Shown here: positions 1 to 64,000 of the stretch, piece by piece
Layout: each line of letters opens with the position of its first letter
How positions within the stretch are numbered: position 1 is the stretch's first letter
Assembly: GCA_963597545.1 (NCBI GenBank)
Contig: CAVBQN010000002.1
Span: forward strand, 35,897 to 99,896
From: Fusicatenibacter saccharivorans
GTDB taxonomy: Bacteria > Bacillota > Negativicutes > Veillonellales > Dialisteraceae
Reading direction: 5' to 3'
DNA length: 64,000 nt
Translations under genes and position numbers: made by a program
Notes under the pieces: generated by a model
The model's database searches: none
What the model saw: only the letters and a program-made list of their open reading frames with translations
Told to the model about the DNA's origin: nothing

Positions 1-88
1 TAGTGGGTAGTTCTTGGTATGATGAGGGGGCAGATGTGACGGGTGACTGAAATACCACAGTTAGGCCCCTCGAATCTTACACCTGTTT

Positions 89-1036
89 TTAAATTTTCTG
101 CATTTCCTCAAGCACTTCTCTTCCGCCGGCATCCAAAAGCTCTGCCGCCAGAGCCTTCCCGACAGATACGGCTTCAGAAACAGCAGCCGATCTCTCGCTG
201 CGATAGAGTCTCTTTCCATCGGTGGAAGCGATAAAGGCATGGGCCTCGATGCCGCCATCTTTCGCTGTCGCATAGATACCAGCCGGTACCTTGCAGTCCC
301 CGCCGACTTTGGCAAGGAACGCACGCTCCGTGGTGATACAGGAAGCCACATCGCTGTCATGCAGGAAGGAGATCAGGTCCAGTGTTTCCTTGTCATCTGA
401 TCTGGCTTCGACCGCCATGACGCCCTGCCCTGCAGCCGGGATGCTTGTCTCTGTATCAATGAAAGAGCAGATGCGCTCAGCAAGGCCGAGACGCTTGAGT
501 CCTGCTGCCGCAAGAATGATAGCGTCAAAGTCGCCTTCATCCAGATGCCGGAGACGGGTCTGCACATTGCCGCGCAGGGATCTGATTTCCAGATCCGGGC
601 GCAGGTGCAGGAGCTGCGCCTGGCGTCGGAGACTCGATGTCCCCACCTTCGCATGAAGCGGAAGCTCGTCCAGCGACCGGTATTTATTCGACACGAAGGC
701 ATCTCTGGGGTCTTCTCTCTTCGTGACTGCGGCGATGGTGAGCCCTTTCGGACATTCCGCTGTCATATCCTTCAAAGAGTGGACGGCGATATCCGCCTTT
801 CCTTCGAGCAGGATGACCTCAAGTTCTTTGATGAAAAGTCCCTTCCCTCCGATTTCAACCAGCGGACGATCGAGGATCTGGTCTCCTTTCGTGGTGACGG
901 GGAAGAGCTCGACAGTGAGCCCCGGATGTGCTTCTTCCAAAGCATGAGCGACGTATTTCGCCTGCCAGAGAGCCAGAAGGCTTTCTCTGGTCGCGATGGT
1001 GATTTTATTTTTCAAGTGCCTGCCCCTTTCTGACAT
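89..1036 (-). CDS. hemC: hydroxymethylbilane synthase (porphobilinogen deaminase)
   Basis: 315-aa ORF. KITIATRESLLALWQA N-terminus plus GKGLFIKELE and RGNVQTRL motifs are typical of HemC. It overlaps the hemA stop in hem-operon context. Confidence 0.93.
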   Translation of the reverse strand: MSERGRHLKNKITIATRESLLALWQAKYVAHALEEAHPGLTVELFPVTTKGDQILDRPLVEIGGKGLFIKELEVILLEGKADIAVHSLKDMTAECPKGLTIAAVTKREDPRDAFVSNKYRSLDELPLHAKVGTSSLRRQAQLLHLRPDLEIRSLRGNVQTRLRHLDEGDFDAIILAAAGLKRLGLAERICSFIDTETSIPAAGQGVMAVEARSDDKETLDLISFLHDSDVASCITTERAFLAKVGGDCKVPAGIYATAKDGGIEAHAFIASTDGKRLYRSERSAAVSEAVSVGKALAAELLDAGGREVLEEMQKI

Positions 1037-2288
1037 CCAGCTTGAAGAGACGGGTCACGGCTGACTTATCCGCATCTTCCCACTTGGTTCCCGCGTGTTC
1101 ATTGAGATGCATCATCGGTTCTCGAAGGATCTTGCGGACGATCATGCGGGTCATGTACTGCAGGACACGTTTATCTTCATCTGTCAGGCCATCGATCTTA
1201 GCAAAAATATGACGCAGCTCGCGCTGACGGATCTCCTCGGCCTTATCCGAAAGAGACACCATGACTGGACGCGTGGACAGATACGTGAAGCGGTCCTCAA
1301 TGGACTCTATCTCTTCCTCGATGATGCCCTTCGCACGCTCTGCCTCCCCTTCACGGAAACGGATATTGCTCTCGACGATATCCTGCAGATCATCGATATT
1401 GTAAAGCGTCACATGACGGATATCACCAACCGACGGCTCGATGTCGCACGGCACTGCGATATCGATGGCGACCAGCGGGCGTGTCTTTCTCTTCATCATG
1501 AGGTTTCTGACATCCCATGCTTTTACGATGTACTGAGAAGCTCCGGTCGCTGTCACGATGATATCGACATCTTCAGCATGTTGGAGTGCTCCTTTGAACG
1601 GGACCGTCTCGCCGTCGATCTTCTTTGCGAGTTCTTCTGCTTTCTCGATGTGACGGTTTGTCACAATGACCTTTTTGAGACCTTTGCCCTGCAGATTCTT
1701 CACCAGCAGCTCAGCCGCCTCACCTGCCCCGAAGACCATGGCAGTACGATCGTCCAAGCCACCCAGGATCTTCTCCGCGAGTTTCACCGCTGCATAGCTG
1801 ACAGATACCGCACTGTAGGAAATCTGCGTCTCCGTCCGCACACGCTTGCCCGTACGGATGGCACGGTGAAAGAGAGTATTCAGGATGGTGCGGGTCGCTT
1901 TTTCTTCGAGCGCCATCGTGTACGCCGTCTTGATCTGATTCAGGATCTGGCTCTCTCCGATGACCATGGAGTCCAGACCTGAGACCACTTCGAAAAGATG
2001 TCGGATGCAGGCTTCCCCTTCAAAATAGAAGAAATACTCATCCTTCGCCTCGCTGTTTCCGGAAAGGGCTAAAAAGAAATCGTACAGTGTTTCCTTCGCT
2101 GTCTCATCCTTGAGTACCGCATAGATCTCAGTGCGGTTACAGGTGGAAAGCACGACGGCTTCCTCGATCCCTTCCTGTTCATCCAGATGAATCAGCCCGC
2201 TTCTCGCACTGTCTGGCGAAATCGCAAACTGCTCACGAATATCTACCGGGACTGTCTTATGATTCAGCCCCAAAACGACCAACTGCAT
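1005..2288 (-). CDS. hemA: glutamyl-tRNA reductase
   Basis: MQLVVLGLNHKTVPVDIRE N-terminus, LSTCNRTEIY active-site Cys and GAGEAAELL NADPH motif. I chose the ATG at 2288 (GAGGAG 10 nt upstream) over the GTG at 2297 used by the ORF track. Confidence 0.93.
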   Translation of the reverse strand: MQLVVLGLNHKTVPVDIREQFAISPDSARSGLIHLDEQEGIEEAVVLSTCNRTEIYAVLKDETAKETLYDFFLALSGNSEAKDEYFFYFEGEACIRHLFEVVSGLDSMVIGESQILNQIKTAYTMALEEKATRTILNTLFHRAIRTGKRVRTETQISYSAVSVSYAAVKLAEKILGGLDDRTAMVFGAGEAAELLVKNLQGKGLKKVIVTNRHIEKAEELAKKIDGETVPFKGALQHAEDVDIIVTATGASQYIVKAWDVRNLMMKRKTRPLVAIDIAVPCDIEPSVGDIRHVTLYNIDDLQDIVESNIRFREGEAERAKGIIEEEIESIEDRFTYLSTRPVMVSLSDKAEEIRQRELRHIFAKIDGLTDEDKRVLQYMTRMIVRKILREPMMHLNEHAGTKWEDADKSAVTRLFKLDVRKGQALEK

Positions 2289-2895
2289 GACGTACACACT
2301 CCTCTGCTTCGTCTAATTTTCCCTGCATCACCAGATGCATGATATCTTCAGTAAAGACAGCTCTCCAGAAGGCTTCTCTGGCCTCGCTGGTGCCGATCCT
2401 TTCTTTCATTTCCACTCTCATCTTTCCCACCCGGTCCAGCCACAGGCCAAAGCCTTCGGGGATTTTCAGAGAAAGCCACTCTTTCATATACCGCGCCATC
2501 GCAGGCGAGCGGCCATTCGTAGAAACGGTGATCTGGATCCCCCCTGCATCAAAAGCAGCCGGCAGTGAACAATTCCCCAGCGAAGGAAAATCTGCAGCAT
2601 TATAAAGGAAATGGCTCTCTTTCGATGCCTGCTGCACCGCTTCTGCCACTTCCCTCACACCACAGGCTGTCACTATCAGTCCATAGGAAGAGAGATCGTC
2701 ACCACGGAAAAGGTGCTTTTCCCAGTGCACCTTTTTTGCCTCGGAAAGCGCCTCGATGTCAGAAACGACTTCCGGCGCAAGGATCGTCACGTCTGCTCCC
2801 TCTGCTATTAACTTTTTCACCTTTCTAAGAGCCACATGGCCGCCACCGATGACCAGCGCACGAAGGCCTGCCGCTTTGAGATTCACAGGATACAA
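2257..2895 (-). CDS. precorrin-2 dehydrogenase / sirohydrochlorin ferrochelatase (siroheme synthase N-terminal-domain type, SirC/Met8-like)
   Basis: 212-aa ORF with the Rossmann motif VIGGGHVALRKVKKLIAEGADVTILAP typical of the CysG N-domain. Apparent TTG start with GGAG 8 nt upstream. Sits upstream of hemA. Confidence 0.8.
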   Translation of the reverse strand: MYPVNLKAAGLRALVIGGGHVALRKVKKLIAEGADVTILAPEVVSDIEALSEAKKVHWEKHLFRGDDLSSYGLIVTACGVREVAEAVQQASKESHFLYNAADFPSLGNCSLPAAFDAGGIQITVSTNGRSPAMARYMKEWLSLKIPEGFGLWLDRVGKMRVEMKERIGTSEAREAFWRAVFTEDIMHLVMQGKLDEAEECVRHAVGRFGAES

Positions 2896-3013
2896 AAAAT
2901 AATCTCCTCACCATGATCAATAAACTCTGGATCTCGTTTGCCCTGATTCATAAAAAAAGATGGCAAATGACCAAATACCAGTATTTTTAATTATACATCA
3001 AAAAGATGGCCGT

Positions 3014-3058
3014 CACAATAAAACAAGCCCATTAGAATATAGGGCTTGTTTTATTGTG
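3014..3058 (-). terminator. intrinsic terminator hairpin after csoR
   Basis: CACAATAAAACAAGCCC / GGGCTTGTTTTATTGTG, a 17-bp stem with a 10-nt loop and A/T-rich flanks. Confidence 0.75.
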
Positions 3059-3095
3059 CCTTATTATAATATATTTATCCTGTCTTTATCTCTGA

Positions 3096-3371
3096 TTATA
3101 CAATATTAGAAAACCGTTCTACTGCTTTGGCAAAGCGAGCGATCGTCTCCTCGGCATCACCATGCTCGATACCATCTCGGACGCAATGCTGAAGATGGCC
3201 TTCGAGAATGATCTGTCCCACCTTGTGCAGAGCAGACTTTGCCGCATTCACCTGGGTGATGACATCCTCGCAGGGAACGTCTTCTTCGATCATACGATCA
3301 ATCGCCTGCACCTGACCAATGATCTTTCTAAGACGGCGATGCAGATTTTCTTCATCCATACATTGTTTCAT
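3096..3371 (-). CDS. csoR: CsoR/RcnR-family metal-sensing transcriptional repressor
   Basis: RRLRKIIGQVQAIDRMIEE helix, then Cys (VPCEDV) and an H-x3-C (HLQHC) ligand pattern, matching the Cu(I)-type C-H-C signature. ATG at 3371 chosen (91 aa); the ORF track extends to a GTG at 3422. Confidence 0.85.
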   Translation of the reverse strand: MKQCMDEENLHRRLRKIIGQVQAIDRMIEEDVPCEDVITQVNAAKSALHKVGQIILEGHLQHCVRDGIEHGDAEETIARFAKAVERFSNIV

Positions 3372-3490
3372 TTGATATACCTCATATATTATACGTAACT
3401 GGCGGTCACTATCTTTAGTCACCGGATGGCGATCTGACAGTCTATCCGTCTAATGTCTATTCGCCTCTCATCTGACGTCTCAAAGCCTTC

Positions 3491-4255
3491 TCACTTTCCA
3501 AGCACCATGCTCTTTACCGGCTCAAAGCTCTTTCGGTGAATCGGCGTGATACCCAGTGTCTTCAGCGCCGCAATATGCTCGGCAGTGCCATAGCCTTTAT
3601 TTTGAGCAAATCCATAGCCAGGATACTGCCTGTCATACTCATCCATCAGATGATCACGATACACCTTTGCCACGATGGAAGCTGCCGCAACAGAGGCACT
3701 CTTCGCATCTCCATGGATCAAGGACTCGGTCGGACAGTTGAAATGAAGCGGCATCGCATCGACAATGACCGCCTCCGGCGAGACCGTCAGATTCTTCACC
3801 GCCTGATACATCGCCATCATCGTCGCCTCATAGATATTGACAGCATCGATCTCTTCCGGCGAAAGGCTGACAACTGAGACATCCAATGCGCTCTCATAAA
3901 TCTTCGCTGCGATCTCTTCGCGGTGTTTCGGTGTGACCTTCTTCGAGTCATTGAGCCCCGCACAGAACCAGTGCGGTGGGAGAATAACTGCCGCGACCGT
4001 TACCGGTCCGGCAAGTGGTCCCCGTCCCACTTCATCGATCCCGACGATATGTGTGAGTCCCTCCTGATAGAAACGACTCTCCACGTCATACATGGACTCT
4101 ACGCGGAGACGCTCCCTGCTCTTTCGCTCGAGACGCTTCATATAGGAGCCTACAAGGGTCTTCACGCCCTTTCTCTCATCAGAAAGTATCTCCTGCAAAA
4201 GCTCTTCTGCAACATCATCCTGTGAAAGGATGGTACGGATTTCAGAAATAGTCAT
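3491..4255 (-). CDS. rnhB: ribonuclease HII
   Basis: GIDEVGRGPLAGPV catalytic motif, 254 aa. Conserved rbgA-rnhB neighbourhood. Confidence 0.93.
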   Translation of the reverse strand: MTISEIRTILSQDDVAEELLQEILSDERKGVKTLVGSYMKRLERKSRERLRVESMYDVESRFYQEGLTHIVGIDEVGRGPLAGPVTVAAVILPPHWFCAGLNDSKKVTPKHREEIAAKIYESALDVSVVSLSPEEIDAVNIYEATMMAMYQAVKNLTVSPEAVIVDAMPLHFNCPTESLIHGDAKSASVAAASIVAKVYRDHLMDEYDRQYPGYGFAQNKGYGTAEHIAALKTLGITPIHRKSFEPVKSMVLGK

Positions 4256-4495
4256 AGTACCTCACATGATTTTGTACTGCGATAGAGAGAAACAACAGCA
4301 AAATAAGGCGGTCAGCCTCAGGTTCTCATAAAGTCCAGAAGATCCTTCAGATGCTGCGGAAAGTGCATCGCAAAATAAGAATACGCCGCCTTGGAATTTT
4401 TCATCGATAAAAACACATTTTTCCCAAATAGAAATCCTGGTGAAGCATTTGCGTCTTATAGAGACCGATGAACCATCGGAGCCATCTTTCTTCCA

Positions 4496-5347
4496 TCATT
4501 TTTCCGGAAGCGGATCCAGCGTCAGCTTCCCTAGCTTCCCGCTTCGAAAATCACGGAGGACCACCATTTCTGCGCGATCATAGTCGATGGCTCCGCCGGG
4601 GAGAAGACAGCCTCTTCTCCTTCCGGCCGCCTCCAAAAGCAACTGCGGATCCTGATGGACATCTTCGATGTCGTACTTTTCCTGCAAAACCCAAGGTGCC
4701 GTTTCTGCCAGAGAAGCAAGCAGCTCCGGGACGACCTCATCGGCATTGAATACATCGCCTGCGATCGCACCTGTTGCCGCCAGCCTGAGCGCAGCGACCT
4801 GATCATCAAATTTCGGCCAAAGTACCCCCGGTGTATCCAGCAGATCAAGCCCTTCAGAGAGGCGCACCCACTGTTTGCCACGGGTATGCCCCGGGGTATT
4901 TGCCGTGCGTGTTGCTGCCGTTCCAGCAAGAAAATTGATCAGCGTAGATTTACCCACGTTCGGAATACCGAGTATCATAAGACGTACCGAGCGGCTCTTG
5001 ATGCCGCGTTTCCGCCACTTCGCCAGCATCGGCTCTGCCGTCTCACGGATCAGTGCTAGCAGCTTCTTCTTATTCTTACTGTTCCCGACGCTCATGGGGA
5101 CGACTGGTATATTTTTCTTCTGATAATAAGAGATCCAGCGATCCGTCGCCTTCGGATCCGCCAGATCCGCTTTATTCAGTATGACGATCCGAGGCTTGCC
5201 CTGCACCAGCTCTTCCACCATGGGGTTCGCACTCGACATCGGAATCCGGGCGTCCAAGAGTTCAGCTACGACATCCACTGCCTTTAGGTGACTTTCGATC
5301 ATCCGCTTCGTCTTGGTCATATGACCGGGAAACCATTGAATTAGCAT
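4496..5347 (-). CDS. rbgA: ribosome biogenesis GTPase A (YlqF/RbgA)
   Basis: Circularly permuted GTPase: QWFPGHM, NKADL, GIPNVGKSTLIN. ATG at 5347 has GGGAGG 5 nt upstream. Confidence 0.92.
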   Translation of the reverse strand: MLIQWFPGHMTKTKRMIESHLKAVDVVAELLDARIPMSSANPMVEELVQGKPRIVILNKADLADPKATDRWISYYQKKNIPVVPMSVGNSKNKKKLLALIRETAEPMLAKWRKRGIKSRSVRLMILGIPNVGKSTLINFLAGTAATRTANTPGHTRGKQWVRLSEGLDLLDTPGVLWPKFDDQVAALRLAATGAIAGDVFNADEVVPELLASLAETAPWVLQEKYDIEDVHQDPQLLLEAAGRRRGCLLPGGAIDYDRAEMVVLRDFRSGKLGKLTLDPLPEK

Positions 5348-5453
5348 ACGCACCTCCCGGATACCATACGGGGTATCCTGATAACTGTTCTATTTTAACA
5401 TAAACGGGAGGTTTGGGAAACGCCGATTCCATCGTGATCCATTTTCACTCCCT

Positions 5454-5509
5454 AAAAAAAGCGGTCCGGGAAAGACTGATGCATCACAGTATCCGTCTTT
5501 CCTGAGCCG
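5454..5509 (-). terminator. terminator after tmk
   Basis: Imperfect stem CGGCTCAGGAAAGAC...GTCTTTCCCGGACCG followed by T7 on the minus strand. Confidence 0.6.
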
Positions 5510-5517
5510 TCTATCTT

Positions 5518-6198
5518 TCATTTCCTGTTTTTCATGACCTTTTCTACCGCTGCATCCACATCGCGCCCGATATCCGTGACACTTCGAAGCACGCCCTCTC
5601 TGGCACACGGGATACGCTCCCAGCCGTAAAAGCGTACCAGCGCCTGATAGGCATTATGACACTTCCTGAGGTAGTCCAAATGCTGCTCATGGATATCCAT
5701 CGAACCGCCCTCAGCAGCCCGGGCTTTTACCAGCGCTTCAGACATCCTAAGAGGAATATCTAAAAGGATGACAAGATCCGGACGCGGCAGCTCCAGCTCT
5801 TCGTACTCGGTCTTTTCCAGCCAGGAGAGGAACTGCGTCCGCTCTTCCTCGTCATCATACTTTGTCATCTGATGTACCATATTGCTTGTGGTGTAGCGAT
5901 CGGCAATAATGATGCCGCCTTTCTCATAGAAATCCTTCCACTTCATGCGATATGAGGCGAAACGATCGACCGCGTAGAAAAGAGAAGCGGCATAGGGATT
6001 CACATCGCCGGGATCCGCCCCAAAGTCACCTTTGAGGTACATCTTTACCAAGGCCGACGAGTCGCTCGCATAATCAGGGAAGGAAATATGCATGACATCC
6101 TTCCCAGCTTCTTTTAGTTTCTTTTCCAAAAGGGCCGACTGGGTCGCCTTTCCACTACCGTCAATGCCCTCCAGAACTATCAATGTGCCATGTGTCAT
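5518..6198 (-). CDS. tmk: thymidylate (dTMP) kinase
   Basis: LIVLEGIDGSGKATQ P-loop and DRY motif, 226 aa. Confidence 0.85.
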   Translation of the reverse strand: MTHGTLIVLEGIDGSGKATQSALLEKKLKEAGKDVMHISFPDYASDSSALVKMYLKGDFGADPGDVNPYAASLFYAVDRFASYRMKWKDFYEKGGIIIADRYTTSNMVHQMTKYDDEEERTQFLSWLEKTEYEELELPRPDLVILLDIPLRMSEALVKARAAEGGSMDIHEQHLDYLRKCHNAYQALVRFYGWERIPCAREGVLRSVTDIGRDVDAAVEKVMKNRK

Positions 6199-6421
6199 AG
6201 TTGCGTCCTTTTTATATGAATCATTTTCGATGATAGCAGACCGGGATCAGGACTTCGCAGAGTGGCCGGGTACGAAAGCACCACGCCCCGCTTCCCCGAT
6301 GATCGTCATGCGGGAAAAATGTCCTATGCCTTGCAAGCGATGAAGGGAAAAGAAAGTCTAAAATCCAGTCTCTTCGTCTCTCCGGCTACCTTCTCTTCTT
6401 CATTTTCCCATGTCCCCACGG

Positions 6422-6452
6422 AAAAAGCAACAGCCCATGGCTGTTGCTTTTG
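6422..6452 (-). terminator. terminator after pth
   Basis: AAAAGCAACAGCC-cat-GGCTGTTGCTTTT, a 13-bp stem with A/T runs on both sides. Confidence 0.8.
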
Positions 6453-6463
6453 AATCGCTATTC

Positions 6464-7036
6464 CTATTTCTTCTTTTTCGGATTGAAAGCATTCATGGCA
6501 TGATCGACGCCATGAGCCAGTGCGTCCTCGATGGAGTCAGCGGTATGAATCTTCGCCGCCTCGATAAGCTCGATATCTTCCCCGTAAGGGCGCTGCAGGA
6601 CATGCTCGATGACGGTGTGCCCGTCCCTTGGATGGCCTACACCGATGCGGAAGCGATTGAATGCCTCGCTCCCAAGGCAGGCAATGAGGGACTTGATCCC
6701 ATTATGCCCGCCTGCCGATCCCTTTTTACGAATGCGTGTCTTTCCCGGCGGCAGGTCAAGGTCATCGCAGATGATGAAAATATCATCCAGATCCACCTTG
6801 TAGTACTTGGCGATCGCGCCGACCGCTTCGCCGGAAAGGTTCATATACGTCAGCGGCTTCACAAGAAGAACCTTCTCTCCGCCCACGATGACGGTGGCAA
6901 TGTCGGCTTTCATGTCCTTCTTCCAGCTGGCGACCTTCCAGCGATCCGCCAGAATGTTGATCACATCGAAGCCCATATTATGCCGCGTATGCTCATATTC
7001 CTTTCCCGGATTTCCCAGGCCTGCAATGATTTTCAT
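6464..7036 (-). CDS. pth: peptidyl-tRNA hydrolase
   Basis: MKIIAGLGNPGKEYEHTRHN N-terminus. The start overlaps the prs stop (TAATG). Confidence 0.95.
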   Translation of the reverse strand: MKIIAGLGNPGKEYEHTRHNMGFDVINILADRWKVASWKKDMKADIATVIVGGEKVLLVKPLTYMNLSGEAVGAIAKYYKVDLDDIFIICDDLDLPPGKTRIRKKGSAGGHNGIKSLIACLGSEAFNRFRIGVGHPRDGHTVIEHVLQRPYGEDIELIEAAKIHTADSIEDALAHGVDHAMNAFNPKKKK

Positions 7037-7998
7037 TATTTATCAAAGAGGGAGCTGACAGAAGCGTCGTGGAAGATACGGAGGATGGCTTCGCCAAGAA
7101 GCGGAGCAATGGAAAGCTGGGTCAGCTTGCTGCCAAGGCCTTCCACTTTTTCTTTTTCAACCGGCAGAGAATTGGTGACGATGAGTTCCTTGATATTGGA
7201 TTTACTGATTCTTTCCGTAGCCGGATCGGTCAGTACCGGATGGCAGACAGCTGCATAGACATCTCTTGCACCGGCTTCTGCAAGGGCTTTGGCACCTTCA
7301 CAGAGAGAGCCTGCGGTATCTACGATATCATCGACGACAAAGCAGTTTCTGTCCTTCACATCACCGATAATGTTCATGACCTTGGCTACGCCCGGTTCCG
7401 GACGACGTTTTTCAATGATGGCGATCGGAGCGCCGACACGGTCAGCCAGCTCTCTTGCACGGGTAACGCCGCCGAGGTCTGGAGAAACGATGGTGAGGTT
7501 TTCCAGGTTCTTGGATTTTACATAGTCTGCGAGCAGAGATGCAGACATGAGGTGGTCTACAGGGACATTGAAGAATCCCTGAATCTGTCCTGCGTGCAGA
7601 TCCATGGTCACTACACGGGTCGCACCGGCTGCCGACATCAGGTCAGCGACCAGCTTGGAGGAAATCGGTTCACGGCCGCGAGTCTTGCGGTCCTGACGTG
7701 CATAGCCATAGTAAGGTACTACACAGGTGATATGACGGGCAGATGCTCTCTTCAGTGCGTCAATCATGATGAGCATTTCCATCAGATTGTCATTAACCGG
7801 TGCGCCGGTCGGCTGAATGATGAAGCAGTCTTTGCCGCGGACACTTTCATTGATCATCACCTGAATTTCACCATTGTTGAATTTGCCGCAGATGGCTTTT
7901 CCAAGCGGAACTCCGATGTAGTCGGAAATTTCCTTTGCCAGTGCGGGGTGAGAATTCCCTGTAAAAATTTTCAATTTTGAAGTGTCTTCCATGTCCAT
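7036..7998 (-). CDS. prs: ribose-phosphate pyrophosphokinase
   Basis: GNSHPALAKEI, YARQDRK and VVDDIVDTAGS PRPP-binding motifs. ATG at 7998 (GGGAGAGG upstream) chosen over the extended ORF reaching 8091. Confidence 0.94.
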   Translation of the reverse strand: MDMEDTSKLKIFTGNSHPALAKEISDYIGVPLGKAICGKFNNGEIQVMINESVRGKDCFIIQPTGAPVNDNLMEMLIMIDALKRASARHITCVVPYYGYARQDRKTRGREPISSKLVADLMSAAGATRVVTMDLHAGQIQGFFNVPVDHLMSASLLADYVKSKNLENLTIVSPDLGGVTRARELADRVGAPIAIIEKRRPEPGVAKVMNIIGDVKDRNCFVVDDIVDTAGSLCEGAKALAEAGARDVYAAVCHPVLTDPATERISKSNIKELIVTNSLPVEKEKVEGLGSKLTQLSIAPLLGEAILRIFHDASVSSLFDK

Positions 7999-8102
7999 TT
8001 TGCTGCCTCTCCCTTTCCTTTCATTTCTTTGAAAGTTGTAAAATGTATTTTCTGCCGCCGGAGCGTCACTCCCTTTTGCCCCGGCAGGCATACTGCTTCT
8101 AT

Positions 8103-8131
8103 ATTATACCAATCCTTTGCAAAAATGCCAA
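8103..8131 (-). promoter_or_regulatory. candidate sigma-A promoter of prs
   Basis: -35 TTGGCA (8126-8131), 17-bp spacer, TG-extended -10 TATAAT (8103-8108). Confidence 0.6.
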
Positions 8132-8319
8132 AAGAAGTTTGATGATCGCCTGAAAATCACCAGTGCAGAGATCAAAGGCTCCACAGGATCGCAGGACGAA
8201 ACATCGAAAACGCCGCAACGTTTTGATGGAAAAGATGTCAAACCATTTGATGCAGCGAACGCCTAGAGGGCGTCATATAGTTTCCCTTTGACCGCAGAAC
8301 CCGTAAAACCCGGGATCCG

Positions 8320-9699
8320 TTAATCTTTATACGTATTCTCGTCGACCCAGCCTTCGATATTTCTCTGCTTCGCTCTCGCGACCGAAAGAGCTTTTGCCGG
8401 GACATCCTTTGTGATGGTGGAGCCGGCGGCAGTGAAGGCTCTCTCTCCGATATGGACAGGAGCGACCAGATTTGTATTGCATCCGATGAAGGCGTGATCA
8501 TCAATGGTGCAGCGATGCTTGTCCTTCCCATCAAAATTGACAGTCACTGTACCGCATCCGAAATTGACATTCTTGCCCAGATCCGAATCGCCGCAGTAGA
8601 TGAGATGCGGCAGCTTCGTGCCATCGCCCACATTGGAATTCTTGACTTCGACGAAATTGCCGATCTTCACATGGTCATGCAGTACCGTATTCGGGCGGAG
8701 ATGGACAAAAGGCCCGATCTCGTCATAGCTGCCAATGCTGCATTCATGGCCGTACACGCGGTTCAGATGCGTGAAATCACCGCAGTGTACATCGGTCAGC
8801 TGGGTATCCGGTCCGATCTCGCAGTGCTTGCCGATGACGGTCTTTCCCTGAAGTATAGTCCCCGGCAGCAGCACGGTATCACAGCCGACTTCGACATCCT
8901 GCTCGATATAGGTATGCTCCGGGTCAATGATGCTGACACCGGAAGCCATAAGCTCTTCTGCTTTGCGAAGGCGCAGGATGCGGTCAGCGGCTGCGAGCTG
9001 GATGCGGGAATTCACCCCCATCGTCTCATCCGCATCGTCCGCTGCGACCGGAACGACCTTGAGTCCTTCTTTGATCATGATCCCGAAAACATCCGTCAGA
9101 TAGTACTCACCCTGCGCATTTTTGTTGTCGATCTTTTCGAGTGCATCGAGCAGGGCGCCCACCTGAAAGACATACGTACCTGTATTGATCTCATGGACGG
9201 CGAGCTGTTCCGGCGTGCCATCCTTCTGTTCTACAATGCATGTCATGTGTCCCGCTTCATCACGGAGCACACGGCCATAGCCGAAAGGATCATCAAGGAT
9301 CGCGGTCAGCACCGAAGCAGCCGCGCCCTCCTCCCTGCAGGTCTTTGCCAGATGCGCGATCGTCTCCGCGCGCAGCAGCGGCGTATCCCCGCAGATGACC
9401 AGCACATAGCTGTCTCTGTCTTTTTCAAATTCCGGCACCGCCTGCATGACAGCGTGGCCCGTCCCAAGCTGCTCCTCCTGATGGACAAAGGACACCTCTT
9501 GATTTCCAAGATATTCTCTCACCAGATGTTCCTTGAAGCCGGTGATCACGACCTGGTGATCCGAGCCCGCTTCTCGCACGAGGCGGATGACCTGCTCGAC
9601 CATCGGTACTCCGCATACGCGGTGCAGCACCTTTGGAAATTCAGACTTCATGCGTGTGCCCTGTCCGGCAGCTAAAATAACGGCGGTAAATTCTGCCAT
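8320..9699 (-). CDS. glmU: bifunctional UDP-N-acetylglucosamine diphosphorylase / glucosamine-1-phosphate N-acetyltransferase
   Basis: LAAGQGTRMKS nucleotidyltransferase motif with a C-terminal left-handed hexapeptide-repeat region, 459 aa. Confidence 0.95.
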   Translation of the reverse strand: MAEFTAVILAAGQGTRMKSEFPKVLHRVCGVPMVEQVIRLVREAGSDHQVVITGFKEHLVREYLGNQEVSFVHQEEQLGTGHAVMQAVPEFEKDRDSYVLVICGDTPLLRAETIAHLAKTCREEGAAASVLTAILDDPFGYGRVLRDEAGHMTCIVEQKDGTPEQLAVHEINTGTYVFQVGALLDALEKIDNKNAQGEYYLTDVFGIMIKEGLKVVPVAADDADETMGVNSRIQLAAADRILRLRKAEELMASGVSIIDPEHTYIEQDVEVGCDTVLLPGTILQGKTVIGKHCEIGPDTQLTDVHCGDFTHLNRVYGHECSIGSYDEIGPFVHLRPNTVLHDHVKIGNFVEVKNSNVGDGTKLPHLIYCGDSDLGKNVNFGCGTVTVNFDGKDKHRCTIDDHAFIGCNTNLVAPVHIGERAFTAAGSTITKDVPAKALSVARAKQRNIEGWVDENTYKD

Positions 9700-9810
9700 A
9701 GTTTCCTCCTATAGAAATCCCATTTCATATCAAGCAATGGGAGCGGCGTATCCGTTCCCCCTGTTTTTTCAGATAGACAGCAGGCTTTTTATCGAAAACC
9801 TGTAAAGTTT

Positions 9811-9839
9811 ATTGTAGCAAAACAAAGTGTGCATCGCAA
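9811..9839 (-). promoter_or_regulatory. candidate sigma-A promoter of glmU
   Basis: -35 TTGCGA (9834-9839), 17-bp spacer, -10 TACAAT (9811-9816). Confidence 0.55.
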
Positions 9840-10020
9840 GGGAAAAACAGGGATCCGTGCTTTGAAATGGGAAATGTCGGTTTTCTGAAACAGTGCAGAT
9901 GGCTTGCTTCCCGTTCCGTCATGACTAGGCTCGGGATGCTAAGAGCGAAAAAATCTATCAGCACTTCATTTTTTGCCGCCCACGTGGATTCATGAGAACC
10001 TGCTTAGCCCTAAACGTCAA

Positions 10021-10053
10021 ACAAAAAGGACCATGACAAGGTGTCATGGCCCT
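10021..10053 (-). terminator. terminator after eno
   Basis: Minus strand reads GGGCCATGACA-ccttg-TGTCATGGTCC followed by TTTTTGTTT. Confidence 0.8.
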
Positions 10054-10069
10054 TCTTACTCAGATTTTA

Positions 10070-11443
<1,374 letters not shown>

Positions 11444-11460
11444 TCATCATTTTAGACTGG

Positions 11461-11510
11461 CCCGCCCCTGCCCTTCGGGCATCCCCCCTTCCATGGGAAG
11501 GGGGAGAATA
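11461..11510. repeat. PG module (double GC hairpin) in the tpiA-eno spacer
   Basis: CCCGCCCCTGCCCTTCGGGCATCCCCCCTTCCATGGGAAGGGGGAGAAT. Related copies lie at 45421-45466, 45541-45586, 45915-45965 and 53730-53780. Confidence 0.8.
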
Positions 11511-11535
11511 TTTGCCGTGATTTTTTATAAAGCCC

Positions 11536-12288
11536 TTATTTCCCAGCCTTTTCATAGATGCTGAGGAAATCCTCGGGTTTGAGGCTTGCACCGCCGATGA
11601 GAGCTCCGTCGATGTCTTTTTCTTTGAGGAAATCAGCGATATTTTCACTCTTGACGGAACCACCGTAGAGGATGCGGATATCGGAGGCGGCTTTCTTGCC
11701 TGCGATGTCCTTCACCGTCTCACGGATGAAGGCACAGACCGCTTCAGCATCTTCGGCTGTCGCAGCCGCTCCGCTGCCGATAGCCCAAATAGGCTCATAG
11801 GCAATGACAAGAGAGCCCACATCCTTCTTATCGATGCCCCCAAGTGCACTGCGGATCTCCGAAGCGATGCGCTCCTCGGTCTGACCATTCTTTCGCTCTT
11901 CTGCTGTTTCGCCGACGCAAAGGATCGGTGTCATGCCATGTTCCTTGACGGCCTTCACCTTGCGCGCGATGAATTCATCGCTCTCGCCCAGGATCTCACG
12001 GCGCTCCGAATGACCGCAGATGACATAGCTACAGCCGAGGCCTTTCAGCATGGCCGGAGATATCTCCCCGGTGAATGCGCCCTTCTCTTCCGGGTACACA
12101 TTCTGCGCCCCCCAACGGACCGAGGTGCGGGCGAGAAAGAAATTCGTCAGCGGCAGGTCAGTGAACGGCGGGCAGATGAGCATTTCCACGCCCTCTTTCT
12201 TCTGCAGTTTGAAATGCTTGAAGAAGACCTCCGCCTCTTCGACCGTGCAGTTCATTTTCCAGTTTCCTGCGATAAGGATCTGTCTCAC
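11536..12288 (-). CDS. tpiA: triosephosphate isomerase
   Basis: AGNWKMN, CGHSERR and AYEPIWAIG motifs. GTG at 12288 has AAGGAG 8 nt upstream and lies 5 nt after the pgk stop. Confidence 0.95.
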   Translation of the reverse strand: MRQILIAGNWKMNCTVEEAEVFFKHFKLQKKEGVEMLICPPFTDLPLTNFFLARTSVRWGAQNVYPEEKGAFTGEISPAMLKGLGCSYVICGHSERREILGESDEFIARKVKAVKEHGMTPILCVGETAEERKNGQTEERIASEIRSALGGIDKKDVGSLVIAYEPIWAIGSGAAATAEDAEAVCAFIRETVKDIAGKKAASDIRILYGGSVKSENIADFLKEKDIDGALIGGASLKPEDFLSIYEKAGK

Positions 12289-12293
12289 GGGGA

Positions 12294-13481
12294 TCACTCC
12301 TTATCCGCCAGGATAGCTACACCCGGAAGGACCATGCCTTCGAGCATTTCCAGTGAAGCGCCGCCGCCGGTAGAGACGTGGGAGAATTTGTCTCCGAGTC
12401 CAAGCTCATCGACGACAGAGGCTGATTCACCGCCGCCGATGACGGTGGTCGCATCGAGATCAGCCATCGCTCTTGCGATGGTGAAGGTGCCTTTCGAGAA
12501 TGGTTTCATTTCAAAAACGCCCATCGGCCCATTCCATACGACAGTCTTCATCTTTTTCAAAGTTTCCACATAGAGCTCGATGGTCTTCGGTCCGATATCG
12601 AGCGCCATCCATGGGTCCTGAAATTCTTCTTTGGAGAGGACCTTGGTATTCGCATCTTCCGCGAAGGCATCGCCTGCCATGAAGTCGACCGGCAGCATGA
12701 TCTCACTGCCCATATCATGGGCCTTCTTCATGAGGTTTCTGGCGAGATCGAAACGATCCTTGTCCTGCAGAGATTTGCCCATGTCGTAGCCTTCCGCTGC
12801 GACGAAGGTATTCGCCATGCCGCCGCCGATCAGGATGACATCGGCTTTTTCCATCAGATTCGCGATGACCTGGATCTTGTCGCTGATCTTCGCGCCGCCG
12901 ATGATGGCAGCGAACGGACGCTCCGGCTTTTCGATCACGCCGTCAAGGAAATCGATCTCCTTCTTGAGAAGCAGTCCGGATACCATCGGCATCAGTTTGC
13001 CGACACCGGCAATGGATGCATGGCTTCTGTGCGATACGCCGAATGCGTCATTGACCGCCAGGTCGCATCCTTCGACCAGAGCTTTTGCAAAGGCCGGATC
13101 ATTCTTTTCTTCTTCTTTATGAAAACGAAGGTTTTCAAGGAGCAGGACTTCGCCCGGTACAAGCGCTTCCTTTTTCTCCTTTGCTTCTTCGCCGATGCAG
13201 TCAGAGGCGAATTTCACATCCATGTGCAGCAGTTCGGAAAGGCGCTTAGCGACCGGCGCAAGAGACAGGTCCGGCTTCACTTCGCCCTTCGGACGGCCCA
13301 TATGGCTCGCAATGACAAGGGCAGCGCCATGGTCAAGAAGCCAGCGCAGCGTCGGCAGGGTCGCCACGATGCGGCGGTCATCGGTGATATGACCTTCCTT
13401 GTCATGCGGCACATTGTAGTCCACGCGGATATAGATGGTCTTGCCTTCCGGTTTCAAATCATAAATGGTCTGCTTATTCAT
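12294..13481 (-). CDS. pgk: phosphoglycerate kinase
   Basis: [16 protein letters not shown] and WNGPMGVFE motifs. ATG at 13481 (MNKQTIYDL) chosen; the ORF-track 5' extension overlaps gap. Confidence 0.96.
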
Positions 13482-13483
13482 TC

Positions 13484-14491
13484 TTACAGTCCTTTCGATG
13501 CGACGAATTTGACGAGGTCGATGATTCTCATGGAGTAGCCCCATTCGTTATCATACCAGGCAATGACTTTGACCAGATTTCCTTCCATGACCATGGTGAG
13601 CAGGCTGTCAACGGTGGAGCTGACATCGGTAGTCTTGAAATCGGAAGAAACGAGCGGTTCATCGGTGTAGGCGAGGATGCCTTTCAGTTCGCCTTCTGCC
13701 GCTGCTTTGAGTGCTGCATTGATCTCTTCCTTCGTAGCCGGCTTTTCGATCTCAGCGACGAGGTCGACCAGGGATACATCCGGGGTCGGTACGCGGATCG
13801 CGAGGCCATTCAGCTTGCCCTTGAGTTCCGGAATGACGATGCCGATGGCTTTGGCTGCGCCCGTGGAAGTCGGGATGATATTTTCCGCTGCCGCTCTGCC
13901 GCGTCTGGCATCCTTCTTGTGTGCCTTTTCCAGGATCGCCTGGTCATTCGTGTAGGAATGAACCGTGGTCATCAGGCCGCGGACGATGTGGAATTTTTCA
14001 TTCAGCACTTTGACCACCGGAGCGAGGCAGTTCGTGGTGCAGGAGGCATTGGAAATGATATTGTCCGTTTCCGGATCGTAGGTGTTTTCATTGACGCCCA
14101 TCACGATGGTCGCATCATCATCCTTGCCCGGCGCAGTGATAATGACCTTCTTCACAGTGCCTTTGATGTGCTTGCCGGCACTTTCTTTATCTTTCAGCTT
14201 GCCGGTGGATTCGACGACGATCTCGACGCCGTACTTGCTCCAGTCCAGATGTTCCGGATCGCGGTCAGAGAAGACATGGACTCTCTTGCCGTCAATGATG
14301 AGATCATCGCCATCGATCTTGACGTCCTTGCCAAGTCGGCCATGGACAGTATCATATTTCAGAAGATACTCTGCAGTTTCCACGCCGCTCGGGTTATTGA
14401 TAGCGACCACTTCCAGATCATCTCTATCCAGAAGTCCGCGGAATACCAGTCTGCCAATTCTGCCAAAACCATTGATACCGATCTTTGTCAT
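13484..14491 (-). CDS. gap: type I glyceraldehyde-3-phosphate dehydrogenase
   Basis: MTKIGINGFGRIGR N-terminus and SNASCTTNC active site. ATG at 14491 has AGGAGG upstream; the 403-aa ORF-track extension was rejected. Confidence 0.96.
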   Translation of the reverse strand: MTKIGINGFGRIGRLVFRGLLDRDDLEVVAINNPSGVETAEYLLKYDTVHGRLGKDVKIDGDDLIIDGKRVHVFSDRDPEHLDWSKYGVEIVVESTGKLKDKESAGKHIKGTVKKVIITAPGKDDDATIVMGVNENTYDPETDNIISNASCTTNCLAPVVKVLNEKFHIVRGLMTTVHSYTNDQAILEKAHKKDARRGRAAAENIIPTSTGAAKAIGIVIPELKGKLNGLAIRVPTPDVSLVDLVAEIEKPATKEEINAALKAAAEGELKGILAYTDEPLVSSDFKTTDVSSTVDSLLTMVMEGNLVKVIAWYDNEWGYSMRIIDLVKFVASKGL

Positions 14492-15076
14492 CTTATATAC
14501 CCTCCTGTAACTGAACCTGCTTTTGAAGCAGCTCTTCTGAGGCGCCGCGCAGAGAAACCCCTTCACCGACAGCCTAAAACATGCGGGCTCGATGGGATAT
14601 CTTCTTTCGAACCGCCCGCACTGTAAAACCGATACAAAAACCTCCCGCCCGCTTCCATTTCCCTTGCTCCATACAGAAGAAATCGGGCGAAACATTACGA
14701 CTACAGTATATCACGCCGGCTTTAATACTACAATATCTCTTGCGAGATTTCTATTTAAGTATACTCTTTTAAGTAAAAAGAGTGTCAAATAAATTTTCAG
14801 ATGCCTGCAGGCACCTTGTCCGGGTGAGAAGCTGCGGACCTCACCCCATCGGCTTTCGTTGATCGCGCCGCCATAAGGCGTGATGGGTCGGAGCATGTGC
14901 CTGTCGCTTTCTTCCGCTGTACCTGTCCCCGTCAGCGAAGGCTGCGACCAGTGCATCGCACGATCCCATTCCCAAGGAATCATCAATCTTTCCAAACCCG
15001 TTCATCCTGATTTTCATCCTTTCTTTCCAAAAACGCATTGACCTTTCTATTTCGATGACTTTTTTGAAAGAATTTA

Positions 15077-15116
15077 CCGTTTCTACATTCCATTGTTAGA
15101 AAGAAACGGCTATAAT
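15077..15116 (+). promoter_or_regulatory. inverted repeat abutting a TATAAT box upstream of the fabK-like gene
   Basis: CCGTTTCT (15077-15084) and AGAAACGG (15102-15109) lie immediately before TATAAT (15111-15116). No good -35 was found. Confidence 0.35.
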
Positions 15117-15285
15117 ATGCATAGACAGAATGAAATAGATAAATATGTTCCTCCTCCCGATCATCGGTTCTTTCAATCGTTATGAGGTCTTACTCTTGTC
15201 TTTCAATATGGCAAGAGACCCTCTGTGCCGATCAGGGAGCAGCCGTTACCTTCACTTCTCACTTTTCCCGAAAGGAGTACCCTCT

Positions 15286-16236
15286 ATGTCCTGGAATACA
15301 AAAATCACAAAACTCTTAGGTATCGACTATCCGATCATTCAGGGCGGCATGGCCTACATTTCTGACGGTCTCCTCGCTGCTGCCATGAATCATGCCGGGT
15401 GCGCCGGCGTCATCGGAAGCGGCGGCTTCTCTGTCGATGAGATCCGTGACCACATCCGTCAGGCGAAGGACATCTTAGGCCCGGGCAAATGCTTCGGCGT
15501 GAACCTCATGCTGCAGATGCCGAACAAAGATGATGTCGCGCAGCTCATCTGCGATGAGAAAGTCCCCTTCGTCACCATTGGCGCCGGGAACCCTGTCCCC
15601 TACTTCGACCCGTTCCATCATGCCGGTGTAAAATGCATCCCCGTCGTACCGAATGTCAAGCTCGCCCATCGCGTACAGGACGCAGGCGCCGATGCCCTCG
15701 TCGTCGAAGGCATGGAAGCCGGCGGCCATGACGGCAAGATCACCCTCATGGCTCTTCTCGAAAACGTCCTCCCCGAGATCGAGATCCCGGTCGTCGCAGC
15801 CGGCGGCATCGTAGACGGACGTGCCATCGCTGCGACTCTCATCATGGGTGCCTCCGGCGTACAGATGGGCACGCGTTTCCTTCTCTCCGAAGAATGCCGC
15901 CTCCACCCGAATGCGAAACAAGCCATCATCGACGCTGCCGACACCGACTCCGTCGTGACAGGCTTCACTACCCGAGATACCGTCCGCGGCCTTAGAAATC
16001 CATTTTCTGAAAAATACCTGAAGCTCGAATACAGCGGTGCAGCACAGTCCGAGCTCACCGCCCTCGCCGCTGGAACGAACCGCAAAGCCGTCATCGACGG
16101 TGACACAGAGAACGGCTTCGTCTTAGCCGGCATGTCCCTCACCCACCTCACGAAAGTACAGCCTGTGCAGGAAATCGTAGAAGAACTCGTGAGTGAAGCA
16201 GAAAGAAGACTCGCCGCAGCACCGAAGTTGATTTGA
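15286..16236 (+). CDS. fabK: FabK-like enoyl-ACP reductase II / nitronate monooxygenase-family FMN oxidoreductase
   Basis: IDYPIIQGGMA, VVEGMEAGGH and AAGGIVDGR motifs align closely, from memory, with streptococcal FabK. ATG at 15286 has GAAAGGAG upstream. It is not in a fab cluster, so its exact role is uncertain. Confidence 0.7.
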   Translation: MSWNTKITKLLGIDYPIIQGGMAYISDGLLAAAMNHAGCAGVIGSGGFSVDEIRDHIRQAKDILGPGKCFGVNLMLQMPNKDDVAQLICDEKVPFVTIGAGNPVPYFDPFHHAGVKCIPVVPNVKLAHRVQDAGADALVVEGMEAGGHDGKITLMALLENVLPEIEIPVVAAGGIVDGRAIAATLIMGASGVQMGTRFLLSEECRLHPNAKQAIIDAADTDSVVTGFTTRDTVRGLRNPFSEKYLKLEYSGAAQSELTALAAGTNRKAVIDGDTENGFVLAGMSLTHLTKVQPVQEIVEELVSEAERRLAAAPKLI

Positions 16237-16328
16237 TGTCAAGTGTCAGATGGCAAACGTCTGATATCTGATCTCTGACTTGTTCGTATCCTCCTTTCGG
16301 CTGCCCATGGGACTGCCCGCTCACACGG

Positions 16329-16380
16329 ATCCACATAGAAAAAACTCCATGCCTTCGCATGGAGTTTTTTCTATGTGGAT
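16329..16380. terminator. bidirectional terminator between the convergent fabK-like and TonB receptor genes
   Basis: Perfect 23-bp stem ATCCACATAGAAAAAACTCCATG / CATGGAGTTTTTTCTATGTGGAT with a 6-nt loop. Confidence 0.8.
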
Positions 16381-16500
16381 ATGACCCAGTTTCTCATTCA
16401 TGAATGATACATGATTTCTAGCATGTCTCCCATATTAGCACACAAAAATGGACTCACATCTGCTGCTTAAGGAGACACTGATTGAATAGCCGAATCTGAT

Positions 16501-18672
16501 TTAGAAATCAAAGGAAGCGGACAAGATGAAAGATCTTGGAGAGGAAAGGAGAAGTTTATTGCCCTGACCTGGCTGAAGTGCCCAATAGCTGCGGTTGAAT
16601 ACATTATAACAGCCAGCAGACAAAGTCACAGGCACATCCCCCCAGCTGGTTTTGTATTTTGCAAAGAAATCCACTACGGTAGATGACGGTACTTCTATTT
16701 CGGTTTTATTGGTTCTATTAATAATACCTCTCCCCACATAGTTCATGCGACCCGAAATGCTCCAGTCCGTATTTGGCATATATTCCATTCCCAATACAGC
16801 ACTCCATTTCGCAGAACTATCCGTATGGCAGCCATCATAAGTACCACCTTCTACTTTAGCATTCAGATATTCAAAGCCACCGAAAACATTCCATTTTTTA
16901 GCGATCTGTCCTGTCATGTTGAAGTCGATGCCTTTGTAATGATTCTTACCATCCAGCAAATAGAATGGTTTTGAAAAGCCCTGCTTTTTCACATCCAGAT
17001 ACTGCGGCTGTGTGGTATCAAAATAGGAAATAGCAGCATACATTTTATCCCATTTATATTTCACGCCAACTTCCTTCTGTGTCACTTTCACAGCATCCAG
17101 GATTTCGCCATTATTCTGATACTTTGGTTGGAAAACCGGTACGCCTCTCGTAGTAGATTTTGCATAGGCACCATAGAAAGACAGATTTTCATTTGGCTGA
17201 TAAGAAACACCGAAAGTCGGAGAGAACTGGTTGTCCTTGATTTTATTTCCCGCTTTCTTGCCTCTGTAATTCCCATGACGACGAGTGCCAGCCGCTAAAA
17301 TGGACCATTTTCCTGCTTTCATGGTATCCATGAAATTCAAGCTGGTATCCATTTCCTGGTACATGAACATTTTGCCCAGAGAATAAGCATTGTCAAAATC
17401 ATAAATGGATGGAGCAAAATGAATACCGGAGTAAATATTTCCGGATACATGTTCATTTGGCTGATCGATATGGGTATTGTTGTTATACATAATACGATGG
17501 GAACGATCCACAGAGAATACCAGGTTATGCTCTACAGAGCCCGTATTGACCTTCCATTTCAAGCCAGCCTGCGCATATTTATTTTTCAAGAGGAAATACT
17601 GAGACCAGATTTGTGTATCCTTGATATCGCCCATATCATCAATCGTAATTTGGCTGGAATAAATCATACGTCGATTGGTCATATCATTCAGCCCTGCATT
17701 GAGGAACCAGCTCAAGTTATCATTTATTTTCTGCTCGTGATTTAGGGTCGTCTGCCAGCCATACCAGTCACTGTACATAGCATTAGGATCATCATAACTC
17801 TTGCTAGCATCGGGAGCTTTGGGCAGCCAGCGAGAATTGCGGAGAATTGCAATGCGCCGTTCTGTTCCAGTCAACCGTTCATCCACATAGCCTGCATAGA
17901 AATTGGTTTTGCTTTTTTCCGTTTCTTGAGACACATCTACAGAGATATTGTTCTTCTCTCTTCTGGCTCCGGAAATAGACATCCCGCCTTTATCATGCAT
18001 GCCATATACACGGACGCCCCAAGATCCATCACTTCCCAGTTTGGTACGACTGATATCAAACTGTTCCCCCCAGTCACCATAGCCACTGTTAGACAGAGTC
18101 ATATGATTGAAATCTGCTTCACCGGCCCGTTTGGTGTAGAGGTACACAGATCCAGGCTGCCCACCATCCGGTCCATTATAGGACTGCACAGAACCAGAGA
18201 GCGTCGCTGCAGGTCCTACCAGTACATCTGCCCGATCAATGGTGCTTGTAACTGGCCCAATGCACATGATGTAGAAACCAGGAATATTATTCAAATACAT
18301 GGCAGAACCATTCGCAAGCATGCCACGCATGGAAAAGTCTGTCTTAATCAGCGAAGTCCCGGTGCGAATGGAGGGTACATTGGTGAGCACCTGTCCGATT
18401 TGTCCTGTAGGAGCAGCCATCATTTCGATAGATTTCGCTGAAATGCTCTGGGCCGTATAGGGCACTTTCATAATGTCCTGCTCCCCTGTCAATCCGAAAG
18501 AGGTTTCTTCTCTTTCGAAACCACCAGGCAATGTTTTCGCTTCCACTTGATCTTTCTCTGCGGTGACAATGACTTCGTCCAATGTATTGCTGAATGCAGC
18601 TTGTCCACTGAATCCCCCTGTCAATGCCAATACAGCCGTTAATGCCATAACCAATTTTCTTTTCCCTGTCAT
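16501..18672 (-). CDS. TonB-dependent outer-membrane receptor (siderophore/metal-chelate type)
   Basis: 723 aa. Signal peptide, TonB-box/plug start LDEVIVTAEKD, alternating beta-strand pattern and a C-terminal aromatic residue (SASFDF). AGGAGG RBS. Confidence 0.88.
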   Translation of the reverse strand: MTGKRKLVMALTAVLALTGGFSGQAAFSNTLDEVIVTAEKDQVEAKTLPGGFEREETSFGLTGEQDIMKVPYTAQSISAKSIEMMAAPTGQIGQVLTNVPSIRTGTSLIKTDFSMRGMLANGSAMYLNNIPGFYIMCIGPVTSTIDRADVLVGPAATLSGSVQSYNGPDGGQPGSVYLYTKRAGEADFNHMTLSNSGYGDWGEQFDISRTKLGSDGSWGVRVYGMHDKGGMSISGARREKNNISVDVSQETEKSKTNFYAGYVDERLTGTERRIAILRNSRWLPKAPDASKSYDDPNAMYSDWYGWQTTLNHEQKINDNLSWFLNAGLNDMTNRRMIYSSQITIDDMGDIKDTQIWSQYFLLKNKYAQAGLKWKVNTGSVEHNLVFSVDRSHRIMYNNNTHIDQPNEHVSGNIYSGIHFAPSIYDFDNAYSLGKMFMYQEMDTSLNFMDTMKAGKWSILAAGTRRHGNYRGKKAGNKIKDNQFSPTFGVSYQPNENLSFYGAYAKSTTRGVPVFQPKYQNNGEILDAVKVTQKEVGVKYKWDKMYAAISYFDTTQPQYLDVKKQGFSKPFYLLDGKNHYKGIDFNMTGQIAKKWNVFGGFEYLNAKVEGGTYDGCHTDSSAKWSAVLGMEYMPNTDWSISGRMNYVGRGIINRTNKTEIEVPSSTVVDFFAKYKTSWGDVPVTLSAGCYNVFNRSYWALQPGQGNKLLLSSPRSFILSASFDF

Positions 18673-18753
18673 CCTAGACTCCTCCTATATAATTAATGGA
18701 ATATTTGAGATGAAAATCATTTCACTAAGAATAATGTACTATTTCATTGATGA

Positions 18754-18798
18754 TTTTACAAATTTGAATTATTGAATGAATGATTCAAATTTGTAAAA
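18754..18798. promoter_or_regulatory. 16-bp perfect inverted repeat upstream of the TonB receptor gene (candidate operator)
   Basis: TTTTACAAATTTGAAT (18754-18769) and ATTCAAATTTGTAAAA (18783-18798) flank a 13-nt centre containing TGAATGATTCA. It lies 80-125 nt upstream of the receptor ATG. Confidence 0.5.
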
Positions 18799-18898
18799 GT
18801 ATTATTTCACTACAGGACATCGCCCGACTTTATTATAGTTTGCTAGTAGAAACATAATAACCGTGCTCATCACTTATCTTCCATTTTGTTAACCTATC

Positions 18899-18933
18899 AA
18901 AAAGCAGTAGACCTCTCGTGGTCTACTGCTTTT
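18899..18933 (-). terminator. terminator after the FecE-like ATPase gene
   Basis: AAAAGCAGTAGACC-tctcgt-GGTCTACTGCTTTT, directly abutting the stop codon. Confidence 0.85.
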
Positions 18934-18934
18934 A

Positions 18935-19717
18935 TTAAATAGTGGGGAAACAAATCACCCGCTTGGCTTCTTTGACATAAACCATTTTTACAGGGATCTT
19001 ATACATGTCAGAGAGATGCATTTCATTGATTACTTCTTTTGTCTTACCACAAAGAAGCTGATGATGAATGAGAAGTCCCGTATGATCTCCCAGATACAGG
19101 GCATGGTCAGGCATATGGGTGGTGAGAATCACCGCTATGCCTCTTTCTGCTAATTTTTCTATCATTTGTATGCCCCGGTATTGATTCCCATAGTCGAGAT
19201 GATTCGTAGGTTCATCCATGACGATCATATCTGGCTGCTGCAGAATGGCACGCGCAATGACTGCCTGCCGTTGCTGCCCGCCGGAGAGCGTATTGAAAGG
19301 TTGATCCCTTCTATCATAAATCCCCATCTCTGCCATAATAGTGTCTGCTCTGTCTTCATATTCTTTAGAAGGAGATTGGAATAAGCCCAAATGAGAGGCA
19401 CACCCCAAAAGCACATAATCTTTTAGAGCGAAAGAGTAGGCATTATCCTGCATCTGGGGTACATAAGCGATATGGCTGGTAAAATCACTCCCTGCCTCGA
19501 AGGCATCATATCGATTTCCTTCATCATCTTCAAAGAATACACTGCCTGTCTCAGGATGCAAGAAACCAATGATGCTCCGAAGCAAAGTGGACTTGCCCGC
19601 TCCATTGGCCCCTAGAATGGAAAATATTTCTCCTTTCTTTACCGTAAAAGAAACATTTTCCCATAAATGCTGTCCTTTCTGATACCCAAAGGACAAATTC
19701 TTCACTTCCAGTTTCAT
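18935..19717 (-). CDS. metal-chelate (FecE/BtuD-type) ABC transporter ATP-binding protein
   Basis: Walker A GANGAGKST, signature LSGGQQRQ and Walker B IVMDEPTNHLD. Overlaps the permease stop. Confidence 0.9.
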   Translation of the reverse strand: MKLEVKNLSFGYQKGQHLWENVSFTVKKGEIFSILGANGAGKSTLLRSIIGFLHPETGSVFFEDDEGNRYDAFEAGSDFTSHIAYVPQMQDNAYSFALKDYVLLGCASHLGLFQSPSKEYEDRADTIMAEMGIYDRRDQPFNTLSGGQQRQAVIARAILQQPDMIVMDEPTNHLDYGNQYRGIQMIEKLAERGIAVILTTHMPDHALYLGDHTGLLIHHQLLCGKTKEVINEMHLSDMYKIPVKMVYVKEAKRVICFPTI

Positions 19718-20736
19718 GATAACTTCATCCTCTGCCGTACCAACAAATAGAAATAGAAAGGCGCACCTACCAGGCCGGTCAAAATACTGAGTGGAATTTC
19801 TGCATCCAGTGCTGCTCTGGATAAGGTATCAATAAAAAGAAGAAATAAGGCACCAAGTACCATGGCAATGGGTAATAACTTGCGATTATCCGGTCCTACC
19901 ATCATGCGAGAAAAGTGAGGAATGACCAATCCTACCCAGCCAATGGTCCCGCTGATACAAACGGAACAGGCTGTCAGAATGGTGGCGCAAAGAATCACTG
20001 CATACCGAAGAAATCCATTGTGTTTCCCTAACATATGACTTTCTTCTTCGGATAAGGTCAGAATATTCATACGCCAGCGAATGAGCATCATGAAAATCAT
20101 GCAAAGTAAGATAGGCACTCCGCTAGATAGCAAATTCGTCCAAACCACAGAAACAAGTGACCCCAGCTGCCAATATGTAATAGCAGGCAATTGGGTATCG
20201 CTATCTGCCAGGTACTTTATAATTCCCAAAAGAGAACCCGTGAGGCCACTCACAATAATGCCGGAAAGCACCAGCATAACAATGGAATTTTTCCCTATGA
20301 TGCGTGGAATCGACACCGCCAGGAAAACAGCCAAAAGACCACCGGCAAAAGCACCTCCCTGAACTCCTGCCTGAGAGAATCCCAGGAGAATGCACAAGGA
20401 AGCTCCTACACAAGCACCGGATGACACCCCCAGCATATCTGGTGCCACCAGAGGATTTTTAAATACGCTCTGGTAAGATGCTCCGGATACAGACAAAGCG
20501 GCTCCAATCATCATAGCAGCCAAAGCGCGGGGGAGACGGATTGTATAAATAACACTGCTGGCCTGATTCGACCAATCCTGTACCATTGGATATAGAGGCG
20601 CCAGGATAATTTTCACCACATGAACCGGTGAAATATAATATCTCCCTAGGCTGATACTGCATACCACCATCATCAATAAAGCAAGGAGCAGCAGCAGCAA
20701 GAGGCAATGAAACTTCCTCTCCGTGATCGTATTCAT
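19714..20736 (-). CDS. FecCD-family ABC transporter permease
   Basis: Polytopic membrane protein with GAALSVSGASYQSVFKNPLVAPDMLGVSSGA, typical of the FecCD/BtuC family. ATG at 20736 (GGAG upstream) chosen over the GTG at 20754. Confidence 0.9.
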   Translation of the reverse strand: MNTITERKFHCLLLLLLLALLMMVVCSISLGRYYISPVHVVKIILAPLYPMVQDWSNQASSVIYTIRLPRALAAMMIGAALSVSGASYQSVFKNPLVAPDMLGVSSGACVGASLCILLGFSQAGVQGGAFAGGLLAVFLAVSIPRIIGKNSIVMLVLSGIIVSGLTGSLLGIIKYLADSDTQLPAITYWQLGSLVSVVWTNLLSSGVPILLCMIFMMLIRWRMNILTLSEEESHMLGKHNGFLRYAVILCATILTACSVCISGTIGWVGLVIPHFSRMMVGPDNRKLLPIAMVLGALFLLFIDTLSRAALDAEIPLSILTGLVGAPFYFYLLVRQRMKLS

Positions 20737-20761
20737 AAGATCTCCTTCAAGCACATATCAT

Positions 20762-21862
20762 TCACCAGAGGCTATTTTGATTTTCTTTATCCGCAAAGAT
20801 CATAGACAGATCTTCATCAGACAAATCATAATGCATGAAATCTTTATAAAAAGCCTTGGTATCTCTTCTCACATCAATATCTTTGAAAATTCCAGGTTGT
20901 AAGAGGGTGGCCAACCATTTCATCATGAGCGGTGTCTCTACCCCCGGTGCATCCCAACGGTATATACCCATCGGTACTTTATATACGTGATGATTCTGAA
21001 CTGCCTTCACGGTACTCCAATCCTGTCCAGGAATTCTATTTTCATATAAATCGTCCGGAATAAAGGTATCAAAATTACTCAGAAGAATAATATCCGGATT
21101 GATGCGATACACTTCTTCCATTGAAATATCTTTGTTGCTGTCTGAGTTTGCTTCCTGCTCAAATGGATTGGCACCACCGCCAATTTGAATGGCTTCGTGA
21201 ATAAAATTATTATTGCCTTGGAGACGCAGCTTGCTGTTTTTCAAAAACAGAATCGTTGGTTTATCTGCTTTTTCTACCTCTGCCTTGTGAGCTGTGATTT
21301 CACTATACGCATGATCATAGTACGCATTGAGCTGTTTTGCCCGATCCTCTTTTCCAAGCATCTGCCCAACAATGAGGAAGCTTTTTTTCAGGGTATCTAC
21401 ACTATCATTATTGATCATGACAGTAGGAATCCCGATTTGTTTCAGCTTATCGGCATCTTTTTCTTGATAAGACCAAAGCACAGCGCTGTCGATGCCTGCA
21501 TTCGCTAAACTTTCCGCATGGATAGAAAAATCCTGTCCAATCATTTTGGCATCCAGTTGACCAAAGTGACTGTCCATTTTTTCCAGGAAGTGTCCTTTAT
21601 AAGCTGACATAGCCCCTGGATGAATGGCACCCAATCGATCAGCATTACCATCCAAGGCATATACCACAGAAGCCCATGGAAGCGGTACAACAGCCATTTT
21701 CTTCACCGCTGGCATTTCCACCTGTCTCCCTGTAATATCCGTAATGGTGACCGTCTTTGCCGGTGTCACAGGCTGCTGATTCTCCGTACTTCCGCACCCT
21801 CCAAAAACAGCAATCGCTCCTGCTAACGCTGCAAAAAGTATAGCTTTCTGTATGTATTTCAT
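20762..21862 (-). CDS. periplasmic substrate-binding lipoprotein (cluster-8 FecB/BtuF-like)
   Basis: Lipobox AVFGGC after a signal peptide, 366 aa. Sits in an operon with the FecCD permease and ATPase. Confidence 0.8.
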   Translation of the reverse strand: MKYIQKAILFAALAGAIAVFGGCGSTENQQPVTPAKTVTITDITGRQVEMPAVKKMAVVPLPWASVVYALDGNADRLGAIHPGAMSAYKGHFLEKMDSHFGQLDAKMIGQDFSIHAESLANAGIDSAVLWSYQEKDADKLKQIGIPTVMINNDSVDTLKKSFLIVGQMLGKEDRAKQLNAYYDHAYSEITAHKAEVEKADKPTILFLKNSKLRLQGNNNFIHEAIQIGGGANPFEQEANSDSNKDISMEEVYRINPDIILLSNFDTFIPDDLYENRIPGQDWSTVKAVQNHHVYKVPMGIYRWDAPGVETPLMMKWLATLLQPGIFKDIDVRRDTKAFYKDFMHYDLSDEDLSMIFADKENQNSLW

Positions 21863-21929
21863 CGATATTCTCCTTTAACTCATATAGAAAATAAGCCAAC
21901 AACTCAGAAACCTCTTCATTTGAAAGCCA

Positions 21930-23471
21930 CTAACGACTAAACCCTGTCCTTCCTGAAATCAACCCCCAAGGCATAGAGACAGTTTTCTTTCCGTCAAAGA
22001 AAGGAAAGAGCCACGGATCACAATAGACAACATCTGCCCAATCTCGTTCTTTTACTAAATCAGACATATTTCGCAAAATATGGAAAGTATCTCCGCCAGG
22101 AGCACTTCGGATGAGCTTTTCCGATTCTTCCGACCAAGCCATGGAAGACAATCGAATCTGGGCATAGCCTTCGTGCCAAAGTGCATGAGCCACTCCCATA
22201 ATCTGCACCGGTTCTCCTATAAAAAGGATATGCTCCTCATACTTTTTAGGAATGTCCATCCGATGAATCTGTAATTTCCGTTCGCCTTTTCCGTCCCGCA
22301 AAAGTTCCTGCACCTGCTTCTTCCATGTGGACCAGGCATGATCTCCCAATGGACGAGATATGATACTGGGGGTTTGTAACCTTTCCTGCATCCACCTTGC
22401 GGCAGCAATCCCAGCGGTAGATACGACCCAATTCAGGACAGGAACGTTTCTTGCCGCTTGTTGTCCGTCAAAAATTACTTCATATCCAAGTTGGCGCAAG
22501 AAAGAAAATCCCTCTTCGAGGTCTGTCATAGGACCCGCTAAAAGCGGACTGTACCCCAAAATCTGCACCACTTTCTTCTTCTCTTTTAAAAGCCAATTCG
22601 CTTTACATCTGACCTGCTGCAATTCCGCCTGACTGACCCCATAGAGAGCATCATGAAATCCATCCGCTTCCCAATACACCGCCTGGTAGTCTTTCTCGCA
22701 AAGACTTTCTGCCACACTCTCGCCATCCATGCCTATAAATGATGGTACGGCCGTGCCAATGAGGGAAACTCCGGAAAGCTTCGTTTGCTTCAACAAAGCA
22801 TCTGTCTGTTTTTTCGTCGTATCTTCCATGCCAAAGACGAAATCACGGGTCACTACAGTCGGGTAGTACACGTGCTTCTGGTCTTCTGTCATATCACAAT
22901 CACTCATGCAGCTGCGACACCCTGCTGGTGTAACCAGTACATTCGCCCATCGATGACGCCGCATCCAATCAGAAATTCCGGCTCCATCAGATACTGGTGG
23001 CGGTAGTTGGCCTGATAATTGAACGATTGTACCGGTTTCTTTAGGAAAAGTACGCATAAAGGTATCCGCATCCAGGCGTTCTTTTTCTTCTTTCCCCAAA
23101 GGTCCCCGGTAAAAGCATTTTACAAGCACCCCCGTTTCCTTATATAAGTCATCTTCCAAATGATGGAAATCCAGCCGTACTAAAATATCCAGACAGGACA
23201 AGTAAAAAACTACCACCTGAACACCGGGCACAAGAGCGGCCTTTCTTAAGGCTTCTCGGATAATATCTTCAGCATTCCCCAGAATATAATCCGAATTTGT
23301 CAAACTGACATAACGAAATTGATGCAAAGTCCCCATTTCTTGCGCTAAGATATATAACTCCCGAATACAGGGAATGGAACCTGCCGCTACCACCATGACA
23401 TCTTTACGCTTCCAAAATCTCGTCATGGCAAATTCTGCTTTAGAGCGTTTTTCAGCTTGAATCGTCTTCAA
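21930..23471 (-). CDS. nitrogenase component-1-like (NifD/K/E/N-fold) oxidoreductase-family protein, function unknown
   Basis: 513 aa. Two Rossmann-like halves, with a Cys after a beta-strand (VVAAGSIPC, VVVFYLSCLDILVRLD) resembling the xTCxxexIGDD pattern of the Oxidored_nitro family. Assignment is from motif memory only. Apparent TTG start. It is the first gene of the ABC-importer operon. Confidence 0.4.
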   Translation of the reverse strand: MKTIQAEKRSKAEFAMTRFWKRKDVMVVAAGSIPCIRELYILAQEMGTLHQFRYVSLTNSDYILGNAEDIIREALRKAALVPGVQVVVFYLSCLDILVRLDFHHLEDDLYKETGVLVKCFYRGPLGKEEKERLDADTFMRTFPKETGTIVQLSGQLPPPVSDGAGISDWMRRHRWANVLVTPAGCRSCMSDCDMTEDQKHVYYPTVVTRDFVFGMEDTTKKQTDALLKQTKLSGVSLIGTAVPSFIGMDGESVAESLCEKDYQAVYWEADGFHDALYGVSQAELQQVRCKANWLLKEKKKVVQILGYSPLLAGPMTDLEEGFSFLRQLGYEVIFDGQQAARNVPVLNWVVSTAGIAAARWMQERLQTPSIISRPLGDHAWSTWKKQVQELLRDGKGERKLQIHRMDIPKKYEEHILFIGEPVQIMGVAHALWHEGYAQIRLSSMAWSEESEKLIRSAPGGDTFHILRNMSDLVKERDWADVVYCDPWLFPFFDGKKTVSMPWGLISGRTGFSR

Positions 23472-23663
23472 AGTAACTTCTCTCCGTTCGTTTTATTTTT
23501 CTGCTTTAATTATCCCACATATCACCCACATACCGCTTATACTATTTTAATGAAAAGATTTCATGCTATCAAATTGAAGAATTGAAAGAATTGATTCAAA
23601 ATAATTGAACAATGATTAAAGGCTGATCTTGAATCATTGTAATCTGAGCCATCTTACATCCGA

Positions 23664-24554
23664 TCAAAGACAATGTCCCTTCAATATATCCAGAAACAAT
23701 TTGATCGCTGGGCTGATCCATTTATTTTTCCGATATCCATAAGCAGAAGAAATGGGAGCTGCCTTCATATCCGTTTCCAGTTCCACCAGCTCCCCCGTTT
23801 GGAGCTCCTTCTCCACCACAAATCTAGGCAAATAACAAATCCCCACATCATTCTTTGCCAAATTGATAATCGTCTGGGTACTGCGGATTTCAATCATATT
23901 TCCTAAATGAATATCTTTCTCCTCCAAATAAGCATTAAATTTTCGTCCCAGAGAACCCGGCATTGGCTGTACAATGGCAGATAACAGGGGAAAATCTTGA
24001 TGAGATGTAATAAAATCACTATACGTTCGTTTTATCCGAGGTGAACCAAAGAGAACCAGTGGATAGGTCCCTCCCTTCTCCCACACGAGGCTGTCATCCA
24101 CATCCTGTTCATTCAAGTAGAAGGCCCCTATATCGATCTGGTCATCTTTTAATGCCTCCTGCACATTTCGACTATTCATAGAGCGTAAGTACAGATGAAC
24201 TCTAGGAGCTCGCTGATGGAAAACCTTCAAAATCTGCGGAAAACGAAAGCATAATAGCGATTCCGGTGCTCCCAGTCGAAGCGTTCCTTTACACTCTGCC
24301 AAGTCGGACTGAAAATTTTTCATCTTATCCAGTGCAGATAAAACTTCTTCTACATAAGGAATAAACTCTTCTCCCGCCTTTGTCAGTACCATGCGTCGTC
24401 CCACTTTTTCAAAGAGCATGGTATCCAGCTCCTTTTCAAGCTGATCCATATGAAAGGTAATTGTCGATTGGGTATAAGATAACTTTCTAGCTGCCCCAGA
24501 AAAACTCCCCTCACGTACAATCTCCTTAAAGGTTTGTAAATACCGCAAATCCAT
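23664..24554 (-). CDS. LysR-family transcriptional regulator
   Basis: N-terminal HTH MDLRYLQTFKEIVREGSFSGAARKLSYTQSTITFHMDQLE with a LysR substrate-binding-type C-terminus. ATG at 24554 has GGAGGGAG upstream. Confidence 0.9.
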   Translation of the reverse strand: MDLRYLQTFKEIVREGSFSGAARKLSYTQSTITFHMDQLEKELDTMLFEKVGRRMVLTKAGEEFIPYVEEVLSALDKMKNFQSDLAECKGTLRLGAPESLLCFRFPQILKVFHQRAPRVHLYLRSMNSRNVQEALKDDQIDIGAFYLNEQDVDDSLVWEKGGTYPLVLFGSPRIKRTYSDFITSHQDFPLLSAIVQPMPGSLGRKFNAYLEEKDIHLGNMIEIRSTQTIINLAKNDVGICYLPRFVVEKELQTGELVELETDMKAAPISSAYGYRKNKWISPAIKLFLDILKGHCL

Positions 24555-24650
24555 AAGCTCCCTCCGCTTCTTATAAAGAATGAGATCCATTTTAATCAAT
24601 TGTATCACATTCGCTGTAATGATCTAATGTTTTCTTTTTGAGCATTAAAA

Positions 24651-24698
24651 ATCCCCCTAAAGCAGTTTGGTTATTTACCTTGTCTGCTTTAGGGGGAT
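24651..24698 (-). terminator. terminator after thrB (one copy of a repeated hairpin)
   Basis: ATCCCCCTAAAGCAG...CTGCTTTAGGGGGAT stem, followed on the minus strand by TTTTTAAT. An almost identical copy lies at 45321-45368. Confidence 0.75.
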
Positions 24699-24737
24699 CA
24701 TATCAACTTCGCATGGAGTTTTTTGTGATGTATTGTA

Positions 24738-25664
24738 TTACACGGCCATGATGCCATTTTGATCGAAGTCGAGCACGAGGTAGCGCGCCGTCATCTTGGC
24801 GGAGCGGAATCCATCGACCATGGCTTCACCGACCATGTGCGCTTTCTCCGCCGGAGCGAAGGCGATGATGGTCGGGCCGGAGCCGCTGATGGTCGCTCCG
24901 TAGGCGCCGGAATACATGGCATTTGCAATGACCTGACGGGAGCCCGGGATGAGATCCAGACGATACGGGACATGGATGCAGTCGTCAAGGCCGAATTTCA
25001 AATACTCGGGCTTCTGATACATGAAGGCAGCCATCAGGAAGGAAACGGCACCGATATTATGCACGGCATCACTTCTGCTGTATGTCTTCGGAAGCACGGC
25101 TCTGGCTTTTTCCGTGTGAAGCTCGAAGTCCGGGATCGTGACGACTGCTTTCCAGTGGGACGGTATGTCGATGCTTTCCGCCGTGACATGACCATCCTTC
25201 AGAAGTGCCATGCAGAAGCCACCTAAGATCGCAGGCGCCGCATTGTCGGGATGCCCTTCCATCTCCGCGGTGATATTCAGGATCTCTTTCCTGTCGAATG
25301 GCTCACCCATCAGCAGGTTGGCGAGGAATACGCCGGAAGCAAGTGCCGCCGAGCTGCTGCCGAGGCCTCTGGCAAAGGGGATGCGGTTGATGAGGTACAT
25401 GCTGCCGCCGGGGATCTTTTTCCCTGCCTTTTGGGCCGTTTCCGCCATCGCCTGAATGATCATGTTGTCCATTCCGGAAGGGATCTGGTCTGCGCCTTCC
25501 CCTTCTGCGCGGATCACGGTATCCTTGAGCTCTCGTCCTTCCTCGGGGACGAACTGGACGACATTATAAAGGCCGAGTGACATGCCAAGGGTGTCGAAGC
25601 CGCTTCCGATATTCGCCGTGGTGGCCGGTACACGGACGATGTATGTCTTATTCTCTGTCATCAT
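24738..25664 (-). CDS. thrB: homoserine kinase
   Basis: PATTANIGSGFD and GHMP motif GLGSSSA. Overlaps the hom stop. Confidence 0.93.
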   Translation of the reverse strand: MMTENKTYIVRVPATTANIGSGFDTLGMSLGLYNVVQFVPEEGRELKDTVIRAEGEGADQIPSGMDNMIIQAMAETAQKAGKKIPGGSMYLINRIPFARGLGSSSAALASGVFLANLLMGEPFDRKEILNITAEMEGHPDNAAPAILGGFCMALLKDGHVTAESIDIPSHWKAVVTIPDFELHTEKARAVLPKTYSRSDAVHNIGAVSFLMAAFMYQKPEYLKFGLDDCIHVPYRLDLIPGSRQVIANAMYSGAYGATISGSGPTIIAFAPAEKAHMVGEAMVDGFRSAKMTARYLVLDFDQNGIMAV

Positions 25665-26949
25665 TCATGACCCTCACAATATTCGCGACCTGGCGCATGC
25701 AGGGCAGGACCTGCAGGGCTTTTTCGACTTGAATGATATTTTCGCGAGGTGTATCCTGCGTGATGATCATCAGTTCTGCTGCGTCCTCGAAGCGGCTCTT
25801 CTGCACGACTTCCTTGATGCTGATGTCATGGTCGGCATAGGCAGAAGCGATCTGGGAGAGGACGCCCGTCACATCGTCGACGATCAAGCGGAAGTAGTAG
25901 GAGTTCTTCAGCTTCAGGGAAGAGTAGAATGGGATGCGCTTGGTTTCCGTCAGCATCATGCCGGTGCCGGTGGAGCCATTCATGATGTGTTTCGCGGTGG
26001 AGATCACATCTGCCATGACCGCACTGGCCGTCGGGAGCGAGCCGGCGCCTCGTCCGTAAAACATGACGTCATCGACGATATTGCCGGTGACATAGATCGC
26101 ATTGTAGGAGCCCTTGACGGAAGCGAGCGGATGGGTACGCGGTACGAAGGCCGGATAGACATTGAGCGCGATGCCATTGTCCTGACGGGTACCGACAGCG
26201 AGCAGCTTGATGGCATAGCCCATCTCACTCGCATACTGTACGTCCTTCTGGGAGATCTTCTCGATGCCTTCGACGAGTACGTCATCAAAAGTGACGTTCG
26301 CACGGAAGCCGATGGAGGCGAGGATCGCGAGCTTTCTGGCTGCGTCGTAGCCGCAGACGTCATTGGTCGGGTCGGCCTCTGCAAAGCCCTTCTTCTGCGC
26401 CACGCGAAGAGCATCCGAGTAGCTGACGCCTTCTTCGTCCATACTGGAAAGAATGAAATTCGTCGTCCCGTTCACGATGCCTATGATGCTTTCGATCTCA
26501 TTCGCCGCCAGGGAATCGTGCAGCGGACGAAGGATCGGGATACCGCCACCGACACTGGCTTCGCAGGAGAAATTCACATGATTCTCCATCGCGGTATGCA
26601 TGATCTCCGGTCCAAAGAGCGCCACGACATCCTTATTGGCACTGACGACGCTCTTTTTGTGATTGAGTGCCTCAAAGATATACTCCTTGGCCGGATGGAT
26701 GCCTCCCATGACTTCGACTACGATGCCGATATCGGGGTCGGCCATGATCTCTTCAAAAGAAGATGTCAGATAAACACCTTCCAAGAGAGGTATATTCTTG
26801 TACTTGTCCGGATGACGCACCAGTACATGGGTAATTTCCAGCTGACAGCCCAGCTGTTCTGCCATCATCTGGCTGTTTCTTTTGATGGTTTCAGCGACGC
26901 CGCTTCCGACGGTGCCGAAGCCAAGGAGTGCAATATTGATTGTTTTCAT
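25648..26949 (-). CDS. hom: homoserine dehydrogenase
   Basis: NIALLGFGTVGSGV NAD motif, catalytic domain and C-terminal ACT domain, 433 aa. Confidence 0.94.
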   Translation of the reverse strand: MKTINIALLGFGTVGSGVAETIKRNSQMMAEQLGCQLEITHVLVRHPDKYKNIPLLEGVYLTSSFEEIMADPDIGIVVEVMGGIHPAKEYIFEALNHKKSVVSANKDVVALFGPEIMHTAMENHVNFSCEASVGGGIPILRPLHDSLAANEIESIIGIVNGTTNFILSSMDEEGVSYSDALRVAQKKGFAEADPTNDVCGYDAARKLAILASIGFRANVTFDDVLVEGIEKISQKDVQYASEMGYAIKLLAVGTRQDNGIALNVYPAFVPRTHPLASVKGSYNAIYVTGNIVDDVMFYGRGAGSLPTASAVMADVISTAKHIMNGSTGTGMMLTETKRIPFYSSLKLKNSYYFRLIVDDVTGVLSQIASAYADHDISIKEVVQKSRFEDAAELMIITQDTPRENIIQVEKALQVLPCMRQVANIVRVMNDDRE

Positions 26950-27063
26950 AAAATCTCCTCCTGATCAAGGATGCATTGAAAAGCGGGGAATGAGGGCGTC
27001 TCACGGATCGGTTTTGCGCAGACGCAAAACGCGATCCCAGTCACTATCTGCCAGCTATCTTCC

Positions 27064-27522
27064 CTATTCTCCTGCTTTCAGCATGGCTTCCTGAAGAACA
27101 ACGGACTGAATTCCTTTCATGGACTTGACTGCATCTTCCAGAACCGATAACGGTTCCGATGCATCTTCTATCTGCAAAGTCATGGTGACAGAGACGAGCT
27201 TCTCCCCCGCCCGGCTGCGGTTCATGGAAAGGATCTCGAAATTTCCTTTCATGACGCGTCGCATGAGGCGGGCAAAGTGAGGATACTCCTCCGTCATGAC
27301 TGTGGACAGCATGGCGATCCTGAGCGCCCGGCTCCGGGCTGACGCTACATGATCTTTATATTTATAATAAGCACTGCGGCTCATATCGACTTTTTTGACA
27401 GCTTCATTGATGGATCCGCAGATCCCGTCATTCAGCAGCTCTTTCACTTTGATCGTTTTCTTGATGGCTTCCGGAAGTACCTTCAGATCCACCAGGTAAA
27501 ATTCTTCTTTTCCTTTTTTCAT
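27064..27522 (-). CDS. ACT domain-containing protein (UPF0735-like)
   Basis: 152 aa with an N-terminal helical region and a C-terminal ACT-like fold. Its position upstream of hom-thrB is as in many Firmicutes. Confidence 0.65.
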   Translation of the reverse strand: MKKGKEEFYLVDLKVLPEAIKKTIKVKELLNDGICGSINEAVKKVDMSRSAYYKYKDHVASARSRALRIAMLSTVMTEEYPHFARLMRRVMKGNFEILSMNRSRAGEKLVSVTMTLQIEDASEPLSVLEDAVKSMKGIQSVVLQEAMLKAGE

Positions 27523-27585
27523 AATGAACCGTATGACAGAAAGGCATGGGGCGTGTCACAGATGGCCTGCTTCCCGCCCGTTCCC

Positions 27586-28377
27586 CTATTCTATAAAATG
27601 AAATAAAATCACCGCAGCAGCCACGGAGACATTGAGTGACTCGACCGTGCCCGCAAGCGGAATATATAAATTCATATCGGTCATCGCGAGGAGCTCCTCG
27701 CGGATGCCGTTTCCTTCATTGCCAAAAACGAAGATCCCTTTCCGGATCTCTCCCACCGTTTTGTAGGGGACGGCATGCGAAAGGGCTGTCCCGTAGAGCG
27801 CAAGACCGCTCTTTTCTCGGATCAGGGAGATCTGATCCACTGTCAGATCTTCATAGACAGGGACGCGCAGGATGCTTCCCATGGAGCTTCGCACCGCTTT
27901 TTCCGCAAAGGGATCAGTGCATCCTTTCGTAAGAAGGACTGCCTTGACGCCGGCTGCCGCCGCACTTCGAAGGATCGTCCCCATATTGCCGGGGTCCTGC
28001 ACCGCATCCAGTAATACGTAGTATCCCTCGAGCGGGTGCATCAGTTCTTCAATGTCTCTTTTTTCCTTAGAAGCCAAGAGCATGATGCCCTGTCCGTGCT
28101 GTGTGCCGGAGATGAGCTTCATGAGTCCCTCATCGAGTTTGAGAAAGCGCCAGGAAAGTGCTTCTCCCTCTTTCATGAGTGCCTTGAAGCGTTCATTCTC
28201 CAGCTGGTTTTCTGTGAAAAAACAGGTACATGCTTTCATGCCCTGACGGAGAGCATCCTCGACGCTGCGAAGACCTTCCATCAGGAACATGCCATAGGCC
28301 TGCCGGTATTTTCTCTGCTTCAGCTGCAGTGCTTTTTTGATCCACTGGTTGCTGCGGCTCCTTATTTCTTCGATCAT
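27586..28377 (-). CDS. TrmH/SpoU-family RNA 2'-O-methyltransferase
   Basis: SpoU motifs FGNEGNGI and IPLAGTVESLNVSVAAAV. ATG at 28377 (GGAGG 5 nt upstream) chosen over the ORF-track start at 28437. Confidence 0.88.
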   Translation of the reverse strand: MIEEIRSRSNQWIKKALQLKQRKYRQAYGMFLMEGLRSVEDALRQGMKACTCFFTENQLENERFKALMKEGEALSWRFLKLDEGLMKLISGTQHGQGIMLLASKEKRDIEELMHPLEGYYVLLDAVQDPGNMGTILRSAAAAGVKAVLLTKGCTDPFAEKAVRSSMGSILRVPVYEDLTVDQISLIREKSGLALYGTALSHAVPYKTVGEIRKGIFVFGNEGNGIREELLAMTDMNLYIPLAGTVESLNVSVAAAVILFHFIE

Positions 28378-28437
28378 CCTGTCCTCCAAAGCATCATGCC
28401 CTATCGGCGATACCATCCATAAAATCTGTGCGTGCAT

Positions 28438-28519
28438 AGGTTGAGAGATTCTATAGGTGCAATGAGGTTCATAGGGAAGGAGGGCGTACTATCCAAGCTC
28501 CCCCTGAACCCGCTAAGCC
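28438..28519. repeat. partial AGGTTC-type periodic module in the gmhB-trmH spacer
   Basis: aggttgagagattctataggtgcaatgaggttcatagggaagg resembles 43007-43046. CCCCTGAACCC lies at 28500. Confidence 0.4.
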
Positions 28520-28546
28520 TGACAGTTTTCTTCCCTGGCCATGGAC

Positions 28547-29074
28547 TCATCCGATGGTGAAATGTCCTGCCAGCTTCTCCCGCACGAATGCTTCTATATT
28601 GCCGCCCGGGAAAAGGAATCCGCGGATGCCCGCATTCTCTGCGGCTTCGACATCGCGTTTTCCATCCCCGAAAAGGACCGCTCGGTCTTTGTCTATGCCG
28701 TATGCATCAAGCGCGCGAAGGATCATCCCCGGCGCCGGCTTGCGGCAGCTGCATACCTGATCATAGGCGGGAAGGGGCGCACCGAGAAGGTGCGGACAGT
28801 AGAAAAACTCTGTGATATGCCCGCCCCATTTTTGAAATTCTTCATTCATTTCCCGATGGAGCTGTCGAACCGTTTCTTCGGTGAAATAGCCGCGTGCCAC
28901 ACCGCTCTGGTTCGTCACGACAAAGAGAAGAAAGCCGGCCTTGGTGAGCTCGGCTACGATCTCCCTTGCGCCTTTCACCCAGCGCAGCTTCCTCATCTGA
29001 TGCACATAGCCATCATCTTCATTGAGGACGCCGTCGCGGTCAAAAAAGACCGCTTTTCTTCTGGTGTCCATCAT
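28547..29074 (-). CDS. gmhB: D-glycero-beta-D-manno-heptose-1,7-bisphosphate 7-phosphatase (HAD-IIIA)
   Basis: FFDRDGVLN (DxD motif) and [11 protein letters not shown]. Overlaps the gmhA stop. LPS-heptose context. Confidence 0.85.
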
Positions 29075-29640
29075 TTCGTCCAGTCCATCTCATCGATGAT
29101 CTGGCAGATGATATGCGCCGCGAGCATGTGGATCTCCTGAATGCGGGCGGTGACATCGTCGGGTACCACCAAAGAGGCATCGCACCAGAGTACCATGGCT
29201 CCGCCGGTCTTCCCGGTCGAGCCAATGGTCGTCAGCCCTTTTTCTCTCGCTATTTTCAGCGCTTCAAGCACATCCGGACTGTTTCCGCTGGTAGAGATCC
29301 CCCAGAGGACGTCCCCCGGCTCTCCGAGTCCTTCGACCTGACGGGAAAATATACGGTCAAAGCTGTAGTCATTCCCGACCGCGGTCAGGATCGAGGTATC
29401 TGTCGTGAGAGCGATGGCAGGAAGAGAGCGGCGCTCGTTATGAAATCGCCCGACAAATTCCGCAGCGATGTGCTGCGCGTCTGCAGCGCTGCCTCCATTG
29501 CCGCAGATGAGGATCTTGTGACCGGAGCGCAGGGCTTTTTCGCAGATCTTCGCCATATCTTCGATGACAGGATAGAGAGCGCGGCTCTTTTCAAGTGCTT
29601 TCTGATGGTCATCGAAGCATTTTTCTATGAGTGCTCTCAT
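29071..29640 (-). CDS. gmhA: phosphoheptose isomerase (SIS domain)
   Basis: [20 protein letters not shown] motif, 189 aa. Confidence 0.9.
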
Positions 29641-30131
29641 TTCTTTTCCTCACCCTGAGCGGCCTTAGACGAAGGCTGCTGATTGGTCATCAGATTCTGA
29701 AGCTCCTGCATGAATGTATTGATATCCTTGAATTCGCGATATACGGAAGCAAAACGGACATATGCGACCTGATCGAGCTTACAGAGCGCATCCATCACGA
29801 TGTTGCCGATCTCCGTGGTCGGAAGCTCACGCTTCGGATCGTTGCGGATCGTATGTTCCACCAGATCGATGATCTCTTCGATCTGGGCAGAGGATACATT
29901 CGTCTTTTCACAGGCTCTGGTGATACCGTTACGGATCTTGGATCTATCGAAAAGCTCACGCTTGCCATTCTTCTTGATGACACGAAGCGGCAGTTTTTCT
30001 ACGGTCTCATACGTCGTGAAACGGCGTCCGCAAGAGAGGCACTGACGGCGGCGGCGAATGGCTGCGCCTTCATCCGTATCTCTGGAGTCTGTCACTTTCG
30101 TATCTCTGCTTTTACAGAATGGGCATTTCAT
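29637..30131 (-). CDS. nrdR: transcriptional repressor NrdR
   Basis: Zinc ribbon MKCPFCKS...[12 protein letters not shown] followed by an ATP-cone. Confidence 0.95.
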
Positions 30132-30173
30132 ATCGAATTCTCCTTCTTAGAGTTAACAAAAAGCAAAATCAAT

Positions 30174-30205
30174 AAAAGCCACACTGCATATGCGGTGTGG
30201 CTTTT
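30174..30205 (-). terminator. terminator after ftsZ
   Basis: AAAAGCCACAC-tgcatatgcg-GTGTGGCTTTT. Confidence 0.8.
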
Positions 30206-30346
30206 CAGACAGGTAGAAAGAGCCGGTCTGTCTCCGGTCAGGAGAATACGGATGCGATCATGGTCCGCATCCTCCCTCTCTGTTCCATATGGTGTCGCAT
30301 CAGAAAGAGAGTCATCCATGAGAGCAGTCAGTCGGCGTATTTTCCC

Positions 30347-31384
30347 TTATTTTCTGAGGAATTCCGGAACCGCAATTCCCGTGCTCGGACGGACAGCATT
30401 GCTGAATCTGTTTCCTGCCTGCGCCGGAGCCTGTGCTTTTTTCTTTTCGCCGAAGCCGGTCGCAATGACAGTGATTCTGACGGTATCGTTGTCGAGGGTA
30501 TCATCGACAGAAGTACCCCAGATGATATTGGCATCCGGATCGGCTGCTTCAGTGATGATCTGGGATGCTTCGTTGATTTCGAAGAGGCCCAGGTCTTCAT
30601 TGCCGGTGATATTGATGATGATGCCTTTCGCACCATCGATGCTGCGTTCCAGAAGCGGGCTGTTGATAGCCATGGAAGCGGCGTCGCTCGCACGGTTGTC
30701 GCCGGTGCCGATGCCGATGCCCATGAGCGCTTCACCCTGGTCACTCATGATGGTTCTGACGTCTGCAAAGTCCAGATTGATGATGCCCGGTACGGTGATC
30801 AGGTCGGAAATGCCCTGGATACCCTGACGGAGTACATCGTCCGCGGTCTTGAAGGCATCTTTCAGAGATGCTTTCTTGTCCATGATCTGCAGCAGCTTGT
30901 CATTCGGTACGACAAGAATGGCATCGACGCTGTTCTTCAGACGTTCGATCCCTTCCTGTGCATTTCTCGCTCTGACCTTGCCTTCGAAGGTGAAAGGTTT
31001 CGTCACGACAGCGATCGTGAGCGCGCCCAGCTCTCTGGCGCACTGTGCAGCTACCGGAGCCGCGCCGGTACCGGTACCGCCGCCCATGCCGGCAGTGACG
31101 AAGACCATGTCTGCGCCTGCCAGTGCTTTGGAGAGATCTTCCTTGGATTCTTCGGCTGCCTGTTCACCGACTTCCGGTTTTGCACCTGCGCCGAGACCCT
31201 TGGTCAGTTTTTCACCGATCTGGATCTTGTTATCTGCTTCGGATTTATTCAAAACCTGGGTTTCGGTATTGACTGCAATAAATTCGACCCCTTTGACCTG
31301 GGCATCGATCATGCGGTTGACTGCATTATTTCCGCCGCCACCTACACCAATAACTTTAATGTTTGCCATTTCAGACTGTTCCAT
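30347..31384 (-). CDS. ftsZ: cell division protein FtsZ
   Basis: [10 protein letters not shown] and [10 protein letters not shown] tubulin motifs, with the conserved C-terminal peptide VPEFLRK. Confidence 0.97.
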
Positions 31385-31558
31385 GTTCGCTCCTCCTTCA
31401 GGATATTTTGCGTCATGTATGTAAGGAAACGCTGATTAACTCAGGATGTTATCCACCTATATTACATTTCTGCTAATCATATGTACCATTGTACAATACT
31501 TTCCACAAGTTCGCCACCGGTAGAATGAGACAATTTGCATTTTTTCCGGTTAAAATCT

Positions 31559-32419
31559 CTATTTTTTCAATTTTATAAAGGGAGATGAGAGATTGGCGTC
31601 CACATATTCCACGGAAAGGCCGCGCGCCTTCACATCTCCTACCATATTCTCAGCCAGTTTGGCCTGCGCTTCCATGTCGCTGCCGCTGCCAAGGCGGACG
31701 GTGATGCCATCTCTGGTATAAGCGCGGATGTTTTCCGGATTCCCGATATTGATCTCCGAAAAGAAACGCTGTCCTTCCGGAGAGAGTGCATTCAGAAAAG
31801 CGAGTGCTTTATCCAAGTCTTCCTGCGACACGGTATCTCCGAGGAGCAGGTTTCCCATACGCTTGCCGGTGATCATCGCGGCGTCGCCCTTCCGGATCGA
31901 CTGCACGGAGTCGATCACCATGCCCTCTTTATCAAGCACGACGTAGCTGTACTCCGCCTGCATGATGGCCAGCGGCACTCTGTCTTCGATGTGTACTTCG
32001 AGGACGAAGGGAAATCCGCGGCTCACCTGCACATCGGCCACACGGATATCATGAGAGAGACGCTCTGCCAGGCCGGATGCGCTGATCTGCAGCACATTGA
32101 CCGGCTGGCGGATCTGGCCTTCGAAAAGAATATCCTCCATCGTGAGCGCCTTCGTGCCGGTGAGATGGATATAGCCTAAAGGCAACGGCAGAAGAAATAC
32201 CCCCAGCACGATGAGGAGAAGCCCGCCGCCTGTCAGCAGGATGGAGCTCCTGATACGGAGTCCCTTCTTTTTCTTTTTACGCGGCCTTCTGGGTGGCTCT
32301 TGCATCTCCTGCAAAGGCTCTTCCGGCTTCTCTTCCGGCTCTTTCCAAGCCTCCTGCTCCGGGATCTTTCCCTCATGCAGCTCGCGCCTGAAATCATTGA
32401 AGCTTTTAAAATTATCCAT
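31559..32419 (-). CDS. ftsQ: cell division protein FtsQ/DivIB
   Basis: Charged N-terminus, a single TM (LLLIVLGVFLLPLPL) and a POTRA-like region. Lies between ddl and ftsZ in the dcw cluster. Confidence 0.8.
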   Translation of the reverse strand: MDNFKSFNDFRRELHEGKIPEQEAWKEPEEKPEEPLQEMQEPPRRPRKKKKKGLRIRSSILLTGGGLLLIVLGVFLLPLPLGYIHLTGTKALTMEDILFEGQIRQPVNVLQISASGLAERLSHDIRVADVQVSRGFPFVLEVHIEDRVPLAIMQAEYSYVVLDKEGMVIDSVQSIRKGDAAMITGKRMGNLLLGDTVSQEDLDKALAFLNALSPEGQRFFSEINIGNPENIRAYTRDGITVRLGSGSDMEAQAKLAENMVGDVKARGLSVEYVDANLSSPFIKLKK

Positions 32420-32459
32420 ACAATTTGATCCTGTAAATAAGAGATGGTGTAAAGTTTTT

Positions 32460-32710
32460 GGGGATTAGTTTTTTACGTATTCTCATTTCGAGCTGAGGCG
32501 AGAAATCTCACTTGCAGACAGCGAAACGGCGAGTGCAAAACGACCGCTAGACGATGCTCTAAGGCGTCTCTTCTGCATAGTCGCACAGGTGCGGATAACC
32601 GCAGTGCAAGAAAGATCCCTCCACTTCGGTCGGGATGACGGATACGAGAAAAAACCGTCTGCCATCTGATGTTTCTCTAATCCCTAGTCACCAGTCCCCA
32701 GCCACTACAA
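32460..32710. repeat. composite intergenic element (inverted pair of E modules plus heptad array) in the ftsQ-ddl spacer
   Basis: GGGGATTAG (32460); E reversed (32481-32515); E forward (32598-32648); the CTAATCC/CAGTC array at 32675-32710 ends at the ddl stop codon. Confidence 0.85.
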
Positions 32711-33646
32711 TCACACCTTATCCAGCCCCGCTTCGAGGAGAATCTTCTCACAAAGCGCAGGGAACGAGATCCCTGCCGCTGCAGCGGCTTTCGGGACGAG
32801 GCTCGTCGCCGTCATGCCCGGGATGGAATTGGCTTCCAGAAGATGCGGACGGCCTTCGCAGTCAGTCTTGAAGTCGAAACGGCACGCCCCATCACATTCC
32901 GCCATGCGGTAGCCGATTTCTGCGAGACGGCTCATCTCTTCCGCCAGTGCATCCGAAATCGGAGCCGGGACGAGGTAGTCTGTCGCGCCCTTGGTGTACT
33001 TGGAGTGGTAATCATAGGAGCCCGAGTGCGGGCAGATCTGGATGACCGGCAGTGCTTTGCCGTCCAGCACGGAAACGGTGAATTCCTCACCGGACAGGAA
33101 AGCCTCTGCGAGAATCCTTGGCTCTACCGAAAAGACGCGGTCGATCGCCTCTTTCAGATCTTTTTCTTCTTTGACGATCTCGATACCGATGGTCGAGCCT
33201 TCACAGGCTGGCTTCAGGACGACCGGAAGGGTAAAGCTCTTGCCAATGTCCTCTTCGACATTTTCCTTCCCATCCTTCAGATAGTAGGGTTTGGAAAAGG
33301 CCATGGGGAGGCCCGCCTGCTTGAAGAAATGGCTGCTCATGATCTTATCCATGGTGATGGCGCTCGAGGTCACGCCAGAACCCGTGTATGGGATGCGGGC
33401 AAGTTCGAGTACGCTCTGGATGGTGCCATCCTCCCCGTACTTGCCATGCAGCGCGATGAATACGGCATCGGCCTTCGCTTCTTTCAGCTGCTCCACCACA
33501 TGATGCGGATCATATTCCAAAGGAATGGCCTGATAGCCAATGGAAGTCAAGGCTTCTAAAATGGCCTTCCCTGTATTTCTTGAGACTTCTGCCTCTCTGG
33601 AGGGTCCTCCCATGAGGACCACGATTCTGCTCTCTTTAGTAATCAC
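32711..33646 (-). CDS. ddl: D-alanine--D-alanine ligase
   Basis: VLMGGPSREAEVS N-terminus with an ATP-grasp core. GTG start overlaps the murC stop (GTGA). Confidence 0.93.
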   Translation of the reverse strand: MITKESRIVVLMGGPSREAEVSRNTGKAILEALTSIGYQAIPLEYDPHHVVEQLKEAKADAVFIALHGKYGEDGTIQSVLELARIPYTGSGVTSSAITMDKIMSSHFFKQAGLPMAFSKPYYLKDGKENVEEDIGKSFTLPVVLKPACEGSTIGIEIVKEEKDLKEAIDRVFSVEPRILAEAFLSGEEFTVSVLDGKALPVIQICPHSGSYDYHSKYTKGATDYLVPAPISDALAEEMSRLAEIGYRMAECDGACRFDFKTDCEGRPHLLEANSIPGMTATSLVPKAAAAAGISFPALCEKILLEAGLDKV

Positions 33647-35037
33647 TTTTTCAACCCTTTATCCTTCACCAACTGAATGAGTTCTTCCCCTGCGCGGTAA
33701 ATGCTGCCGGCGCCCATGGTGATGATCATATCTCCCGGCTTTACGAAATCATAAAGTGCCTGAGATACGCCTTCCACGGTATCCACATAGTGGATCTCTT
33801 TCTCCGGCAGACGCTTGTGAACCAGCGAGGGGATCAGGTGTCCGTCGACGCCTTCGATCGGTGCCTCACTTGCCGCATAGATATCGGTGAAGAAGAGTAC
33901 ATCCGCATCATCAAAGGCTTCGGCAAACTCCTGCTGCAGCAGCTGCGTGCGGGAATAGCGATGCGGCTGGAAGGCACAGATGATGCGATGATCGCCTGTC
34001 TCTCTCGCTGCTTTCAGAGTTGCTTTGATTTCCGTCGGATGGTGTGCATAGTCATCGACCACCCAAAGATCATTTTCTCTGGACTTCGTCTCGAAGCGAC
34101 GCTTCACTCCCACGAAATGAGACAGCGCCGTCTCGATCGTTTCCATCGGGATGCCGCAGTAGAGCGCTGCGATCACAGCTCCCAGCGCATCACGGATATT
34201 ATGCGAGCCCGGGATCTGCAGCTCGATGGTGCCGAGCGTCTTACCCTCATGCACCACATCGAAAAGAAGATGCCTGTTTTCGTATCGCTTGTTCACGGCC
34301 CGATAGTCAGCTTTTTCATTGAGCCCGTAGGTGATGCAGGTCTTATGGATCTCGGGCAGGATCGCGCATACGCCCTCACTGTCGGTGCATACGATGGCGA
34401 CGCCGTCCTCGTAGCAGATATGGCTGATGAATTCGGAAAAGGCACGACGGATATTTTCGACGCTGCCATAATGATCCAGATGGTCATCCTCGATATTCGT
34501 CACCACTGTCATATAGGGGGAAAATTTCAGGAAAGAGCCGTCGCTTTCATCCGCTTCCGCGATGACATACTCGCCTTTTCCGAGGCAGGAATTTCCTCCG
34601 ATATAGCTGGCTGCCGCTCCGAGAACGATCGTCGGATCTTTGCCCGCTTCATAGAAAATCTGGCCCACCATGGCAGAGGTCGTGGATTTCCCATGTGCGC
34701 CTGCGACTGCGATGCCTTTGCCCCAGTGGAACATGGCTGCCAGCACATCGGAGCGATGGAACACGGGAATGCCAAGACGTCTCGCTTCCACGAGCTCCGG
34801 ATTTTCTTCGGAAATCGCCGAAGAAATGACCACGCAGTCAGCACCCCTTACATGAGAGGCTTCATGCCCGATATAAATCTCTGCGCCTTTTTTTCGGAAA
34901 TCGCGCAGGAAGGGAGAGTCTGCTACATCGGAACCGGAAATGCGATCCCCCTTGTCCAGCAGAATGACGGCCAGCGCACGCATGCCCATACCGCCGATCC
35001 CTATAAAATGGAATGTATGATACTTCGTGAGGTCCAT
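33643..35037 (-). CDS. murC: UDP-N-acetylmuramate--L-alanine ligase
   Basis: FIGIGGMGM and GAHGKSTT motifs, 464 aa. Confidence 0.95.
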   Translation of the reverse strand: MDLTKYHTFHFIGIGGMGMRALAVILLDKGDRISGSDVADSPFLRDFRKKGAEIYIGHEASHVRGADCVVISSAISEENPELVEARRLGIPVFHRSDVLAAMFHWGKGIAVAGAHGKSTTSAMVGQIFYEAGKDPTIVLGAAASYIGGNSCLGKGEYVIAEADESDGSFLKFSPYMTVVTNIEDDHLDHYGSVENIRRAFSEFISHICYEDGVAIVCTDSEGVCAILPEIHKTCITYGLNEKADYRAVNKRYENRHLLFDVVHEGKTLGTIELQIPGSHNIRDALGAVIAALYCGIPMETIETALSHFVGVKRRFETKSRENDLWVVDDYAHHPTEIKATLKAARETGDHRIICAFQPHRYSRTQLLQQEFAEAFDDADVLFFTDIYAASEAPIEGVDGHLIPSLVHKRLPEKEIHYVDTVEGVSQALYDFVKPGDMIITMGAGSIYRAGEELIQLVKDKGLKK

Positions 35038-35049
35038 AATCGTCTTCCT

Positions 35050-36156
35050 TTATTTAATGAGCGACAGTGCAAGTCTTGCGATATCCTCTCCGGCATGCAC
35101 TTTTTTCAAAGTGCCGATGGACTTCTCCATCGTCTGAAGGGCTTCGGGATGCTCGCGAAGCGCTGTGATATTTTCGATGAATTTGGCGCCAGAGACGTCC
35201 TTATCCAGGATCATCTTCGCCGCGCCCGCCTCAGAAAAGACGCGGGCATTGTATGTCTGGTGATCCTCCGCCGCATAGGGATACGGGATCAGGATGGCCG
35301 GCAGCTCTCTCGCTGCGACCTCCGCCAGACTGATGGCTCCCGCGCGGCAGATGATGAGATCGGCCGCCGCCAGTGCATTCGGCATATGGTACTCATAGCG
35401 GATGATGCGGCTCGCAGAACCGTAATGCCCATCCTCCTCGCAGCCGAGTGCGCTCGTGATCTTGTCATACTCCAGCTCGCCCGTCACATGGTAAAGGCAC
35501 AGGTTCTTCGCATCCTTGAAATGGCGATGCACATCCAGCATCGCAGTATTGATCGTCCTCGCTCCGCGGCTGCCGCCGGTGACCAGTACCATGAAGGTAT
35601 CCGGCGAAAGCCCGAGTGCCTTGCGGGATGCCTCCCGCTTGGCTTCCATGATGTCAGGACGGATCGGATTTCCTGTATAGATGCATTTCTCAGGATGCGG
35701 GAAACGGGATCCGGCTGCTTCATAGCCCAGCGCGATCTTATCGACCACGCGGGAAAGGATCTTATTCGTGATCCCCGGGATCACATTCTGCTCCTGAATC
35801 AGCGTCGGGATATGAGAGAGCGCTGCCGCCATCAGGATCGGCCCGCATACATAGCCGCCCGTCCCGATGACTACGTCCGGCGCGAAATCTTTCAGAATCC
35901 GGCGCGCTTTGAACAGGCTGCCTGCAGTACGACACAGGATACCGATATTTTCCAGCGTCAGCTTCCGCTTCAGGCCCGAAGCCGGCAGCGAGGCGAAACG
36001 ATACCCTTCTTTCGGAATGATACGTGACTCCATCCCATTCGGCGTGCCCACGAAAAGAAATTCTGTTTCTTCCAGTTTTGCTATTTCTTTAGCAATGGTG
36101 ATGGCCGGGTAAATATGTCCCCCCGTACCGCCGCCAGATAAAATAACCCGTTTCAT
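35050..36156 (-). CDS. murG: undecaprenyldiphospho-muramoylpentapeptide beta-N-acetylglucosaminyltransferase
   Basis: SGGGTGGHIYPA motif, 368 aa. Confidence 0.95.
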   Translation of the reverse strand: MKRVILSGGGTGGHIYPAITIAKEIAKLEETEFLFVGTPNGMESRIIPKEGYRFASLPASGLKRKLTLENIGILCRTAGSLFKARRILKDFAPDVVIGTGGYVCGPILMAAALSHIPTLIQEQNVIPGITNKILSRVVDKIALGYEAAGSRFPHPEKCIYTGNPIRPDIMEAKREASRKALGLSPDTFMVLVTGGSRGARTINTAMLDVHRHFKDAKNLCLYHVTGELEYDKITSALGCEEDGHYGSASRIIRYEYHMPNALAAADLIICRAGAISLAEVAARELPAILIPYPYAAEDHQTYNARVFSEAGAAKMILDKDVSGAKFIENITALREHPEALQTMEKSIGTLKKVHAGEDIARLALSLIK

Positions 36157-36202
36157 GAATGATACATTCTCCCATGTTGATGGTCTGTAAATGATAATTG
36201 GA

Positions 36203-36540
36203 AAGGTTTAAGGATTCAAGGTTCAGGGTTCAGGGTTAGCCCACGGGGCATGCTGTCCTTGATTACGTTTGAAAGCCTCGATTGAATTAGAAATTAGAAA
36301 TGGTGGTGCGGCGCATAAAAATACAGAAGCGCCGCGGAAGTTTGAAACTAGCGGTTTTCTCGCATCGCAAACCTAATCCCTAGCTACTAATCCCTAGCTA
36401 CCAGTCACAAGTCACCAGTCACTCATACCTGCTTTCAAACTTTAGGGTTCAGGATCGTGGAGGCGGCTTCGCCGCAAATATATAACTCCGCGGCGCTTTC
36501 TAATTTTAAGCGCCGCACCACCACCCTGAACCCTGAACCC
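36203..36540. repeat. 338-bp imperfect palindrome made of two inverted composite units (murG-murD spacer)
   Basis: The left arm runs GGTTCAG repeats, W (36236-36284), AATTAGA x2, K (36302-36343), L, then a heptad array (36372-36423). The right arm carries reverse K (GCGCCGCACCACC) and CCCTGAACCCTGAACCC (36524-36540). Confidence 0.9.
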
Positions 36541-36587
36541 ATTATTTCCTGAACAGGAAAATGAGCGAATCCTCGATTTCCCTTTTC

Positions 36588-37934
36588 TCAAAGCCCCTTA
36601 ACGATTTTCTTGAAATCCATGCCGCGCTCTTCCATATTCTTATACATATCGAAAGAGGAGCAGGCCGGTGAAAGGATGACGACATCCCCCGGTTTCGCCA
36701 GCTTCTGTCCGAGGAGGACGGCCTCTTTCATAGAGGATACGCGGTGGATCGAAGAGACGCCCGCCTCTCTGGCCGCTTCCTCGAAACGCTCAGCCGCAGC
36801 GCCCAAAAGGATGAGCTCTTTCGTATGACGGCGCACGACCTGCATGAAATCAGAAAGAGGCGTCCCCTTATCATGGCCGCCGGCGATCAGGATGACCGGC
36901 TTGTCGAAGGCTTCCATGCCTTTGACGGCTGCATCAGTATTCGTGGCCTTGGAGTCATTGTAGTACGATACGCCATCCAGCTTGCGAACAAATTCGATGC
37001 GGTTCGGAAGAGCGGCGAAGGTCTTCAACGCCTCTATGATGACCGCCGTGTCGACGCCGCCCTCATGTGCCAGGAAAGCAGCCGCCAGGCAGTCCTCGAT
37101 ATTCTGTTTCCCCTTCAGCAAGAGCTCACCTGCCGTGCAGAGAGGAATGGTTTCTCCCCTTCTCTTCAGCACGAGACGGTCACCGGAGAGGCATGCGCCT
37201 TCCTCGACCCCGTGCGAGGTAGAGAGCAGACACACATGGGTGTGCGCTTCCGCCTGCTTTTTAAGCATCGGCGTATAGGGATCATCCGCATTCAGAAGGA
37301 TGCAGTTTGTTTCGTCCATATTTTCAAAAATGCGTGCCTTGGCTGCCACGTAGGCCTCCATGGTGTGATGACGCTCCAGATGGTCGGGCGTGATATTCAG
37401 GATGACCGCCGCCTTCGGCTGGAAATGGGTGATGAATTCCAGCTGGAAGCTCGAAACTTCCGCTGCGATCAGCCCGTTCTCCGGCACCAGCTCGGCTTCG
37501 CGGGAAAGGGAGATCCCCAGATTTCCTGCCAGAGCAAAGGGCCTCCCTGAGTGCGAGAGCATGCTGCCTAACAGCGTCGTGGTCGTGGTTTTCCCATTCG
37601 TCCCCGTGATGGCAAGGATCGGCGCCTTCGTCACGCGAAAGGCCAGCTCGACTTCGCTCAGGACAGGGATACCCCGCTTCATCGCCCCCTGGATCACGAC
37701 ATTTTCCGCCGGGATGACAGGAGAAACGACGACGGCATCCATCCCGTCCAAAAGGCTCTCCGACTGCGCGCCGAAGCAGAACTCCGCCCCGAGCCCGATG
37801 AGCTCTTCTTTTTCTTTTGTATTCTGTATCTGATCTTTCAGATCTGAAATCACGACATGGGCTCCATGACGGAGAAGTACATGGGCTGCGCCAAGGCCGC
37901 TGATGCCGGCGCCCAGAATCAATACATTTTTCAA
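36588..37934 (-). CDS. murD: UDP-N-acetylmuramoylalanine--D-glutamate ligase
   Basis: LGAGISGLGAA and GTNGKTTT motifs. TTG at 37934 (GGGAGG 5 nt upstream) preferred; the ORF-track ATG at 37961 has no RBS. Confidence 0.92.
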   Translation of the reverse strand: MKNVLILGAGISGLGAAHVLLRHGAHVVISDLKDQIQNTKEKEELIGLGAEFCFGAQSESLLDGMDAVVVSPVIPAENVVIQGAMKRGIPVLSEVELAFRVTKAPILAITGTNGKTTTTTLLGSMLSHSGRPFALAGNLGISLSREAELVPENGLIAAEVSSFQLEFITHFQPKAAVILNITPDHLERHHTMEAYVAAKARIFENMDETNCILLNADDPYTPMLKKQAEAHTHVCLLSTSHGVEEGACLSGDRLVLKRRGETIPLCTAGELLLKGKQNIEDCLAAAFLAHEGGVDTAVIIEALKTFAALPNRIEFVRKLDGVSYYNDSKATNTDAAVKGMEAFDKPVILIAGGHDKGTPLSDFMQVVRRHTKELILLGAAAERFEEAAREAGVSSIHRVSSMKEAVLLGQKLAKPGDVVILSPACSSFDMYKNMEERGMDFKKIVKGL

Positions 37935-37972
37935 AGCATACCTCCCATGATAGTAAAACATGGATAGTCGAA

Positions 37973-38107
37973 GGGGACTGGTGGCTAGTGACTAGTAGCC
38001 AGGGATTAGGAATCGGCGCGGAAAGCATCCGATTTCATACATCATCTCGCCGTCTCTTAGTCTCTTAGTCTTCAGTCTTTAGTCTCCCAGTCTCCTAGTC
38101 TCTCAGT
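37973..38107. repeat. composite element with opposed period-7/8 arrays (murD-mraY spacer)
   Basis: GGGGACTGGTGGCTAGTGACTAGTAGCCAGGGATTAGGAAT (37973-38013) is the reverse orientation of the CTAATCC/CAGTCAC array. A (C)TNAGTCT x8 array (38052-38107) runs into the mraY stop codon. Confidence 0.85.
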
Positions 38108-39076
38108 CTATGGCAGTGCATAGATTGCCAGCATCAGGCTGCCTGCCGCGGCGAGGCCCTCGAAGATCCAGAAGGACCAGACGACACGGACTTCGCTCCA
38201 GCCGGACAGTTCGAAATGATGGTGCAGCGGACTCATCTTGAAGACACGCTTGCCCGTTGTTTTGAAAGAAATGACCTGAATGATGACAGATAAGGCTTCC
38301 AGCACAAAAATCAGTCCGAGAAAGGCGAGCAGCAGCTCTGTCCGGGTCATGACCGAAATCCCGGCAATGGCTCCGCCGAGGGCGAGCGAGCCGGTATCCC
38401 CCATGAAGACCTTGGCCGGGTGATAATTGAAGAAAAGGAATCCAATGCAGGCCCCTGCCAGAATGATGATGAAATAGCCGAGGTCATGAAATCCTGTCAT
38501 ATAGCAGAAGACCGCATAGGCCGTAAAAGCGATGACGCAGCAGCCGGAAGCCAGCCCGTCCAGTCCATCCGTCAGGTTCACCGCATTCGAAGCCCCCACG
38601 ATGACAAGGACAACGAAAGGATAGTACAAAAGTCCGATGGAAATATCCATCGTCGTGAATGGGATCGCGATCGAGTACGGCAGGTGCAGGGTATCGACGA
38701 CGCCCCAGCAGAAGAGCACGGCGAGGATCAGCTGCCCCAGCATTTTCTGCTTGGCGGTCAGCCCCAGATTTCTTTTCTTTTCCGCCTTGATAAAGTCATC
38801 GAGAAATCCTAAAAGCCCATGCCCCAGCGTCAGGAAAAGGAGCCAGAGGACCGATGGATCCAAGAGGCGATTGAAGAGGACCACCAGTACCATCGCTGTC
38901 AGCATGAAGAGCCCGCCCATGGTCGGTGTGCCGCTCTTGGCCCGATGAGACTTCGGTCCTTCGGTGCGGATCGACTGGCGCGCCTTCAATTTTTTCAAAA
39001 GCGGAATGCCCACCCATCCGCAGATGATGGTGAGAACCGCTGCTTCCAGCAGGTATATACAATAATTACTTTCCAT
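38108..39076 (-). CDS. mraY: phospho-N-acetylmuramoyl-pentapeptide transferase
   Basis: Polytopic membrane protein with NAVNLTDGLDGLA and HHHFE motifs. Overlaps the murF stop. Confidence 0.95.
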   Translation of the reverse strand: MESNYCIYLLEAAVLTIICGWVGIPLLKKLKARQSIRTEGPKSHRAKSGTPTMGGLFMLTAMVLVVLFNRLLDPSVLWLLFLTLGHGLLGFLDDFIKAEKKRNLGLTAKQKMLGQLILAVLFCWGVVDTLHLPYSIAIPFTTMDISIGLLYYPFVVLVIVGASNAVNLTDGLDGLASGCCVIAFTAYAVFCYMTGFHDLGYFIIILAGACIGFLFFNYHPAKVFMGDTGSLALGGAIAGISVMTRTELLLAFLGLIFVLEALSVIIQVISFKTTGKRVFKMSPLHHHFELSGWSEVRVVWSFWIFEGLAAAGSLMLAIYALP

Positions 39077-40466
39077 CCTTTGTCAGAACTCCCCTCAAGA
39101 GCATTGGTACTTTTTCCATATGCATATAGTGCGAACCCTTCACCAGCACGGCATCACCGGCTTTGGCCAGAGACGCCAGCTTCTCGGCAGCCTCTTCACA
39201 GGTCTCATACGAGAAAACAGACGTCATGCCGCCCTCTTTGGCACTGGAAGCCAGATGGTGAGAGAGAGGTCCCACCGTGATGAGGCCGTCAAACCCCATG
39301 GCGGCGGCTTTCTTTCCCGTCTCACGGTGCAGCGCCTCTTCCATCTCGCCCAGCTCTCCCATATCGCCCAGCACCAGATAATGATGCGAAGCGGGGATCT
39401 GCTTCAGCGAGCCGAAGGCCATTTCCATGGAGAGCGGATTCGCATTGTACGAGTCATCCATGACGGAAATCCCTGCGATGGTAAGCAGTGTCTGCCGCTG
39501 ACCGATCGGATGGAAATCCGCAAATGCTTTTTGAATTTTCCGGCTGTCCACGCCAAGGACGCGGGCTGCCGCGATGGCGGCCAGCGCATCGTAGACATTG
39601 TGTACGCCGAGAAGATGGAGCTTCACGCGGAATGCTTCATCAAAAGACGTGCAGATGAACTGGGTATGCGAAGCCTCATAGCGCACATCTGTCCCGCGGA
39701 CGGTATAGCGCCCTTCGAGGCCATAGGAAATCACACGCCCCTCGAAGCCGTCCCCCATCGCTTTGACGAAGGGGTCGTCTCCATTCAGGATCGCTGTGCC
39801 ATCCTTCGGCAGTGCTTCGATCAGCTCGGCCTTCGCCTTCGCGATATTTTCCTGACTGCCCAGGATCCCGATATGCGATGTGCCGACATTGGTCACGATA
39901 CCGATGGTCGGGCTGGCGATCGCACAAAGCTCTGCGATCTGGCCGAAGCCGCGCATCCCCATTTCTACGACGCAGACTTCCGTCTCTTTTGTCATCGAGA
40001 GAAGCGTCATGGAAAGACCGATCTCATTATTGAAATTCTTCTGTGTCGCACAGACATGAAAACGAGACGACAGGAGCGCTGTCGTCATGTCTTTCGTCGT
40101 TGTTTTTCCATTAGATCCCGTGATGCCGATCACCGGCACATGGAAACGCATACGGTGAAAATGGGCAAGATCTTCCAGTGCCTTCTTCGTATCCTTTACA
40201 AGAAACGCCGATACATCGGAAGGCAGCTCCGCGGCAAAAGAAGCATCCGAAAGGATGACCCCCGAAGCCCCTCCTTCGCACGCCTTTTTCAGAAAGGCAT
40301 GCCCATCAAAATTTTCTCCTTTAAGAGCCAGAAACAGATTCCCCGTCTCGATCGTGCGGGTATCGGTACTGACCCCGTCCATAGACGGCTCCCTGCCGCG
40401 CTGGAGCAATGACGCCCCGCAGGCTCTTTCTATTTCTTCTATCGTAAATGAAGCCATGAATTTCAC
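39066..40466 (-). CDS. murF: UDP-N-acetylmuramoyl-tripeptide--D-alanyl-D-alanine ligase
   Basis: GITGSNGKTTTK motif and Mur ligase domains, 466 aa. Confidence 0.94.
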   Translation of the reverse strand: MKFMASFTIEEIERACGASLLQRGREPSMDGVSTDTRTIETGNLFLALKGENFDGHAFLKKACEGGASGVILSDASFAAELPSDVSAFLVKDTKKALEDLAHFHRMRFHVPVIGITGSNGKTTTKDMTTALLSSRFHVCATQKNFNNEIGLSMTLLSMTKETEVCVVEMGMRGFGQIAELCAIASPTIGIVTNVGTSHIGILGSQENIAKAKAELIEALPKDGTAILNGDDPFVKAMGDGFEGRVISYGLEGRYTVRGTDVRYEASHTQFICTSFDEAFRVKLHLLGVHNVYDALAAIAAARVLGVDSRKIQKAFADFHPIGQRQTLLTIAGISVMDDSYNANPLSMEMAFGSLKQIPASHHYLVLGDMGELGEMEEALHRETGKKAAAMGFDGLITVGPLSHHLASSAKEGGMTSVFSYETCEEAAEKLASLAKAGDAVLVKGSHYMHMEKVPMLLRGVLTKDGK

Positions 40467-40497
40467 TCCTTCAGTAGTTTACCCAAAAGCGAAGTGC

Positions 40498-42000
40498 CTA
40501 TGCCTGCTTCAGCGCTTTCCTCGCTTCTTCCCTATCGTCGAAATGAATGGTCTTATCTTTCAGGATCTGGTAGTCTTCATGGCCCTTGCCGGCGATGAGG
40601 ACGATATCGTCTCCCTTGGCGAGGGAAATCGCCTTCTGAATGGCGCTTCTTCTGTCGACCACCACTTCCACCTGCAGAGACGGCTTCTCCGCCTTCACTT
40701 CTTCGACACCGGCTGCCACTTCTTTCACAATGGTCTCCGGGTCTTCCGTGCGCGGATTATCACTGGTCACGATCGCCACATCCGCATAGCGGGCAGCGAT
40801 GCGTCCCATGATCGGGCGTTTCAGCTTGTCGCGGTCACCGCCGCAGCCGAAAACGACCAGGATGCGGCCCTTCGTGATCTCCTGCGCCGTCGTCAGGATC
40901 TTCTCAAGACCATCCGGGGTATGCGCGTAGTCGACCACGACAGTGAAGGACTGGCCCTCATCGATCAGCTCGAAACGACCCGGCACGCTGTGGAATGTCT
41001 TCATGGCAGCCACAATGGTTTCCATGGAAATCCCTTCGGAAAGCGCCGCGCCGATCGCGCCCAGTGTATTATAAATATTGAAACGGCCCGCCAGCTTCGT
41101 TTCCAGCTGGTAGGTCTTCCCTTCATAAGTCACCTTGAAAGCGGAAGACTTACCGGTGAACTGACTGTCAAAGGCATACAGATCCGCCGTCTTGTCACTC
41201 ATGCTGTAGGTGTGAAGATCCGCCACCTTCTGGTCGACAGCATCCATCATCACATGGGCATACGGGTCATCCACATTCACCCACGCCGACTTATTCCCCT
41301 TCGTCTGTCCTGCGGAAGATACCTTCTCGAAAAGGATGGCCTTGGCTTTCGCATAGTTGTCCATCGTCTTATGATAGTCCAGATGGTCTTCCGTGAGGTT
41401 CGTGAAGACAGCATTGTCAAACTCCACGCCCTCGACGCGCCCCATGACGAGCGAATGGGAAGACACTTCCATGCACACATGGGTGACCTCTTCTTCTACC
41501 ATCTGCCAGAGCAGACGTTCCAGATCAATGACATCCGGTGTAGTATTGTGCGTCGGCAGCTCCTTATCCCCGATCAGGGCGTGGATGGTGCCGATGACAC
41601 CCGTCTTGTAGCCCGCCTGCTCAAGGATATGGCTCACGACATGGGTCGTGGTGGTCTTGCCATTCGTCCCCGTAAGCGCGATCATACGCATCTTGCGTGC
41701 CGGATAGTCAAAGAAAAACGGCACCATATCTTCCATCGCTTTTCTGGTATCTGCCACATAGATGACAGCGACCCCTTCCGGTACCTCGACCTCTTTGGAA
41801 GCCACGATGACTTTCGCCCCCAGCTCCACGGCAGAGCCTACGAACCGATGTCCATCCACATGCGCCCCTTCGAGGCAGAAGAAAAGGCTGCCCTCTTTCA
41901 CCTGCCGCGAGTCCGCTGTCACATCCAAAATTTCAATATCTGTGTCGCCTTCTGTGCGAAGGACCGGCGTTGTTTTCAGTAATTCTGCTAATTTTTTCAA
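40498..42000 (-). CDS. murE: UDP-N-acetylmuramoyl-L-alanyl-D-glutamate--2,6-diaminopimelate ligase
   Basis: LTGTNGKTTT and the DNPR motif (meso-DAP type). TTG at 42000 (AGAGGTG upstream; MKKLAELL) preferred over the ORF-track GTG at 42039. Confidence 0.92.
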   Translation of the reverse strand: MKKLAELLKTTPVLRTEGDTDIEILDVTADSRQVKEGSLFFCLEGAHVDGHRFVGSAVELGAKVIVASKEVEVPEGVAVIYVADTRKAMEDMVPFFFDYPARKMRMIALTGTNGKTTTTHVVSHILEQAGYKTGVIGTIHALIGDKELPTHNTTPDVIDLERLLWQMVEEEVTHVCMEVSSHSLVMGRVEGVEFDNAVFTNLTEDHLDYHKTMDNYAKAKAILFEKVSSAGQTKGNKSAWVNVDDPYAHVMMDAVDQKVADLHTYSMSDKTADLYAFDSQFTGKSSAFKVTYEGKTYQLETKLAGRFNIYNTLGAIGAALSEGISMETIVAAMKTFHSVPGRFELIDEGQSFTVVVDYAHTPDGLEKILTTAQEITKGRILVVFGCGGDRDKLKRPIMGRIAARYADVAIVTSDNPRTEDPETIVKEVAAGVEEVKAEKPSLQVEVVVDRRSAIQKAISLAKGDDIVLIAGKGHEDYQILKDKTIHFDDREEARKALKQA

Positions 42001-42184
42001 AACAGTCACCTCTGGTTTTGTATGTAGGAAACAAGACACCCGTACTGCCGGATGTCATCCGCTTCCTGTACTATATGAGTATTCTATGAGTCGTGCTTTT
42101 GAAATCATCATGGCATGAGCTTTCACCTCCGTCAGAGACGACGCTCGAATGCCACTCATTATATTAGCTTAAAACTATGGCAAG

Positions 42185-42540
42185 CACAAGGGGCTGTGAA
42201 AGATGAAATTTCATTTTCACAGCCCCTTTCTTGTGTAGTTCACTACTATCGCCTTATTTTGGGGAACGCATTGATTCATTTTGAGTAAGGTTCAATGGGT
42301 ACAACGGGTTCAACGGAGATGGTGCGGCGCATTTCGTCATCCTGAGCGGAGAAAAACGTCGTATGTTAAAAAATGGCTTATCTGAAATAATGAGAACTGA
42401 GTCGAAGGATCTAAGCGCCGCAGAGTTTTTAAGGAACCGTTATTTCCCCCAAATGGCAATGCCATTAAGGAAACATCATTGCCCAAAATGGGAAACCCGT
42501 TGAACCTTTTGACCCCTCAGAACCTTCCGAACCCATTTCT
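42185..42540. repeat. composite element: T hairpin (copy 1) plus GGTTCAA-type arms flanking a K module that carries a split E module (murE-ftsL spacer)
   Basis: T hairpin at 42188-42228. GGTTCAATGGGTACAACGGGTTCAACGG (42289-42316) faces CCGTTGAACC...GAACC (42498-42533). The K stem GGTGCGGCGC...GCGCCGCAG (42320-42424) encloses GTCATCCTGAGCGG / TGAGTCGAAGGATCT. Confidence 0.8.
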
Positions 42541-42924
42541 CTATCTCCCTTTATTCGGGTGCGGTTTGGCGGGATCCGCGCTGCCGTAGACCGCACGGAC
42601 AGGCAGGCTCATCTTGAGCTTCTGCTCTGCGATCTGCTGAATGCGTACCGGTGCCTCCAGACGGGACACTTCGAGCTTATCCACGGCATTCTCCTTCGCC
42701 ATCGTCATGACCTCGCTGCGAATCCGCTGCATTCTATATTCCTCTTGAATATTGATACCATTCAGGAAGACCAGCAGCATCACAGGAAGAAGAATCATCA
42801 ACGTCCCTAGAATGATGTCATGGAAAAAATAGGAAGAATCAGACTTTTCGCGCTCGATCCGTCGAGGCGCGACGCTTTCCGGCATCGACGGCATGTAACC
42901 CATGACTTGCACATCCTGTACCAT
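42541..42924 (-). CDS. ftsL: cell division protein FtsL
   Basis: 127 aa. One TM (ILGTLMILLPVMLLVFL), a coiled region and an FtsL-like RIQQIAEQKLKM motif. Follows rsmH. AGGAG RBS. Confidence 0.75.
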   Translation of the reverse strand: MVQDVQVMGYMPSMPESVAPRRIEREKSDSSYFFHDIILGTLMILLPVMLLVFLNGINIQEEYRMQRIRSEVMTMAKENAVDKLEVSRLEAPVRIQQIAEQKLKMSLPVRAVYGSADPAKPHPNKGR

Positions 42925-42960
42925 ACGATATCTCCTATCTTTGATCCGACTCTATATCTC

Positions 42961-43225
42961 AGGGTGAGCCCCTGGGGCGTGTCGCCCTTTGATTTCATTG
43001 TGAAATAGGTTCAGCAGGTTCTATAGGTTCTGAGGGTTCAACGGGGAAGGTGCGGCGCATAAAAATCAGAAGCGCCGCGGAGGTTTAAGGAAACGCTGAT
43101 TAAATCGCAGAGTCAAATCGAACAACGATTTAATCAGTGTTTCCGTAAAACTAGCGATTTTCTCGTATCGCAAACCTAATCCCTAGCCACTAATTCCTAG
43201 TCACCAGCCACTAGTCACTAATCTC
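42961..43225. repeat. composite unit W, AGGTTC array, K, 19-bp hairpin, L, heptad array (ftsL-rsmH spacer)
   Basis: Module order matches 36203-36423. An extra hairpin GGAAACGCTGATTAAATCG...CGATTTAATCAGTGTTTCC lies at 43089-43144. The array ends at the rsmH stop codon. Confidence 0.9.
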
Positions 43226-44158
43226 CTACACCCTTTCCACGACGCGAAGAACAGCACTCCTCGCACGCGGATTCTCCTCGATTTCCTTCGCGCTCGGCTT
43301 TTGCGCCTTGCCGACGGACTTCACCAGACGATGGTGGTGGCACACACAAACAGGCAGCTCCGGCGGGCAGATGCAGTCCCTTTCCATTTCTTTGAAAGTT
43401 TTCTTGATGATGCGGTCTTCCAGCGACTGGAACGTGATGACGCCGACGCGTCCCCCCACTTTCAGGTGGGAAACGCAGGCTTCCATCGTGTCTTTCAAGA
43501 TTCCCAGCTCATTATTTACCTCGATGCGGATCGCCTGAAATGTGCGCTTCGCGGGGTGCGGGCCATTTCTTCTAGCATGCGCCGGAATGGCCGCCTTGAT
43601 GACCGAGACCAGATCATCCGTCGTCTCGATGGGCTTCTTCTCGCGGAATTCGCAGATAAACTGCGCGATCCGCTTCGCCCATCGCTCTTCTCCATACTCC
43701 CAGATGATGCGCGCAAGCTCTTCCTCTTCATAGGTATTCACGATCTCATACGCCGTGCGCGGATTTCTCTGATCCATTCGCATATCGAGCTTTCCATTAT
43801 TCATATAAGAGAAGCCACGGCTGCCATCATCGAGCTGATGAGAAGAAACCCCCAGATCGAAAATGAAGCCATCGACCTTCTCTATATTGAGCGATGCCAG
43901 AATGTCATGGATGTGAGAAAAATTATCCCGTACCAGAAGATGACGGCAGGCACAACCGGAAAGGCGCTGAGAAGCCGCCTCGATCGCTTCTTCATCCTGA
44001 TCGACGCCGATCAGAAGCGCATCCGGAGCGAGCTTCTCCGCCATAGCGAAAGAATGCCCGCCGCCCCCTAAGGTACAGTCGACATAAATGCCATGAGGAT
44101 CCGTCAGGATCCGGTCGATCATTTCGTGCAGAAGCACGGTGGTGTGTTGAAATTCCAT
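43226..44158 (-). CDS. rsmH: 16S rRNA (cytosine1402-N4)-methyltransferase
   Basis: HTTVLLHE, TLGGGGHS and DLGVSSHQLD motifs. ATG at 44158 chosen; the ORF-track extension runs into a repeat element. Confidence 0.95.
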   Translation of the reverse strand: MEFQHTTVLLHEMIDRILTDPHGIYVDCTLGGGGHSFAMAEKLAPDALLIGVDQDEEAIEAASQRLSGCACRHLLVRDNFSHIHDILASLNIEKVDGFIFDLGVSSHQLDDGSRGFSYMNNGKLDMRMDQRNPRTAYEIVNTYEEEELARIIWEYGEERWAKRIAQFICEFREKKPIETTDDLVSVIKAAIPAHARRNGPHPAKRTFQAIRIEVNNELGILKDTMEACVSHLKVGGRVGVITFQSLEDRIIKKTFKEMERDCICPPELPVCVCHHHRLVKSVGKAQKPSAKEIEENPRARSAVLRVVERV

Positions 44159-44175
44159 AAATAAGTCCTCGAAAA

Positions 44176-44560
44176 AAGGTTCAGGGTTCAGGGGTAGCCT
44201 GTGGGTCGTGCCGTTCCTTGATTGGGGATGAAAGCTTCGCATAAATTAGGAATTAGGAATGAGGAATTAGGAATGAAGGTGGCGGCTTCGCCGCAGAGTA
44301 TAAATAGGGCGATGCCCGAAGGCGGTATTCAAGTCACTAGTCACCAGTCACTAGTCACTCTAATCCCCAATCCCTAATACCTAGCTACTCATCCCTGCTT
44401 TCAAACTTCAGGGTTCAGGGTTAGCCCCTGGGGCGTGACGTCCCTTGATTGTGAATGAAAGCTTTGCTCGAATGAGAAATGAGAAACGAGAAATAGCGGT
44501 CTCTCGTTTCGCAAACCTAATCCCCAGCTACTAATCCCTAGCCACCAGTCACCAGTCACT
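44176..44560. repeat. two tandem composite units (rsmH-mraZ spacer)
   Basis: Unit 1 is 44176-44389 and unit 2 is 44390-44560. Each has GGTTCAGGGTTCAGGG, W, an AAT[TG]AG[GA] heptads block, a K/L core, then a GTCAC/CTAATCC array. The junction reads CATCCCTGCTTTCAAACTT. Confidence 0.9.
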
Positions 44561-44565
44561 ACAAA

Positions 44566-45000
44566 TCACAGATCAAAATTCAGCGGAAGGTCGAGGGCAT
44601 CCGCGAGTTCTGCGATATCCTCGCCCTCTTCGTCTTGACGCAGGAGCTCCGGATCCCAGATCTCGATGATGGGTCCCGTCCCCACGATGCAGGCTTCCTT
44701 CTTCAGCTGTGCAAATTCACGAAGGTGGGCCGGGATCAGGATGCGTCCCTGACGGTCACACTCCATCTCCGTCCCGCGGCCGATCAGATGACGCATGATC
44801 TTGCGGACATTGCGGTTCGTGAAAGGCAGCTTCTGCAGCCGGGCAATCAAGGCATCCCAGCGTTCTTTCGGATAAATATTGAGGCAGGTATCCAGACTTG
44901 GAGCCAGCACAAAACGACTTCCCAGCTCTTCTCTGAATTTCGCTGGAAGGATCATGCGCCCCTTGGCGTCTATGGTATGAGAATATTCATTCATAAACAT
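44566..45000 (-). CDS. mraZ: division/cell wall cluster transcriptional regulator MraZ
   Basis: MFMNEYSHTIDAKGRMILP plus a second DRQGRILIP SpoVT/AbrB-like half. GGAGG RBS. Five GTGGN operator boxes lie upstream. Confidence 0.93.
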   Translation of the reverse strand: MFMNEYSHTIDAKGRMILPAKFREELGSRFVLAPSLDTCLNIYPKERWDALIARLQKLPFTNRNVRKIMRHLIGRGTEMECDRQGRILIPAHLREFAQLKKEACIVGTGPIIEIWDPELLRQDEEGEDIAELADALDLPLNFDL

Positions 45001-45005
45001 ATCCT

Positions 45006-45049
45006 TCCACCTCCTCCACATTTACCCACATTCTACCACAATCCCCCAC
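45006..45049 (-). promoter_or_regulatory. MraZ operator: five direct GTGGN boxes at 9-10 bp spacing
   Basis: Minus strand reads GTGGGggattGTGGTagaatGTGGGtaaatGTGGAggagGTGGA. On the plus strand these are NCCAC at 45006, 45015, 45025, 45035 and 45045. This matches the published MraZ box pattern (GTGG[GT] repeats on a 10-bp phase) and overlaps the -10. Confidence 0.75.
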
Positions 45050-45059
45050 CCTGTGACAA
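45030..45059 (-). promoter_or_regulatory. candidate sigma-A promoter of mraZ/dcw operon
   Basis: -35 TTGTCA (45054-45059), 18-bp spacer, TG-extended -10 TAGAAT (45030-45035), about 25 nt before the mraZ ATG. Confidence 0.6.
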
Positions 45060-45314
45060 CGAAAATTTTTCAAGCCCATCATTTTCCCATCTGCTGCCCG
45101 TGTATTGATTTTATCGATGTTTTCAGCACCTTCTGCCTGAAATCAAACCACTCCCCGCTATGATTTCTTCCGTTTTTCGAAAAACAGGCAAAATAAAAAA
45201 TCCCCACTCGGGGAATTTTCCTTTCCTGCATGGAAGTTCAGCAGAAGAAACCAAAGGGATTTCCACACATCATGACCTCCTGTGCCCTCAAAGAAAGAAA
45301 GCACTCTCTCAGGT

Positions 45315-45975
45315 GATATGATCCCCCCTAAAGCAGTTTGGTTATTTACCTTGTCTGCTTTAGGGGGATCATATCATTTCGGTTCGTCTTTTTTGTTTGT
45401 TCTTCCCCTTTCCCGTATCCCAAGCCTTCCCCCATGGGGAAGGTGGCGAGCGCAGCGAGCCGGATAGGGTTCTAGCGGCATGAAAACCAGTGGAACGAAA
45501 TAGACAAAGCGTATGTCCTCAAGTACGCCGTTAACGAAAGTACCCTATCCGCCCCTGCGGGGCACCTTCCCCTCTAGGGGAAGGCTGCGATACGAGAATA
45601 CCATCTTCTAAAGAAGCGGTGAAGCCGCCACGAGAGCCCTGAACCCTGAACCAAATGAAAGCAAAGTAAAAAGGGGCTGTGAAGAAATGAGGATTCATTT
45701 CTTCACAGCTCCTTTTTTATTGTCGTATTTTGGATAAAACAGTCTTTCTTCCGTCATCCGCACTTATTTATGCGATGATAGAGTAACAATGCCTTGGCAC
45801 TGCGGTTTCCAGAGAAACTGTTTTTCCGCCGTGCAAGGAAGATCCCTCGGCTTCGCTCGGGATGACGATACGGGGCGGCGCTCGTCCAACATGAGTTTTC
45901 ATCCAGATTTGGAAGCCAACTTCCGCCCCTTCGGGGCACCTCCTTCCAGAGGAAGGAGGTAGAATGTCGCATTAC
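45315..45975. repeat. repeat-dense spacer between mraZ and uvrC (hairpin copy, inverted PG pair, 130-nt duplicated segment, E and PG modules)
   Basis: 21-bp-stem hairpin at 45315-45375. PG reversed (45421-45466) and PG forward (45541-45586). Segment 45589-45718 is duplicated at 54026-54157. E at 45831-45875 and PG at 45915-45965. Confidence 0.9.
45668..45718. terminator. bidirectional terminator-like hairpin (repeat module T, copy 2)
   Basis: AAAAAGGGGCTGTGAAGAAATGA...TCATTTCTTCACAGCTCCTTTTTT. Confidence 0.7.
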
Positions 45976-45984
45976 CCCGTATCA

Positions 45985-47847
45985 TCAGCCTTCCTTTTCC
46001 ACATCCATCCCCTGCAGGACGAGCTGTTTCTCGTCTTTTCTCATATGGAAGAACCGATAGACATTGTGCGCGGCACGCTTATTCATGCCCGCTACCTTGG
46101 CAAGCTCCTCTTCGCTCGCTTTTTTCATTTCATCGAGCGAGCGGAAGGCATGCCAGAGGGCGTTCCGGCGGTTTGGGCCGATGCCTTCGATGTGGTCAAG
46201 AACGGACTCCGTATTTCTTTTATTCGTCCATTTCCGGTGATAGGTGATGACGAAGCGGTGGGCTTCGTCGCGGATGAACTGGAGAAGCTGGAGAGCGGGC
46301 TCGTGGTGATCGAGGACGATCGGGATGTCGCTGCCTTCTACGTAGATCTCTTCGATACGCTTGGCGAGCCCGATAACGGGTGCATGGCAGCCGGCCTCGC
46401 GGATCACGGGAATGGCCGCATGCATCTGCCCAAGACCGCCATCAAGGACGATGAGGTCGGGCTCGGGCCAGTCCTTTTCCTTCCCATAGCGGCGGCTCAT
46501 GACTTCTGCCATGGACTTGAAGTCGTCCGCATGCCCCTGCGTGGTCTGCAGTTTGAATTTCCGGTATTCGCTCTTCGCCGGACGGCCATGCTCGAAGACG
46601 GCCATGGAGCCGGTGGTCTCTGCGCCTTGGTTGTGAGAAATATCGAAGCATTCCATGCGCTCGGGAAGGCGCGGCAGAGAGAGCAGCTCTTTCAGCTTCT
46701 GCACGGCGCCCTGCTCGCGGGCATCCTGATACTCCCACTGCAGCTTCTTGTCGGAGAGATACTTCGCTGCATTTGCCATCGCCATGTCTTTCAGGCGGCG
46801 CTTGAAGCCGCGCTCGGGGCGGATGAGCTTCACTTCGCTTCCGCGAAGCTTCGTCAGCCAGAGAGAGAGGAGACCGGACTCTTCCGGCAGGAGCGGCAGG
46901 ATAATTTCTTTCGGGACGGATGTCGGATTTCCTCCGTAGAAATCGCGAAGGAAGGTGGTGATGATCTCCTCATTCGTCTCGGATGCACTTTCGGGGATAC
47001 TGAAATTCTCCTTCCCCACCATGCGGCCATAGCGGATATAGAAAATCTCCAGTCCGGTGTGACTGCCGTCGCGTGCCATGCCGAGCACGTCGAAGTCCCC
47101 TTCCGTGGATACGATGTGCTGGCGCTGCTGCACACTTTCGATGGCGCGGATATGGTCGCGCAGCTTGGCGGCTTTTTCGAAATCCATCGCTTCCGACGCC
47201 TCCATCATCTGCCGCGTGAGCTCCTTTACCAGCACGGTGCTCTTCCCTTCGAGCAGGTCGCAGATGGTCTTCACGTCACGGTCATAGTCGATGTGATCGA
47301 CGTGGCCGCCGCAGGGCGCACTGCAGAGATGCATGTGGTACTGCAGACAGGGACGGGATACCTTCATGGAGCGGCAGGTGCGGATGGGATAGTAGTGGCG
47401 AAGGAGGGACAGCGTCTGACGAAGGCTCCCCACGTCGGTAAAGGGGCCGAAATACTTCGCCCCATCATCACGACGGATGTTCCTCGTGACGAAGATGCGC
47501 GGCCACTCATCATTCACCGTGATCTTCACATAGGGGTAGGACTTGTCATCACGCAGGGAGATATTGTACTTCGGGTGCAGTTCTTTGATGAGATTGCACT
47601 CCAGGATCAGCGCCTCCATCTCCGTCCCGGTCATCGTGATGTCGAGATCGTCCGCGTGACGGATCATCGCAGCGACTTTCGGGGAACGGTTCTTATCCTC
47701 TCGTACATAGGAGCGGACACGGTTCTTCAGGTTCTTCGCCTTGCCGACGTAGATGATCCGCCCGTCTTTGTCTTTCCAACGGTACACCCCGGGCGAGTCA
47801 GGAAGGGCTTCTACCTTGGCTTTGATTTTTTCATTGACATCGATCAT
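45985..47847 (-). CDS. uvrC: excinuclease ABC subunit C
   Basis: GIY-YIG motif GVYRWKDKDGRIIYVGKAKNLKNR, a UVR domain and C-terminal HhH, 620 aa. Confidence 0.96.
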   Translation of the reverse strand: MIDVNEKIKAKVEALPDSPGVYRWKDKDGRIIYVGKAKNLKNRVRSYVREDKNRSPKVAAMIRHADDLDITMTGTEMEALILECNLIKELHPKYNISLRDDKSYPYVKITVNDEWPRIFVTRNIRRDDGAKYFGPFTDVGSLRQTLSLLRHYYPIRTCRSMKVSRPCLQYHMHLCSAPCGGHVDHIDYDRDVKTICDLLEGKSTVLVKELTRQMMEASEAMDFEKAAKLRDHIRAIESVQQRQHIVSTEGDFDVLGMARDGSHTGLEIFYIRYGRMVGKENFSIPESASETNEEIITTFLRDFYGGNPTSVPKEIILPLLPEESGLLSLWLTKLRGSEVKLIRPERGFKRRLKDMAMANAAKYLSDKKLQWEYQDAREQGAVQKLKELLSLPRLPERMECFDISHNQGAETTGSMAVFEHGRPAKSEYRKFKLQTTQGHADDFKSMAEVMSRRYGKEKDWPEPDLIVLDGGLGQMHAAIPVIREAGCHAPVIGLAKRIEEIYVEGSDIPIVLDHHEPALQLLQFIRDEAHRFVITYHRKWTNKRNTESVLDHIEGIGPNRRNALWHAFRSLDEMKKASEEELAKVAGMNKRAAHNVYRFFHMRKDEKQLVLQGMDVEKEG

Positions 47848-47870
47848 AAAAGACTCCTGAGAAAAAGAAT

Positions 47871-48338
47871 AAGGGATTAGGGGTTCAGAGGGTTCAGAGG
47901 GTTCAGAGGGTTAAACAGGTTCAGCGGGTTCAACGGGGGTGGTGCAGCGCATCATCATAGGGAAGCGCCGCGGAGTTTTAGAATATATGATATTCACGAA
48001 AGATGAAAAACCTGTGAACCTTTTGAACCTGTTTAACCTATGAGGATTCCTATAACGGGAAGATGGTTATTTTCTGCTTTCAAACTTTTGGGGGTATCCC
48101 TTTCCCTTATCGTCTCGTCATCGAAAGCGCTTCCGATGATTCTTTCTTGCACTGCGGTCAGTATCACATAGGCACTGATACGGAAATGACGCCTCGGTAC
48201 TGCGTATTTCTCCTTTCTCGCATCCTTCGTTTATCGATCTGCAAGAAAGATTTCTCACTTCGCTCGAAATGACGATACGGGGGCTGATGTCTTCTAGTCT
48301 CCTAGTCTAATCCCTAGTCCCTAATCCCCAGCCCCTAG
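47871..48338. repeat. composite element in the uvrC-uvrA spacer
   Basis: GGGATTAGGGG plus (GGGTTCAGA)x3 at 47873-47910. K at 47938-47980. GAACC-type arm at 48010-48045. GCTTTCAAAC at 48076. Truncated reverse E at 48136-48158 and forward E at 48241-48281. The array at 48291-48338 abuts the uvrA stop. Confidence 0.88.
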
Positions 48339-51179
48339 TCACTTCAACCCCATAAACTTTTTCGTCCGTTTGATGACCGGGCCGAGGTACTGCCCGGTGT
48401 AGGACGCTTCCACTTTCGCGACTTCTTCCGGCGTACCGGTGGCCACGATCTCGCCGCCCTTGTCGCCGCCTTCGGGGCCGAGGTCGATGATGTAGTCGGC
48501 GGTCTTGACGACATCAAGATTGTGCTCGATGACGACGACAGTATTTCCCTGATCCACCAGCTTCTCGAGGACGATCAAAAGCTTCCGGATGTCTTCGCTG
48601 TGAAGGCCGGTGGTCGGTTCATCGAGGATGTATAGGGTATCTCCGGTGCCGCGGCGCATGAGCTCGGTCGCCAGTTTCACTCGCTGGGCTTCGCCGCCGG
48701 ACATGGTGGTGGCCGGCTGTCCCAGATGGATGTAGCCAAGGCCAACCTCCTGCAGGGTCTTCAATTTCCGCAGGATCTTGTCGTGGTTTTCAAAGAAAGG
48801 CACGGCTTCATCGATGGTCATATTCAGCACATCGGAGATGTTCTTGCCCTTGTAGCGGACTTCGAGCGTCTCTCGGTTGTACCTCGCGCCGTGGCAGACT
48901 TCACAGGGAACGTAAACGTCTGAGAGGAACTGCATCTCGATCTTGATGATGCCGTCACCGTGGCAGGCTTCACAGCGTCCGCCTTTCATATTGAAGCTGA
49001 AACGCCCCGGTTTGTAGCCGCGCATCTTGGCTTCGGAGGTCTGGCTGAAAAGCTCGCGGATGTCATTGAAAACGCCGGTATAAGTGGCTGGATTCGAGCG
49101 CGGCGTGCGCCCGATCGGCTGCTGGTCGATATCGATGATCTTATCCACATACTCTGCGCCGTCCATGGAGTCGAAAGCTCCGGCCCGGTAGGATGTATGG
49201 TTCTTGATATTCGACAGTCCCTGATAGAGGATCTCATTCACGAGCGTACTCTTGCCCGAGCCAGACTCACCGGTGACGACGGTGAAGGCACCGAGCGGGA
49301 TGGTCACGTCGATGTGCTTCAGATTGTGTTCGTGAGCGCCATGGATGGTGAGCGAGAGTCCATTTCCTTTTCTCCTCTTTTCCGGCAGCGGGATGTATTT
49401 CTCACCGCGCAGGTACTGCCCCGTGATGGAGGCCTTCACCTTCATCACGTCCTCAGGCGTGCCCTCCGCGATGACGGAGCCGCCATTTTCCCCTGCGCCG
49501 GGGCCGATATCCACGACCCAGTCTGCGGTGCGGATGGTATCCTCATCATGCTCGACAACGATGAGCGTATTTCCCAGATCCCGCATGCCCTTCAGGGTCG
49601 CAAGGAGCTTGTCATTGTCACGCTGATGCAGACCGATGGACGGTTCATCCAGGATGTAGAGGACACCGACGAGGCCGGAGCCGATCTGCGTCGCCAGACG
49701 GATGCGCTGGGCTTCGCCGCCGGAGAGCGTCGAGGCGCCGCGGGAGAGTGTCAGGTAGTCGAGCCCGACATTCACGAGGAAGGAGAGACGGCTCTTCACC
49801 TCGCGCAGGATCTGGTCTGCGATGATCTTTTCCTTTTCGGAAAGCGTGACATGGTTCATGAAGTCCAGGAGGTCGATGACAGCCATGGAGGAGATCTCTG
49901 CGATATTCTTCCCACCGACGCGGAAAGCGAGGCTCTCCGGCTTCAGGCGCGCCCCATGGCAGACGGGACATGGCTTTTCGATGAGGTAGTTCGAAAGCGT
50001 TTCCTTCATCTTCTCTGTCCACGCCTCTTCATAGCGCCGCTTCGTCATCGGGACGATACCTTCGAAAGGACGCTCATAGGACTTTGTGATGCCTTCGGGG
50101 CTGGTGTACTGGAAGGAGAGAAGCGCCGTGCCGCCGTTTTCAAACTCTGCCTTTGCCTGATCCGGCAAGTCATCATAGCATGCGTCCATGGTGAGGCCAT
50201 AGGATTTCAGGAAAGCATCGAGCAGCTTGTAGAGCCAGGTTTCCTTATTATAAGGAAATGGCTGGATCGCGCCCAGACGGAAAGGGATCGTGTGATCGGG
50301 CAGGATGCGATGGAAATCCGCCTCCAGCGAAGCGCCGAGGCCCATGCAGGCGGGGCAGGCGCCGAAGGGATTATTGAAGGAGAAAATGCGCGGCTCCGGC
50401 TTTGGCAGGGAAATGCCGCAGTCCGGGCAGGAGAAATGGGTGGAAAAGACCATGTCCTTTCCGCCGATGATGCTTCCCACCATCATGCCATCCCCTAGCT
50501 TCAGCGCGGCCTCCACCGAGTCTGTCAGGCGGCGCACGATGCCGTCCTTCACGATGATGCGGTCCACCACCACTTCGATGGTATGCTTCTTGTTTTTCGC
50601 AAGCTCGATGTCATCGGATAGGGAGAGGACGTCCCCATCCACGCGGACGCGGACATAGCCCTCCTTGCGGAGCTCTTCCAAGAGCTTTTTATGCGTCCCC
50701 TTCTTCGCGACAGCGACCGGCCCAAGGAGCATGAGCTTCGTCCGCTCGGGGAGCGAAAGGAGTGCATCGACGATCTGATCCACCGTCTGCCGCTGGATCG
50801 GCTTGCCGCAGTGCGGGCAGAAGGCACGGCTCGCATGTGCATAGAGCATACGGAGGTAGTCATGGATCTCCGTCACTGTACCGACCGTCGATCGCGGGTT
50901 ATGGCTGGTGGATTTCTGATCGATGGAGATCGCCGGCGAAAGCCCTGCGATCTTATCCACGTCCGGCTTATTCATCTGCCCTAAGAACTGCCGCGCATAG
51001 GCAGACAGGGACTCGACATATTTTCGCTGTCCTTCCGCATAGATGGTGTCAAAAGCCAGCGACGATTTCCCCGAGCCGGACAGCCCGGTGAAAACGATGA
51101 GTTGATTTCGCGGCAGCGTCAGATCGATATTCTTCAGATTGTTCTGACGCGCGCCTTTTATGATGATTCCTTTTTCCAT
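48339..51179 (-). CDS. uvrA: excinuclease ABC subunit A
   Basis: Two ABC modules ([14 protein letters not shown] and [10 protein letters not shown]) with zinc-finger Cys pairs, 946 aa. Confidence 0.97.
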
Positions 51180-51211
51180 GGATGTCCTTTCGAAATTGAA
51201 GGAAAATGTAT

Positions 51212-51506
51212 GGGGGATTTAGGGGAGCCCCTGGGGCGGCTCCCCTTGATTCCATTTGAAAGCCTCGATTGAATGAGAAATGGCTGATAACCGTTGTGCT
51301 ATTGAGATTTCTCGGCTTCGCTCGAAATGACGAGACGAGAGAAGCGATTGTCTTACATACATCGTTTACCTTTCTGCAGAAGGGTGCCTCTTCGAGGCAC
51401 TCTATCCTCCGCCTTTGGCGCGCCCCTTCTTCAAGAGGGCTACTCAGCTGGCAGGGCAAAACGAACCCCTAATCCCTAATCCCCAGCCACCAGTCACTAG
51501 TCACCC
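51212..51506. repeat. composite element in the uvrA-uvrB spacer
   Basis: W at 51222-51271, AATGAGAAAT, E at 51304-51340, a PG-like pair of hairpins at 51372-51440, and the CCCCTAATCCCTAATCCCCAGCCACCAGTCACTAGTCACCC array (51466-51506) 5 nt from the uvrB stop. Confidence 0.88.
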
Positions 51507-51511
51507 AAAAA

Positions 51512-53617
<2,106 letters not shown>

Positions 53618-53657
53618 ACCCTCGCCTCCATTTTCTTTTATCGATATTTGTCTATGT

Positions 53658-53686
53658 ATTATAGCATAGATGGGAAGGGGTGACTA
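53658..53686 (-). promoter_or_regulatory. candidate promoter of uvrB
   Basis: -10 TATAAT (53658-53663), 17-bp spacer, -35-like TAGTCA (53681-53686) contributed by a GTGACTAG repeat fragment. Confidence 0.4.
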
Positions 53687-54157
53687 GGGAGAACGCTCCT
53701 CTCCCACGACTTTCATCCCGCCGCGAGAGCCAACCTCCGCCCTTTCGGGGCACCTCCTTCCATGGGAAGGAGGGAGAATGCCGCCTCACGGACTCCCCAT
53801 ACAGATAGCTTTCGATACGAAAATGCCGCTTCCCCGCATTCGTCATTTCGAGCGAAAGCGAGATATCTTTTTCGTTCGCGGTCAAGGCAAAGTATGTGAG
53901 AGGATCGGCAAGCGGGAAACACCGTACTCCCTGCGCCCCGGAAGGACGGTGTTTCATGCAAACTGATTCACGCATGAAACAGAAAATGGCAAACGAAAAG
54001 ATCCCTCGGCTCCGCTCGGGATGACGATACGAGAATACTATCTTCTAAAAAAAAGGCGGCGAAGCCGCCATCTCAACCCTGAACCCTGAAGCAAATGAAA
54101 GCAAAGTAAAAAGGGGCTGTGAAGAAATGAGAATTCATTTCTTCACAGCCCCTTTTT
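53679..54157. repeat. repeat-dense spacer upstream of uvrB
   Basis: GGTGACTAGGG (53679), PG at 53730-53780, E reversed at 53841-53870, E forward at 53997-54032, and segment 54026-54157, which duplicates 45589-45718 and includes the T hairpin. Confidence 0.88.
54108..54156 (-). terminator. terminator after the hybrid sensor gene (repeat module T, copy 3)
   Basis: Same hairpin as at 45668-45718. It begins 1 nt after the TGA and is followed by a T-run on the minus strand. Confidence 0.8.
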
Positions 54158-57100
54158 CATCGGCAATATTGTCCCAGAACCTCGATGACATGATCGATCT
54201 CTATCGGTTTCGTCAGGTGAGCATTCATACCGGCTTCCATGCATTTTTTCGCATCTTCATCGAAAGCATTCGCCGTCATAGCGATGATGGGGATGGTTTT
54301 CGCATCCGCTCTCGCAAGGCTGCGAATGACCCTTGTCGCTGTCATGCCGTCCATGACAGGCATCATGATATCCATGAGGATGGCATCGAAGGTGCCCGGG
54401 ATCTTATTTTTGAAAAGATCCACAGCCTGTTTGCCATCGCCCACGACGGTGACGCGCGCTCCCTTATCGGTGAGGAGCATCTGCGCGATCTCTGCATTCA
54501 GCTCATTATCCTCGACCAGCATCAGGTGAAGACCTGCGATATCCACATGTCCCTTTTTCTCCGGCTTCTCTTCCTCAGCGGGCGCGATCTCGCAGGGGAT
54601 CGTGATGACGAAGGTCGAGCCCTTCCCCTCTTCACTGGTGATAGAGATGGTTCCCCCCATCGCATCGATGAGTCTCTTCACGATGGCCATACCGAGGCCC
54701 GTCCCCTGATATACACTGCGGGCATCCTGTCTTTCCTGGGTGAAGGGATCGAAAATATGAGCCAAAAACTCTTTGCTCATACCGATACCGGTATCCGAAG
54801 CGGTCCATCGATAGGTACAGCGATTCCCGCTCGTCCCCAGAAACTCCACCTTTGTCAGGATGCGGCCACCCTTTTTGTTGTACTTGATGCAGTTTCCTAA
54901 AATATTAAGAATGATCTGCCTAAGATGCAGGGGACTGCCGTACACGAAGGGTACAGGGAACGAGTAATCCTTCACTTCATCGATCCACTCGAGCCCTGCT
55001 TCCACCACACGGTCAGAGAGGATGCTGCGGATGTCATCTCTCTGCTCAGAGAGAGAGATTCGCTCACGGGAGAGGACGACGCCGCCGGATTCCAGCTTGC
55101 TCATCTGCAGGATGTCATTGATGAGGGAGAGCAGATGCTTCGCTGCCGCTTGCATCTTTTTCTGGTTTTCAAAGACCAGCTCCTTGTTATCGAAATGATC
55201 TTCATTGATCTTCAAAAGACCGATGATGCCGTTCAGCGGCGTGCGGATATCGTGGCTCATGCGGGAGAGGAATTCCGTCTTCACGCGATTCGCAGAGCTC
55301 ATTTCATCCAGAGCGGCCTGCAGCTCCGCCTGCCGCTGTTCCTCCATTTCATGCATTTCTGTGGTATCTTTCAAAAGGACGATGGCCTGCACGACGGGCA
55401 TATCTTGTCCGGCATCCGTATCATAGACGGTGATGCGCGTCATAAGGATCAGCTTACGGACCCAGCGGATCGTACCATCCTTTTCCCGCACCCCGTACTC
55501 TGCAGAGAATTGCCGCTCACCCGCTTCGAAGCGCTTCAAAAGATCGTTCACACTCATGGCGATGCGGTAGCACCCCTGTGTCTGTCGTGTGATCTGCATC
55601 ATATGGGCTTCGCAGTAGGCCTGATACGAGCATGGCAGCGAAGGTGCCGCAAAGAGGCGCGCATGTGCTTCCTCCTTCCCCGGAAGCACGATATCCCTTT
55701 CCAGCCTGTCATGGGTCAGATCGACCATATAGATACAGTCCGCCATATCCAGCATGGCATCCACATAACTGTCATTTTCCAGAATGGACTGCTTCAGCTG
55801 CTCATAGTAGAGCGAGAGCGCTTCCTTCGCCCCCAAGGGCGCATCCTCCGCCCGGCGAACATGTTGAAACGCAAGAAGGACATGATGAAGCTGCCCCTCG
55901 CAGTCAAAGTCCACGGGAATGACGACGAGACGGCGTAATTCCGCCCCCTCCTTCGGCGTAAAGGAAAGGTCCAGCGCATCCTCACTATGAAGGATCGACT
56001 TCTCGAGTGCCTCCTTCGAGAGTGCGCTCTGTATGCGTTCCCGGTCTGCCCCTTCGATCTCCTCCACGAGCTGCAGCACCGCACCGGAATAGCTGCCCTC
56101 AGACGCAAGAGGGAAATCGCTCCTCGCACGGATCGTGCGATAGTCGTCCATCTTCAGATCACAATACAGACAATTTGCGAAATTCTTCCGATAACGGCTT
56201 AGCATTTTCAGCAGACGCAGCGAAAGACGCCTCTCCGCCTCTGCTTCCCTGCGCTTCGCATGGTTCTTCTGGATATACATATGCTTATCGGCCTTCGCGA
56301 AAAGCTCTCGCATGGACGTCTCAGGGTCATCCTTTGCCAGCACATATCCCGCCGCATAAGAAAGCGGCGTATCCATATGCTCTTTTGCCTCCTCTGCCAG
56401 CTTTGCACGCAAATCTTCCAGAAGCTCCTCCATGCCCGTCTCGGAGAGGCCATGCGTCACCATCAGAAATTCATCCCCGCCCAGGCGGCCGACGAAGTGC
56501 TCCTCCGGTACCGCCGCCCGAAGAGCGGTCGCAAAACGACGGATGTATACATCCCCCGCCTCATGTCCCCTGCTGTCATTGATGCGGCGAAGATCATTCA
56601 GATCGAAGCTCACCACGCCCATATCCAAAGAAACAGGCGCATTCAGGATCTCTTCACACCGGTTCTTATTCGGAAGCCCCGTCGCCGCATCCAGATACGC
56701 CTTCTTCTGCAGCGTGCGGTTCTCGATCAACCTCTTCAGCGCCTTGAAAAACTCAAGACCGATCAGGATCATCAGCGCAAAGATCACCAGCGTGATGCCC
56801 TTCTCCAGCACAGCCAGATCCTTCGCCTGCTTCTCAGAGTACACTTCTGCAAGCGCGGTCGCTTCATCGCAGATCGCGAAGAACTGCTCAGTCGCAGTGA
56901 TCAGGTAGGAGTCCGCCTTCCCCGTGCGGCGAAGTTGGATGATCTCCTGCTTGACCTGCAGATAGTAGCCGCTTAGCTCCTTCATCTTAGCCTGGAAATC
57001 CGGATCCGATAAGCGCACCAAAGACAGCGATGCATCCCCCTCTCGAAGCCCCTGAATATACGCCTCGATCTCGCGGCGCATCTCATCCTGCGGCTCACCC

Positions 57101-57288
57101 GCCATTTCCAGCTTCACCATCCGCTGCGTCGTCCCACGCACCAGCCCGGCATAGTTCACCACGCGCGCCGTCCCCTGCATGTGCGACACGATGACCATCA
57201 TCCAGACGATCAGCCCCATCAGGACCACTGCCAGCACCGCGATCACGATGTGACAGAGACTGTATGTATTCTTCTCATGATTCTGCAT
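54157..57288 (-). CDS. hybrid sensor: PilJ/NarX-like periplasmic domain, GGDEF diguanylate cyclase, PAS-like region, histidine kinase and receiver
   Basis: Two TM segments flank NYAGLVRGTTQRMVKL. An intact GGDEF (RLGGDEFLMV) is followed by HisKA FLSRMSHDIRTPLNGI, an HATPase_c domain, and a REC domain (LMLVEDN...ILMDIMMPVMDG...LTKP). ATG at 57288 (AGGGGA RBS) chosen over the GTG at 57348. Confidence 0.85.
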   Translation of the reverse strand: MQNHEKNTYSLCHIVIAVLAVVLMGLIVWMMVIVSHMQGTARVVNYAGLVRGTTQRMVKLEMAGEPQDEMRREIEAYIQGLREGDASLSLVRLSDPDFQAKMKELSGYYLQVKQEIIQLRRTGKADSYLITATEQFFAICDEATALAEVYSEKQAKDLAVLEKGITLVIFALMILIGLEFFKALKRLIENRTLQKKAYLDAATGLPNKNRCEEILNAPVSLDMGVVSFDLNDLRRINDSRGHEAGDVYIRRFATALRAAVPEEHFVGRLGGDEFLMVTHGLSETGMEELLEDLRAKLAEEAKEHMDTPLSYAAGYVLAKDDPETSMRELFAKADKHMYIQKNHAKRREAEAERRLSLRLLKMLSRYRKNFANCLYCDLKMDDYRTIRARSDFPLASEGSYSGAVLQLVEEIEGADRERIQSALSKEALEKSILHSEDALDLSFTPKEGAELRRLVVIPVDFDCEGQLHHVLLAFQHVRRAEDAPLGAKEALSLYYEQLKQSILENDSYVDAMLDMADCIYMVDLTHDRLERDIVLPGKEEAHARLFAAPSLPCSYQAYCEAHMMQITRQTQGCYRIAMSVNDLLKRFEAGERQFSAEYGVREKDGTIRWVRKLILMTRITVYDTDAGQDMPVVQAIVLLKDTTEMHEMEEQRQAELQAALDEMSSANRVKTEFLSRMSHDIRTPLNGIIGLLKINEDHFDNKELVFENQKKMQAAAKHLLSLINDILQMSKLESGGVVLSRERISLSEQRDDIRSILSDRVVEAGLEWIDEVKDYSFPVPFVYGSPLHLRQIILNILGNCIKYNKKGGRILTKVEFLGTSGNRCTYRWTASDTGIGMSKEFLAHIFDPFTQERQDARSVYQGTGLGMAIVKRLIDAMGGTISITSEEGKGSTFVITIPCEIAPAEEEKPEKKGHVDIAGLHLMLVEDNELNAEIAQMLLTDKGARVTVVGDGKQAVDLFKNKIPGTFDAILMDIMMPVMDGMTATRVIRSLARADAKTIPIIAMTANAFDEDAKKCMEAGMNAHLTKPIEIDHVIEVLGQYCR

Positions 57289-57582
57289 GTAGTTTCCCCT
57301 ATTTTGCATAATTTTTATCATATATTGCATTATATGATAAACCACCAAAAAGGGGAAGAGAAAATACGCCTTGAAACGCAGTATACCGGAGACCGCTCAC
57401 AGGATCCGTTCTCCTGCGCTGCTCTATCTCCCCCTTTCCGCAGGGGAAAATGCTTCCCCCTCGCAAAGAAATGGAAAATAATCAGTCACTCCCATCTCCC
57501 TGTCTTCTGCTTTCCCACGAAAAAAGGCCTGGACTTTCATCCTGACCTTTGAGAAGCTCGGTGAGCCATCAGGGTACACACT

Positions 57583-58344
57583 TTACAAAGCAGAAAATGA
57601 ACTGACGAGCTCCTGCGTATAGGGGTGCTGCGGGTGATGCAGCACATCTTCAGCCGCCCCGATCTCCACCAGCCTTCCTGCTGATAGGATGCCCACGCGG
57701 CGTGCCATCGCAGCAAGGACATCAAGATCATGAGAAATGAAGAGATAGGCAATCTCCCGATCCTCCTGAAGCTCTTGCAAGAGTGTCAGGATCTCCGCCT
57801 GCACTGACACATCCAGCATCGAAGTCGGCTCATCCAAGATCAGGACCTCCGGTGAGATGAGGAGCAAACGAGCAAGCGCCACACGCTGGAGCTCCCCGCC
57901 GGAAAGCTCAACCGGATAGCGCGAGAGCAGCTCGCGTCGAAGCTGGAGGCGTGAAAGCATCTCTTGCATACGCTCTTCAAAGTGATCCATCTTCCCATAT
58001 AGGCGTGAGGGCTCTTCGATACTCTCACGGATCGTCATACGCGGATGAAGCGCGGCCGCAGGATTTTGAAATATCATCTGCATCGTGCGGCGTACCGCGA
58101 GCATCTCTTTCCCGGAAAGCTCGCCAAGATCCACCCCGCGATAGAGCACGACTCCTCCATCCGGCACGAGAAGCTGCATCAGGATACGGATGAGCGTCGT
58201 CTTCCCCGCACCGCTCGTCCCCGCGATCCCCAGCGTCTCTCCTTTCGAAAGCGTGAAGGAAATATCCTTCAGCACCTCCTTCTTCACTTTCCGTATATAT
58301 CCAGTCGTGAAGGATTTCGAAATATGCTGTACGTCTAAGAGCAT
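57583..58344 (-). CDS. peptide/nickel-family ABC transporter ATP-binding protein (NikE/DppF-like)
   Basis: Walker A GTSGAGKTT, signature LSGGELQR and Walker B LILDEPTSMLD, 253 aa. Confidence 0.88.
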   Translation of the reverse strand: MLLDVQHISKSFTTGYIRKVKKEVLKDISFTLSKGETLGIAGTSGAGKTTLIRILMQLLVPDGGVVLYRGVDLGELSGKEMLAVRRTMQMIFQNPAAALHPRMTIRESIEEPSRLYGKMDHFEERMQEMLSRLQLRRELLSRYPVELSGGELQRVALARLLLISPEVLILDEPTSMLDVSVQAEILTLLQELQEDREIAYLFISHDLDVLAAMARRVGILSAGRLVEIGAAEDVLHHPQHPYTQELVSSFSAL

Positions 58345-58356
58345 GGGCGCTCCTTT

Positions 58357-59307
58357 CTAAAAAGATGAATGAACGGTGATGCTTTCTCCACATTTTACAA
58401 AATGTCCCTCTCCCACTTTTCTCATCGTCTGCCTCTTCTCACAACCTTTTCCGCAGAATGCACATCGACTCCGAAAAATGCAGCCGCCGGTGAGGCGGGA
58501 AAGATCCGGTGGATTTCCGGAGATGGGATGAAGACCGCGGGAAGGCGCCGCGGCGAGAAGTCCCCGCGTATAAGGGTGGTATGGATTCTTGAAAATATCC
58601 TCTGTGCTCCCCTGCTCGAGGACTTCCCCGGCGTAGAGCACCACCACACGATCGGCGAGACATTCTGCCAGTGCGAGGTCGTGAGTGATGAGCAGCATGC
58701 CCCTTCCTGTCATCTTAATCTGAAGAAACATATCTGCCACCTGTTTCCTTACAAGCGGATCTAGGCCCTTCGTCGGCTCATCTGCGATGAGCCACTCCGG
58801 GGAAGACAAGGTCATCATCGCCGCCATGACGCGCTGCGCCATACCCCCTGAAAGCTGGTGCGGATAGGACGCACACACGCGGACAGGATCCCCAAGACCG
58901 TACTTTTCCAGCTGCCCAAGAGCACTCTCCCTGTGCTTCTCTTTCCCCCAGCCCAGCCGCTTGCGCAAGACTTCTGTCACCTGCCGTCCGACACGCATCA
59001 GCGGATCCATGGCAGAGATCGGATCCTGCGCGATCCAGCCGATGCGATCGCCTCGGATCTCATTCATTCCTTTCTCGGAAAGCCGAGGAAGATCATTTCC
59101 ATCATAAAAAATGCTTCCTGTCATTCGCGCATTTTCCGGAAGAAGACGCATGATGGCCGTGCCCAAGATCGATTTCCCGCTCCCCGACTCGCCAACCAGC
59201 GCAGTGATTTTTCCCCCGTGAAAGAGAAGATTTACATCACGAAGCACGCAGACAGCGCCCATCGGCGAAGGGAAAGTAACAGAAAGTTGCTTGACTTCGA
59301 TATCCAT
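58357..59307 (-). CDS. peptide/nickel-family ABC transporter ATP-binding protein (NikD/DppD-like)
   Basis: Walker A GESGSGKS, signature LSGGMAQR, and the C-terminal oligopeptide-transporter extension with a Cys cluster (CIFRSRCAFCGKGC). Confidence 0.88.
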   Translation of the reverse strand: MDIEVKQLSVTFPSPMGAVCVLRDVNLLFHGGKITALVGESGSGKSILGTAIMRLLPENARMTGSIFYDGNDLPRLSEKGMNEIRGDRIGWIAQDPISAMDPLMRVGRQVTEVLRKRLGWGKEKHRESALGQLEKYGLGDPVRVCASYPHQLSGGMAQRVMAAMMTLSSPEWLIADEPTKGLDPLVRKQVADMFLQIKMTGRGMLLITHDLALAECLADRVVVLYAGEVLEQGSTEDIFKNPYHPYTRGLLAAAPSRGLHPISGNPPDLSRLTGGCIFRSRCAFCGKGCEKRQTMRKVGEGHFVKCGESITVHSSF

Positions 59308-59530
59308 AGAAAAGGCTCCTTTCAGGTAAGAGAGTGGTACAGATTCTAAAGGTGCTGTGGAGAAGGGCTGCCTGCCCCATGAATTGCGGTACAGTGAAAG
59401 GGCAGCCTATTCTTAGCTTCCCATCGGGGACGCACCCCGAAAGAAGCTCTGCTCCGATGAAGCTCTCCGTCATTTCCTTAAGAATATTGCCCGCACAGGC
59501 GGACATGCAAAACCCATCCCCTTCCCCCTC

Positions 59531-60334
59531 TTATTTCCTTATTCGTTCTCTCATCGCATCTCCCAAAAGATTGATAGAAAGGCAAAAGAGAGTGATGCCT
59601 GTACCGGGAGCGATCATCATCAGCGGGTATGAGCGGAAATAGGTCCTCGCATCAGAAATCATGACGCCCCAATCCGCCGTCGGAGGAGAAACCCCCAGAC
59701 CCAAGTAGGACAGCGCAGAAGCCGAGAGCAGCGAAGTCCCGATGCGGAGCGTCAATAGCACGATGACGACGGGAAGCACATTCGGAAGTACATATTTCCT
59801 TACGATGTACCCATGGGATGCCCCCAAGCTTTTGATGCTTTCCATGTAGAGCTCCCCACGAATACGTATGACCTCACTCCTCACGATACGTGAAAAACCC
59901 GCCCACGAGGTCAGAATCAATGCGATGATGAGGCGGAAATTGTTCTCCGGAAGGATCGCCGCGACCGCGATCATAAGACTCATCCCCGGAAGTCCCTGAA
60001 ATACAGCCACAAGACACTGGATCCCCCGATCCACCCAGCCGCCAAAGTAACCGGAAAGGATCCCCAGCATAAGGCCAAGAACCATGGTACAAAACGCCGC
60101 CACAAAGGCAAAAGCCACCGACGTCCGCGCCCCATAGATGGTACGGGAAAGAATATCACGCCCCAGCGCATCCGTCCCCAGCCAGTGTGAGGATGACATG
60201 CCTTCCAGGATTTCCTCCGTAGACACCGCGGTGGGATCATAGGGCGCGATCCATGGAGCAAAAAGCGCGAGAAATACGATCCCCATCGCCAGAAAAAGCG
60301 CCATTTTATAGATCCAGTGAAGCTCCTTCTTCAT
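59531..60334 (-). CDS. peptide/nickel-family ABC transporter permease (NikC/DppC-like)
   Basis: 267-aa polytopic protein with a BPD_transp_1-type core and EAA-like loop (SLGASHGYIVRKYVLPN). Confidence 0.87.
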   Translation of the reverse strand: MKKELHWIYKMALFLAMGIVFLALFAPWIAPYDPTAVSTEEILEGMSSSHWLGTDALGRDILSRTIYGARTSVAFAFVAAFCTMVLGLMLGILSGYFGGWVDRGIQCLVAVFQGLPGMSLMIAVAAILPENNFRLIIALILTSWAGFSRIVRSEVIRIRGELYMESIKSLGASHGYIVRKYVLPNVLPVVIVLLTLRIGTSLLSASALSYLGLGVSPPTADWGVMISDARTYFRSYPLMMIAPGTGITLFCLSINLLGDAMRERIRK

Positions 60335-61275
60335 CAGCCCTCCCTCGCTTTCGGGCTCAGCAAATAGTAGCTGAGATCAACCAGATAATTAAATACGATG
60401 AAAACTGTCCCACTGACCAGCACATAGCCCTGAATCACCGGATAATCCCGTCCCCAGATAGCCGAGAGTACATAGCTTCCAAGACCGGGTATGGAAAAAA
60501 GATTCTCGATAATGACCGAGCCGCCCAAGATTGATGCAAAAAACGTCCCCAGCATGGTAATGACCGGCATCAGCGAATTAGGCAGGACATGATAGATCTC
60601 TATATACGAAGCGGAGAGCCCCTTCGCCCGCTCTGTCAGAAGAAAGGGCTTCTCCATCACCGAAAGGACCGACGTCTGCTCCAGACGCAGCACCGCAGCC
60701 GCTGTCCCTGCTGCCAGCACAAAGGATGGCAATATCATGTGGAGCGCATCGCCATACCCGGAGGAAGGCAGGAGCTGCCACTCTTCCGAAAAGATCAGCA
60801 TCATCATGATCCCCAGCCAGAAAGACGGCATAGAAATAAAGAAGAGTGCCACGAGCTCAAGTCCGATCTCTGCTGCATGACCCTTCCTGCGCGCCGCCCA
60901 TATGCCCGCGGGGATGCCGAGCAGGATCACCCATCCCATCGCCCAGAGAGCCAAGTGGAGTGTGACGGGAAATCTTCTCATGAGCTCGGACAGCACCGGT
61001 CTATGTGTCAGATACGATACACCCAGATCTCCCACTGCCGCATGTGTGAGCCAGCTCCCATACTGCATCCAAAAAGGCTGATCCAGCCCCATGCTCTCCC
61101 GCATCGCAAGAAGCTCCGACTCCGTCGGTTCTGCCGTCCCGTCCATCGTAAGGACCGCCATCGCCGGATCTCCGGGCGCAAGCACGCCCAGCAGGAACGC
61201 CAAGATCGTGAGTCCGATGAGAAAAGGGATCAGGAGAAAAATGCGCCGAAGCGCATAGATCAGAAAAGATTTCAT
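60334..61275 (-). CDS. peptide/nickel-family ABC transporter permease (NikB/DppB-like)
   Basis: 313 aa. MKSFLIYALRRIFLLIP N-terminus and TERAKGLSASYIEIYHVLPNS EAA loop are typical of DppB/NikB. Confidence 0.87.
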   Translation of the reverse strand: MKSFLIYALRRIFLLIPFLIGLTILAFLLGVLAPGDPAMAVLTMDGTAEPTESELLAMRESMGLDQPFWMQYGSWLTHAAVGDLGVSYLTHRPVLSELMRRFPVTLHLALWAMGWVILLGIPAGIWAARRKGHAAEIGLELVALFFISMPSFWLGIMMMLIFSEEWQLLPSSGYGDALHMILPSFVLAAGTAAAVLRLEQTSVLSVMEKPFLLTERAKGLSASYIEIYHVLPNSLMPVITMLGTFFASILGGSVIIENLFSIPGLGSYVLSAIWGRDYPVIQGYVLVSGTVFIVFNYLVDLSYYLLSPKAREG

Positions 61276-61406
61276 GAGATGTGCCTCCTTTCGTGAAGCA
61301 CTGACACGAGGGCCATTCCAAGCACAGAAGGACGAATCCGCCCGTCAAGACGCAGCACAAAGAAATTTCATAGAGGAAAGCCGCGACCTGCCGCCGATAC
61401 CTTTTC

Positions 61407-62960
61407 CTACTCCTTCCACGCCACCTTGTCCAGCGTAATGCCATAGACCGCCGCATGGTAGCCTGTGATTTTTTTCGAACAGACAGCGAGATTCTCATCT
61501 TCCAAGAGCGGGATGACCGCCGGATGGAGGAGCAGCTCTTCCCGGATCTCATGGTAGAGCACCTGCCGATCTTCGATCTCATAGGTATGAGTAAGCGCAT
61601 CAAAGGCTGCATCTATTTTCGGATTGGCATAGCAGAAATGGCTGGCAAGATTCGTCGCACCTTCGCTATGAAAGAATTCTCTCAAAAGCGAAGTCGGATC
61701 GAGATTTCCGAGCCCCCTCGTCCCGATGGCGAGATCATAATCCCCCTCCTTCATCATTTTCCTTGACGTCAGACCATCCACCATCACGATCTTGACATCC
61801 AGCCCGAGATCTTTCAGCTCCGCCTGCAGAAATTCTGAAATGACCTTGTAAGGGTAGCGCTCGGCACCATACTGTGGGAGGAGGAATTTCACCTCACACC
61901 GGGCATCCCCCAGCACTTCCCGCGCAAGTGCCTTCGCCTCAGCAGGATCATAGATCGGCGGCTCCGGTCGCGAAAAAGGATTCGTACTATTCAAGAAGCT
62001 CCGCGTCGGTGTAGCGAATCCCGCAAAATAATACTTCACGATCTTTTCCCTATCGATGGCAAGATCCAGCGCCCTTCGCATTCGTTCATCGGAGAAAGGG
62101 AAACGGCCGCCATTGACAGAAAGATAGTGGGAAATCGTCGAGTGCGCACTGTCTACCGAGAAATCCCCCGTTCGCATGAGCTCCCTCACCATCATCGGTG
62201 TCAGTCCGCCCAGATCTAAGACCCCCTGCACCTCTCCCGAACGCATCGCCGAATATCGCGCCTCCGCCGAAGTGATCACGCGGATACGGATCCGCTTCGC
62301 CTTTGCTTTTTCGCCATGGTATCCATCAAAGCGCGAAAGGAGAGTATAGTCGTCCGCCTTCCGGTCAATGATCTGAAAAGGCCCTGTGCCCGCTGCGATT
62401 TTCGTGAAGTCTCCCGTTTCTCGATCAAAAGAAGCCGGACTGAACATCGCGCTCCCCCAGCCCGCCATGCGATGGATCAGCATGGGGACAGGCCGCTCGA
62501 AATACAGATGGAGCGTGTAGTCATCGTCCGCCTCATAACGGACAAGCCCCGGGTAAATGCGCGAGACCAGATAACCATAGAAGGAAGATGGCTTGTACCC
62601 CATGTGCGTTACGCGGTAGATATTCTCTCGCGCCGCATGTGCATCGAAGGAAACCCCGTCATGGAACTTCACCCCCTTCTTCAGATGAAAAATCCACTCC
62701 GTCTTTTCTGCATTCGACTCCCAAGACTCGGCGAGCATCGGCATGACTTTCCCATCATCAGAAATCCCGACCAGCGACTCCCAAGTCTTTAGGATCACGG
62801 TGGAGTAGTAGGGGTCCTTCTCCCCCGGCGAAAGATCCCTCCCCGCCGCGAGTACGATCTCTTTCTCCTCTCCCGTCTTCGACGCGTCCCCGCAGCCCGC
62901 GAAAGCGAGCGGGAATAGCAGGAGGAAAAAGAGAGATAGATAGCGAAAGAAAATACGCAT
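61407..62960 (-). CDS. family-5 substrate-binding lipoprotein (NikA/OppA/CntA-like)
   Basis: Lipobox LAFAGC, 517 aa, SBP_bac_5-type sequence. First gene of the five-gene importer. Confidence 0.85.
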   Translation of the reverse strand: MRIFFRYLSLFFLLLFPLAFAGCGDASKTGEEKEIVLAAGRDLSPGEKDPYYSTVILKTWESLVGISDDGKVMPMLAESWESNAEKTEWIFHLKKGVKFHDGVSFDAHAARENIYRVTHMGYKPSSFYGYLVSRIYPGLVRYEADDDYTLHLYFERPVPMLIHRMAGWGSAMFSPASFDRETGDFTKIAAGTGPFQIIDRKADDYTLLSRFDGYHGEKAKAKRIRIRVITSAEARYSAMRSGEVQGVLDLGGLTPMMVRELMRTGDFSVDSAHSTISHYLSVNGGRFPFSDERMRRALDLAIDREKIVKYYFAGFATPTRSFLNSTNPFSRPEPPIYDPAEAKALAREVLGDARCEVKFLLPQYGAERYPYKVISEFLQAELKDLGLDVKIVMVDGLTSRKMMKEGDYDLAIGTRGLGNLDPTSLLREFFHSEGATNLASHFCYANPKIDAAFDALTHTYEIEDRQVLYHEIREELLLHPAVIPLLEDENLAVCSKKITGYHAAVYGITLDKVAWKE

Positions 62961-63004
62961 AGGGATTCACCTCTTTTCTTGTGGAAACTTTTTGAGAATA
63001 GGGG

Positions 63005-63030
63005 AATAGGCGGCCGCAAGGCCGCCTATT
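63005..63030 (-). terminator. hairpin after the TonB receptor gene
   Basis: AATAGGCGGCC-gcaa-GGCCGCCTATT, an 11-bp GC-rich stem. The T-tract is weak. Confidence 0.55.
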
Positions 63031-63046
63031 ATTTATAAAACATATA

Positions 63047-64000
63047 TCAGAAGTGGAGTTTAGCCGTGAAGGTGAAAGTACGCGGGAGTGACAGATAGAC
63101 CTGATTGCCACGGGAAACCATCCAGTAGTCTTTGTCGAATACATTGTTGCACATCAGGGAGAGTTCCGCCGGTGTCTTGCCGAAGTGTGTCTTATAGGTT
63201 GCGCCCAGATCGAAAATGGTATAACCACCAGCCCAGACTTTTTCATTCATGACTGGAGTTCTGCCAGTATAGATGCCGCGACCAAGAATGCTCCAGGATT
63301 CATTCGGATTGTATTCCGCACCGAAGACAGCCGTCCACTGGCTGGTACCGTTGACACGAATACCGTCCAGCTGACCTTTTGTTGTTTTTTCCTGTTTGGC
63401 ATCAAGGTGGGAAAGACCGCCAAAGACATTCCACTTGTCAGTCAGCTTGCCATTCACAGAAAATTCTACGCCTTTATGACGTACTTCCCCGTCTTTAGAC
63501 TGGAAAGGTTTGCTAAATCCCGGCTTATAGACGCTAATCAGATTATCCTGTTTCAGGTCATAGTACGCCAGTGTCCAGAGCAGATCATTCTTCATGTATT
63601 TGAAGCCGATTTCATTCTGCTTTGTCTTGAGAGGTGGGAGAACGTCTCCAAAGTTTTCAAATGTGGTGTTGACGCCCGTACCGCAGTCAAAGTTTTCGGA
63701 ATGGCTCGCATAGATAGACATATTTTCGTTTGGATGGTAGATCAATCCGTAAGTCGGGCTGGTGTCATCGCTTTCCATTCTATCGATGCCTGTTACTTCG
63801 CTGCTGGTTGCATTTTTATATTTATATGCATTTGACACTGCTTCATGTTTATGGACACCCAGCACGGCATTCCACTTCTCATAAGTCATGTAGTCGACCA
63901 GAGAGTAACTCTTGATACGTGTCTTATTATTCCAGCGGGTATCGAACTTTGTTGGTGCAGCCAATGTCTGATGGATGCCAGTGTACAGGTCACCAGTACC
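63047..64000 (-). CDS. TonB-dependent outer-membrane receptor, C-terminal part (5' end lies beyond the window)
   Basis: Beta-barrel C-terminal region ending FTAKLHF (terminal aromatic residue). The reading frame stays open to the window edge. It resembles the C-terminus of the receptor at 16501-18672. Confidence 0.8.
   Translation of the reverse strand, partial: GTGDLYTGIHQTLAAPTKFDTRWNNKTRIKSYSLVDYMTYEKWNAVLGVHKHEAVSNAYKYKNATSSEVTGIDRMESDDTSPTYGLIYHPNENMSIYASHSENFDCGTGVNTTFENFGDVLPPLKTKQNEIGFKYMKNDLLWTLAYYDLKQDNLISVYKPGFSKPFQSKDGEVRHKGVEFSVNGKLTDKWNVFGGLSHLDAKQEKTTKGQLDGIRVNGTSQWTAVFGAEYNPNESWSILGRGIYTGRTPVMNEKVWAGGYTIFDLGATYKTHFGKTPAELSLMCNNVFDKDYWMVSRGNQVYLSLPRTFTFTAKLHF

Follow-up and report, generated by a model that had tools for sequence, protein, structure and literature searches.

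We examined a 64,000-nucleotide stretch of DNA (the window) whose host is a gut Dialister (Negativicutes), and in which ten spacers of the dcw and uvr clusters, up to a sensor gene, carry short repeat modules (Table 1). A preliminary description of this DNA had placed ddl at the lower boundary; the gene just below 32420 is ftsQ (Pfam POTRA_1/FtsQ), and ddl occupies 32711-33646. Self-BLAST and a repeat search recovered every module that had been named in these spacers, which hold a genuine modular set comparable to BIME or BOX. All ten carry modules as described, yet they are built almost wholly of them in only seven (repeat coverage of 73-96%), the uvrC>mraZ, ftsL>murE and mraY>murD spacers reaching 36%, 42% and 60%. 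Earlier counts held for W (five copies, at 36238, 42967, 44196, 44423 and 51226), T (three) and E (~9, in both orientations), but K has five canonical copies plus GC-hairpin variants rather than six, and PG two clear and two to three diverged copies rather than five; L occurs three times. The complement of module J (GCTTTCAAAC) occurs inside W. Tandem Repeats Finder (TRF) placed arrays of period 7, 8, 9 and 14 inside the same spacers, and among those previously listed as period 7 the period is 8 for TAGTCTC and 9 for many arrays of the GGTTCAG type. Modules do nest, as had been proposed, although the split module at 42321-42423 is K, whose hairpin has a long E inserted in its loop.

Table 1. 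Repeat elements and neighbouring sites in the ten spacers (positions count from the first letter of the window)
Feature	Position	Strand	Basis
E-bounded MITE/REPIN-like element, ddl>ftsQ spacer; ends are inverted E hairpins (32476-32516, 32599-32648); end-to-end DNA fold z = -2.6	32476..32648	.	repeat search
Heptamer array Ct/Cs (CTAATCC/CTAGTCA/CCAGTCC)	32677..32710	+	repeat search
Canonical composite unit, murD>murG spacer: A array 36215-36237, W 36238-36276, B array 36285-36301, K hairpin 36305-36337, L 36346-36372, Ct/Cs arrays 36373-36422, J 36429-36440	36203..36440	+	TRF, self-BLAST, repeat search
Partial inverted unit, murD>murG: GC hairpin 36462-36475, inverted K 36488-36519, inverted A array 36523-36540	36441..36546	-	repeat search
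Inverted Ct/Cs heptamer array, mraY>murD spacer	37973..38010	-	repeat search
Period-8 array (AGTCTCYY), 7.5 copies, entering the mraY stop codon	38045..38109	+	TRF
T-hairpin variant, ftsL>murE spacer; no T-run after the stem on the sense strand; not in the minus-strand terminator-scan listing	42188..42228	.	
Period-9 array (GGTTCAACG), pairing with an inverted copy at 42496-42534	42289..42316	+	TRF, repeat search
K hairpin, loop replaced by a long E element (~85 nt)	42321..42423	+	
Composite unit, rsmH>ftsL spacer: W 42965-42994, 9-mer array 43005-43043, K 43049-43080, S hairpin 43081-43152, L 43149-43175, Ct/Cs arrays 43176-43228, up to the rsmH stop codon	42965..43228	+	TRF, repeat search
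Composite unit 1, mraZ>rsmH: A, W, B array, GC hairpin, M hairpin, Cs and Ct arrays, J	44173..44406	+	
Composite unit 2, mraZ>rsmH, directly following unit 1 as a tandem copy: A, W, B array, L, and Ct/Cs arrays whose end lies 7 nt from the mraZ stop codon	44407..44565	+	
Sigma-70 promoter-like site (TTGTCA-18-TAGAAT with TG), ~30 nt upstream of mraZ, outside the repeats	45030..45059	-	
Inverted pair of PG-type hairpins (CTTCCCC..GGGGAAGG), MITE-like	45405..45600	.	repeat search
122-nt composite, 86% identical to 54039-54160: GC hairpin, inverted A array 45637-45652, bidirectional terminator T 45668-45717	45599..45720	.	repeat search, terminator scan
Solo E hairpin with conserved flanks (TGCAAGGAAGAT..GACGATACG)	45826..45872	+	self-BLAST, repeat search
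PG module (two adjacent hairpins), ~25 nt past the uvrC stop codon	45923..45959	+	self-BLAST, repeat search
Array/K composite between uvrA and uvrC: 9-mer array 47881-47935, K 47941-47973, inverted 9-mer array 48009-48039, J 48074-48085	47881..48085	+	TRF, repeat search
E-bounded MITE/REPIN-like element, uvrA>uvrC spacer; 88% identity to L004 over 141 nt	48098..48285	.	DNA fold z = -3.5
Period-8 and period-7 arrays, crossing the uvrA stop codon into its last codons	48289..48359	+	TRF, repeat search
W 51226-51263, short B array and E 51291-51337, uvrB>uvrA spacer	51226..51337	+	self-BLAST, repeat search
Ct/Cs heptamer array whose end lies 6-8 nt from the uvrB stop codon	51467..51505	+	TRF, repeat search
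Sigma-70 promoter-like site (TAGTCA-17-TATAAT with TG), ~40 nt upstream of uvrB	53658..53686	-	
PG module	53737..53773	+	self-BLAST, repeat search
E-bounded MITE/REPIN-like element, sensor>uvrB spacer	53827..54031	.	repeat search; DNA fold z = -3.1
Composite beside the sensor gene: GC hairpin then T8, a sense-strand intrinsic terminator (54055-54069); inverted A array 54075-54090; bidirectional terminator T 54108-54157, starting at the sensor stop codon	54039..54157	.	repeat search, terminator scan

The modules had been taken as a single repeat family, and we instead distinguish at least four: composite palindromes with 7-9-nt tandem-array arms around GC hairpins and a conserved W core, MITE/REPIN-like elements with E hairpins as boundaries, PG hairpin pairs, and bidirectional-terminator copies. 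The composite is the main component, its arms (GGTTCAG; AATKAGR paired with CTAATCC; YAGTCAC) flanking GC-rich hairpins (K, M, L) and the 40-nt W core, with the G-rich arm always first whichever strand is read; the other three kinds are intermixed with it. W was found only in Dialister, where its pattern matched 24 stretches from nine genomes (genomes and MAGs) and is thus not confined to this region; looser matching yielded 36 copies of one common architecture. The E core is not lineage-specific, being present in metagenomes of many environments, soil and gut metagenomes of 37-71% GC among them, and E belongs to a REP-like motif spread over many bacteria. Period-7 arrays were intergenic in 94 of 94 cases in 277 kb, though ~75% of that DNA is coding. 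An Rfam search matched no family and a literature search found no paper describing these repeats, in line with the earlier judgement that they are not a described family.

We then compared the window with other Dialister loci (comparison loci carry L-numbers), and the orthologous spacers proved to differ in presence and absence of elements. The mraZ>rsmH spacer spans 407 bp in the window and 11, 10, 14 and 9 bp in L028-L031, and murD>murG spans 431 bp against 16, 11, 13 and 40 bp in relatives; junctions this short in related Dialister species (9-16 bp versus 407-431 bp) indicate that the window's elements are lineage-specific insertions. In L032, whose flanks are nearly identical, mraZ>rsmH holds a different module set (197 bp) and rsmH>ftsL is element-free (74 bp versus 301 bp in the window). 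The sister strain L020, a MAG contig matching the window at 96.4% identity, differs in its elements only by the loss of 36 bp (four 9-nt units of the 47881..48085 region) and the gain of 14 bp (two heptamers in the 48289..48359 arrays). Sequence was replaced between L019 and L026 without target duplication, and the S hairpin is a clean insertion, likewise without duplication. The entire K/long-E composite (42321..42423) recurs in L006, L008, L018 and L027 at 90-95% identity, while the K loop of L009 and L019 holds a long E-type insert of opposite orientation and different internal sequence, so that long E-type elements occupy this loop in either orientation. The elements change as array units slip, modules are exchanged and one element inserts into the hairpin loop of another.

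The observation that elements start at the upstream stop codon and spare the RBS was borne out: across 58 spacers they began a median of 13 nt from the stop and always left at least 16 nt before the following start codon (Wilcoxon p = 3e-7). Asymmetric units lay antisense to flanking genes in a ratio of 30:9 (26:9 without orthologous duplicates, p = 0.006), and 21:18 relative to the leading strand inferred from GC skew; these orientation and distance statistics use gene calls from our own codon-usage caller and loci chosen for containing W. Element DNA that aligns between the window and L020 is 97.8% identical, whereas in the uvr genes alongside the four-fold degenerate sites reach 89.7% (Fisher p = 1e-16), making point substitutions ~5x rarer in elements than at synonymous sites. 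Orthologous comparisons are mixed: three others gave 97-98% for elements versus 83-94%, L008/L027 was reversed (93.6% versus 95.3%), and two more span only 54-58 nt. Pure junk should drift at the synonymous rate, and such slow change must reflect either gene conversion among copies or real purifying selection.

Function could account equally well for the orientation bias and the stop-codon placement, and the strongest alternative, though an unlikely one, is that selection maintains the elements as cis-acting devices of the transcript (attenuators between cistrons, sites of RNase III/Y processing or stabilisers of 3' ends in operon mRNA) that would set the relative expression of adjacent dcw/uvr cistrons, with W as a weak terminator against antisense transcription. 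Besides the rarity of substitutions and the placement beside the stop codon with a free RBS, it is favoured by an orientation that tracks transcription rather than skew-inferred replication, and by strong sense-strand terminators that stand at unit boundaries and are absent from within-operon spacers. On the gene-antisense strand W reads as a GC stem followed by TTGATTnnnTTT, the terminator scan flags 42974 and 44430, and 23 G.U cells are tolerated in the W stem on that strand only. Units can fold into long hairpins, as had been suggested: the inverted unit at 36441..36546 and the unit preceding it pair as one giant hairpin (RNA fold z = -7.95), five L028 elements gave z = -3.6 to -9.3 (four at or below -6), and E-bounded elements folded as DNA with z = -2.6 to -3.5. 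However, several window spacers (z of -1 to -1.5) were no better than control spacers, and the sense strand folded better than the antisense in only 28 of 51 spacers (p = 0.94), with no difference in folding energy. W showed no covariation or compensatory changes, and shuffled controls paired equally, which together with the folding energies leaves the structured-RNA role once proposed without support. Since junctions are also empty or differently filled in sister species, and even in strains whose flanks are nearly identical, the element is dispensable at any particular junction. The elements had further been placed inside operons and taken to be co-transcribed, which fails for the sensor (HK)>uvrB and uvrC>mraZ spacers because the terminator scan found a 20-bp bidirectional terminator in each, and in both the following gene is preceded by a good sigma-70 promoter-like site; the region of the mraZ site is conserved in L001-L003, L028, L029 and L032.

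It is less probable still that the arrays are G-quadruplex (G4) heptamer simple-sequence repeats like those of Xanthomonas (GGGAATC) and Nostoc and other cyanobacteria (GGGGA(C/T)T/STRR) (Rehm et al. 2015, PMC4692102), acting near gene ends through G4 or i-motif structures in DNA or RNA. The geometry matches that report: tandem heptamers are nearly all intergenic, mostly between co-directional ORFs and nearer the upstream one, often as convergent inverted pairs capable of forming stem-loops, with the coding strand G-rich just past the stop and the non-coding strand G-rich before the next start, unit number differing among close relatives, and no link to gene function or IS elements. In our loci, G exceeded C on the sense strand in stop-side arrays (38:16) and C exceeded G in start-side arrays (34:4; Fisher p = 1e-8). 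Canonical four-tract G4 motifs were intergenic in 20 of 21 cases, 11 of the 15 in co-directional spacers being antisense and near the start, and GGGATTA and GGGGACT units resemble the Nostoc consensus. Yet four-tract motifs total only 21 in 235 kb, three of them in the window, and most arrays (YAGTCAC, AATGAGA, AGTCTCYY, TAGTGAT in L028) lack G3 tracts, so G4 formation cannot be their common property. Either strand of a palindrome shows the G-rich arm first, a polarity that is therefore uninformative on gene orientation. The Dialister arrays also differ from the published ones in having 8- and 9-nt periods, in occurring in another phylum (Bacillota, Negativicutes), and in forming the arms of a larger element whose conserved non-repetitive cores (W, K, L, J) a G4 role leaves unexplained.

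BIMEs are bound by IHF and gyrase, and the arrays and W core might likewise be protein binding sites, for an RNA-binding regulator reading the 7-nt register (CsrA-type, S1 or Csp) or a DNA-binding or nucleoid protein. W's invariant primary-sequence blocks (GCC..GG.C, TTGAT, GAA) without covariation would suit recognition by a sequence-specific protein or by a transposase. Synonymous sites are less conserved than the elements, AGGGA occurs in sense-strand GGGAUUAG units, and regulator binding, by S1 or Csp, was proposed for the heptameric TAACTGA repeats of Beggiatoa (MacGregor 2015, PMC4679880). We regard this as the least probable explanation, since unit sequences vary by array and by species at one junction (TGACTAG in the window, TAGTGAT in L028, GAGCTTG, TGAGAAT), which argues against one sequence-specific reader, array copy numbers vary freely among strains, and the arrays lie on the stop-codon side, distant from the RBS where CsrA-type repression acts. 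The CsrA-type reading raised in the preliminary description is weakened and unsupported, because most arrays (CAGTCAC, AATGAGA, 9-mers) lack ANGGA and because close strains carry different modules at the same junction. The TAACTGA repeats (Beggiatoaceae, cyanobacteria, Bacteroidetes) are also intergenic heptamer direct repeats, of 2-43 copies, patchy phylogenetic distribution and unknown mechanism of spread (PMC4679880), but they lie a few nt upstream of start codons and are almost never inverted, whereas the Dialister arrays begin beside stop codons, avoid starts and occur as inverted pairs.

The spacer repeats add a new, undescribed case to a kind of bacterial repeat DNA that is already known, and are not a new kind of system. 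With a probability of roughly 60%, we read them as small non-coding, non-autonomous palindromic repeats, selfish or near-neutral and of the REP/BIME-BOX-MITE kind, that expanded in one gut Dialister clade. Their family membership, distribution, recent insertion, turnover, placement and orientation can be read directly from the DNA, and these features favour this reading, as do palindromic folding and the lack of a dedicated RNA signal. REP/BIME elements (E. coli and other enterobacteria; REPINs with RAYT transposases) are likewise extragenic, short imperfect palindromes of alternating orientation, linked by short motifs in variable order, sited just past stop codons between co-transcribed genes without target duplication, and their hairpin loops receive other elements; IS1397, for one, inserts into REP loops. 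The sequences are dissimilar, however, with no conserved 5' GTAG beside the Dialister hairpins, and BIMEs lack the tandem 7-9-nt arrays that form the Dialister arms; no RAYT gene was found in the DNA analysed. Pneumococcal BOX elements (boxA-boxB(n)-boxC) share modularity, variable internal unit number, intergenic non-coding position and predicted stable secondary structure, but differ in sequence and have modules of 45-59 nt in fixed A-B-C order, against variable units of 7-9 nt in several orders and both orientations. Neisseria Correia MITEs and ERIC/IRU resemble the Dialister elements in their 150-250 bp length, terminal inverted repeats (here the E-bounded elements and the inverted 10-mers of J/W), long hairpins and co-transcription with neighbours. 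Fixed ends and a duplicated TA target characterise the Correia elements, whereas target-site duplication, a possibility raised earlier, was invisible in three filled-versus-empty comparisons. A Pfam scan of 37 gene products of the window found no transposase, as had been noted; with no mobilising enzyme identified and no target duplications or fixed ends seen, any mobility is deduced from distribution only.

We infer the copying mechanism and any effect on transcripts as follows. The repeats are probably selfish REP/BIME-like mosaics, filtered by selection and acting as stem-loops at 3' ends. Pieces would have been copied into an ancestrally compact dcw operon and the adjoining uvr genes, persisting only at harmless sites, within the few nt between a stop codon and the next RBS or past a terminator, and the survivors would mostly share one orientation relative to transcription. 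Array units may be gained or lost by slipped strands, whole modules may be swapped or lost through recombination with other copies, the same process keeping copies similar, and one element may insert in another's hairpin loop. REP/BIME elements stabilise mRNA 3' ends or weakly terminate transcription, and REPs lying no more than 15 nt from a stop codon reportedly affect translation (Liang, Rudd & Deutscher 2015). Stable stem-loops just past the upstream cistron might similarly shield its 3' end, partly terminate or pause transcription, or offer RNase entry, and the coupling of adjacent cistrons would thereby be loosened.

In a comparison with 23 Dialister loci from elsewhere, repeat-derived DNA in the window was confined to the spacers of 32468-54157, except for one 63-bp match at 24.6 kb. 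The other 18 spacers longer than 100 bp were element-free, with one lone B-type regex match and one lone T-type match, and ten consecutive positives among 30 spacers have P = 7e-7. Simple random insertion combined with selection fails to account for ten neighbouring spacers being filled when the others in the window are not. An assembly artefact was rejected, as the contig of the sister strain L020 has the same elements in the same three spacers.

Within the window, all genes between 30.3 and 57.3 kb lie on the minus strand, as seen from gene calls and the Pfam labels of orthologous clusters, and in the order of transcription they encode a hybrid GGDEF/histidine-kinase sensor followed by uvrB, uvrA, uvrC, mraZ, rsmH, ftsL, murE, murF, mraY, murD, murG, murC, ddl, ftsQ and ftsZ. 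Repeat modules were found in all ten of the spacers to which a preliminary description had assigned them, with arrays of period 7, 8, 9 and 14 located there by Tandem Repeats Finder. Self-BLAST, together with pattern and repeat searches, recovered the same set of modules (five copies of W, three of L, about nine of E in both orientations and three of T), along with complementary 10-mers of J and W. K has five canonical copies plus GC-hairpin variants, and PG has two clear and two to three diverged copies. Several details required correction. Period 7 is present, but some arrays have a period of 8 or 9. Spacers said to be almost wholly repeat are so in seven cases (73–96% coverage), but only 36–60% is covered in uvrC>mraZ, ftsL>murE and mraY>murD (spacers are named by their flanking genes, upstream gene first), and the modules belong to several families instead of one. 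When the window was compared with other Dialister loci, repeat-derived DNA was confined to the spacers between 32468 and 54157, save for one 63-bp match at 24.6 kb. The remaining 18 window spacers longer than 100 bp contained no such element (two have one lone pattern match each), and ten consecutive positive spacers among 30 correspond to P = 7e-7. The same elements recur in L020, a same-species sister-strain MAG contig with 96.4% identity across 8 kb, which excludes an assembly artefact. A small gene in the sensor>uvrB spacer was also considered, a 107-aa ORF at 53652–53975 on the minus (sense) strand and wholly within the spacer; it was rejected on the basis of having no Pfam family and poor codon usage, and its sequence is probably repeat-derived.

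One architecture is common to 36 W copies from Dialister loci, which on the strand opposite the flanking genes reads [GGTTCAG]n - W - [AATGAGA/AATTAGA]n - K - M or L hairpin - [YAGTCAC]n - [CTAATCC/CTAGCCA]n - J. The W consensus is AGCCCCTGGGGCG-nnnn-GCCCYTTGATT-nCGTTTGAAAGC, the K hairpin is GGTGGTGCGGCGC-loop-AGCGCCGCGRAG and J is CTGCTTTCAAAC; a variant unit carries 9-mers (GGTTCnnnn) instead of the AATKAGR array. Because the AATKAGR and CTAATCC arrays are nearly complementary, A arrays are accompanied by inverted A arrays and the W end is complementary to J, units can fold into long hairpins, and the earlier suggestion that a whole unit could do so was borne out in the murD>murG spacer (z = -7.95). 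Elements in L028, the dcw region of a sister species, are cleaner: they are built as array, core and inverted array within 130–200 nt, and their folding z-scores lie between -3.6 and -9.3, with four of the five reaching -6 or lower. The L028 units (TAGTGAT, GAGCTTG and TGAGAAT) differ from those of the window; the window unit TGACTAG, rotated by four bases, becomes TAGTGAC, one base off TAGTGAT, such that the arrays look homologous but homogenised within each species. Hairpins of the K, M, L, E and PG types lie exclusively in intergenic DNA, and the inverted E pairs in the window are separated by 90–130 nt. The hairpin foot is GGTGGTGCGGCGC in K and CGTCATCCC in E, with no GTAG-type tetranucleotide conserved at the 5′ foot among the K and E copies listed. 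Long E-type elements lie inside the K loop in both orientations (window 42321–42423; Dialister loci L009/L019), which points to insertion into hairpin loops.

To define the distribution of W, a 22-base pattern was used in one scan of 185,579 species-representative genomes. Matches were obtained in 24 stretches, every one a Dialister isolate or MAG, so that confinement to this region, named at the outset as a refuting outcome, does not hold; W/K units are spread over many loci of 9 Dialister genomes. The genus is placed in the Veillonellaceae (Negativicutes), and the nearest source-named RsmH proteins are labelled Dialister. No plasmid match for the repeats was found. W was absent from IMG/VR, and K gave five matches there, all full units at viral-contig edges; as one lies beside the start of ssrA, these units are host flanks of prophages, and a phage or plasmid origin was rejected. 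The unit in question, a canonical one (L035, ~290–420), immediately precedes the tmRNA gene start (GGGGATGTACCGGTTTCGACAGG...) at one end of an IMG/VR contig of 40 kb, which is presumably a Dialister prophage with ssrA as its integration site.

The 27-nt E core (GATCCCTCGRCTNCGCTCGGGATGACG; window 45840–45872, 53999–54031 and other E copies; metagenome loci L040–L159) was found in at least 120 metagenome contigs, with soil and rhizosphere samples represented in addition to gut. Among the matches listed, 84 of these contigs are free of Dialister-type arrays, with GC contents of 37–71%, and E forms half of a tight inverted REPIN-like doublet with a 10–50-nt spacer in 22 of 92 non-Dialister copies. 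E variants preserve a 5-bp helix via double changes (ATCCC/GGGAT, ATTTC/GAAAT, ATCCT/AGGAT). The core had no Rfam match, including in 20 metagenome loci, and it looks like a REP-like hairpin common to many bacteria. In one metagenome locus (L042) it occurs as three tandem copies with a 36-nt period.

Placement was scored in 58 element-bearing spacers between co-directional genes, at loci chosen for containing W, using our own codon-usage gene caller trained on window genes. Elements start at the upstream stop codon and spare the next RBS, as originally described: the first module begins a median of 13 nt past the stop (≤10 nt in 27 of 58 spacers; touching the coding end in 14 of 58), and the last always keeps at least 16 nt from the next start (median 87 nt; stop versus start distance, p = 3e-7). 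The uvrA stop codon of the window lies inside a repeat unit (TGA-CTAG), and the last residues of UvrA differ from those of L028. All arrays were intergenic (94 of 94). Stop codons in all three frames were present on the sense strand of 31 of 55 stop-side arrays, compared to 15 of 55 on the other strand. The sense strand also showed a polarity, with G exceeding C in stop-side arrays (38:16) and C exceeding G in start-side arrays (34:4; Fisher p = 1e-8). This 'G-arm first' polarity, identical on both strands for a palindrome, matches the 'convergent' heptamer pairs reported in Xanthomonas (Rehm et al., 2015; PMC4692102). Genuine information on orientation comes from the asymmetric modules: units were antisense to flanking genes at 30:9 (26:9 without orthologues, p = 0.006), W alone at 25:4, and their ratio relative to the leading strand inferred from GC skew was 21:18. 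Replication-coupled orientation of the IS200/IS605 type was rejected because orientation goes with the direction of the genes rather than with GC skew, although skew measured over 8 kb is a noisy proxy.

The spacers had all been taken as intra-operon and co-transcribed. This does not apply to sensor>uvrB and uvrC>mraZ, where strong terminators and good promoter-like sites mark transcription-unit boundaries. Within-operon spacers hold only weak terminator-like hairpins (L at 43154–43171 and 44483–44510). On the strand antisense to the genes, W reads as a GC stem and a T-rich tail.

Elements and transcription signals located in the window spacers
Feature	Window coordinates	Remarks
E-bounded element, inverted E pair at ends	32476-32648	175-205-bp class
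E-bounded element, inverted E pair at ends	48098-48285	175-205-bp class
E-bounded element, inverted E pair at ends	53827-54031	175-205-bp class
PG pair	45405-45600	
Promoter-like site preceding mraZ	45030-45059	
Strong terminators after uvrC	45676-45709, 45195-45221	sense strand
Module T terminator, 20-bp stem with A- and T-runs, bidirectional	45670-45715	terminator scan
Promoter-like site preceding uvrB	53658-53686	
Intrinsic terminator GGCGGCTTCGCCGCC+T8, after sensor gene	54055-54069	sense strand
Module T terminator, 20-bp stem with A- and T-runs, directly after sensor gene	54110-54155	strong on sense strand

Orthologous dcw clusters of relatives were obtained via RsmH homologues. The mraZ>rsmH spacer is 407 bp in the window versus 11, 10, 14 and 9 bp in L028, L029, L030 and L031, respectively; murD>murG is 431 bp versus 16, 11, 13 and 40 bp, and rsmH>ftsL is 301 bp versus 147, 53, 25 and 21 bp. 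These short junctions indicate that the ancestral operon was compact. No such elements were found in the spacers of L030 and L031, whose RsmH proteins are 74% and 70% identical to that of the window. In L032, a further relative, the mraZ>rsmH spacer (197 bp) has near-identical flanks and other modules, with a long E present and the B array, W and second unit absent, and the rsmH>ftsL junction is 74 bp and element-free. Junctions filled in the window can be empty, or occupied by other modules, in relatives. The sole spacer differences between L020 and the window are four 9-mers and two heptamers. Between two other Dialister loci (L019 versus L026), a 330-bp element replaces 70 bp of unrelated sequence. 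In L024 the S hairpin is present as a clean insertion of 58 bp, and a longer 92-bp insert opening with the S sequence occupies this site in L011; both are absent from L017. Target-site duplications were found in none of the comparisons at mraZ>rsmH, L019 versus L026, the S site (L024/L011 versus L017) or L032, such that, of the features of Correia-type MITEs, inverted ends are present and target duplication is absent in those comparisons.

We favor, at a probability of roughly 60%, a reading of the elements as palindromic, non-autonomous repeats of the REP/BIME-BOX-MITE type. Repeats would be copied around the genome. Leading candidates for this step are a single-strand HUH-type transposase or inter-copy recombination, given that target duplications are lacking, that hairpin loops serve as targets and that E forms REPIN-like doublets; no transposase was found among the 37 window gene products scanned with Pfam. 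Selection would then spare only those copies that lie in the interval from a stop codon to the following RBS, or past terminators, in an orientation that transcription tolerates, the placement and bias themselves being observed. Remodelling of the copies via slippage, module exchange and nesting is shown. By analogy with REP/BIME, the probable effect would be to give the upstream cistron a stable 3′ stem-loop.

Dialister elements are similar to REP/BIME in placement and mosaic logic, as short extragenic palindromes in many copies, but their hairpins are without the GTAG foot and no RAYT was found among the window gene products scanned. They share geometry and inverted pairs with the GGGNATC/STRR arrays of Xanthomonas and Nostoc, yet most Dialister arrays lack the four or more consecutive G3+ tracts that give G4 potential. 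BOX, Correia elements and the Beggiatoa TAACTGA repeats (MacGregor, 2015; PMC4679880) are further from the Dialister elements than either REP/BIME or heptamer arrays. The earlier remark that these sequences were not recognised as a described family is supported by the lack of any Rfam match and by a literature search, of incomplete coverage, on Dialister/Negativicutes repeats and E sequences, which gave nothing relevant.

Among the alternatives, a selected transcript device is the best placed and nonetheless unlikely. One observation sits poorly with the elements being junk. In spacer DNA aligned between the window and L020, identity is 97.8% (26 mismatches in 1176), versus 89.7% at the four-fold degenerate sites of uvrA, uvrB and uvrC (113 mismatches in 1094; Fisher p = 1e-16). 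Three other orthologous comparisons gave 97–98% for alignable element DNA versus 83–94% at four-fold sites; L008/L027 showed the opposite (93.6% for element DNA, below the 95.3% at four-fold sites), and two further comparisons aligned over only 54–58 nt. Identity collapses at swapped modules in the orthologous comparisons. Base substitution is slow in most alignable comparisons and structural turnover is fast, a combination that fits gene conversion among copies, purifying selection on hairpins, or both. On the side of RNA structure, W is conserved as primary sequence (invariant GCC..GG.C, TTGAT and GAA blocks); no pair in W had a two-sided change, and RNAalifold gave only a trivial GCCC/GGGC stem. 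An alternative W stem (GGGGC/GYCCY) was 97% paired but was discarded, as shuffles equal it. The minimum free energy was better on the sense strand in 28 of 51 spacers (p = 0.94), and the folding of several window spacers is no better than that of controls. The search of the 64 kb against Rfam returned no match at the gathering score, and only chance miRNA-type hairpins at E ≤ 1; no tRNA or tmRNA was detected in the window. With no compensatory changes and no sense-strand folding advantage, W and the elements were rejected as structured cis-regulatory RNA, and the same two results argue against a transcript device. A bolder version takes the heptamer-armed palindromes for a device under selection and oriented with transcription, which would dock at stop codons, sit between cistrons and tune essential-operon expression, held by purifying selection at ~5x fewer substitutions than synonymous sites and following a 'G-rich arm first, next to upstream stop' rule as in Xanthomonas and cyanobacteria. 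We consider this version quite unlikely; if true, it would point to a general, undescribed cross-phylum principle for bacterial intergenic heptamer palindromes.

A reading of the arrays as G4 repeats is very unlikely. Canonical four-tract motifs do occur, almost all of them intergenic and mostly antisense near starts, but at 21 in 235 kb and three in the window they are too scarce for a general explanation, and most array unit types contain no GGG. Least likely are protein-binding arrays, including the CsrA idea of the preliminary description; the arrays are found on the stop side, 16 nt or more away from start codons.

Dialister is common in the human gut and mouth, and no description of the dense repeat repertoire in its genomes turned up in the literature searched. 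What stands out is the density of the palindromic repeats inside essential operons, their conservation beyond synonymous sites, and a rule in common with the heptamer palindromes of two other phyla, making this the third phylum for intergenic heptamer-array palindromes. A compact essential operon can take up hundreds of base pairs at cistron junctions if the insert falls between stop and RBS. The elements are also a tractable system for telling gene conversion from selection in bacterial repeats and, if transcript effects are real, dcw/uvr expression would be shaped by strain-variable repeat content. Since many metagenome contigs end in or beside them, the repeats plausibly fragment short-read Dialister assemblies and lead to undercounting of copies in MAGs; metagenome and MAG contigs ending in or next to repeats include L001–L003, L020, L025, L035, L038 and L039.

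The gene upstream of mraZ varies among close relatives: it is uvrC in the window and L028, DUF2922/DUF1659 genes in L001–L003 (which have identical MraZ), a restriction-modification/helicase block in L032, and a tRNA-synthetase-family gene (PF00749) in L029 and L034. The repeat-rich spacer at this position (45001–45984 in the window) appears to be a rearrangement breakpoint. In L029 (Dialister sp. CP181256), a 1.7-kb spacer upstream of mraZ (7855–9552) contains three tandem copies of a ~380-bp repeat, each containing long E-type hairpin pairs. In this clade the dcw cluster is without ftsI/pbp between ftsL and murE and without ftsW between murD and murG (window 30347–45000; L028–L031 and L034); the window additionally lacks ftsA between ftsQ and ftsZ. 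A separate window block (16501–24608; 40–46% GC versus about 53%) contains none of the repeats and no transposase; it encodes a TonB-dependent receptor, an ABC ATPase, a periplasmic binding protein and a LysR regulator, and is probably an acquired iron-uptake island.

What the first reader, a model, noticed from the sequence alone, without database searches (positions are those of the whole stretch)
38052..38110. Period-7 arrays of different sequence flavours begin right after stop codons
Six genes are followed within 0-6 nt of their stop codon by a degenerate heptad array on the same side. These are ddl (array 32675-32710), mraY (38052-38107; the TAG stop is part of the ..CAGTCTA phase), rsmH (43175-43225), mraZ (44516-44560), uvrA (48291-48338) and uvrB (51466-51506). 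The repeat unit differs between and within arrays (CCTAATC, CCTAGCT, ACCAGTC, TTAGTCT; also GGTTCAG, AATTAGA/G, AATGAGA and a 9-mer GGGTTCAGA elsewhere), but the 7-nt phase and an AGTC/AATC core are kept. A conserved period with drifting sequence is not what simple copying of one mobile element predicts. It suggests slippage-driven arrays or selection for a phased protein- or RNA-binding platform. One fragment also supplies the -35-like hexamer of the putative uvrB promoter.
Basis: seen in the sequence. Interest (0 to 1): 0.65.

Follow-up and report, generated by a model that had tools for sequence, protein, structure and literature searches.

The report
Variable seven-base repeats after stop codons
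In one lineage of the human-gut bacterium Dialister, runs of seven-base repeats that vary in length between strains start at gene stop codons, as the leading edge of patchwork repeat DNA that has swollen tiny gaps between genes; similar repeats are known in cyanobacteria and Xanthomonas, but their strict gene-direction polarity here is new.

Summary
All six named genes are followed within 0-5 nt of their stop codon by a short-period array. Period-7 segments are about 25-fold over shuffles. The headline array (38052-38107) is mostly period 8, not 7.

The window comes from an uncultured Dialister (Negativicutes, human gut). The arrays are the stop-proximal, G-rich edge (on the mRNA strand) of mosaic, partly palindromic intergenic repeats. 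These have expanded ancestral operon junctions of about 11-12 nt to 110-600 nt.

Between strains with 99-100% identical MraY, arrays differ by whole units (35/42/63/91 nt) or are absent. In some alleles the array overwrites the last 4-9 codons and supplies the stop.

In 36 independent Dialister-like contigs, the first array starts no more than 10 nt from the stop in 40 of 89 array-bearing spacers. 42 of 43 stop-adjacent arrays are G-rich on the sense strand, including those after likely lagging-strand genes.

The best reading is STRR-like, slippage-prone heptanucleotide arrays tied to REP/BIME/MITE-like mosaic elements, mostly neutral or selfish. A selected post-stop RNA role is not excluded. 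This is a new variant of a known kind.

The parts
38052..38107 (-). Array directly after the mraY stop. Sense strand reads TAG|ACTGAGAG ACTAGGAG ACTGGGAG ACTAAAG ACTGAAG ACTAAGAG ACTAAGAG. Mixed 8/7-nt period.
   Evidence: There are 5-9 units in other strains. It is absent, with a 114-nt spacer, in L007/9/11/13/14.
37974..38011 (-). Partner array in the same spacer, C-rich on the sense strand (CCTAATC CCTGGCT ACTAGTC ACTAGCC ACCAGTC), just upstream of the murD start.
   Evidence: Its length is 35/42/63/91 nt between strains, exact multiples of 7.
32675..32710 (-). Heptad array 0 nt after the ddl stop. Sense strand: TGA TTGTAG TGGCTGG GGACTGG TGACTAG GGATTAG.
   Evidence: Unit number and mix vary between strains. 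Array-free strains keep a 2-unit relic, AGTGACCGGGGAC.
43175..43225 (-). Heptad array 0 nt after the rsmH stop, 7 units with strict 7-nt spacing.
   Evidence: It has 2-8 units in other strains. A relic GGAGCGACCGGGGATC stands there in L007-L013.
44516..44560 (-). Heptad array 5 nt after the mraZ stop.
   Evidence: The ancestral mraZ-rsmH spacer is about 12 nt in array-free Dialister.
48291..48338 (-). Heptad array after uvrA. The TGA stop is part of the first TGACTAG unit. This is the only one of the six with four or more G3 tracts.
   Evidence: It is also present in the isolate genome L013.
51466..51506 (-). Heptad array 5 nt after the uvrB stop.
16237..16280 (+). Heptad hairpin (TGTCAAG TGTCAGA TGGCAAAC GTCTGAT ATCTGAT CTCTGAC) 0 nt after the stop of the only plus-strand gene (NMO-type oxidoreductase).
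   Evidence: fold -18.1 kcal/mol, z -2.9.
36157..36587 (-). Whole murD-murG spacer, a nested palindromic mosaic. Outer (GGTTCAG)n...(CTGAACC)n arms enclose GGTGGTGCGGCGC hairpins, an internal GTGACTR/GGGATTA array (36366-36423) and an AATTAGA array.
   Evidence: The RNA fold gives z -7.9. The spacer is 111-607 nt between strains and about 11 nt in array-free relatives.
44159..44565 (-). Whole mraZ-rsmH spacer, a mosaic with two G-rich arrays (44516-44560 and 44332-44389), AATGAGA and AATTAGG arrays, and CTGAACC arrays next to the rsmH start.
   Evidence: Fold z -3.6. The spacer is 179-535 nt between strains.
42925..43225 (-). rsmH-ftsL spacer mosaic: array, then the TTTGCGATACGAGAAAATCGCTAG module, a palindrome, a GC hairpin, a 9-nt GAACC array and a start-proximal module.
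47848..48338 (-). uvrA-uvrC spacer mosaic: array, an about 200-nt MITE-like unit, and the 9-nt array pair (GGGTTCAGA)n 47881-47932 with 48004-48044 around a GC hairpin.
51180..51511 (-). uvrB-uvrA spacer mosaic. It is bracketed by a G-rich array at the stop and CCCTAAATCCCCC near the uvrA start.
53680..53689 (-). A single heptad-like unit (sense CCCTAGTCAC) whose TAGTCA matches a -35 hexamer upstream of uvrB.
   Evidence: TAGTCA-17-TATAAT, 10 of 12 positions, TG present. This is a consensus match only.

Best explanation
What they are. The arrays are lineage-specific, hypervariable tandem repeats of a 7-nt unit (locally 8 or 9 nt). They are of the same general kind as cyanobacterial STRRs and the Xanthomonas/Nostoc heptamers. 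They form the stop-proximal edge of mosaic, partly palindromic intergenic repeat elements. Those elements resemble REP/BIME and MITE elements and have colonised gene junctions in one Dialister clade.

How they behave.
1. Shown: the mosaic DNA sits in junctions that are only about 11-12 nt long, or even overlapping, in array-free relatives. It therefore has to begin at the stop codon.
2. Shown: in some alleles it overwrites the last 4-9 codons, and an array unit (TAG or TGA) becomes the new stop.
3. Inferred: this is tolerated because a 7-nt period is coprime with 3. Any unit that holds a stop triplet therefore closes all three frames within 21 nt.
4. Shown: unit number and unit mix differ between strains.
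5. Inferred: this arises by slipped-strand mispairing or unequal recombination. Arrays can collapse to 2-unit relics.
6. Shown: polarity follows the gene. The strand is G-rich on the mRNA right after stops and mostly C-rich before starts.
7. Inferred: polarity reflects selection on read-through transcripts inside operons. One example would be avoiding a C-rich, untranslated landing site for the termination factor Rho straight after a stop.

The arrays themselves are most likely neutral or selfish passengers, not dedicated regulators.
For: Organism and distribution.
- MraY is 99-100% identical to uncultured Dialister genomes.
- Arrays occur only in one clade, sister to the array-free D. succinatiphilus clade.

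Variation between strains.
- Array-bearing spacers range over 111-607, 179-535, 114-255 and 257-526 nt. Array-free spacers are constant at 15, 28-34 and 176-177 nt.
- Differences come in whole units.
- Modules are present, absent or duplicated between strains.

Ancestral junctions are tiny.
- mraZ-rsmH is about 12 nt and murD-murG about 11 nt in array-free species.

Codon overwriting.
- HAD alleles end ...AGHFTIG*...GLENRG*(TAG)TAGCTAGTGACTGG or ...GACDW*(TAG).
- In L023, MurF ends ...GLLGSGD*TAG|TGACTGG, with about 590 nt inserted into a junction that normally overlaps by 8 nt.
- Further cases are L090, L140, L144 and L149.

Other species.
- Arrays of other unit flavours also start at the stop in other species.

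Genome-wide sample of 36 Dialister-like contigs.
- 206 arrays, 184 of them outside called genes.
- The first array starts no more than 10 nt from the stop in 40 of 89 array-bearing spacers.
- In 19 of 22 cases the stretch from the stop to the matched array is heptads throughout.
- 42 of 43 stop-adjacent arrays are G-rich on the sense strand. This includes all 10 after minority-orientation genes.
- Near starts, 53 arrays are C-rich and 23 G-rich on the sense strand.

Other points.
- Nested palindromic architecture: the murD-murG spacer folds with z -7.9.
- There is no Rfam family and no tRNA in the window.
- Precedent: Xanthomonas heptamers lie on average 28 nt from the upstream ORF and 160 nt from the downstream one, form 70-75 inverted pairs and vary in length.
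Against: - Insertion plus purifying selection does not by itself explain the near-absolute polarity of 42:1. Nor does it explain why arrays, rather than other modules, always face the stop.
- Only 3 of 40 stop-adjacent arrays have an inverted partner of the same unit in the same spacer. Palindrome symmetry therefore does not explain polarity.
- The same sites (the 3' ends of rsmH, ftsL, mraY, murD and uvrA) carry arrays in several species although the unit sequence has turned over. That could mean the position is selected.
- No transposase or RAYT and no target-site duplication was found. The mobility mechanism is therefore not shown.
- All-frame stops are barely enriched: 31 of 43, against 58% for tandem arrays of shuffled units.
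- Slippage itself was not observed. Only its expected product, whole-unit differences between strains, was seen.
- No read-level or strand-specific RNA data were available.
Confidence: 0.6

Rival explanations
1. The arrays are a selected post-stop RNA element. G-rich heptads within about 10 nt of the stop would act on the read-through operon transcript. Possible roles are modulating termination or ribosome release (as REP sequences within 15 nt of a stop do in E. coli), blocking 3'-5' decay, or keeping Rho from loading. That would let junctions be expanded without polar effects.
For: - Tight placement: 29 of 89 first arrays lie at or over the stop and 11 more within 10 nt.
- Polarity is relative to the gene, 42 of 43, and independent of replication proxies.
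- Position persists across species while the sequence turns over.
- 4 of 7 stop-adjacent arrays fold better than shuffles, with z about -3.
- REP precedent.
Against: - Arrays are present or absent at the same gene between strains with 99-100% identical proteins.
- Unit number and sequence are unconstrained.
- There is no consistent structure: mraY z -0.4, uvrB z -0.6.
- Only about a quarter of spacers in the window have an array at the stop.
- Related species do without arrays altogether.
Confidence: 0.2
2. The arrays are a phased DNA- or RNA-binding platform for a lineage-specific protein, iteron-like or nucleoid-associated.
For: - A fixed 7-nt register with conserved GACT/GATT cores.
- A clade-restricted distribution.
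- Three units make 21 bp, about two helical turns (inference).
Against: - There are 204 distinct units among 1023, and species of the clade use different dominant units.
- Array length is unconstrained.
- No candidate protein was identified.
- The same GTGACTR arrays occur in contigs of 26-72% GC and in viral contigs. That argues against one dedicated partner.
Confidence: 0.07
3. The arrays are G-quadruplex-forming repeats, as proposed for Xanthomonas GGGAATC and Nostoc GGGGAYT. They would act through G4 DNA or RNA.
For: - GGGATTA and GGGGACT units are present, at 8.6% and 1.1% of units.
- The uvrA array has four G3+ tracts.
- The G-rich strand is the mRNA strand.
Against: - The dominant units, GACTAGT and GACTGGT, have no G3 tract.
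- Only 1 of the 6 window arrays has four or more G3 tracts.
- The GGTTCAG, AATGAGA and AGACATC families cannot form a G4.
Confidence: 0.05
4. The arrays are contingency loci. Changes in unit number would switch genes on and off (phase variation).
For: - The unit length is not a multiple of 3, and copy number varies between strains.
- Some arrays overlap the last codons.
Against: - The arrays sit at 3' ends and in spacers, not in 5' coding regions or between -35 and -10.
- A frame change only alters a tail of up to 9 residues and always meets a stop within a few codons.
- The neighbours are housekeeping genes (dcw cluster, uvrABC).
Confidence: 0.03

Closest known systems
Cyanobacterial STRR (short tandemly repeated repetitive) heptanucleotides, Calothrix/Nostoc (Mazel et al. 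1990, cited in PMC4692102; unit sequences CCCCAGT, TTGGTCA, CAACAGT from my own memory)
   Same: Tandem 7-nt units, many dispersed copies, mainly non-coding DNA, several unit families in one genome, function unknown. Some Dialister units are identical to CCCCAGT/GGGGACT (1.1%) or one base away: CACCAGT, and GTGGTCA in L015.
   Different: A different phylum (Negativicutes, human gut). The dominant units differ. Here the arrays are embedded in mosaic palindromic elements and show strict polarity relative to stop codons. I could not check STRR positions or polarity, because the original paper is not held.
G-rich heptamer repeats of Xanthomonas (GGGAATC) and Nostoc PCC 7120 (GGGGAYT), Rehm et al. 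2015, PMC4692102
   Same: Intergenic heptamers lying much nearer the upstream ORF (mean 28 nt) than the downstream one (160 nt). They show 70-75 convergent pairs, strong length variation between related strains and heterogeneous units.
   Different: In Xanthomonas the G-rich strand is on the coding strand about as often as not (30-35% against 35%), and in Nostoc 18% against 34%. Here the ratio is 42:1 at stops. Most Dialister units lack a G3 tract. Overwriting of terminal codons and mosaic nesting were not described in the sections I read.
REP / BIME / REPIN elements of enterobacteria and pseudomonads
   Same: Intergenic, palindromic, and arranged as mosaics of modules in alternating orientation. 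A large share lie within 15-20 nt of the upstream stop codon, where they affect translation (Liang et al. 2015, via PMC12306157). They are often inside operons.
   Different: REPs are single imperfect palindromes of 20-40 nt, not tandem heptads. REPINs are linked to RAYT transposases, which I could not look for. The copy-number variation here is in sub-units of 7 nt.
MITEs and modular small repeats (pneumococcal BOX, Neisseria Correia; from my own knowledge)
   Same: Non-autonomous and present or absent between strains. BOX is modular with a variable number of internal units. They sit in intergenic sites and are co-transcribed with neighbours.
   Different: No terminal inverted repeat plus target-site duplication could be defined for the array-bearing mosaics. 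The variable unit is 7 nt, not 45 nt.

Membership tests
STRR-type heptanucleotide tandem repeats | Tandem repeats with a 7-nt unit | tested here: met
   Core spacing is strictly 7 in 5 of 6 arrays, while the mraY array is 8/7. Intergenic autocorrelation peaks at lags 7/14/21.
STRR-type heptanucleotide tandem repeats | Many dispersed copies, mainly in non-coding DNA | tested here: met
   About 19 arrays in the window. 206 arrays in 321 kb of Dialister-like contigs, 184 of them outside called genes. Repeat word depth is 50-100 times that of flanking genes.
STRR-type heptanucleotide tandem repeats | Canonical unit sequences (CCCCAGT, TTGGTCA, CAACAGT) and a cyanobacterial host | tested here: not met
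   The host is Dialister. CCCCAGT makes up 1.1% of units and the other two 0%. The canonical units are recalled from memory.
G4-forming heptamers (Xanthomonas/Nostoc type) | Each unit carries a G3+ tract, so four or more units can fold into a quadruplex | tested here: not met
   The dominant units, GACTAGT and GACTGGT, lack GGG. Only the uvrA array has four or more G3 tracts.
G4-forming heptamers (Xanthomonas/Nostoc type) | Intergenic, closer to the upstream ORF end, and polymorphic in length | tested here: met
   compared.
REP/BIME/REPIN | Imperfect GC-rich palindromes arranged as mosaics in intergenic DNA | tested here: met
   GGTGGTGCGGCGC-loop-GCGCCGCACCACC and GCGGCGAAGCCGC hairpins lie within nested inverted repeats.
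REP/BIME/REPIN | Association with a RAYT (IS200/IS605-like) transposase gene in the genome | not testable with these tools
   Only the window and flanks of up to 10 kb could be read, and no transposase is encoded there.
MITE | Terminal inverted repeats flanked by a target-site duplication; clean empty and filled sites | tested here: inconclusive
   The about 200-nt units with GTCATYYCGAGCG...CGCTCGAAATGAC ends occur as 1 or 2 copies, or present versus absent. Filled and empty alleles differ by segment replacement, and no clear duplication was seen.
Phase-variable contingency SSR | The repeat lies in a 5' coding region or promoter spacer, so that unit number switches expression | tested here: not met
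   The arrays lie at 3' ends and in spacers. Frame changes affect only a tail of up to 9 residues.

The most novel reading that the evidence does not exclude
Heptad arrays are a gene-direction-specific 'junction adaptor': G-rich units directly after stop codons and C-rich units before starts. On this reading they are selected because they let mosaic repeat DNA expand operon junctions 10- to 50-fold without polar effects, by capping translation, hiding Rho-loading sequence or shaping the read-through RNA. The same GTGACTR grammar, found in contigs of 26-72% GC and in 42 viral contigs, would then point to a widespread and so far undescribed rule for what sequence is tolerated next to stop codons.
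Probability: 0.15. Interest if true: 0.75.

Novelty: new variant of a known kind. Interest (0 to 1): 0.5.

Why it matters
Heptanucleotide repeats have been known in bacteria since 1990, and they are over-represented in many genomes. Still, PMC4692102 (2015) noted that no detailed literature on them existed.

This Dialister clade offers a tractable case for four reasons:
- It has hundreds of arrays.
- Closely related array-free species serve as controls.
- Many sequenced strains show gain, loss and whole-unit change.
- There is a cultured isolate.

The gene-relative polarity (42 of 43) and the alleles in which an array rewrites a protein's C-terminus are concrete, testable features. They could show whether such repeats are only tolerated junk or have a role at gene ends.

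Practically, these repeats break metagenome assemblies, inflate intergenic DNA from about 11% to 15-23%, create spurious ORFs, and could serve as strain-typing markers for a common gut genus.

Tried and rejected
- Rfam at gathering threshold, and at E up to 1, gave only chance miRNA-like hits on hairpins. There are no tRNAs.
- CRISPR-like, riboswitch or sRNA readings were dropped. There are no unique spacers of regular size, no family match and no conservation.
- Assembly artefact was rejected. The same arrays occur in many independent assemblies and in an isolate genome, L013.
- Greedy longest-ORF gene calling picked antisense shadow ORFs and was discarded. A codon-usage caller that recovers 46 of 49 curated stops replaced it.
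- 'All-frame stop codons are selected' was weakened. 31 of 43 looks 4-fold over mononucleotide shuffles (18%), but the fair null, tandem arrays of shuffled units, gives 58%.
- 'Polarity is a by-product of palindrome symmetry' was rejected. Only 3 of 40 arrays have an inverted partner of the same unit.
- 'Polarity follows replication' was rejected on proxies.
- RNA evidence was uninformative. Only assembled contigs of a relative about 94% identical were available, with no strand information. No raw-read DNA runs were available.
- My first test of ORF ends at arrays in other taxa is biased, because the G-rich strand stops every frame. A GC3-filtered version gives only a rough picture.
- The Mrazek 2007 and Mazel 1990 papers are not held.
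Full report
**What is at the coordinates**

On the plus strand, 38052-38107 reads tcttagtc tcttagtc ttcagtc tttagtc tcccagtc tcctagtc tctcagtc, followed by ta. The neighbouring gene is mraY, on the minus strand at 38108-39076. On the mRNA strand the array therefore starts with the stop codon itself: TAG|ACTGAGAG ACTAGGAG ACTGGGAG and so on.

TRF calls this array period 8 with 7.5 copies. The spacing between GACT cores is 8,8,8,7,7,8. They lie 0, 0, 5, 0 and 5 nt from the stop.

Period-7 self-matching segments number 11, against 0.4 in shuffles. Period-9 segments number 9, against 0.2. Other lags are at background.

The only plus-strand gene (15286-16236) is followed at 0 nt by a heptad hairpin. 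About 8 of 34 genes with a usable downstream spacer carry such an array.

**Whose genome it is**

The exact MraY protein is on record in 580 blocks of the assembly collection; the contigs shown come from human-gut metagenomes such as the Hadza set, plus one NCBI assembly. A scan of species-representative genomes places the window in an uncultured Dialister lineage, with 99-100% MraY identity to UBA10667, UMGS543/571 and isolate i34-0019-2H8. It is 88-90% identical to D. succinatiphilus.

Genes from 28 to 54 kb are all on the minus strand. In order they are:
- a dcw cluster: mraZ-rsmH-ftsL-murE-murF-mraY-murD-murG-murC-ddl-ftsQ-ftsZ;
- then uvrC, uvrA and uvrB.

**The arrays are edges of mosaic repeats**

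Every long spacer in this region is a patchwork of recurring modules:
- G-rich heptads on the mRNA strand (GTGACTR, GTRGCTR, GGGATTA) next to the stop;
- short hairpins (GGTGGTGCGGCGC-loop-GCGCCGCACCACC, and GCGGCGAAGCCGC);
- about 200-nt units with GTCATYYCGAGCG...CGCTCGAAATGAC ends;
- 9-nt GGTTCANNN arrays;
- C-rich heptads (CTGAACC, CCTAATT, TTTCTCA) next to the following start.

The murD-murG spacer folds as one nested hairpin with z -7.9. The mraZ-rsmH spacer gives z -3.6. No Rfam family matches.

**Strain comparison**

I compared the window with 14 other loci of the same lineage, which share 99-100% MraY identity.

| Spacer | Length range (nt) |
|---|---|
| murD-murG (array-bearing) | 111-607 |
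| mraZ-rsmH (array-bearing) | 179-535 |
| mraY-murD (array-bearing) | 114-255 |
| ddl-ftsQ (array-bearing) | 257-526 |
| murG-murC (no array) | 15 |
| murE-murF (no array) | 28-34 |
| ftsQ-ftsZ (no array) | 176-177 |

- In the mraY-murD spacer the flanks are identical, while the left array has 5-9 units. The right array is 35, 42, 63 or 91 nt, always a multiple of 7.
- Five strains have a 114-nt spacer without arrays. It is homologous in its core, and its stop (TAA) is at the same codon.
- At ddl and rsmH, the array-free strains keep 2-unit relics.
- Whole modules are present, absent, duplicated or exchanged between strains.

**Why the arrays start at the stop**

In array-free Dialister species the same junctions are tiny. 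The mraZ stop is followed by about 12 nt (TAA GGGGAGGGTTTC ATG). The murD stop is followed by about 11 nt. The 400-nt spacers of the window are therefore insertions into junctions with almost no room, and they must begin at the stop.

The insertion can go further and replace the end of the gene:
- The HAD-family gene (28547-29074) ends ...[10 protein letters not shown] in the window and five other strains.
- It ends ...EKLGLENRG* or ...EKLGLVNRG* in six strains, with TAG followed by TAGCTAGTGACTGG.
- It ends ...EKLGACDW* in one strain.
- In both of the last two forms the new tail and the stop are encoded by array units.
- In species L023, about 590 nt starting with an array lies between murF and mraY, which normally overlap by 8 nt. 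MurF there ends ...GLLGSGD*, with the TAG belonging to TAGTGACTGG.

**Other species, other units**

Array-bearing species form one clade in a tree of five dcw proteins. That clade is sister to the array-free D. succinatiphilus clade, and one member inside it has no arrays. Their dominant units differ: CAGTRAT and TAGTCGG in L015/L017, GTTGTTR and TAAGCAG in L018, AGTGAGG and GTGACTR in L023/L026.

Even so, the arrays again begin at or with the stop of rsmH, ftsL, mraY, murD, murE or uvrA. The period is the invariant and the sequence is not.

**An independent genome-wide sample**

Thirty-six of the metagenome contigs, 321 kb in all, are clearly from this Dialister lineage, but from other parts of the genome. 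A codon-usage gene caller trained on the window recovers 46 of 49 curated stops. With that caller:
- The contigs hold 206 period-7 arrays, 184 of them outside genes.
- 89 of 150 spacers of at least 60 nt have an array.
- In 40 of those 89 the first array starts no more than 10 nt from the stop, and in 29 of them at or over it.
- By eye, in 19 of 22 cases the DNA between the stop and the matched array is heptads throughout. Several arrays run into the last codons.
- Intergenic autocorrelation peaks at lags 7, 14 and 21 (0.311, 0.294, 0.283, against about 0.255). Array-free relatives show no peak.
- Intergenic DNA makes up 15.5-23% of sequence, against 10.7% in array-free relatives.

One caveat applies. 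These contigs were chosen because they contain one array. The positions and orientations of all their arrays were not part of that choice.

**Polarity**

Of 43 stop-adjacent arrays, 42 are G-rich on the sense strand of the upstream gene. This holds for all 10 arrays that follow genes in the minority orientation on their contig. It also holds for all 11 whose sense strand has negative contig GC skew. Polarity therefore follows the gene and not the replication strand, as far as these proxies go.

Near starts, arrays are C-rich on the sense strand in 53 cases and G-rich in 23.

Palindrome symmetry does not explain the polarity. Only 3 of 40 stop-adjacent arrays have an inverted partner of the same unit in the same spacer.

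In Xanthomonas and Nostoc no such bias was reported.

**Properties that turned out weaker than they looked**

- A 7-nt unit that contains TAG, TGA or TAA closes all three frames within 21 nt. 31 of 43 stop-adjacent arrays do so on the sense strand. But 58% of tandem arrays built from shuffled units would do the same. This is mostly arithmetic and not evidence of selection.
- Local RNA hairpins are moderate and inconsistent, with z from -0.4 to -3.4.
- Quadruplex potential is limited to the few arrays rich in GGGATTA.

**Comparison with what is known**

Heptameric repeats are reported as over-represented in many bacterial genomes (Mrazek 2007, as cited in PMC4692102). Three heptanucleotide families were described in Calothrix in 1990 (cited).

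Xanthomonas GGGAATC arrays are 89-93% intergenic. They lie on average 28 nt from the upstream ORF and 160 nt from the downstream one. They form 70-75 convergent pairs and vary in length between close relatives.

E. coli REP elements within 15 nt of a stop stall ribosomes (Liang et al. 2015).

The Dialister arrays share the kind of repeat and the 3'-of-gene placement with these. They differ in four ways: host phylum, dominant units, gene-relative polarity and documented overwriting of terminal codons. My two searches that included Dialister or Veillonellaceae returned no paper describing such repeats in either.

**Verdict**

The claim that the arrays are unrelated to repeated or mobile DNA does not. 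The binding-platform idea remains untested.

My best explanation, at confidence about 0.6, has three parts:
- The arrays are STRR-like, slippage-prone heptad arrays.
- They form the stop-side edge of mosaic intergenic repeats.
- Those repeats have expanded operon junctions in one Dialister clade.

On this reading the arrays are tolerated rather than needed. The strict polarity is the one feature this does not explain well. It keeps a functional post-stop role alive, at about 0.2.

Noticed in passing
window 42180-42240, 45668-45717, 54106-54158: Three copies of an almost perfect 46-nt hairpin (AAAGGGGCTGTGAAGAAATGA...TCATTTCTTCACAGCCCCTTTT) with T-runs on both sides. They look like a repeated bidirectional intrinsic terminator. 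One sits inside the dcw cluster, between ftsL and murE.
   Followed up: partly
window 32465-32665, 48090-48285, 53800-54045; L001 ddl-ftsQ spacer: MITE-like units of about 200 nt with GTCATYYCGAGCG...CGCTCGAAATGAC ends. Translated, they give the spurious peptides often seen in metagenome proteins (PSEAEGS, GFARDD). There is one copy in the window's ddl-ftsQ spacer and two tandem copies in other strains.
   Followed up: partly
window 47881-47932 with 48004-48044; 42286-42319 with 42490-42535; 43005-43045: Arrays with a 9-nt period (GGGTTCAGA, GGTTCAACG) occur as inverted pairs around a GGTGGTGCRGCGC hairpin. This is a second repeat period in the same mosaics. Being a multiple of 3, it is not frame-independent.
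   Followed up: partly
window 16501-24554: A low-GC (44% against 53%) block encodes a TonB-dependent receptor, a FecCD-type ABC transporter, a nitrogenase-like oxidoreductase and a LysR regulator. Its binding protein is found on only one other contig in the collection. Other strains carry different genes there, including a DpnII-type restriction system in L081. It is likely a rare accessory island.
   Followed up: partly
window 45022-45984: The DUF1659/DUF2922 gene pair that other strains have between uvrC and mraZ is missing here. About 960 nt of repeat-rich non-coding DNA stands in its place.
   Followed up: partly
window 28547-29074 (HAD-family gene) and loci L001-L014: Three C-terminal alleles exist within one species. 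In two of them the last residues and the stop codon are encoded by heptad units.
   Followed up: yes
window 30347-45000: The dcw cluster runs from mraZ to ftsZ without ftsW, a penicillin-binding protein (ftsI) gene or ftsA in their usual positions.
   Followed up: no
loci L085-L246 (metagenome and IMG/VR contigs): The same (GTGACTR)n arrays occur in contigs of 26-72% GC from soil, marine, sludge and gut samples, and in 42 viral contigs. They are often inverted pairs around a short core (for example L206, L221, L223), or sit as C-rich arrays just upstream of start codons (L236).
   Followed up: partly
Read laying on window 36000-45100 (runs X1-X3, X12): Assembled contigs of a relative about 94% identical break at every mosaic spacer. 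Repeat modules have 50-100 times the word depth of neighbouring genes, which implies dozens to hundreds of copies per genome. It also shows that these repeats fragment metagenome assemblies.
   Followed up: partly
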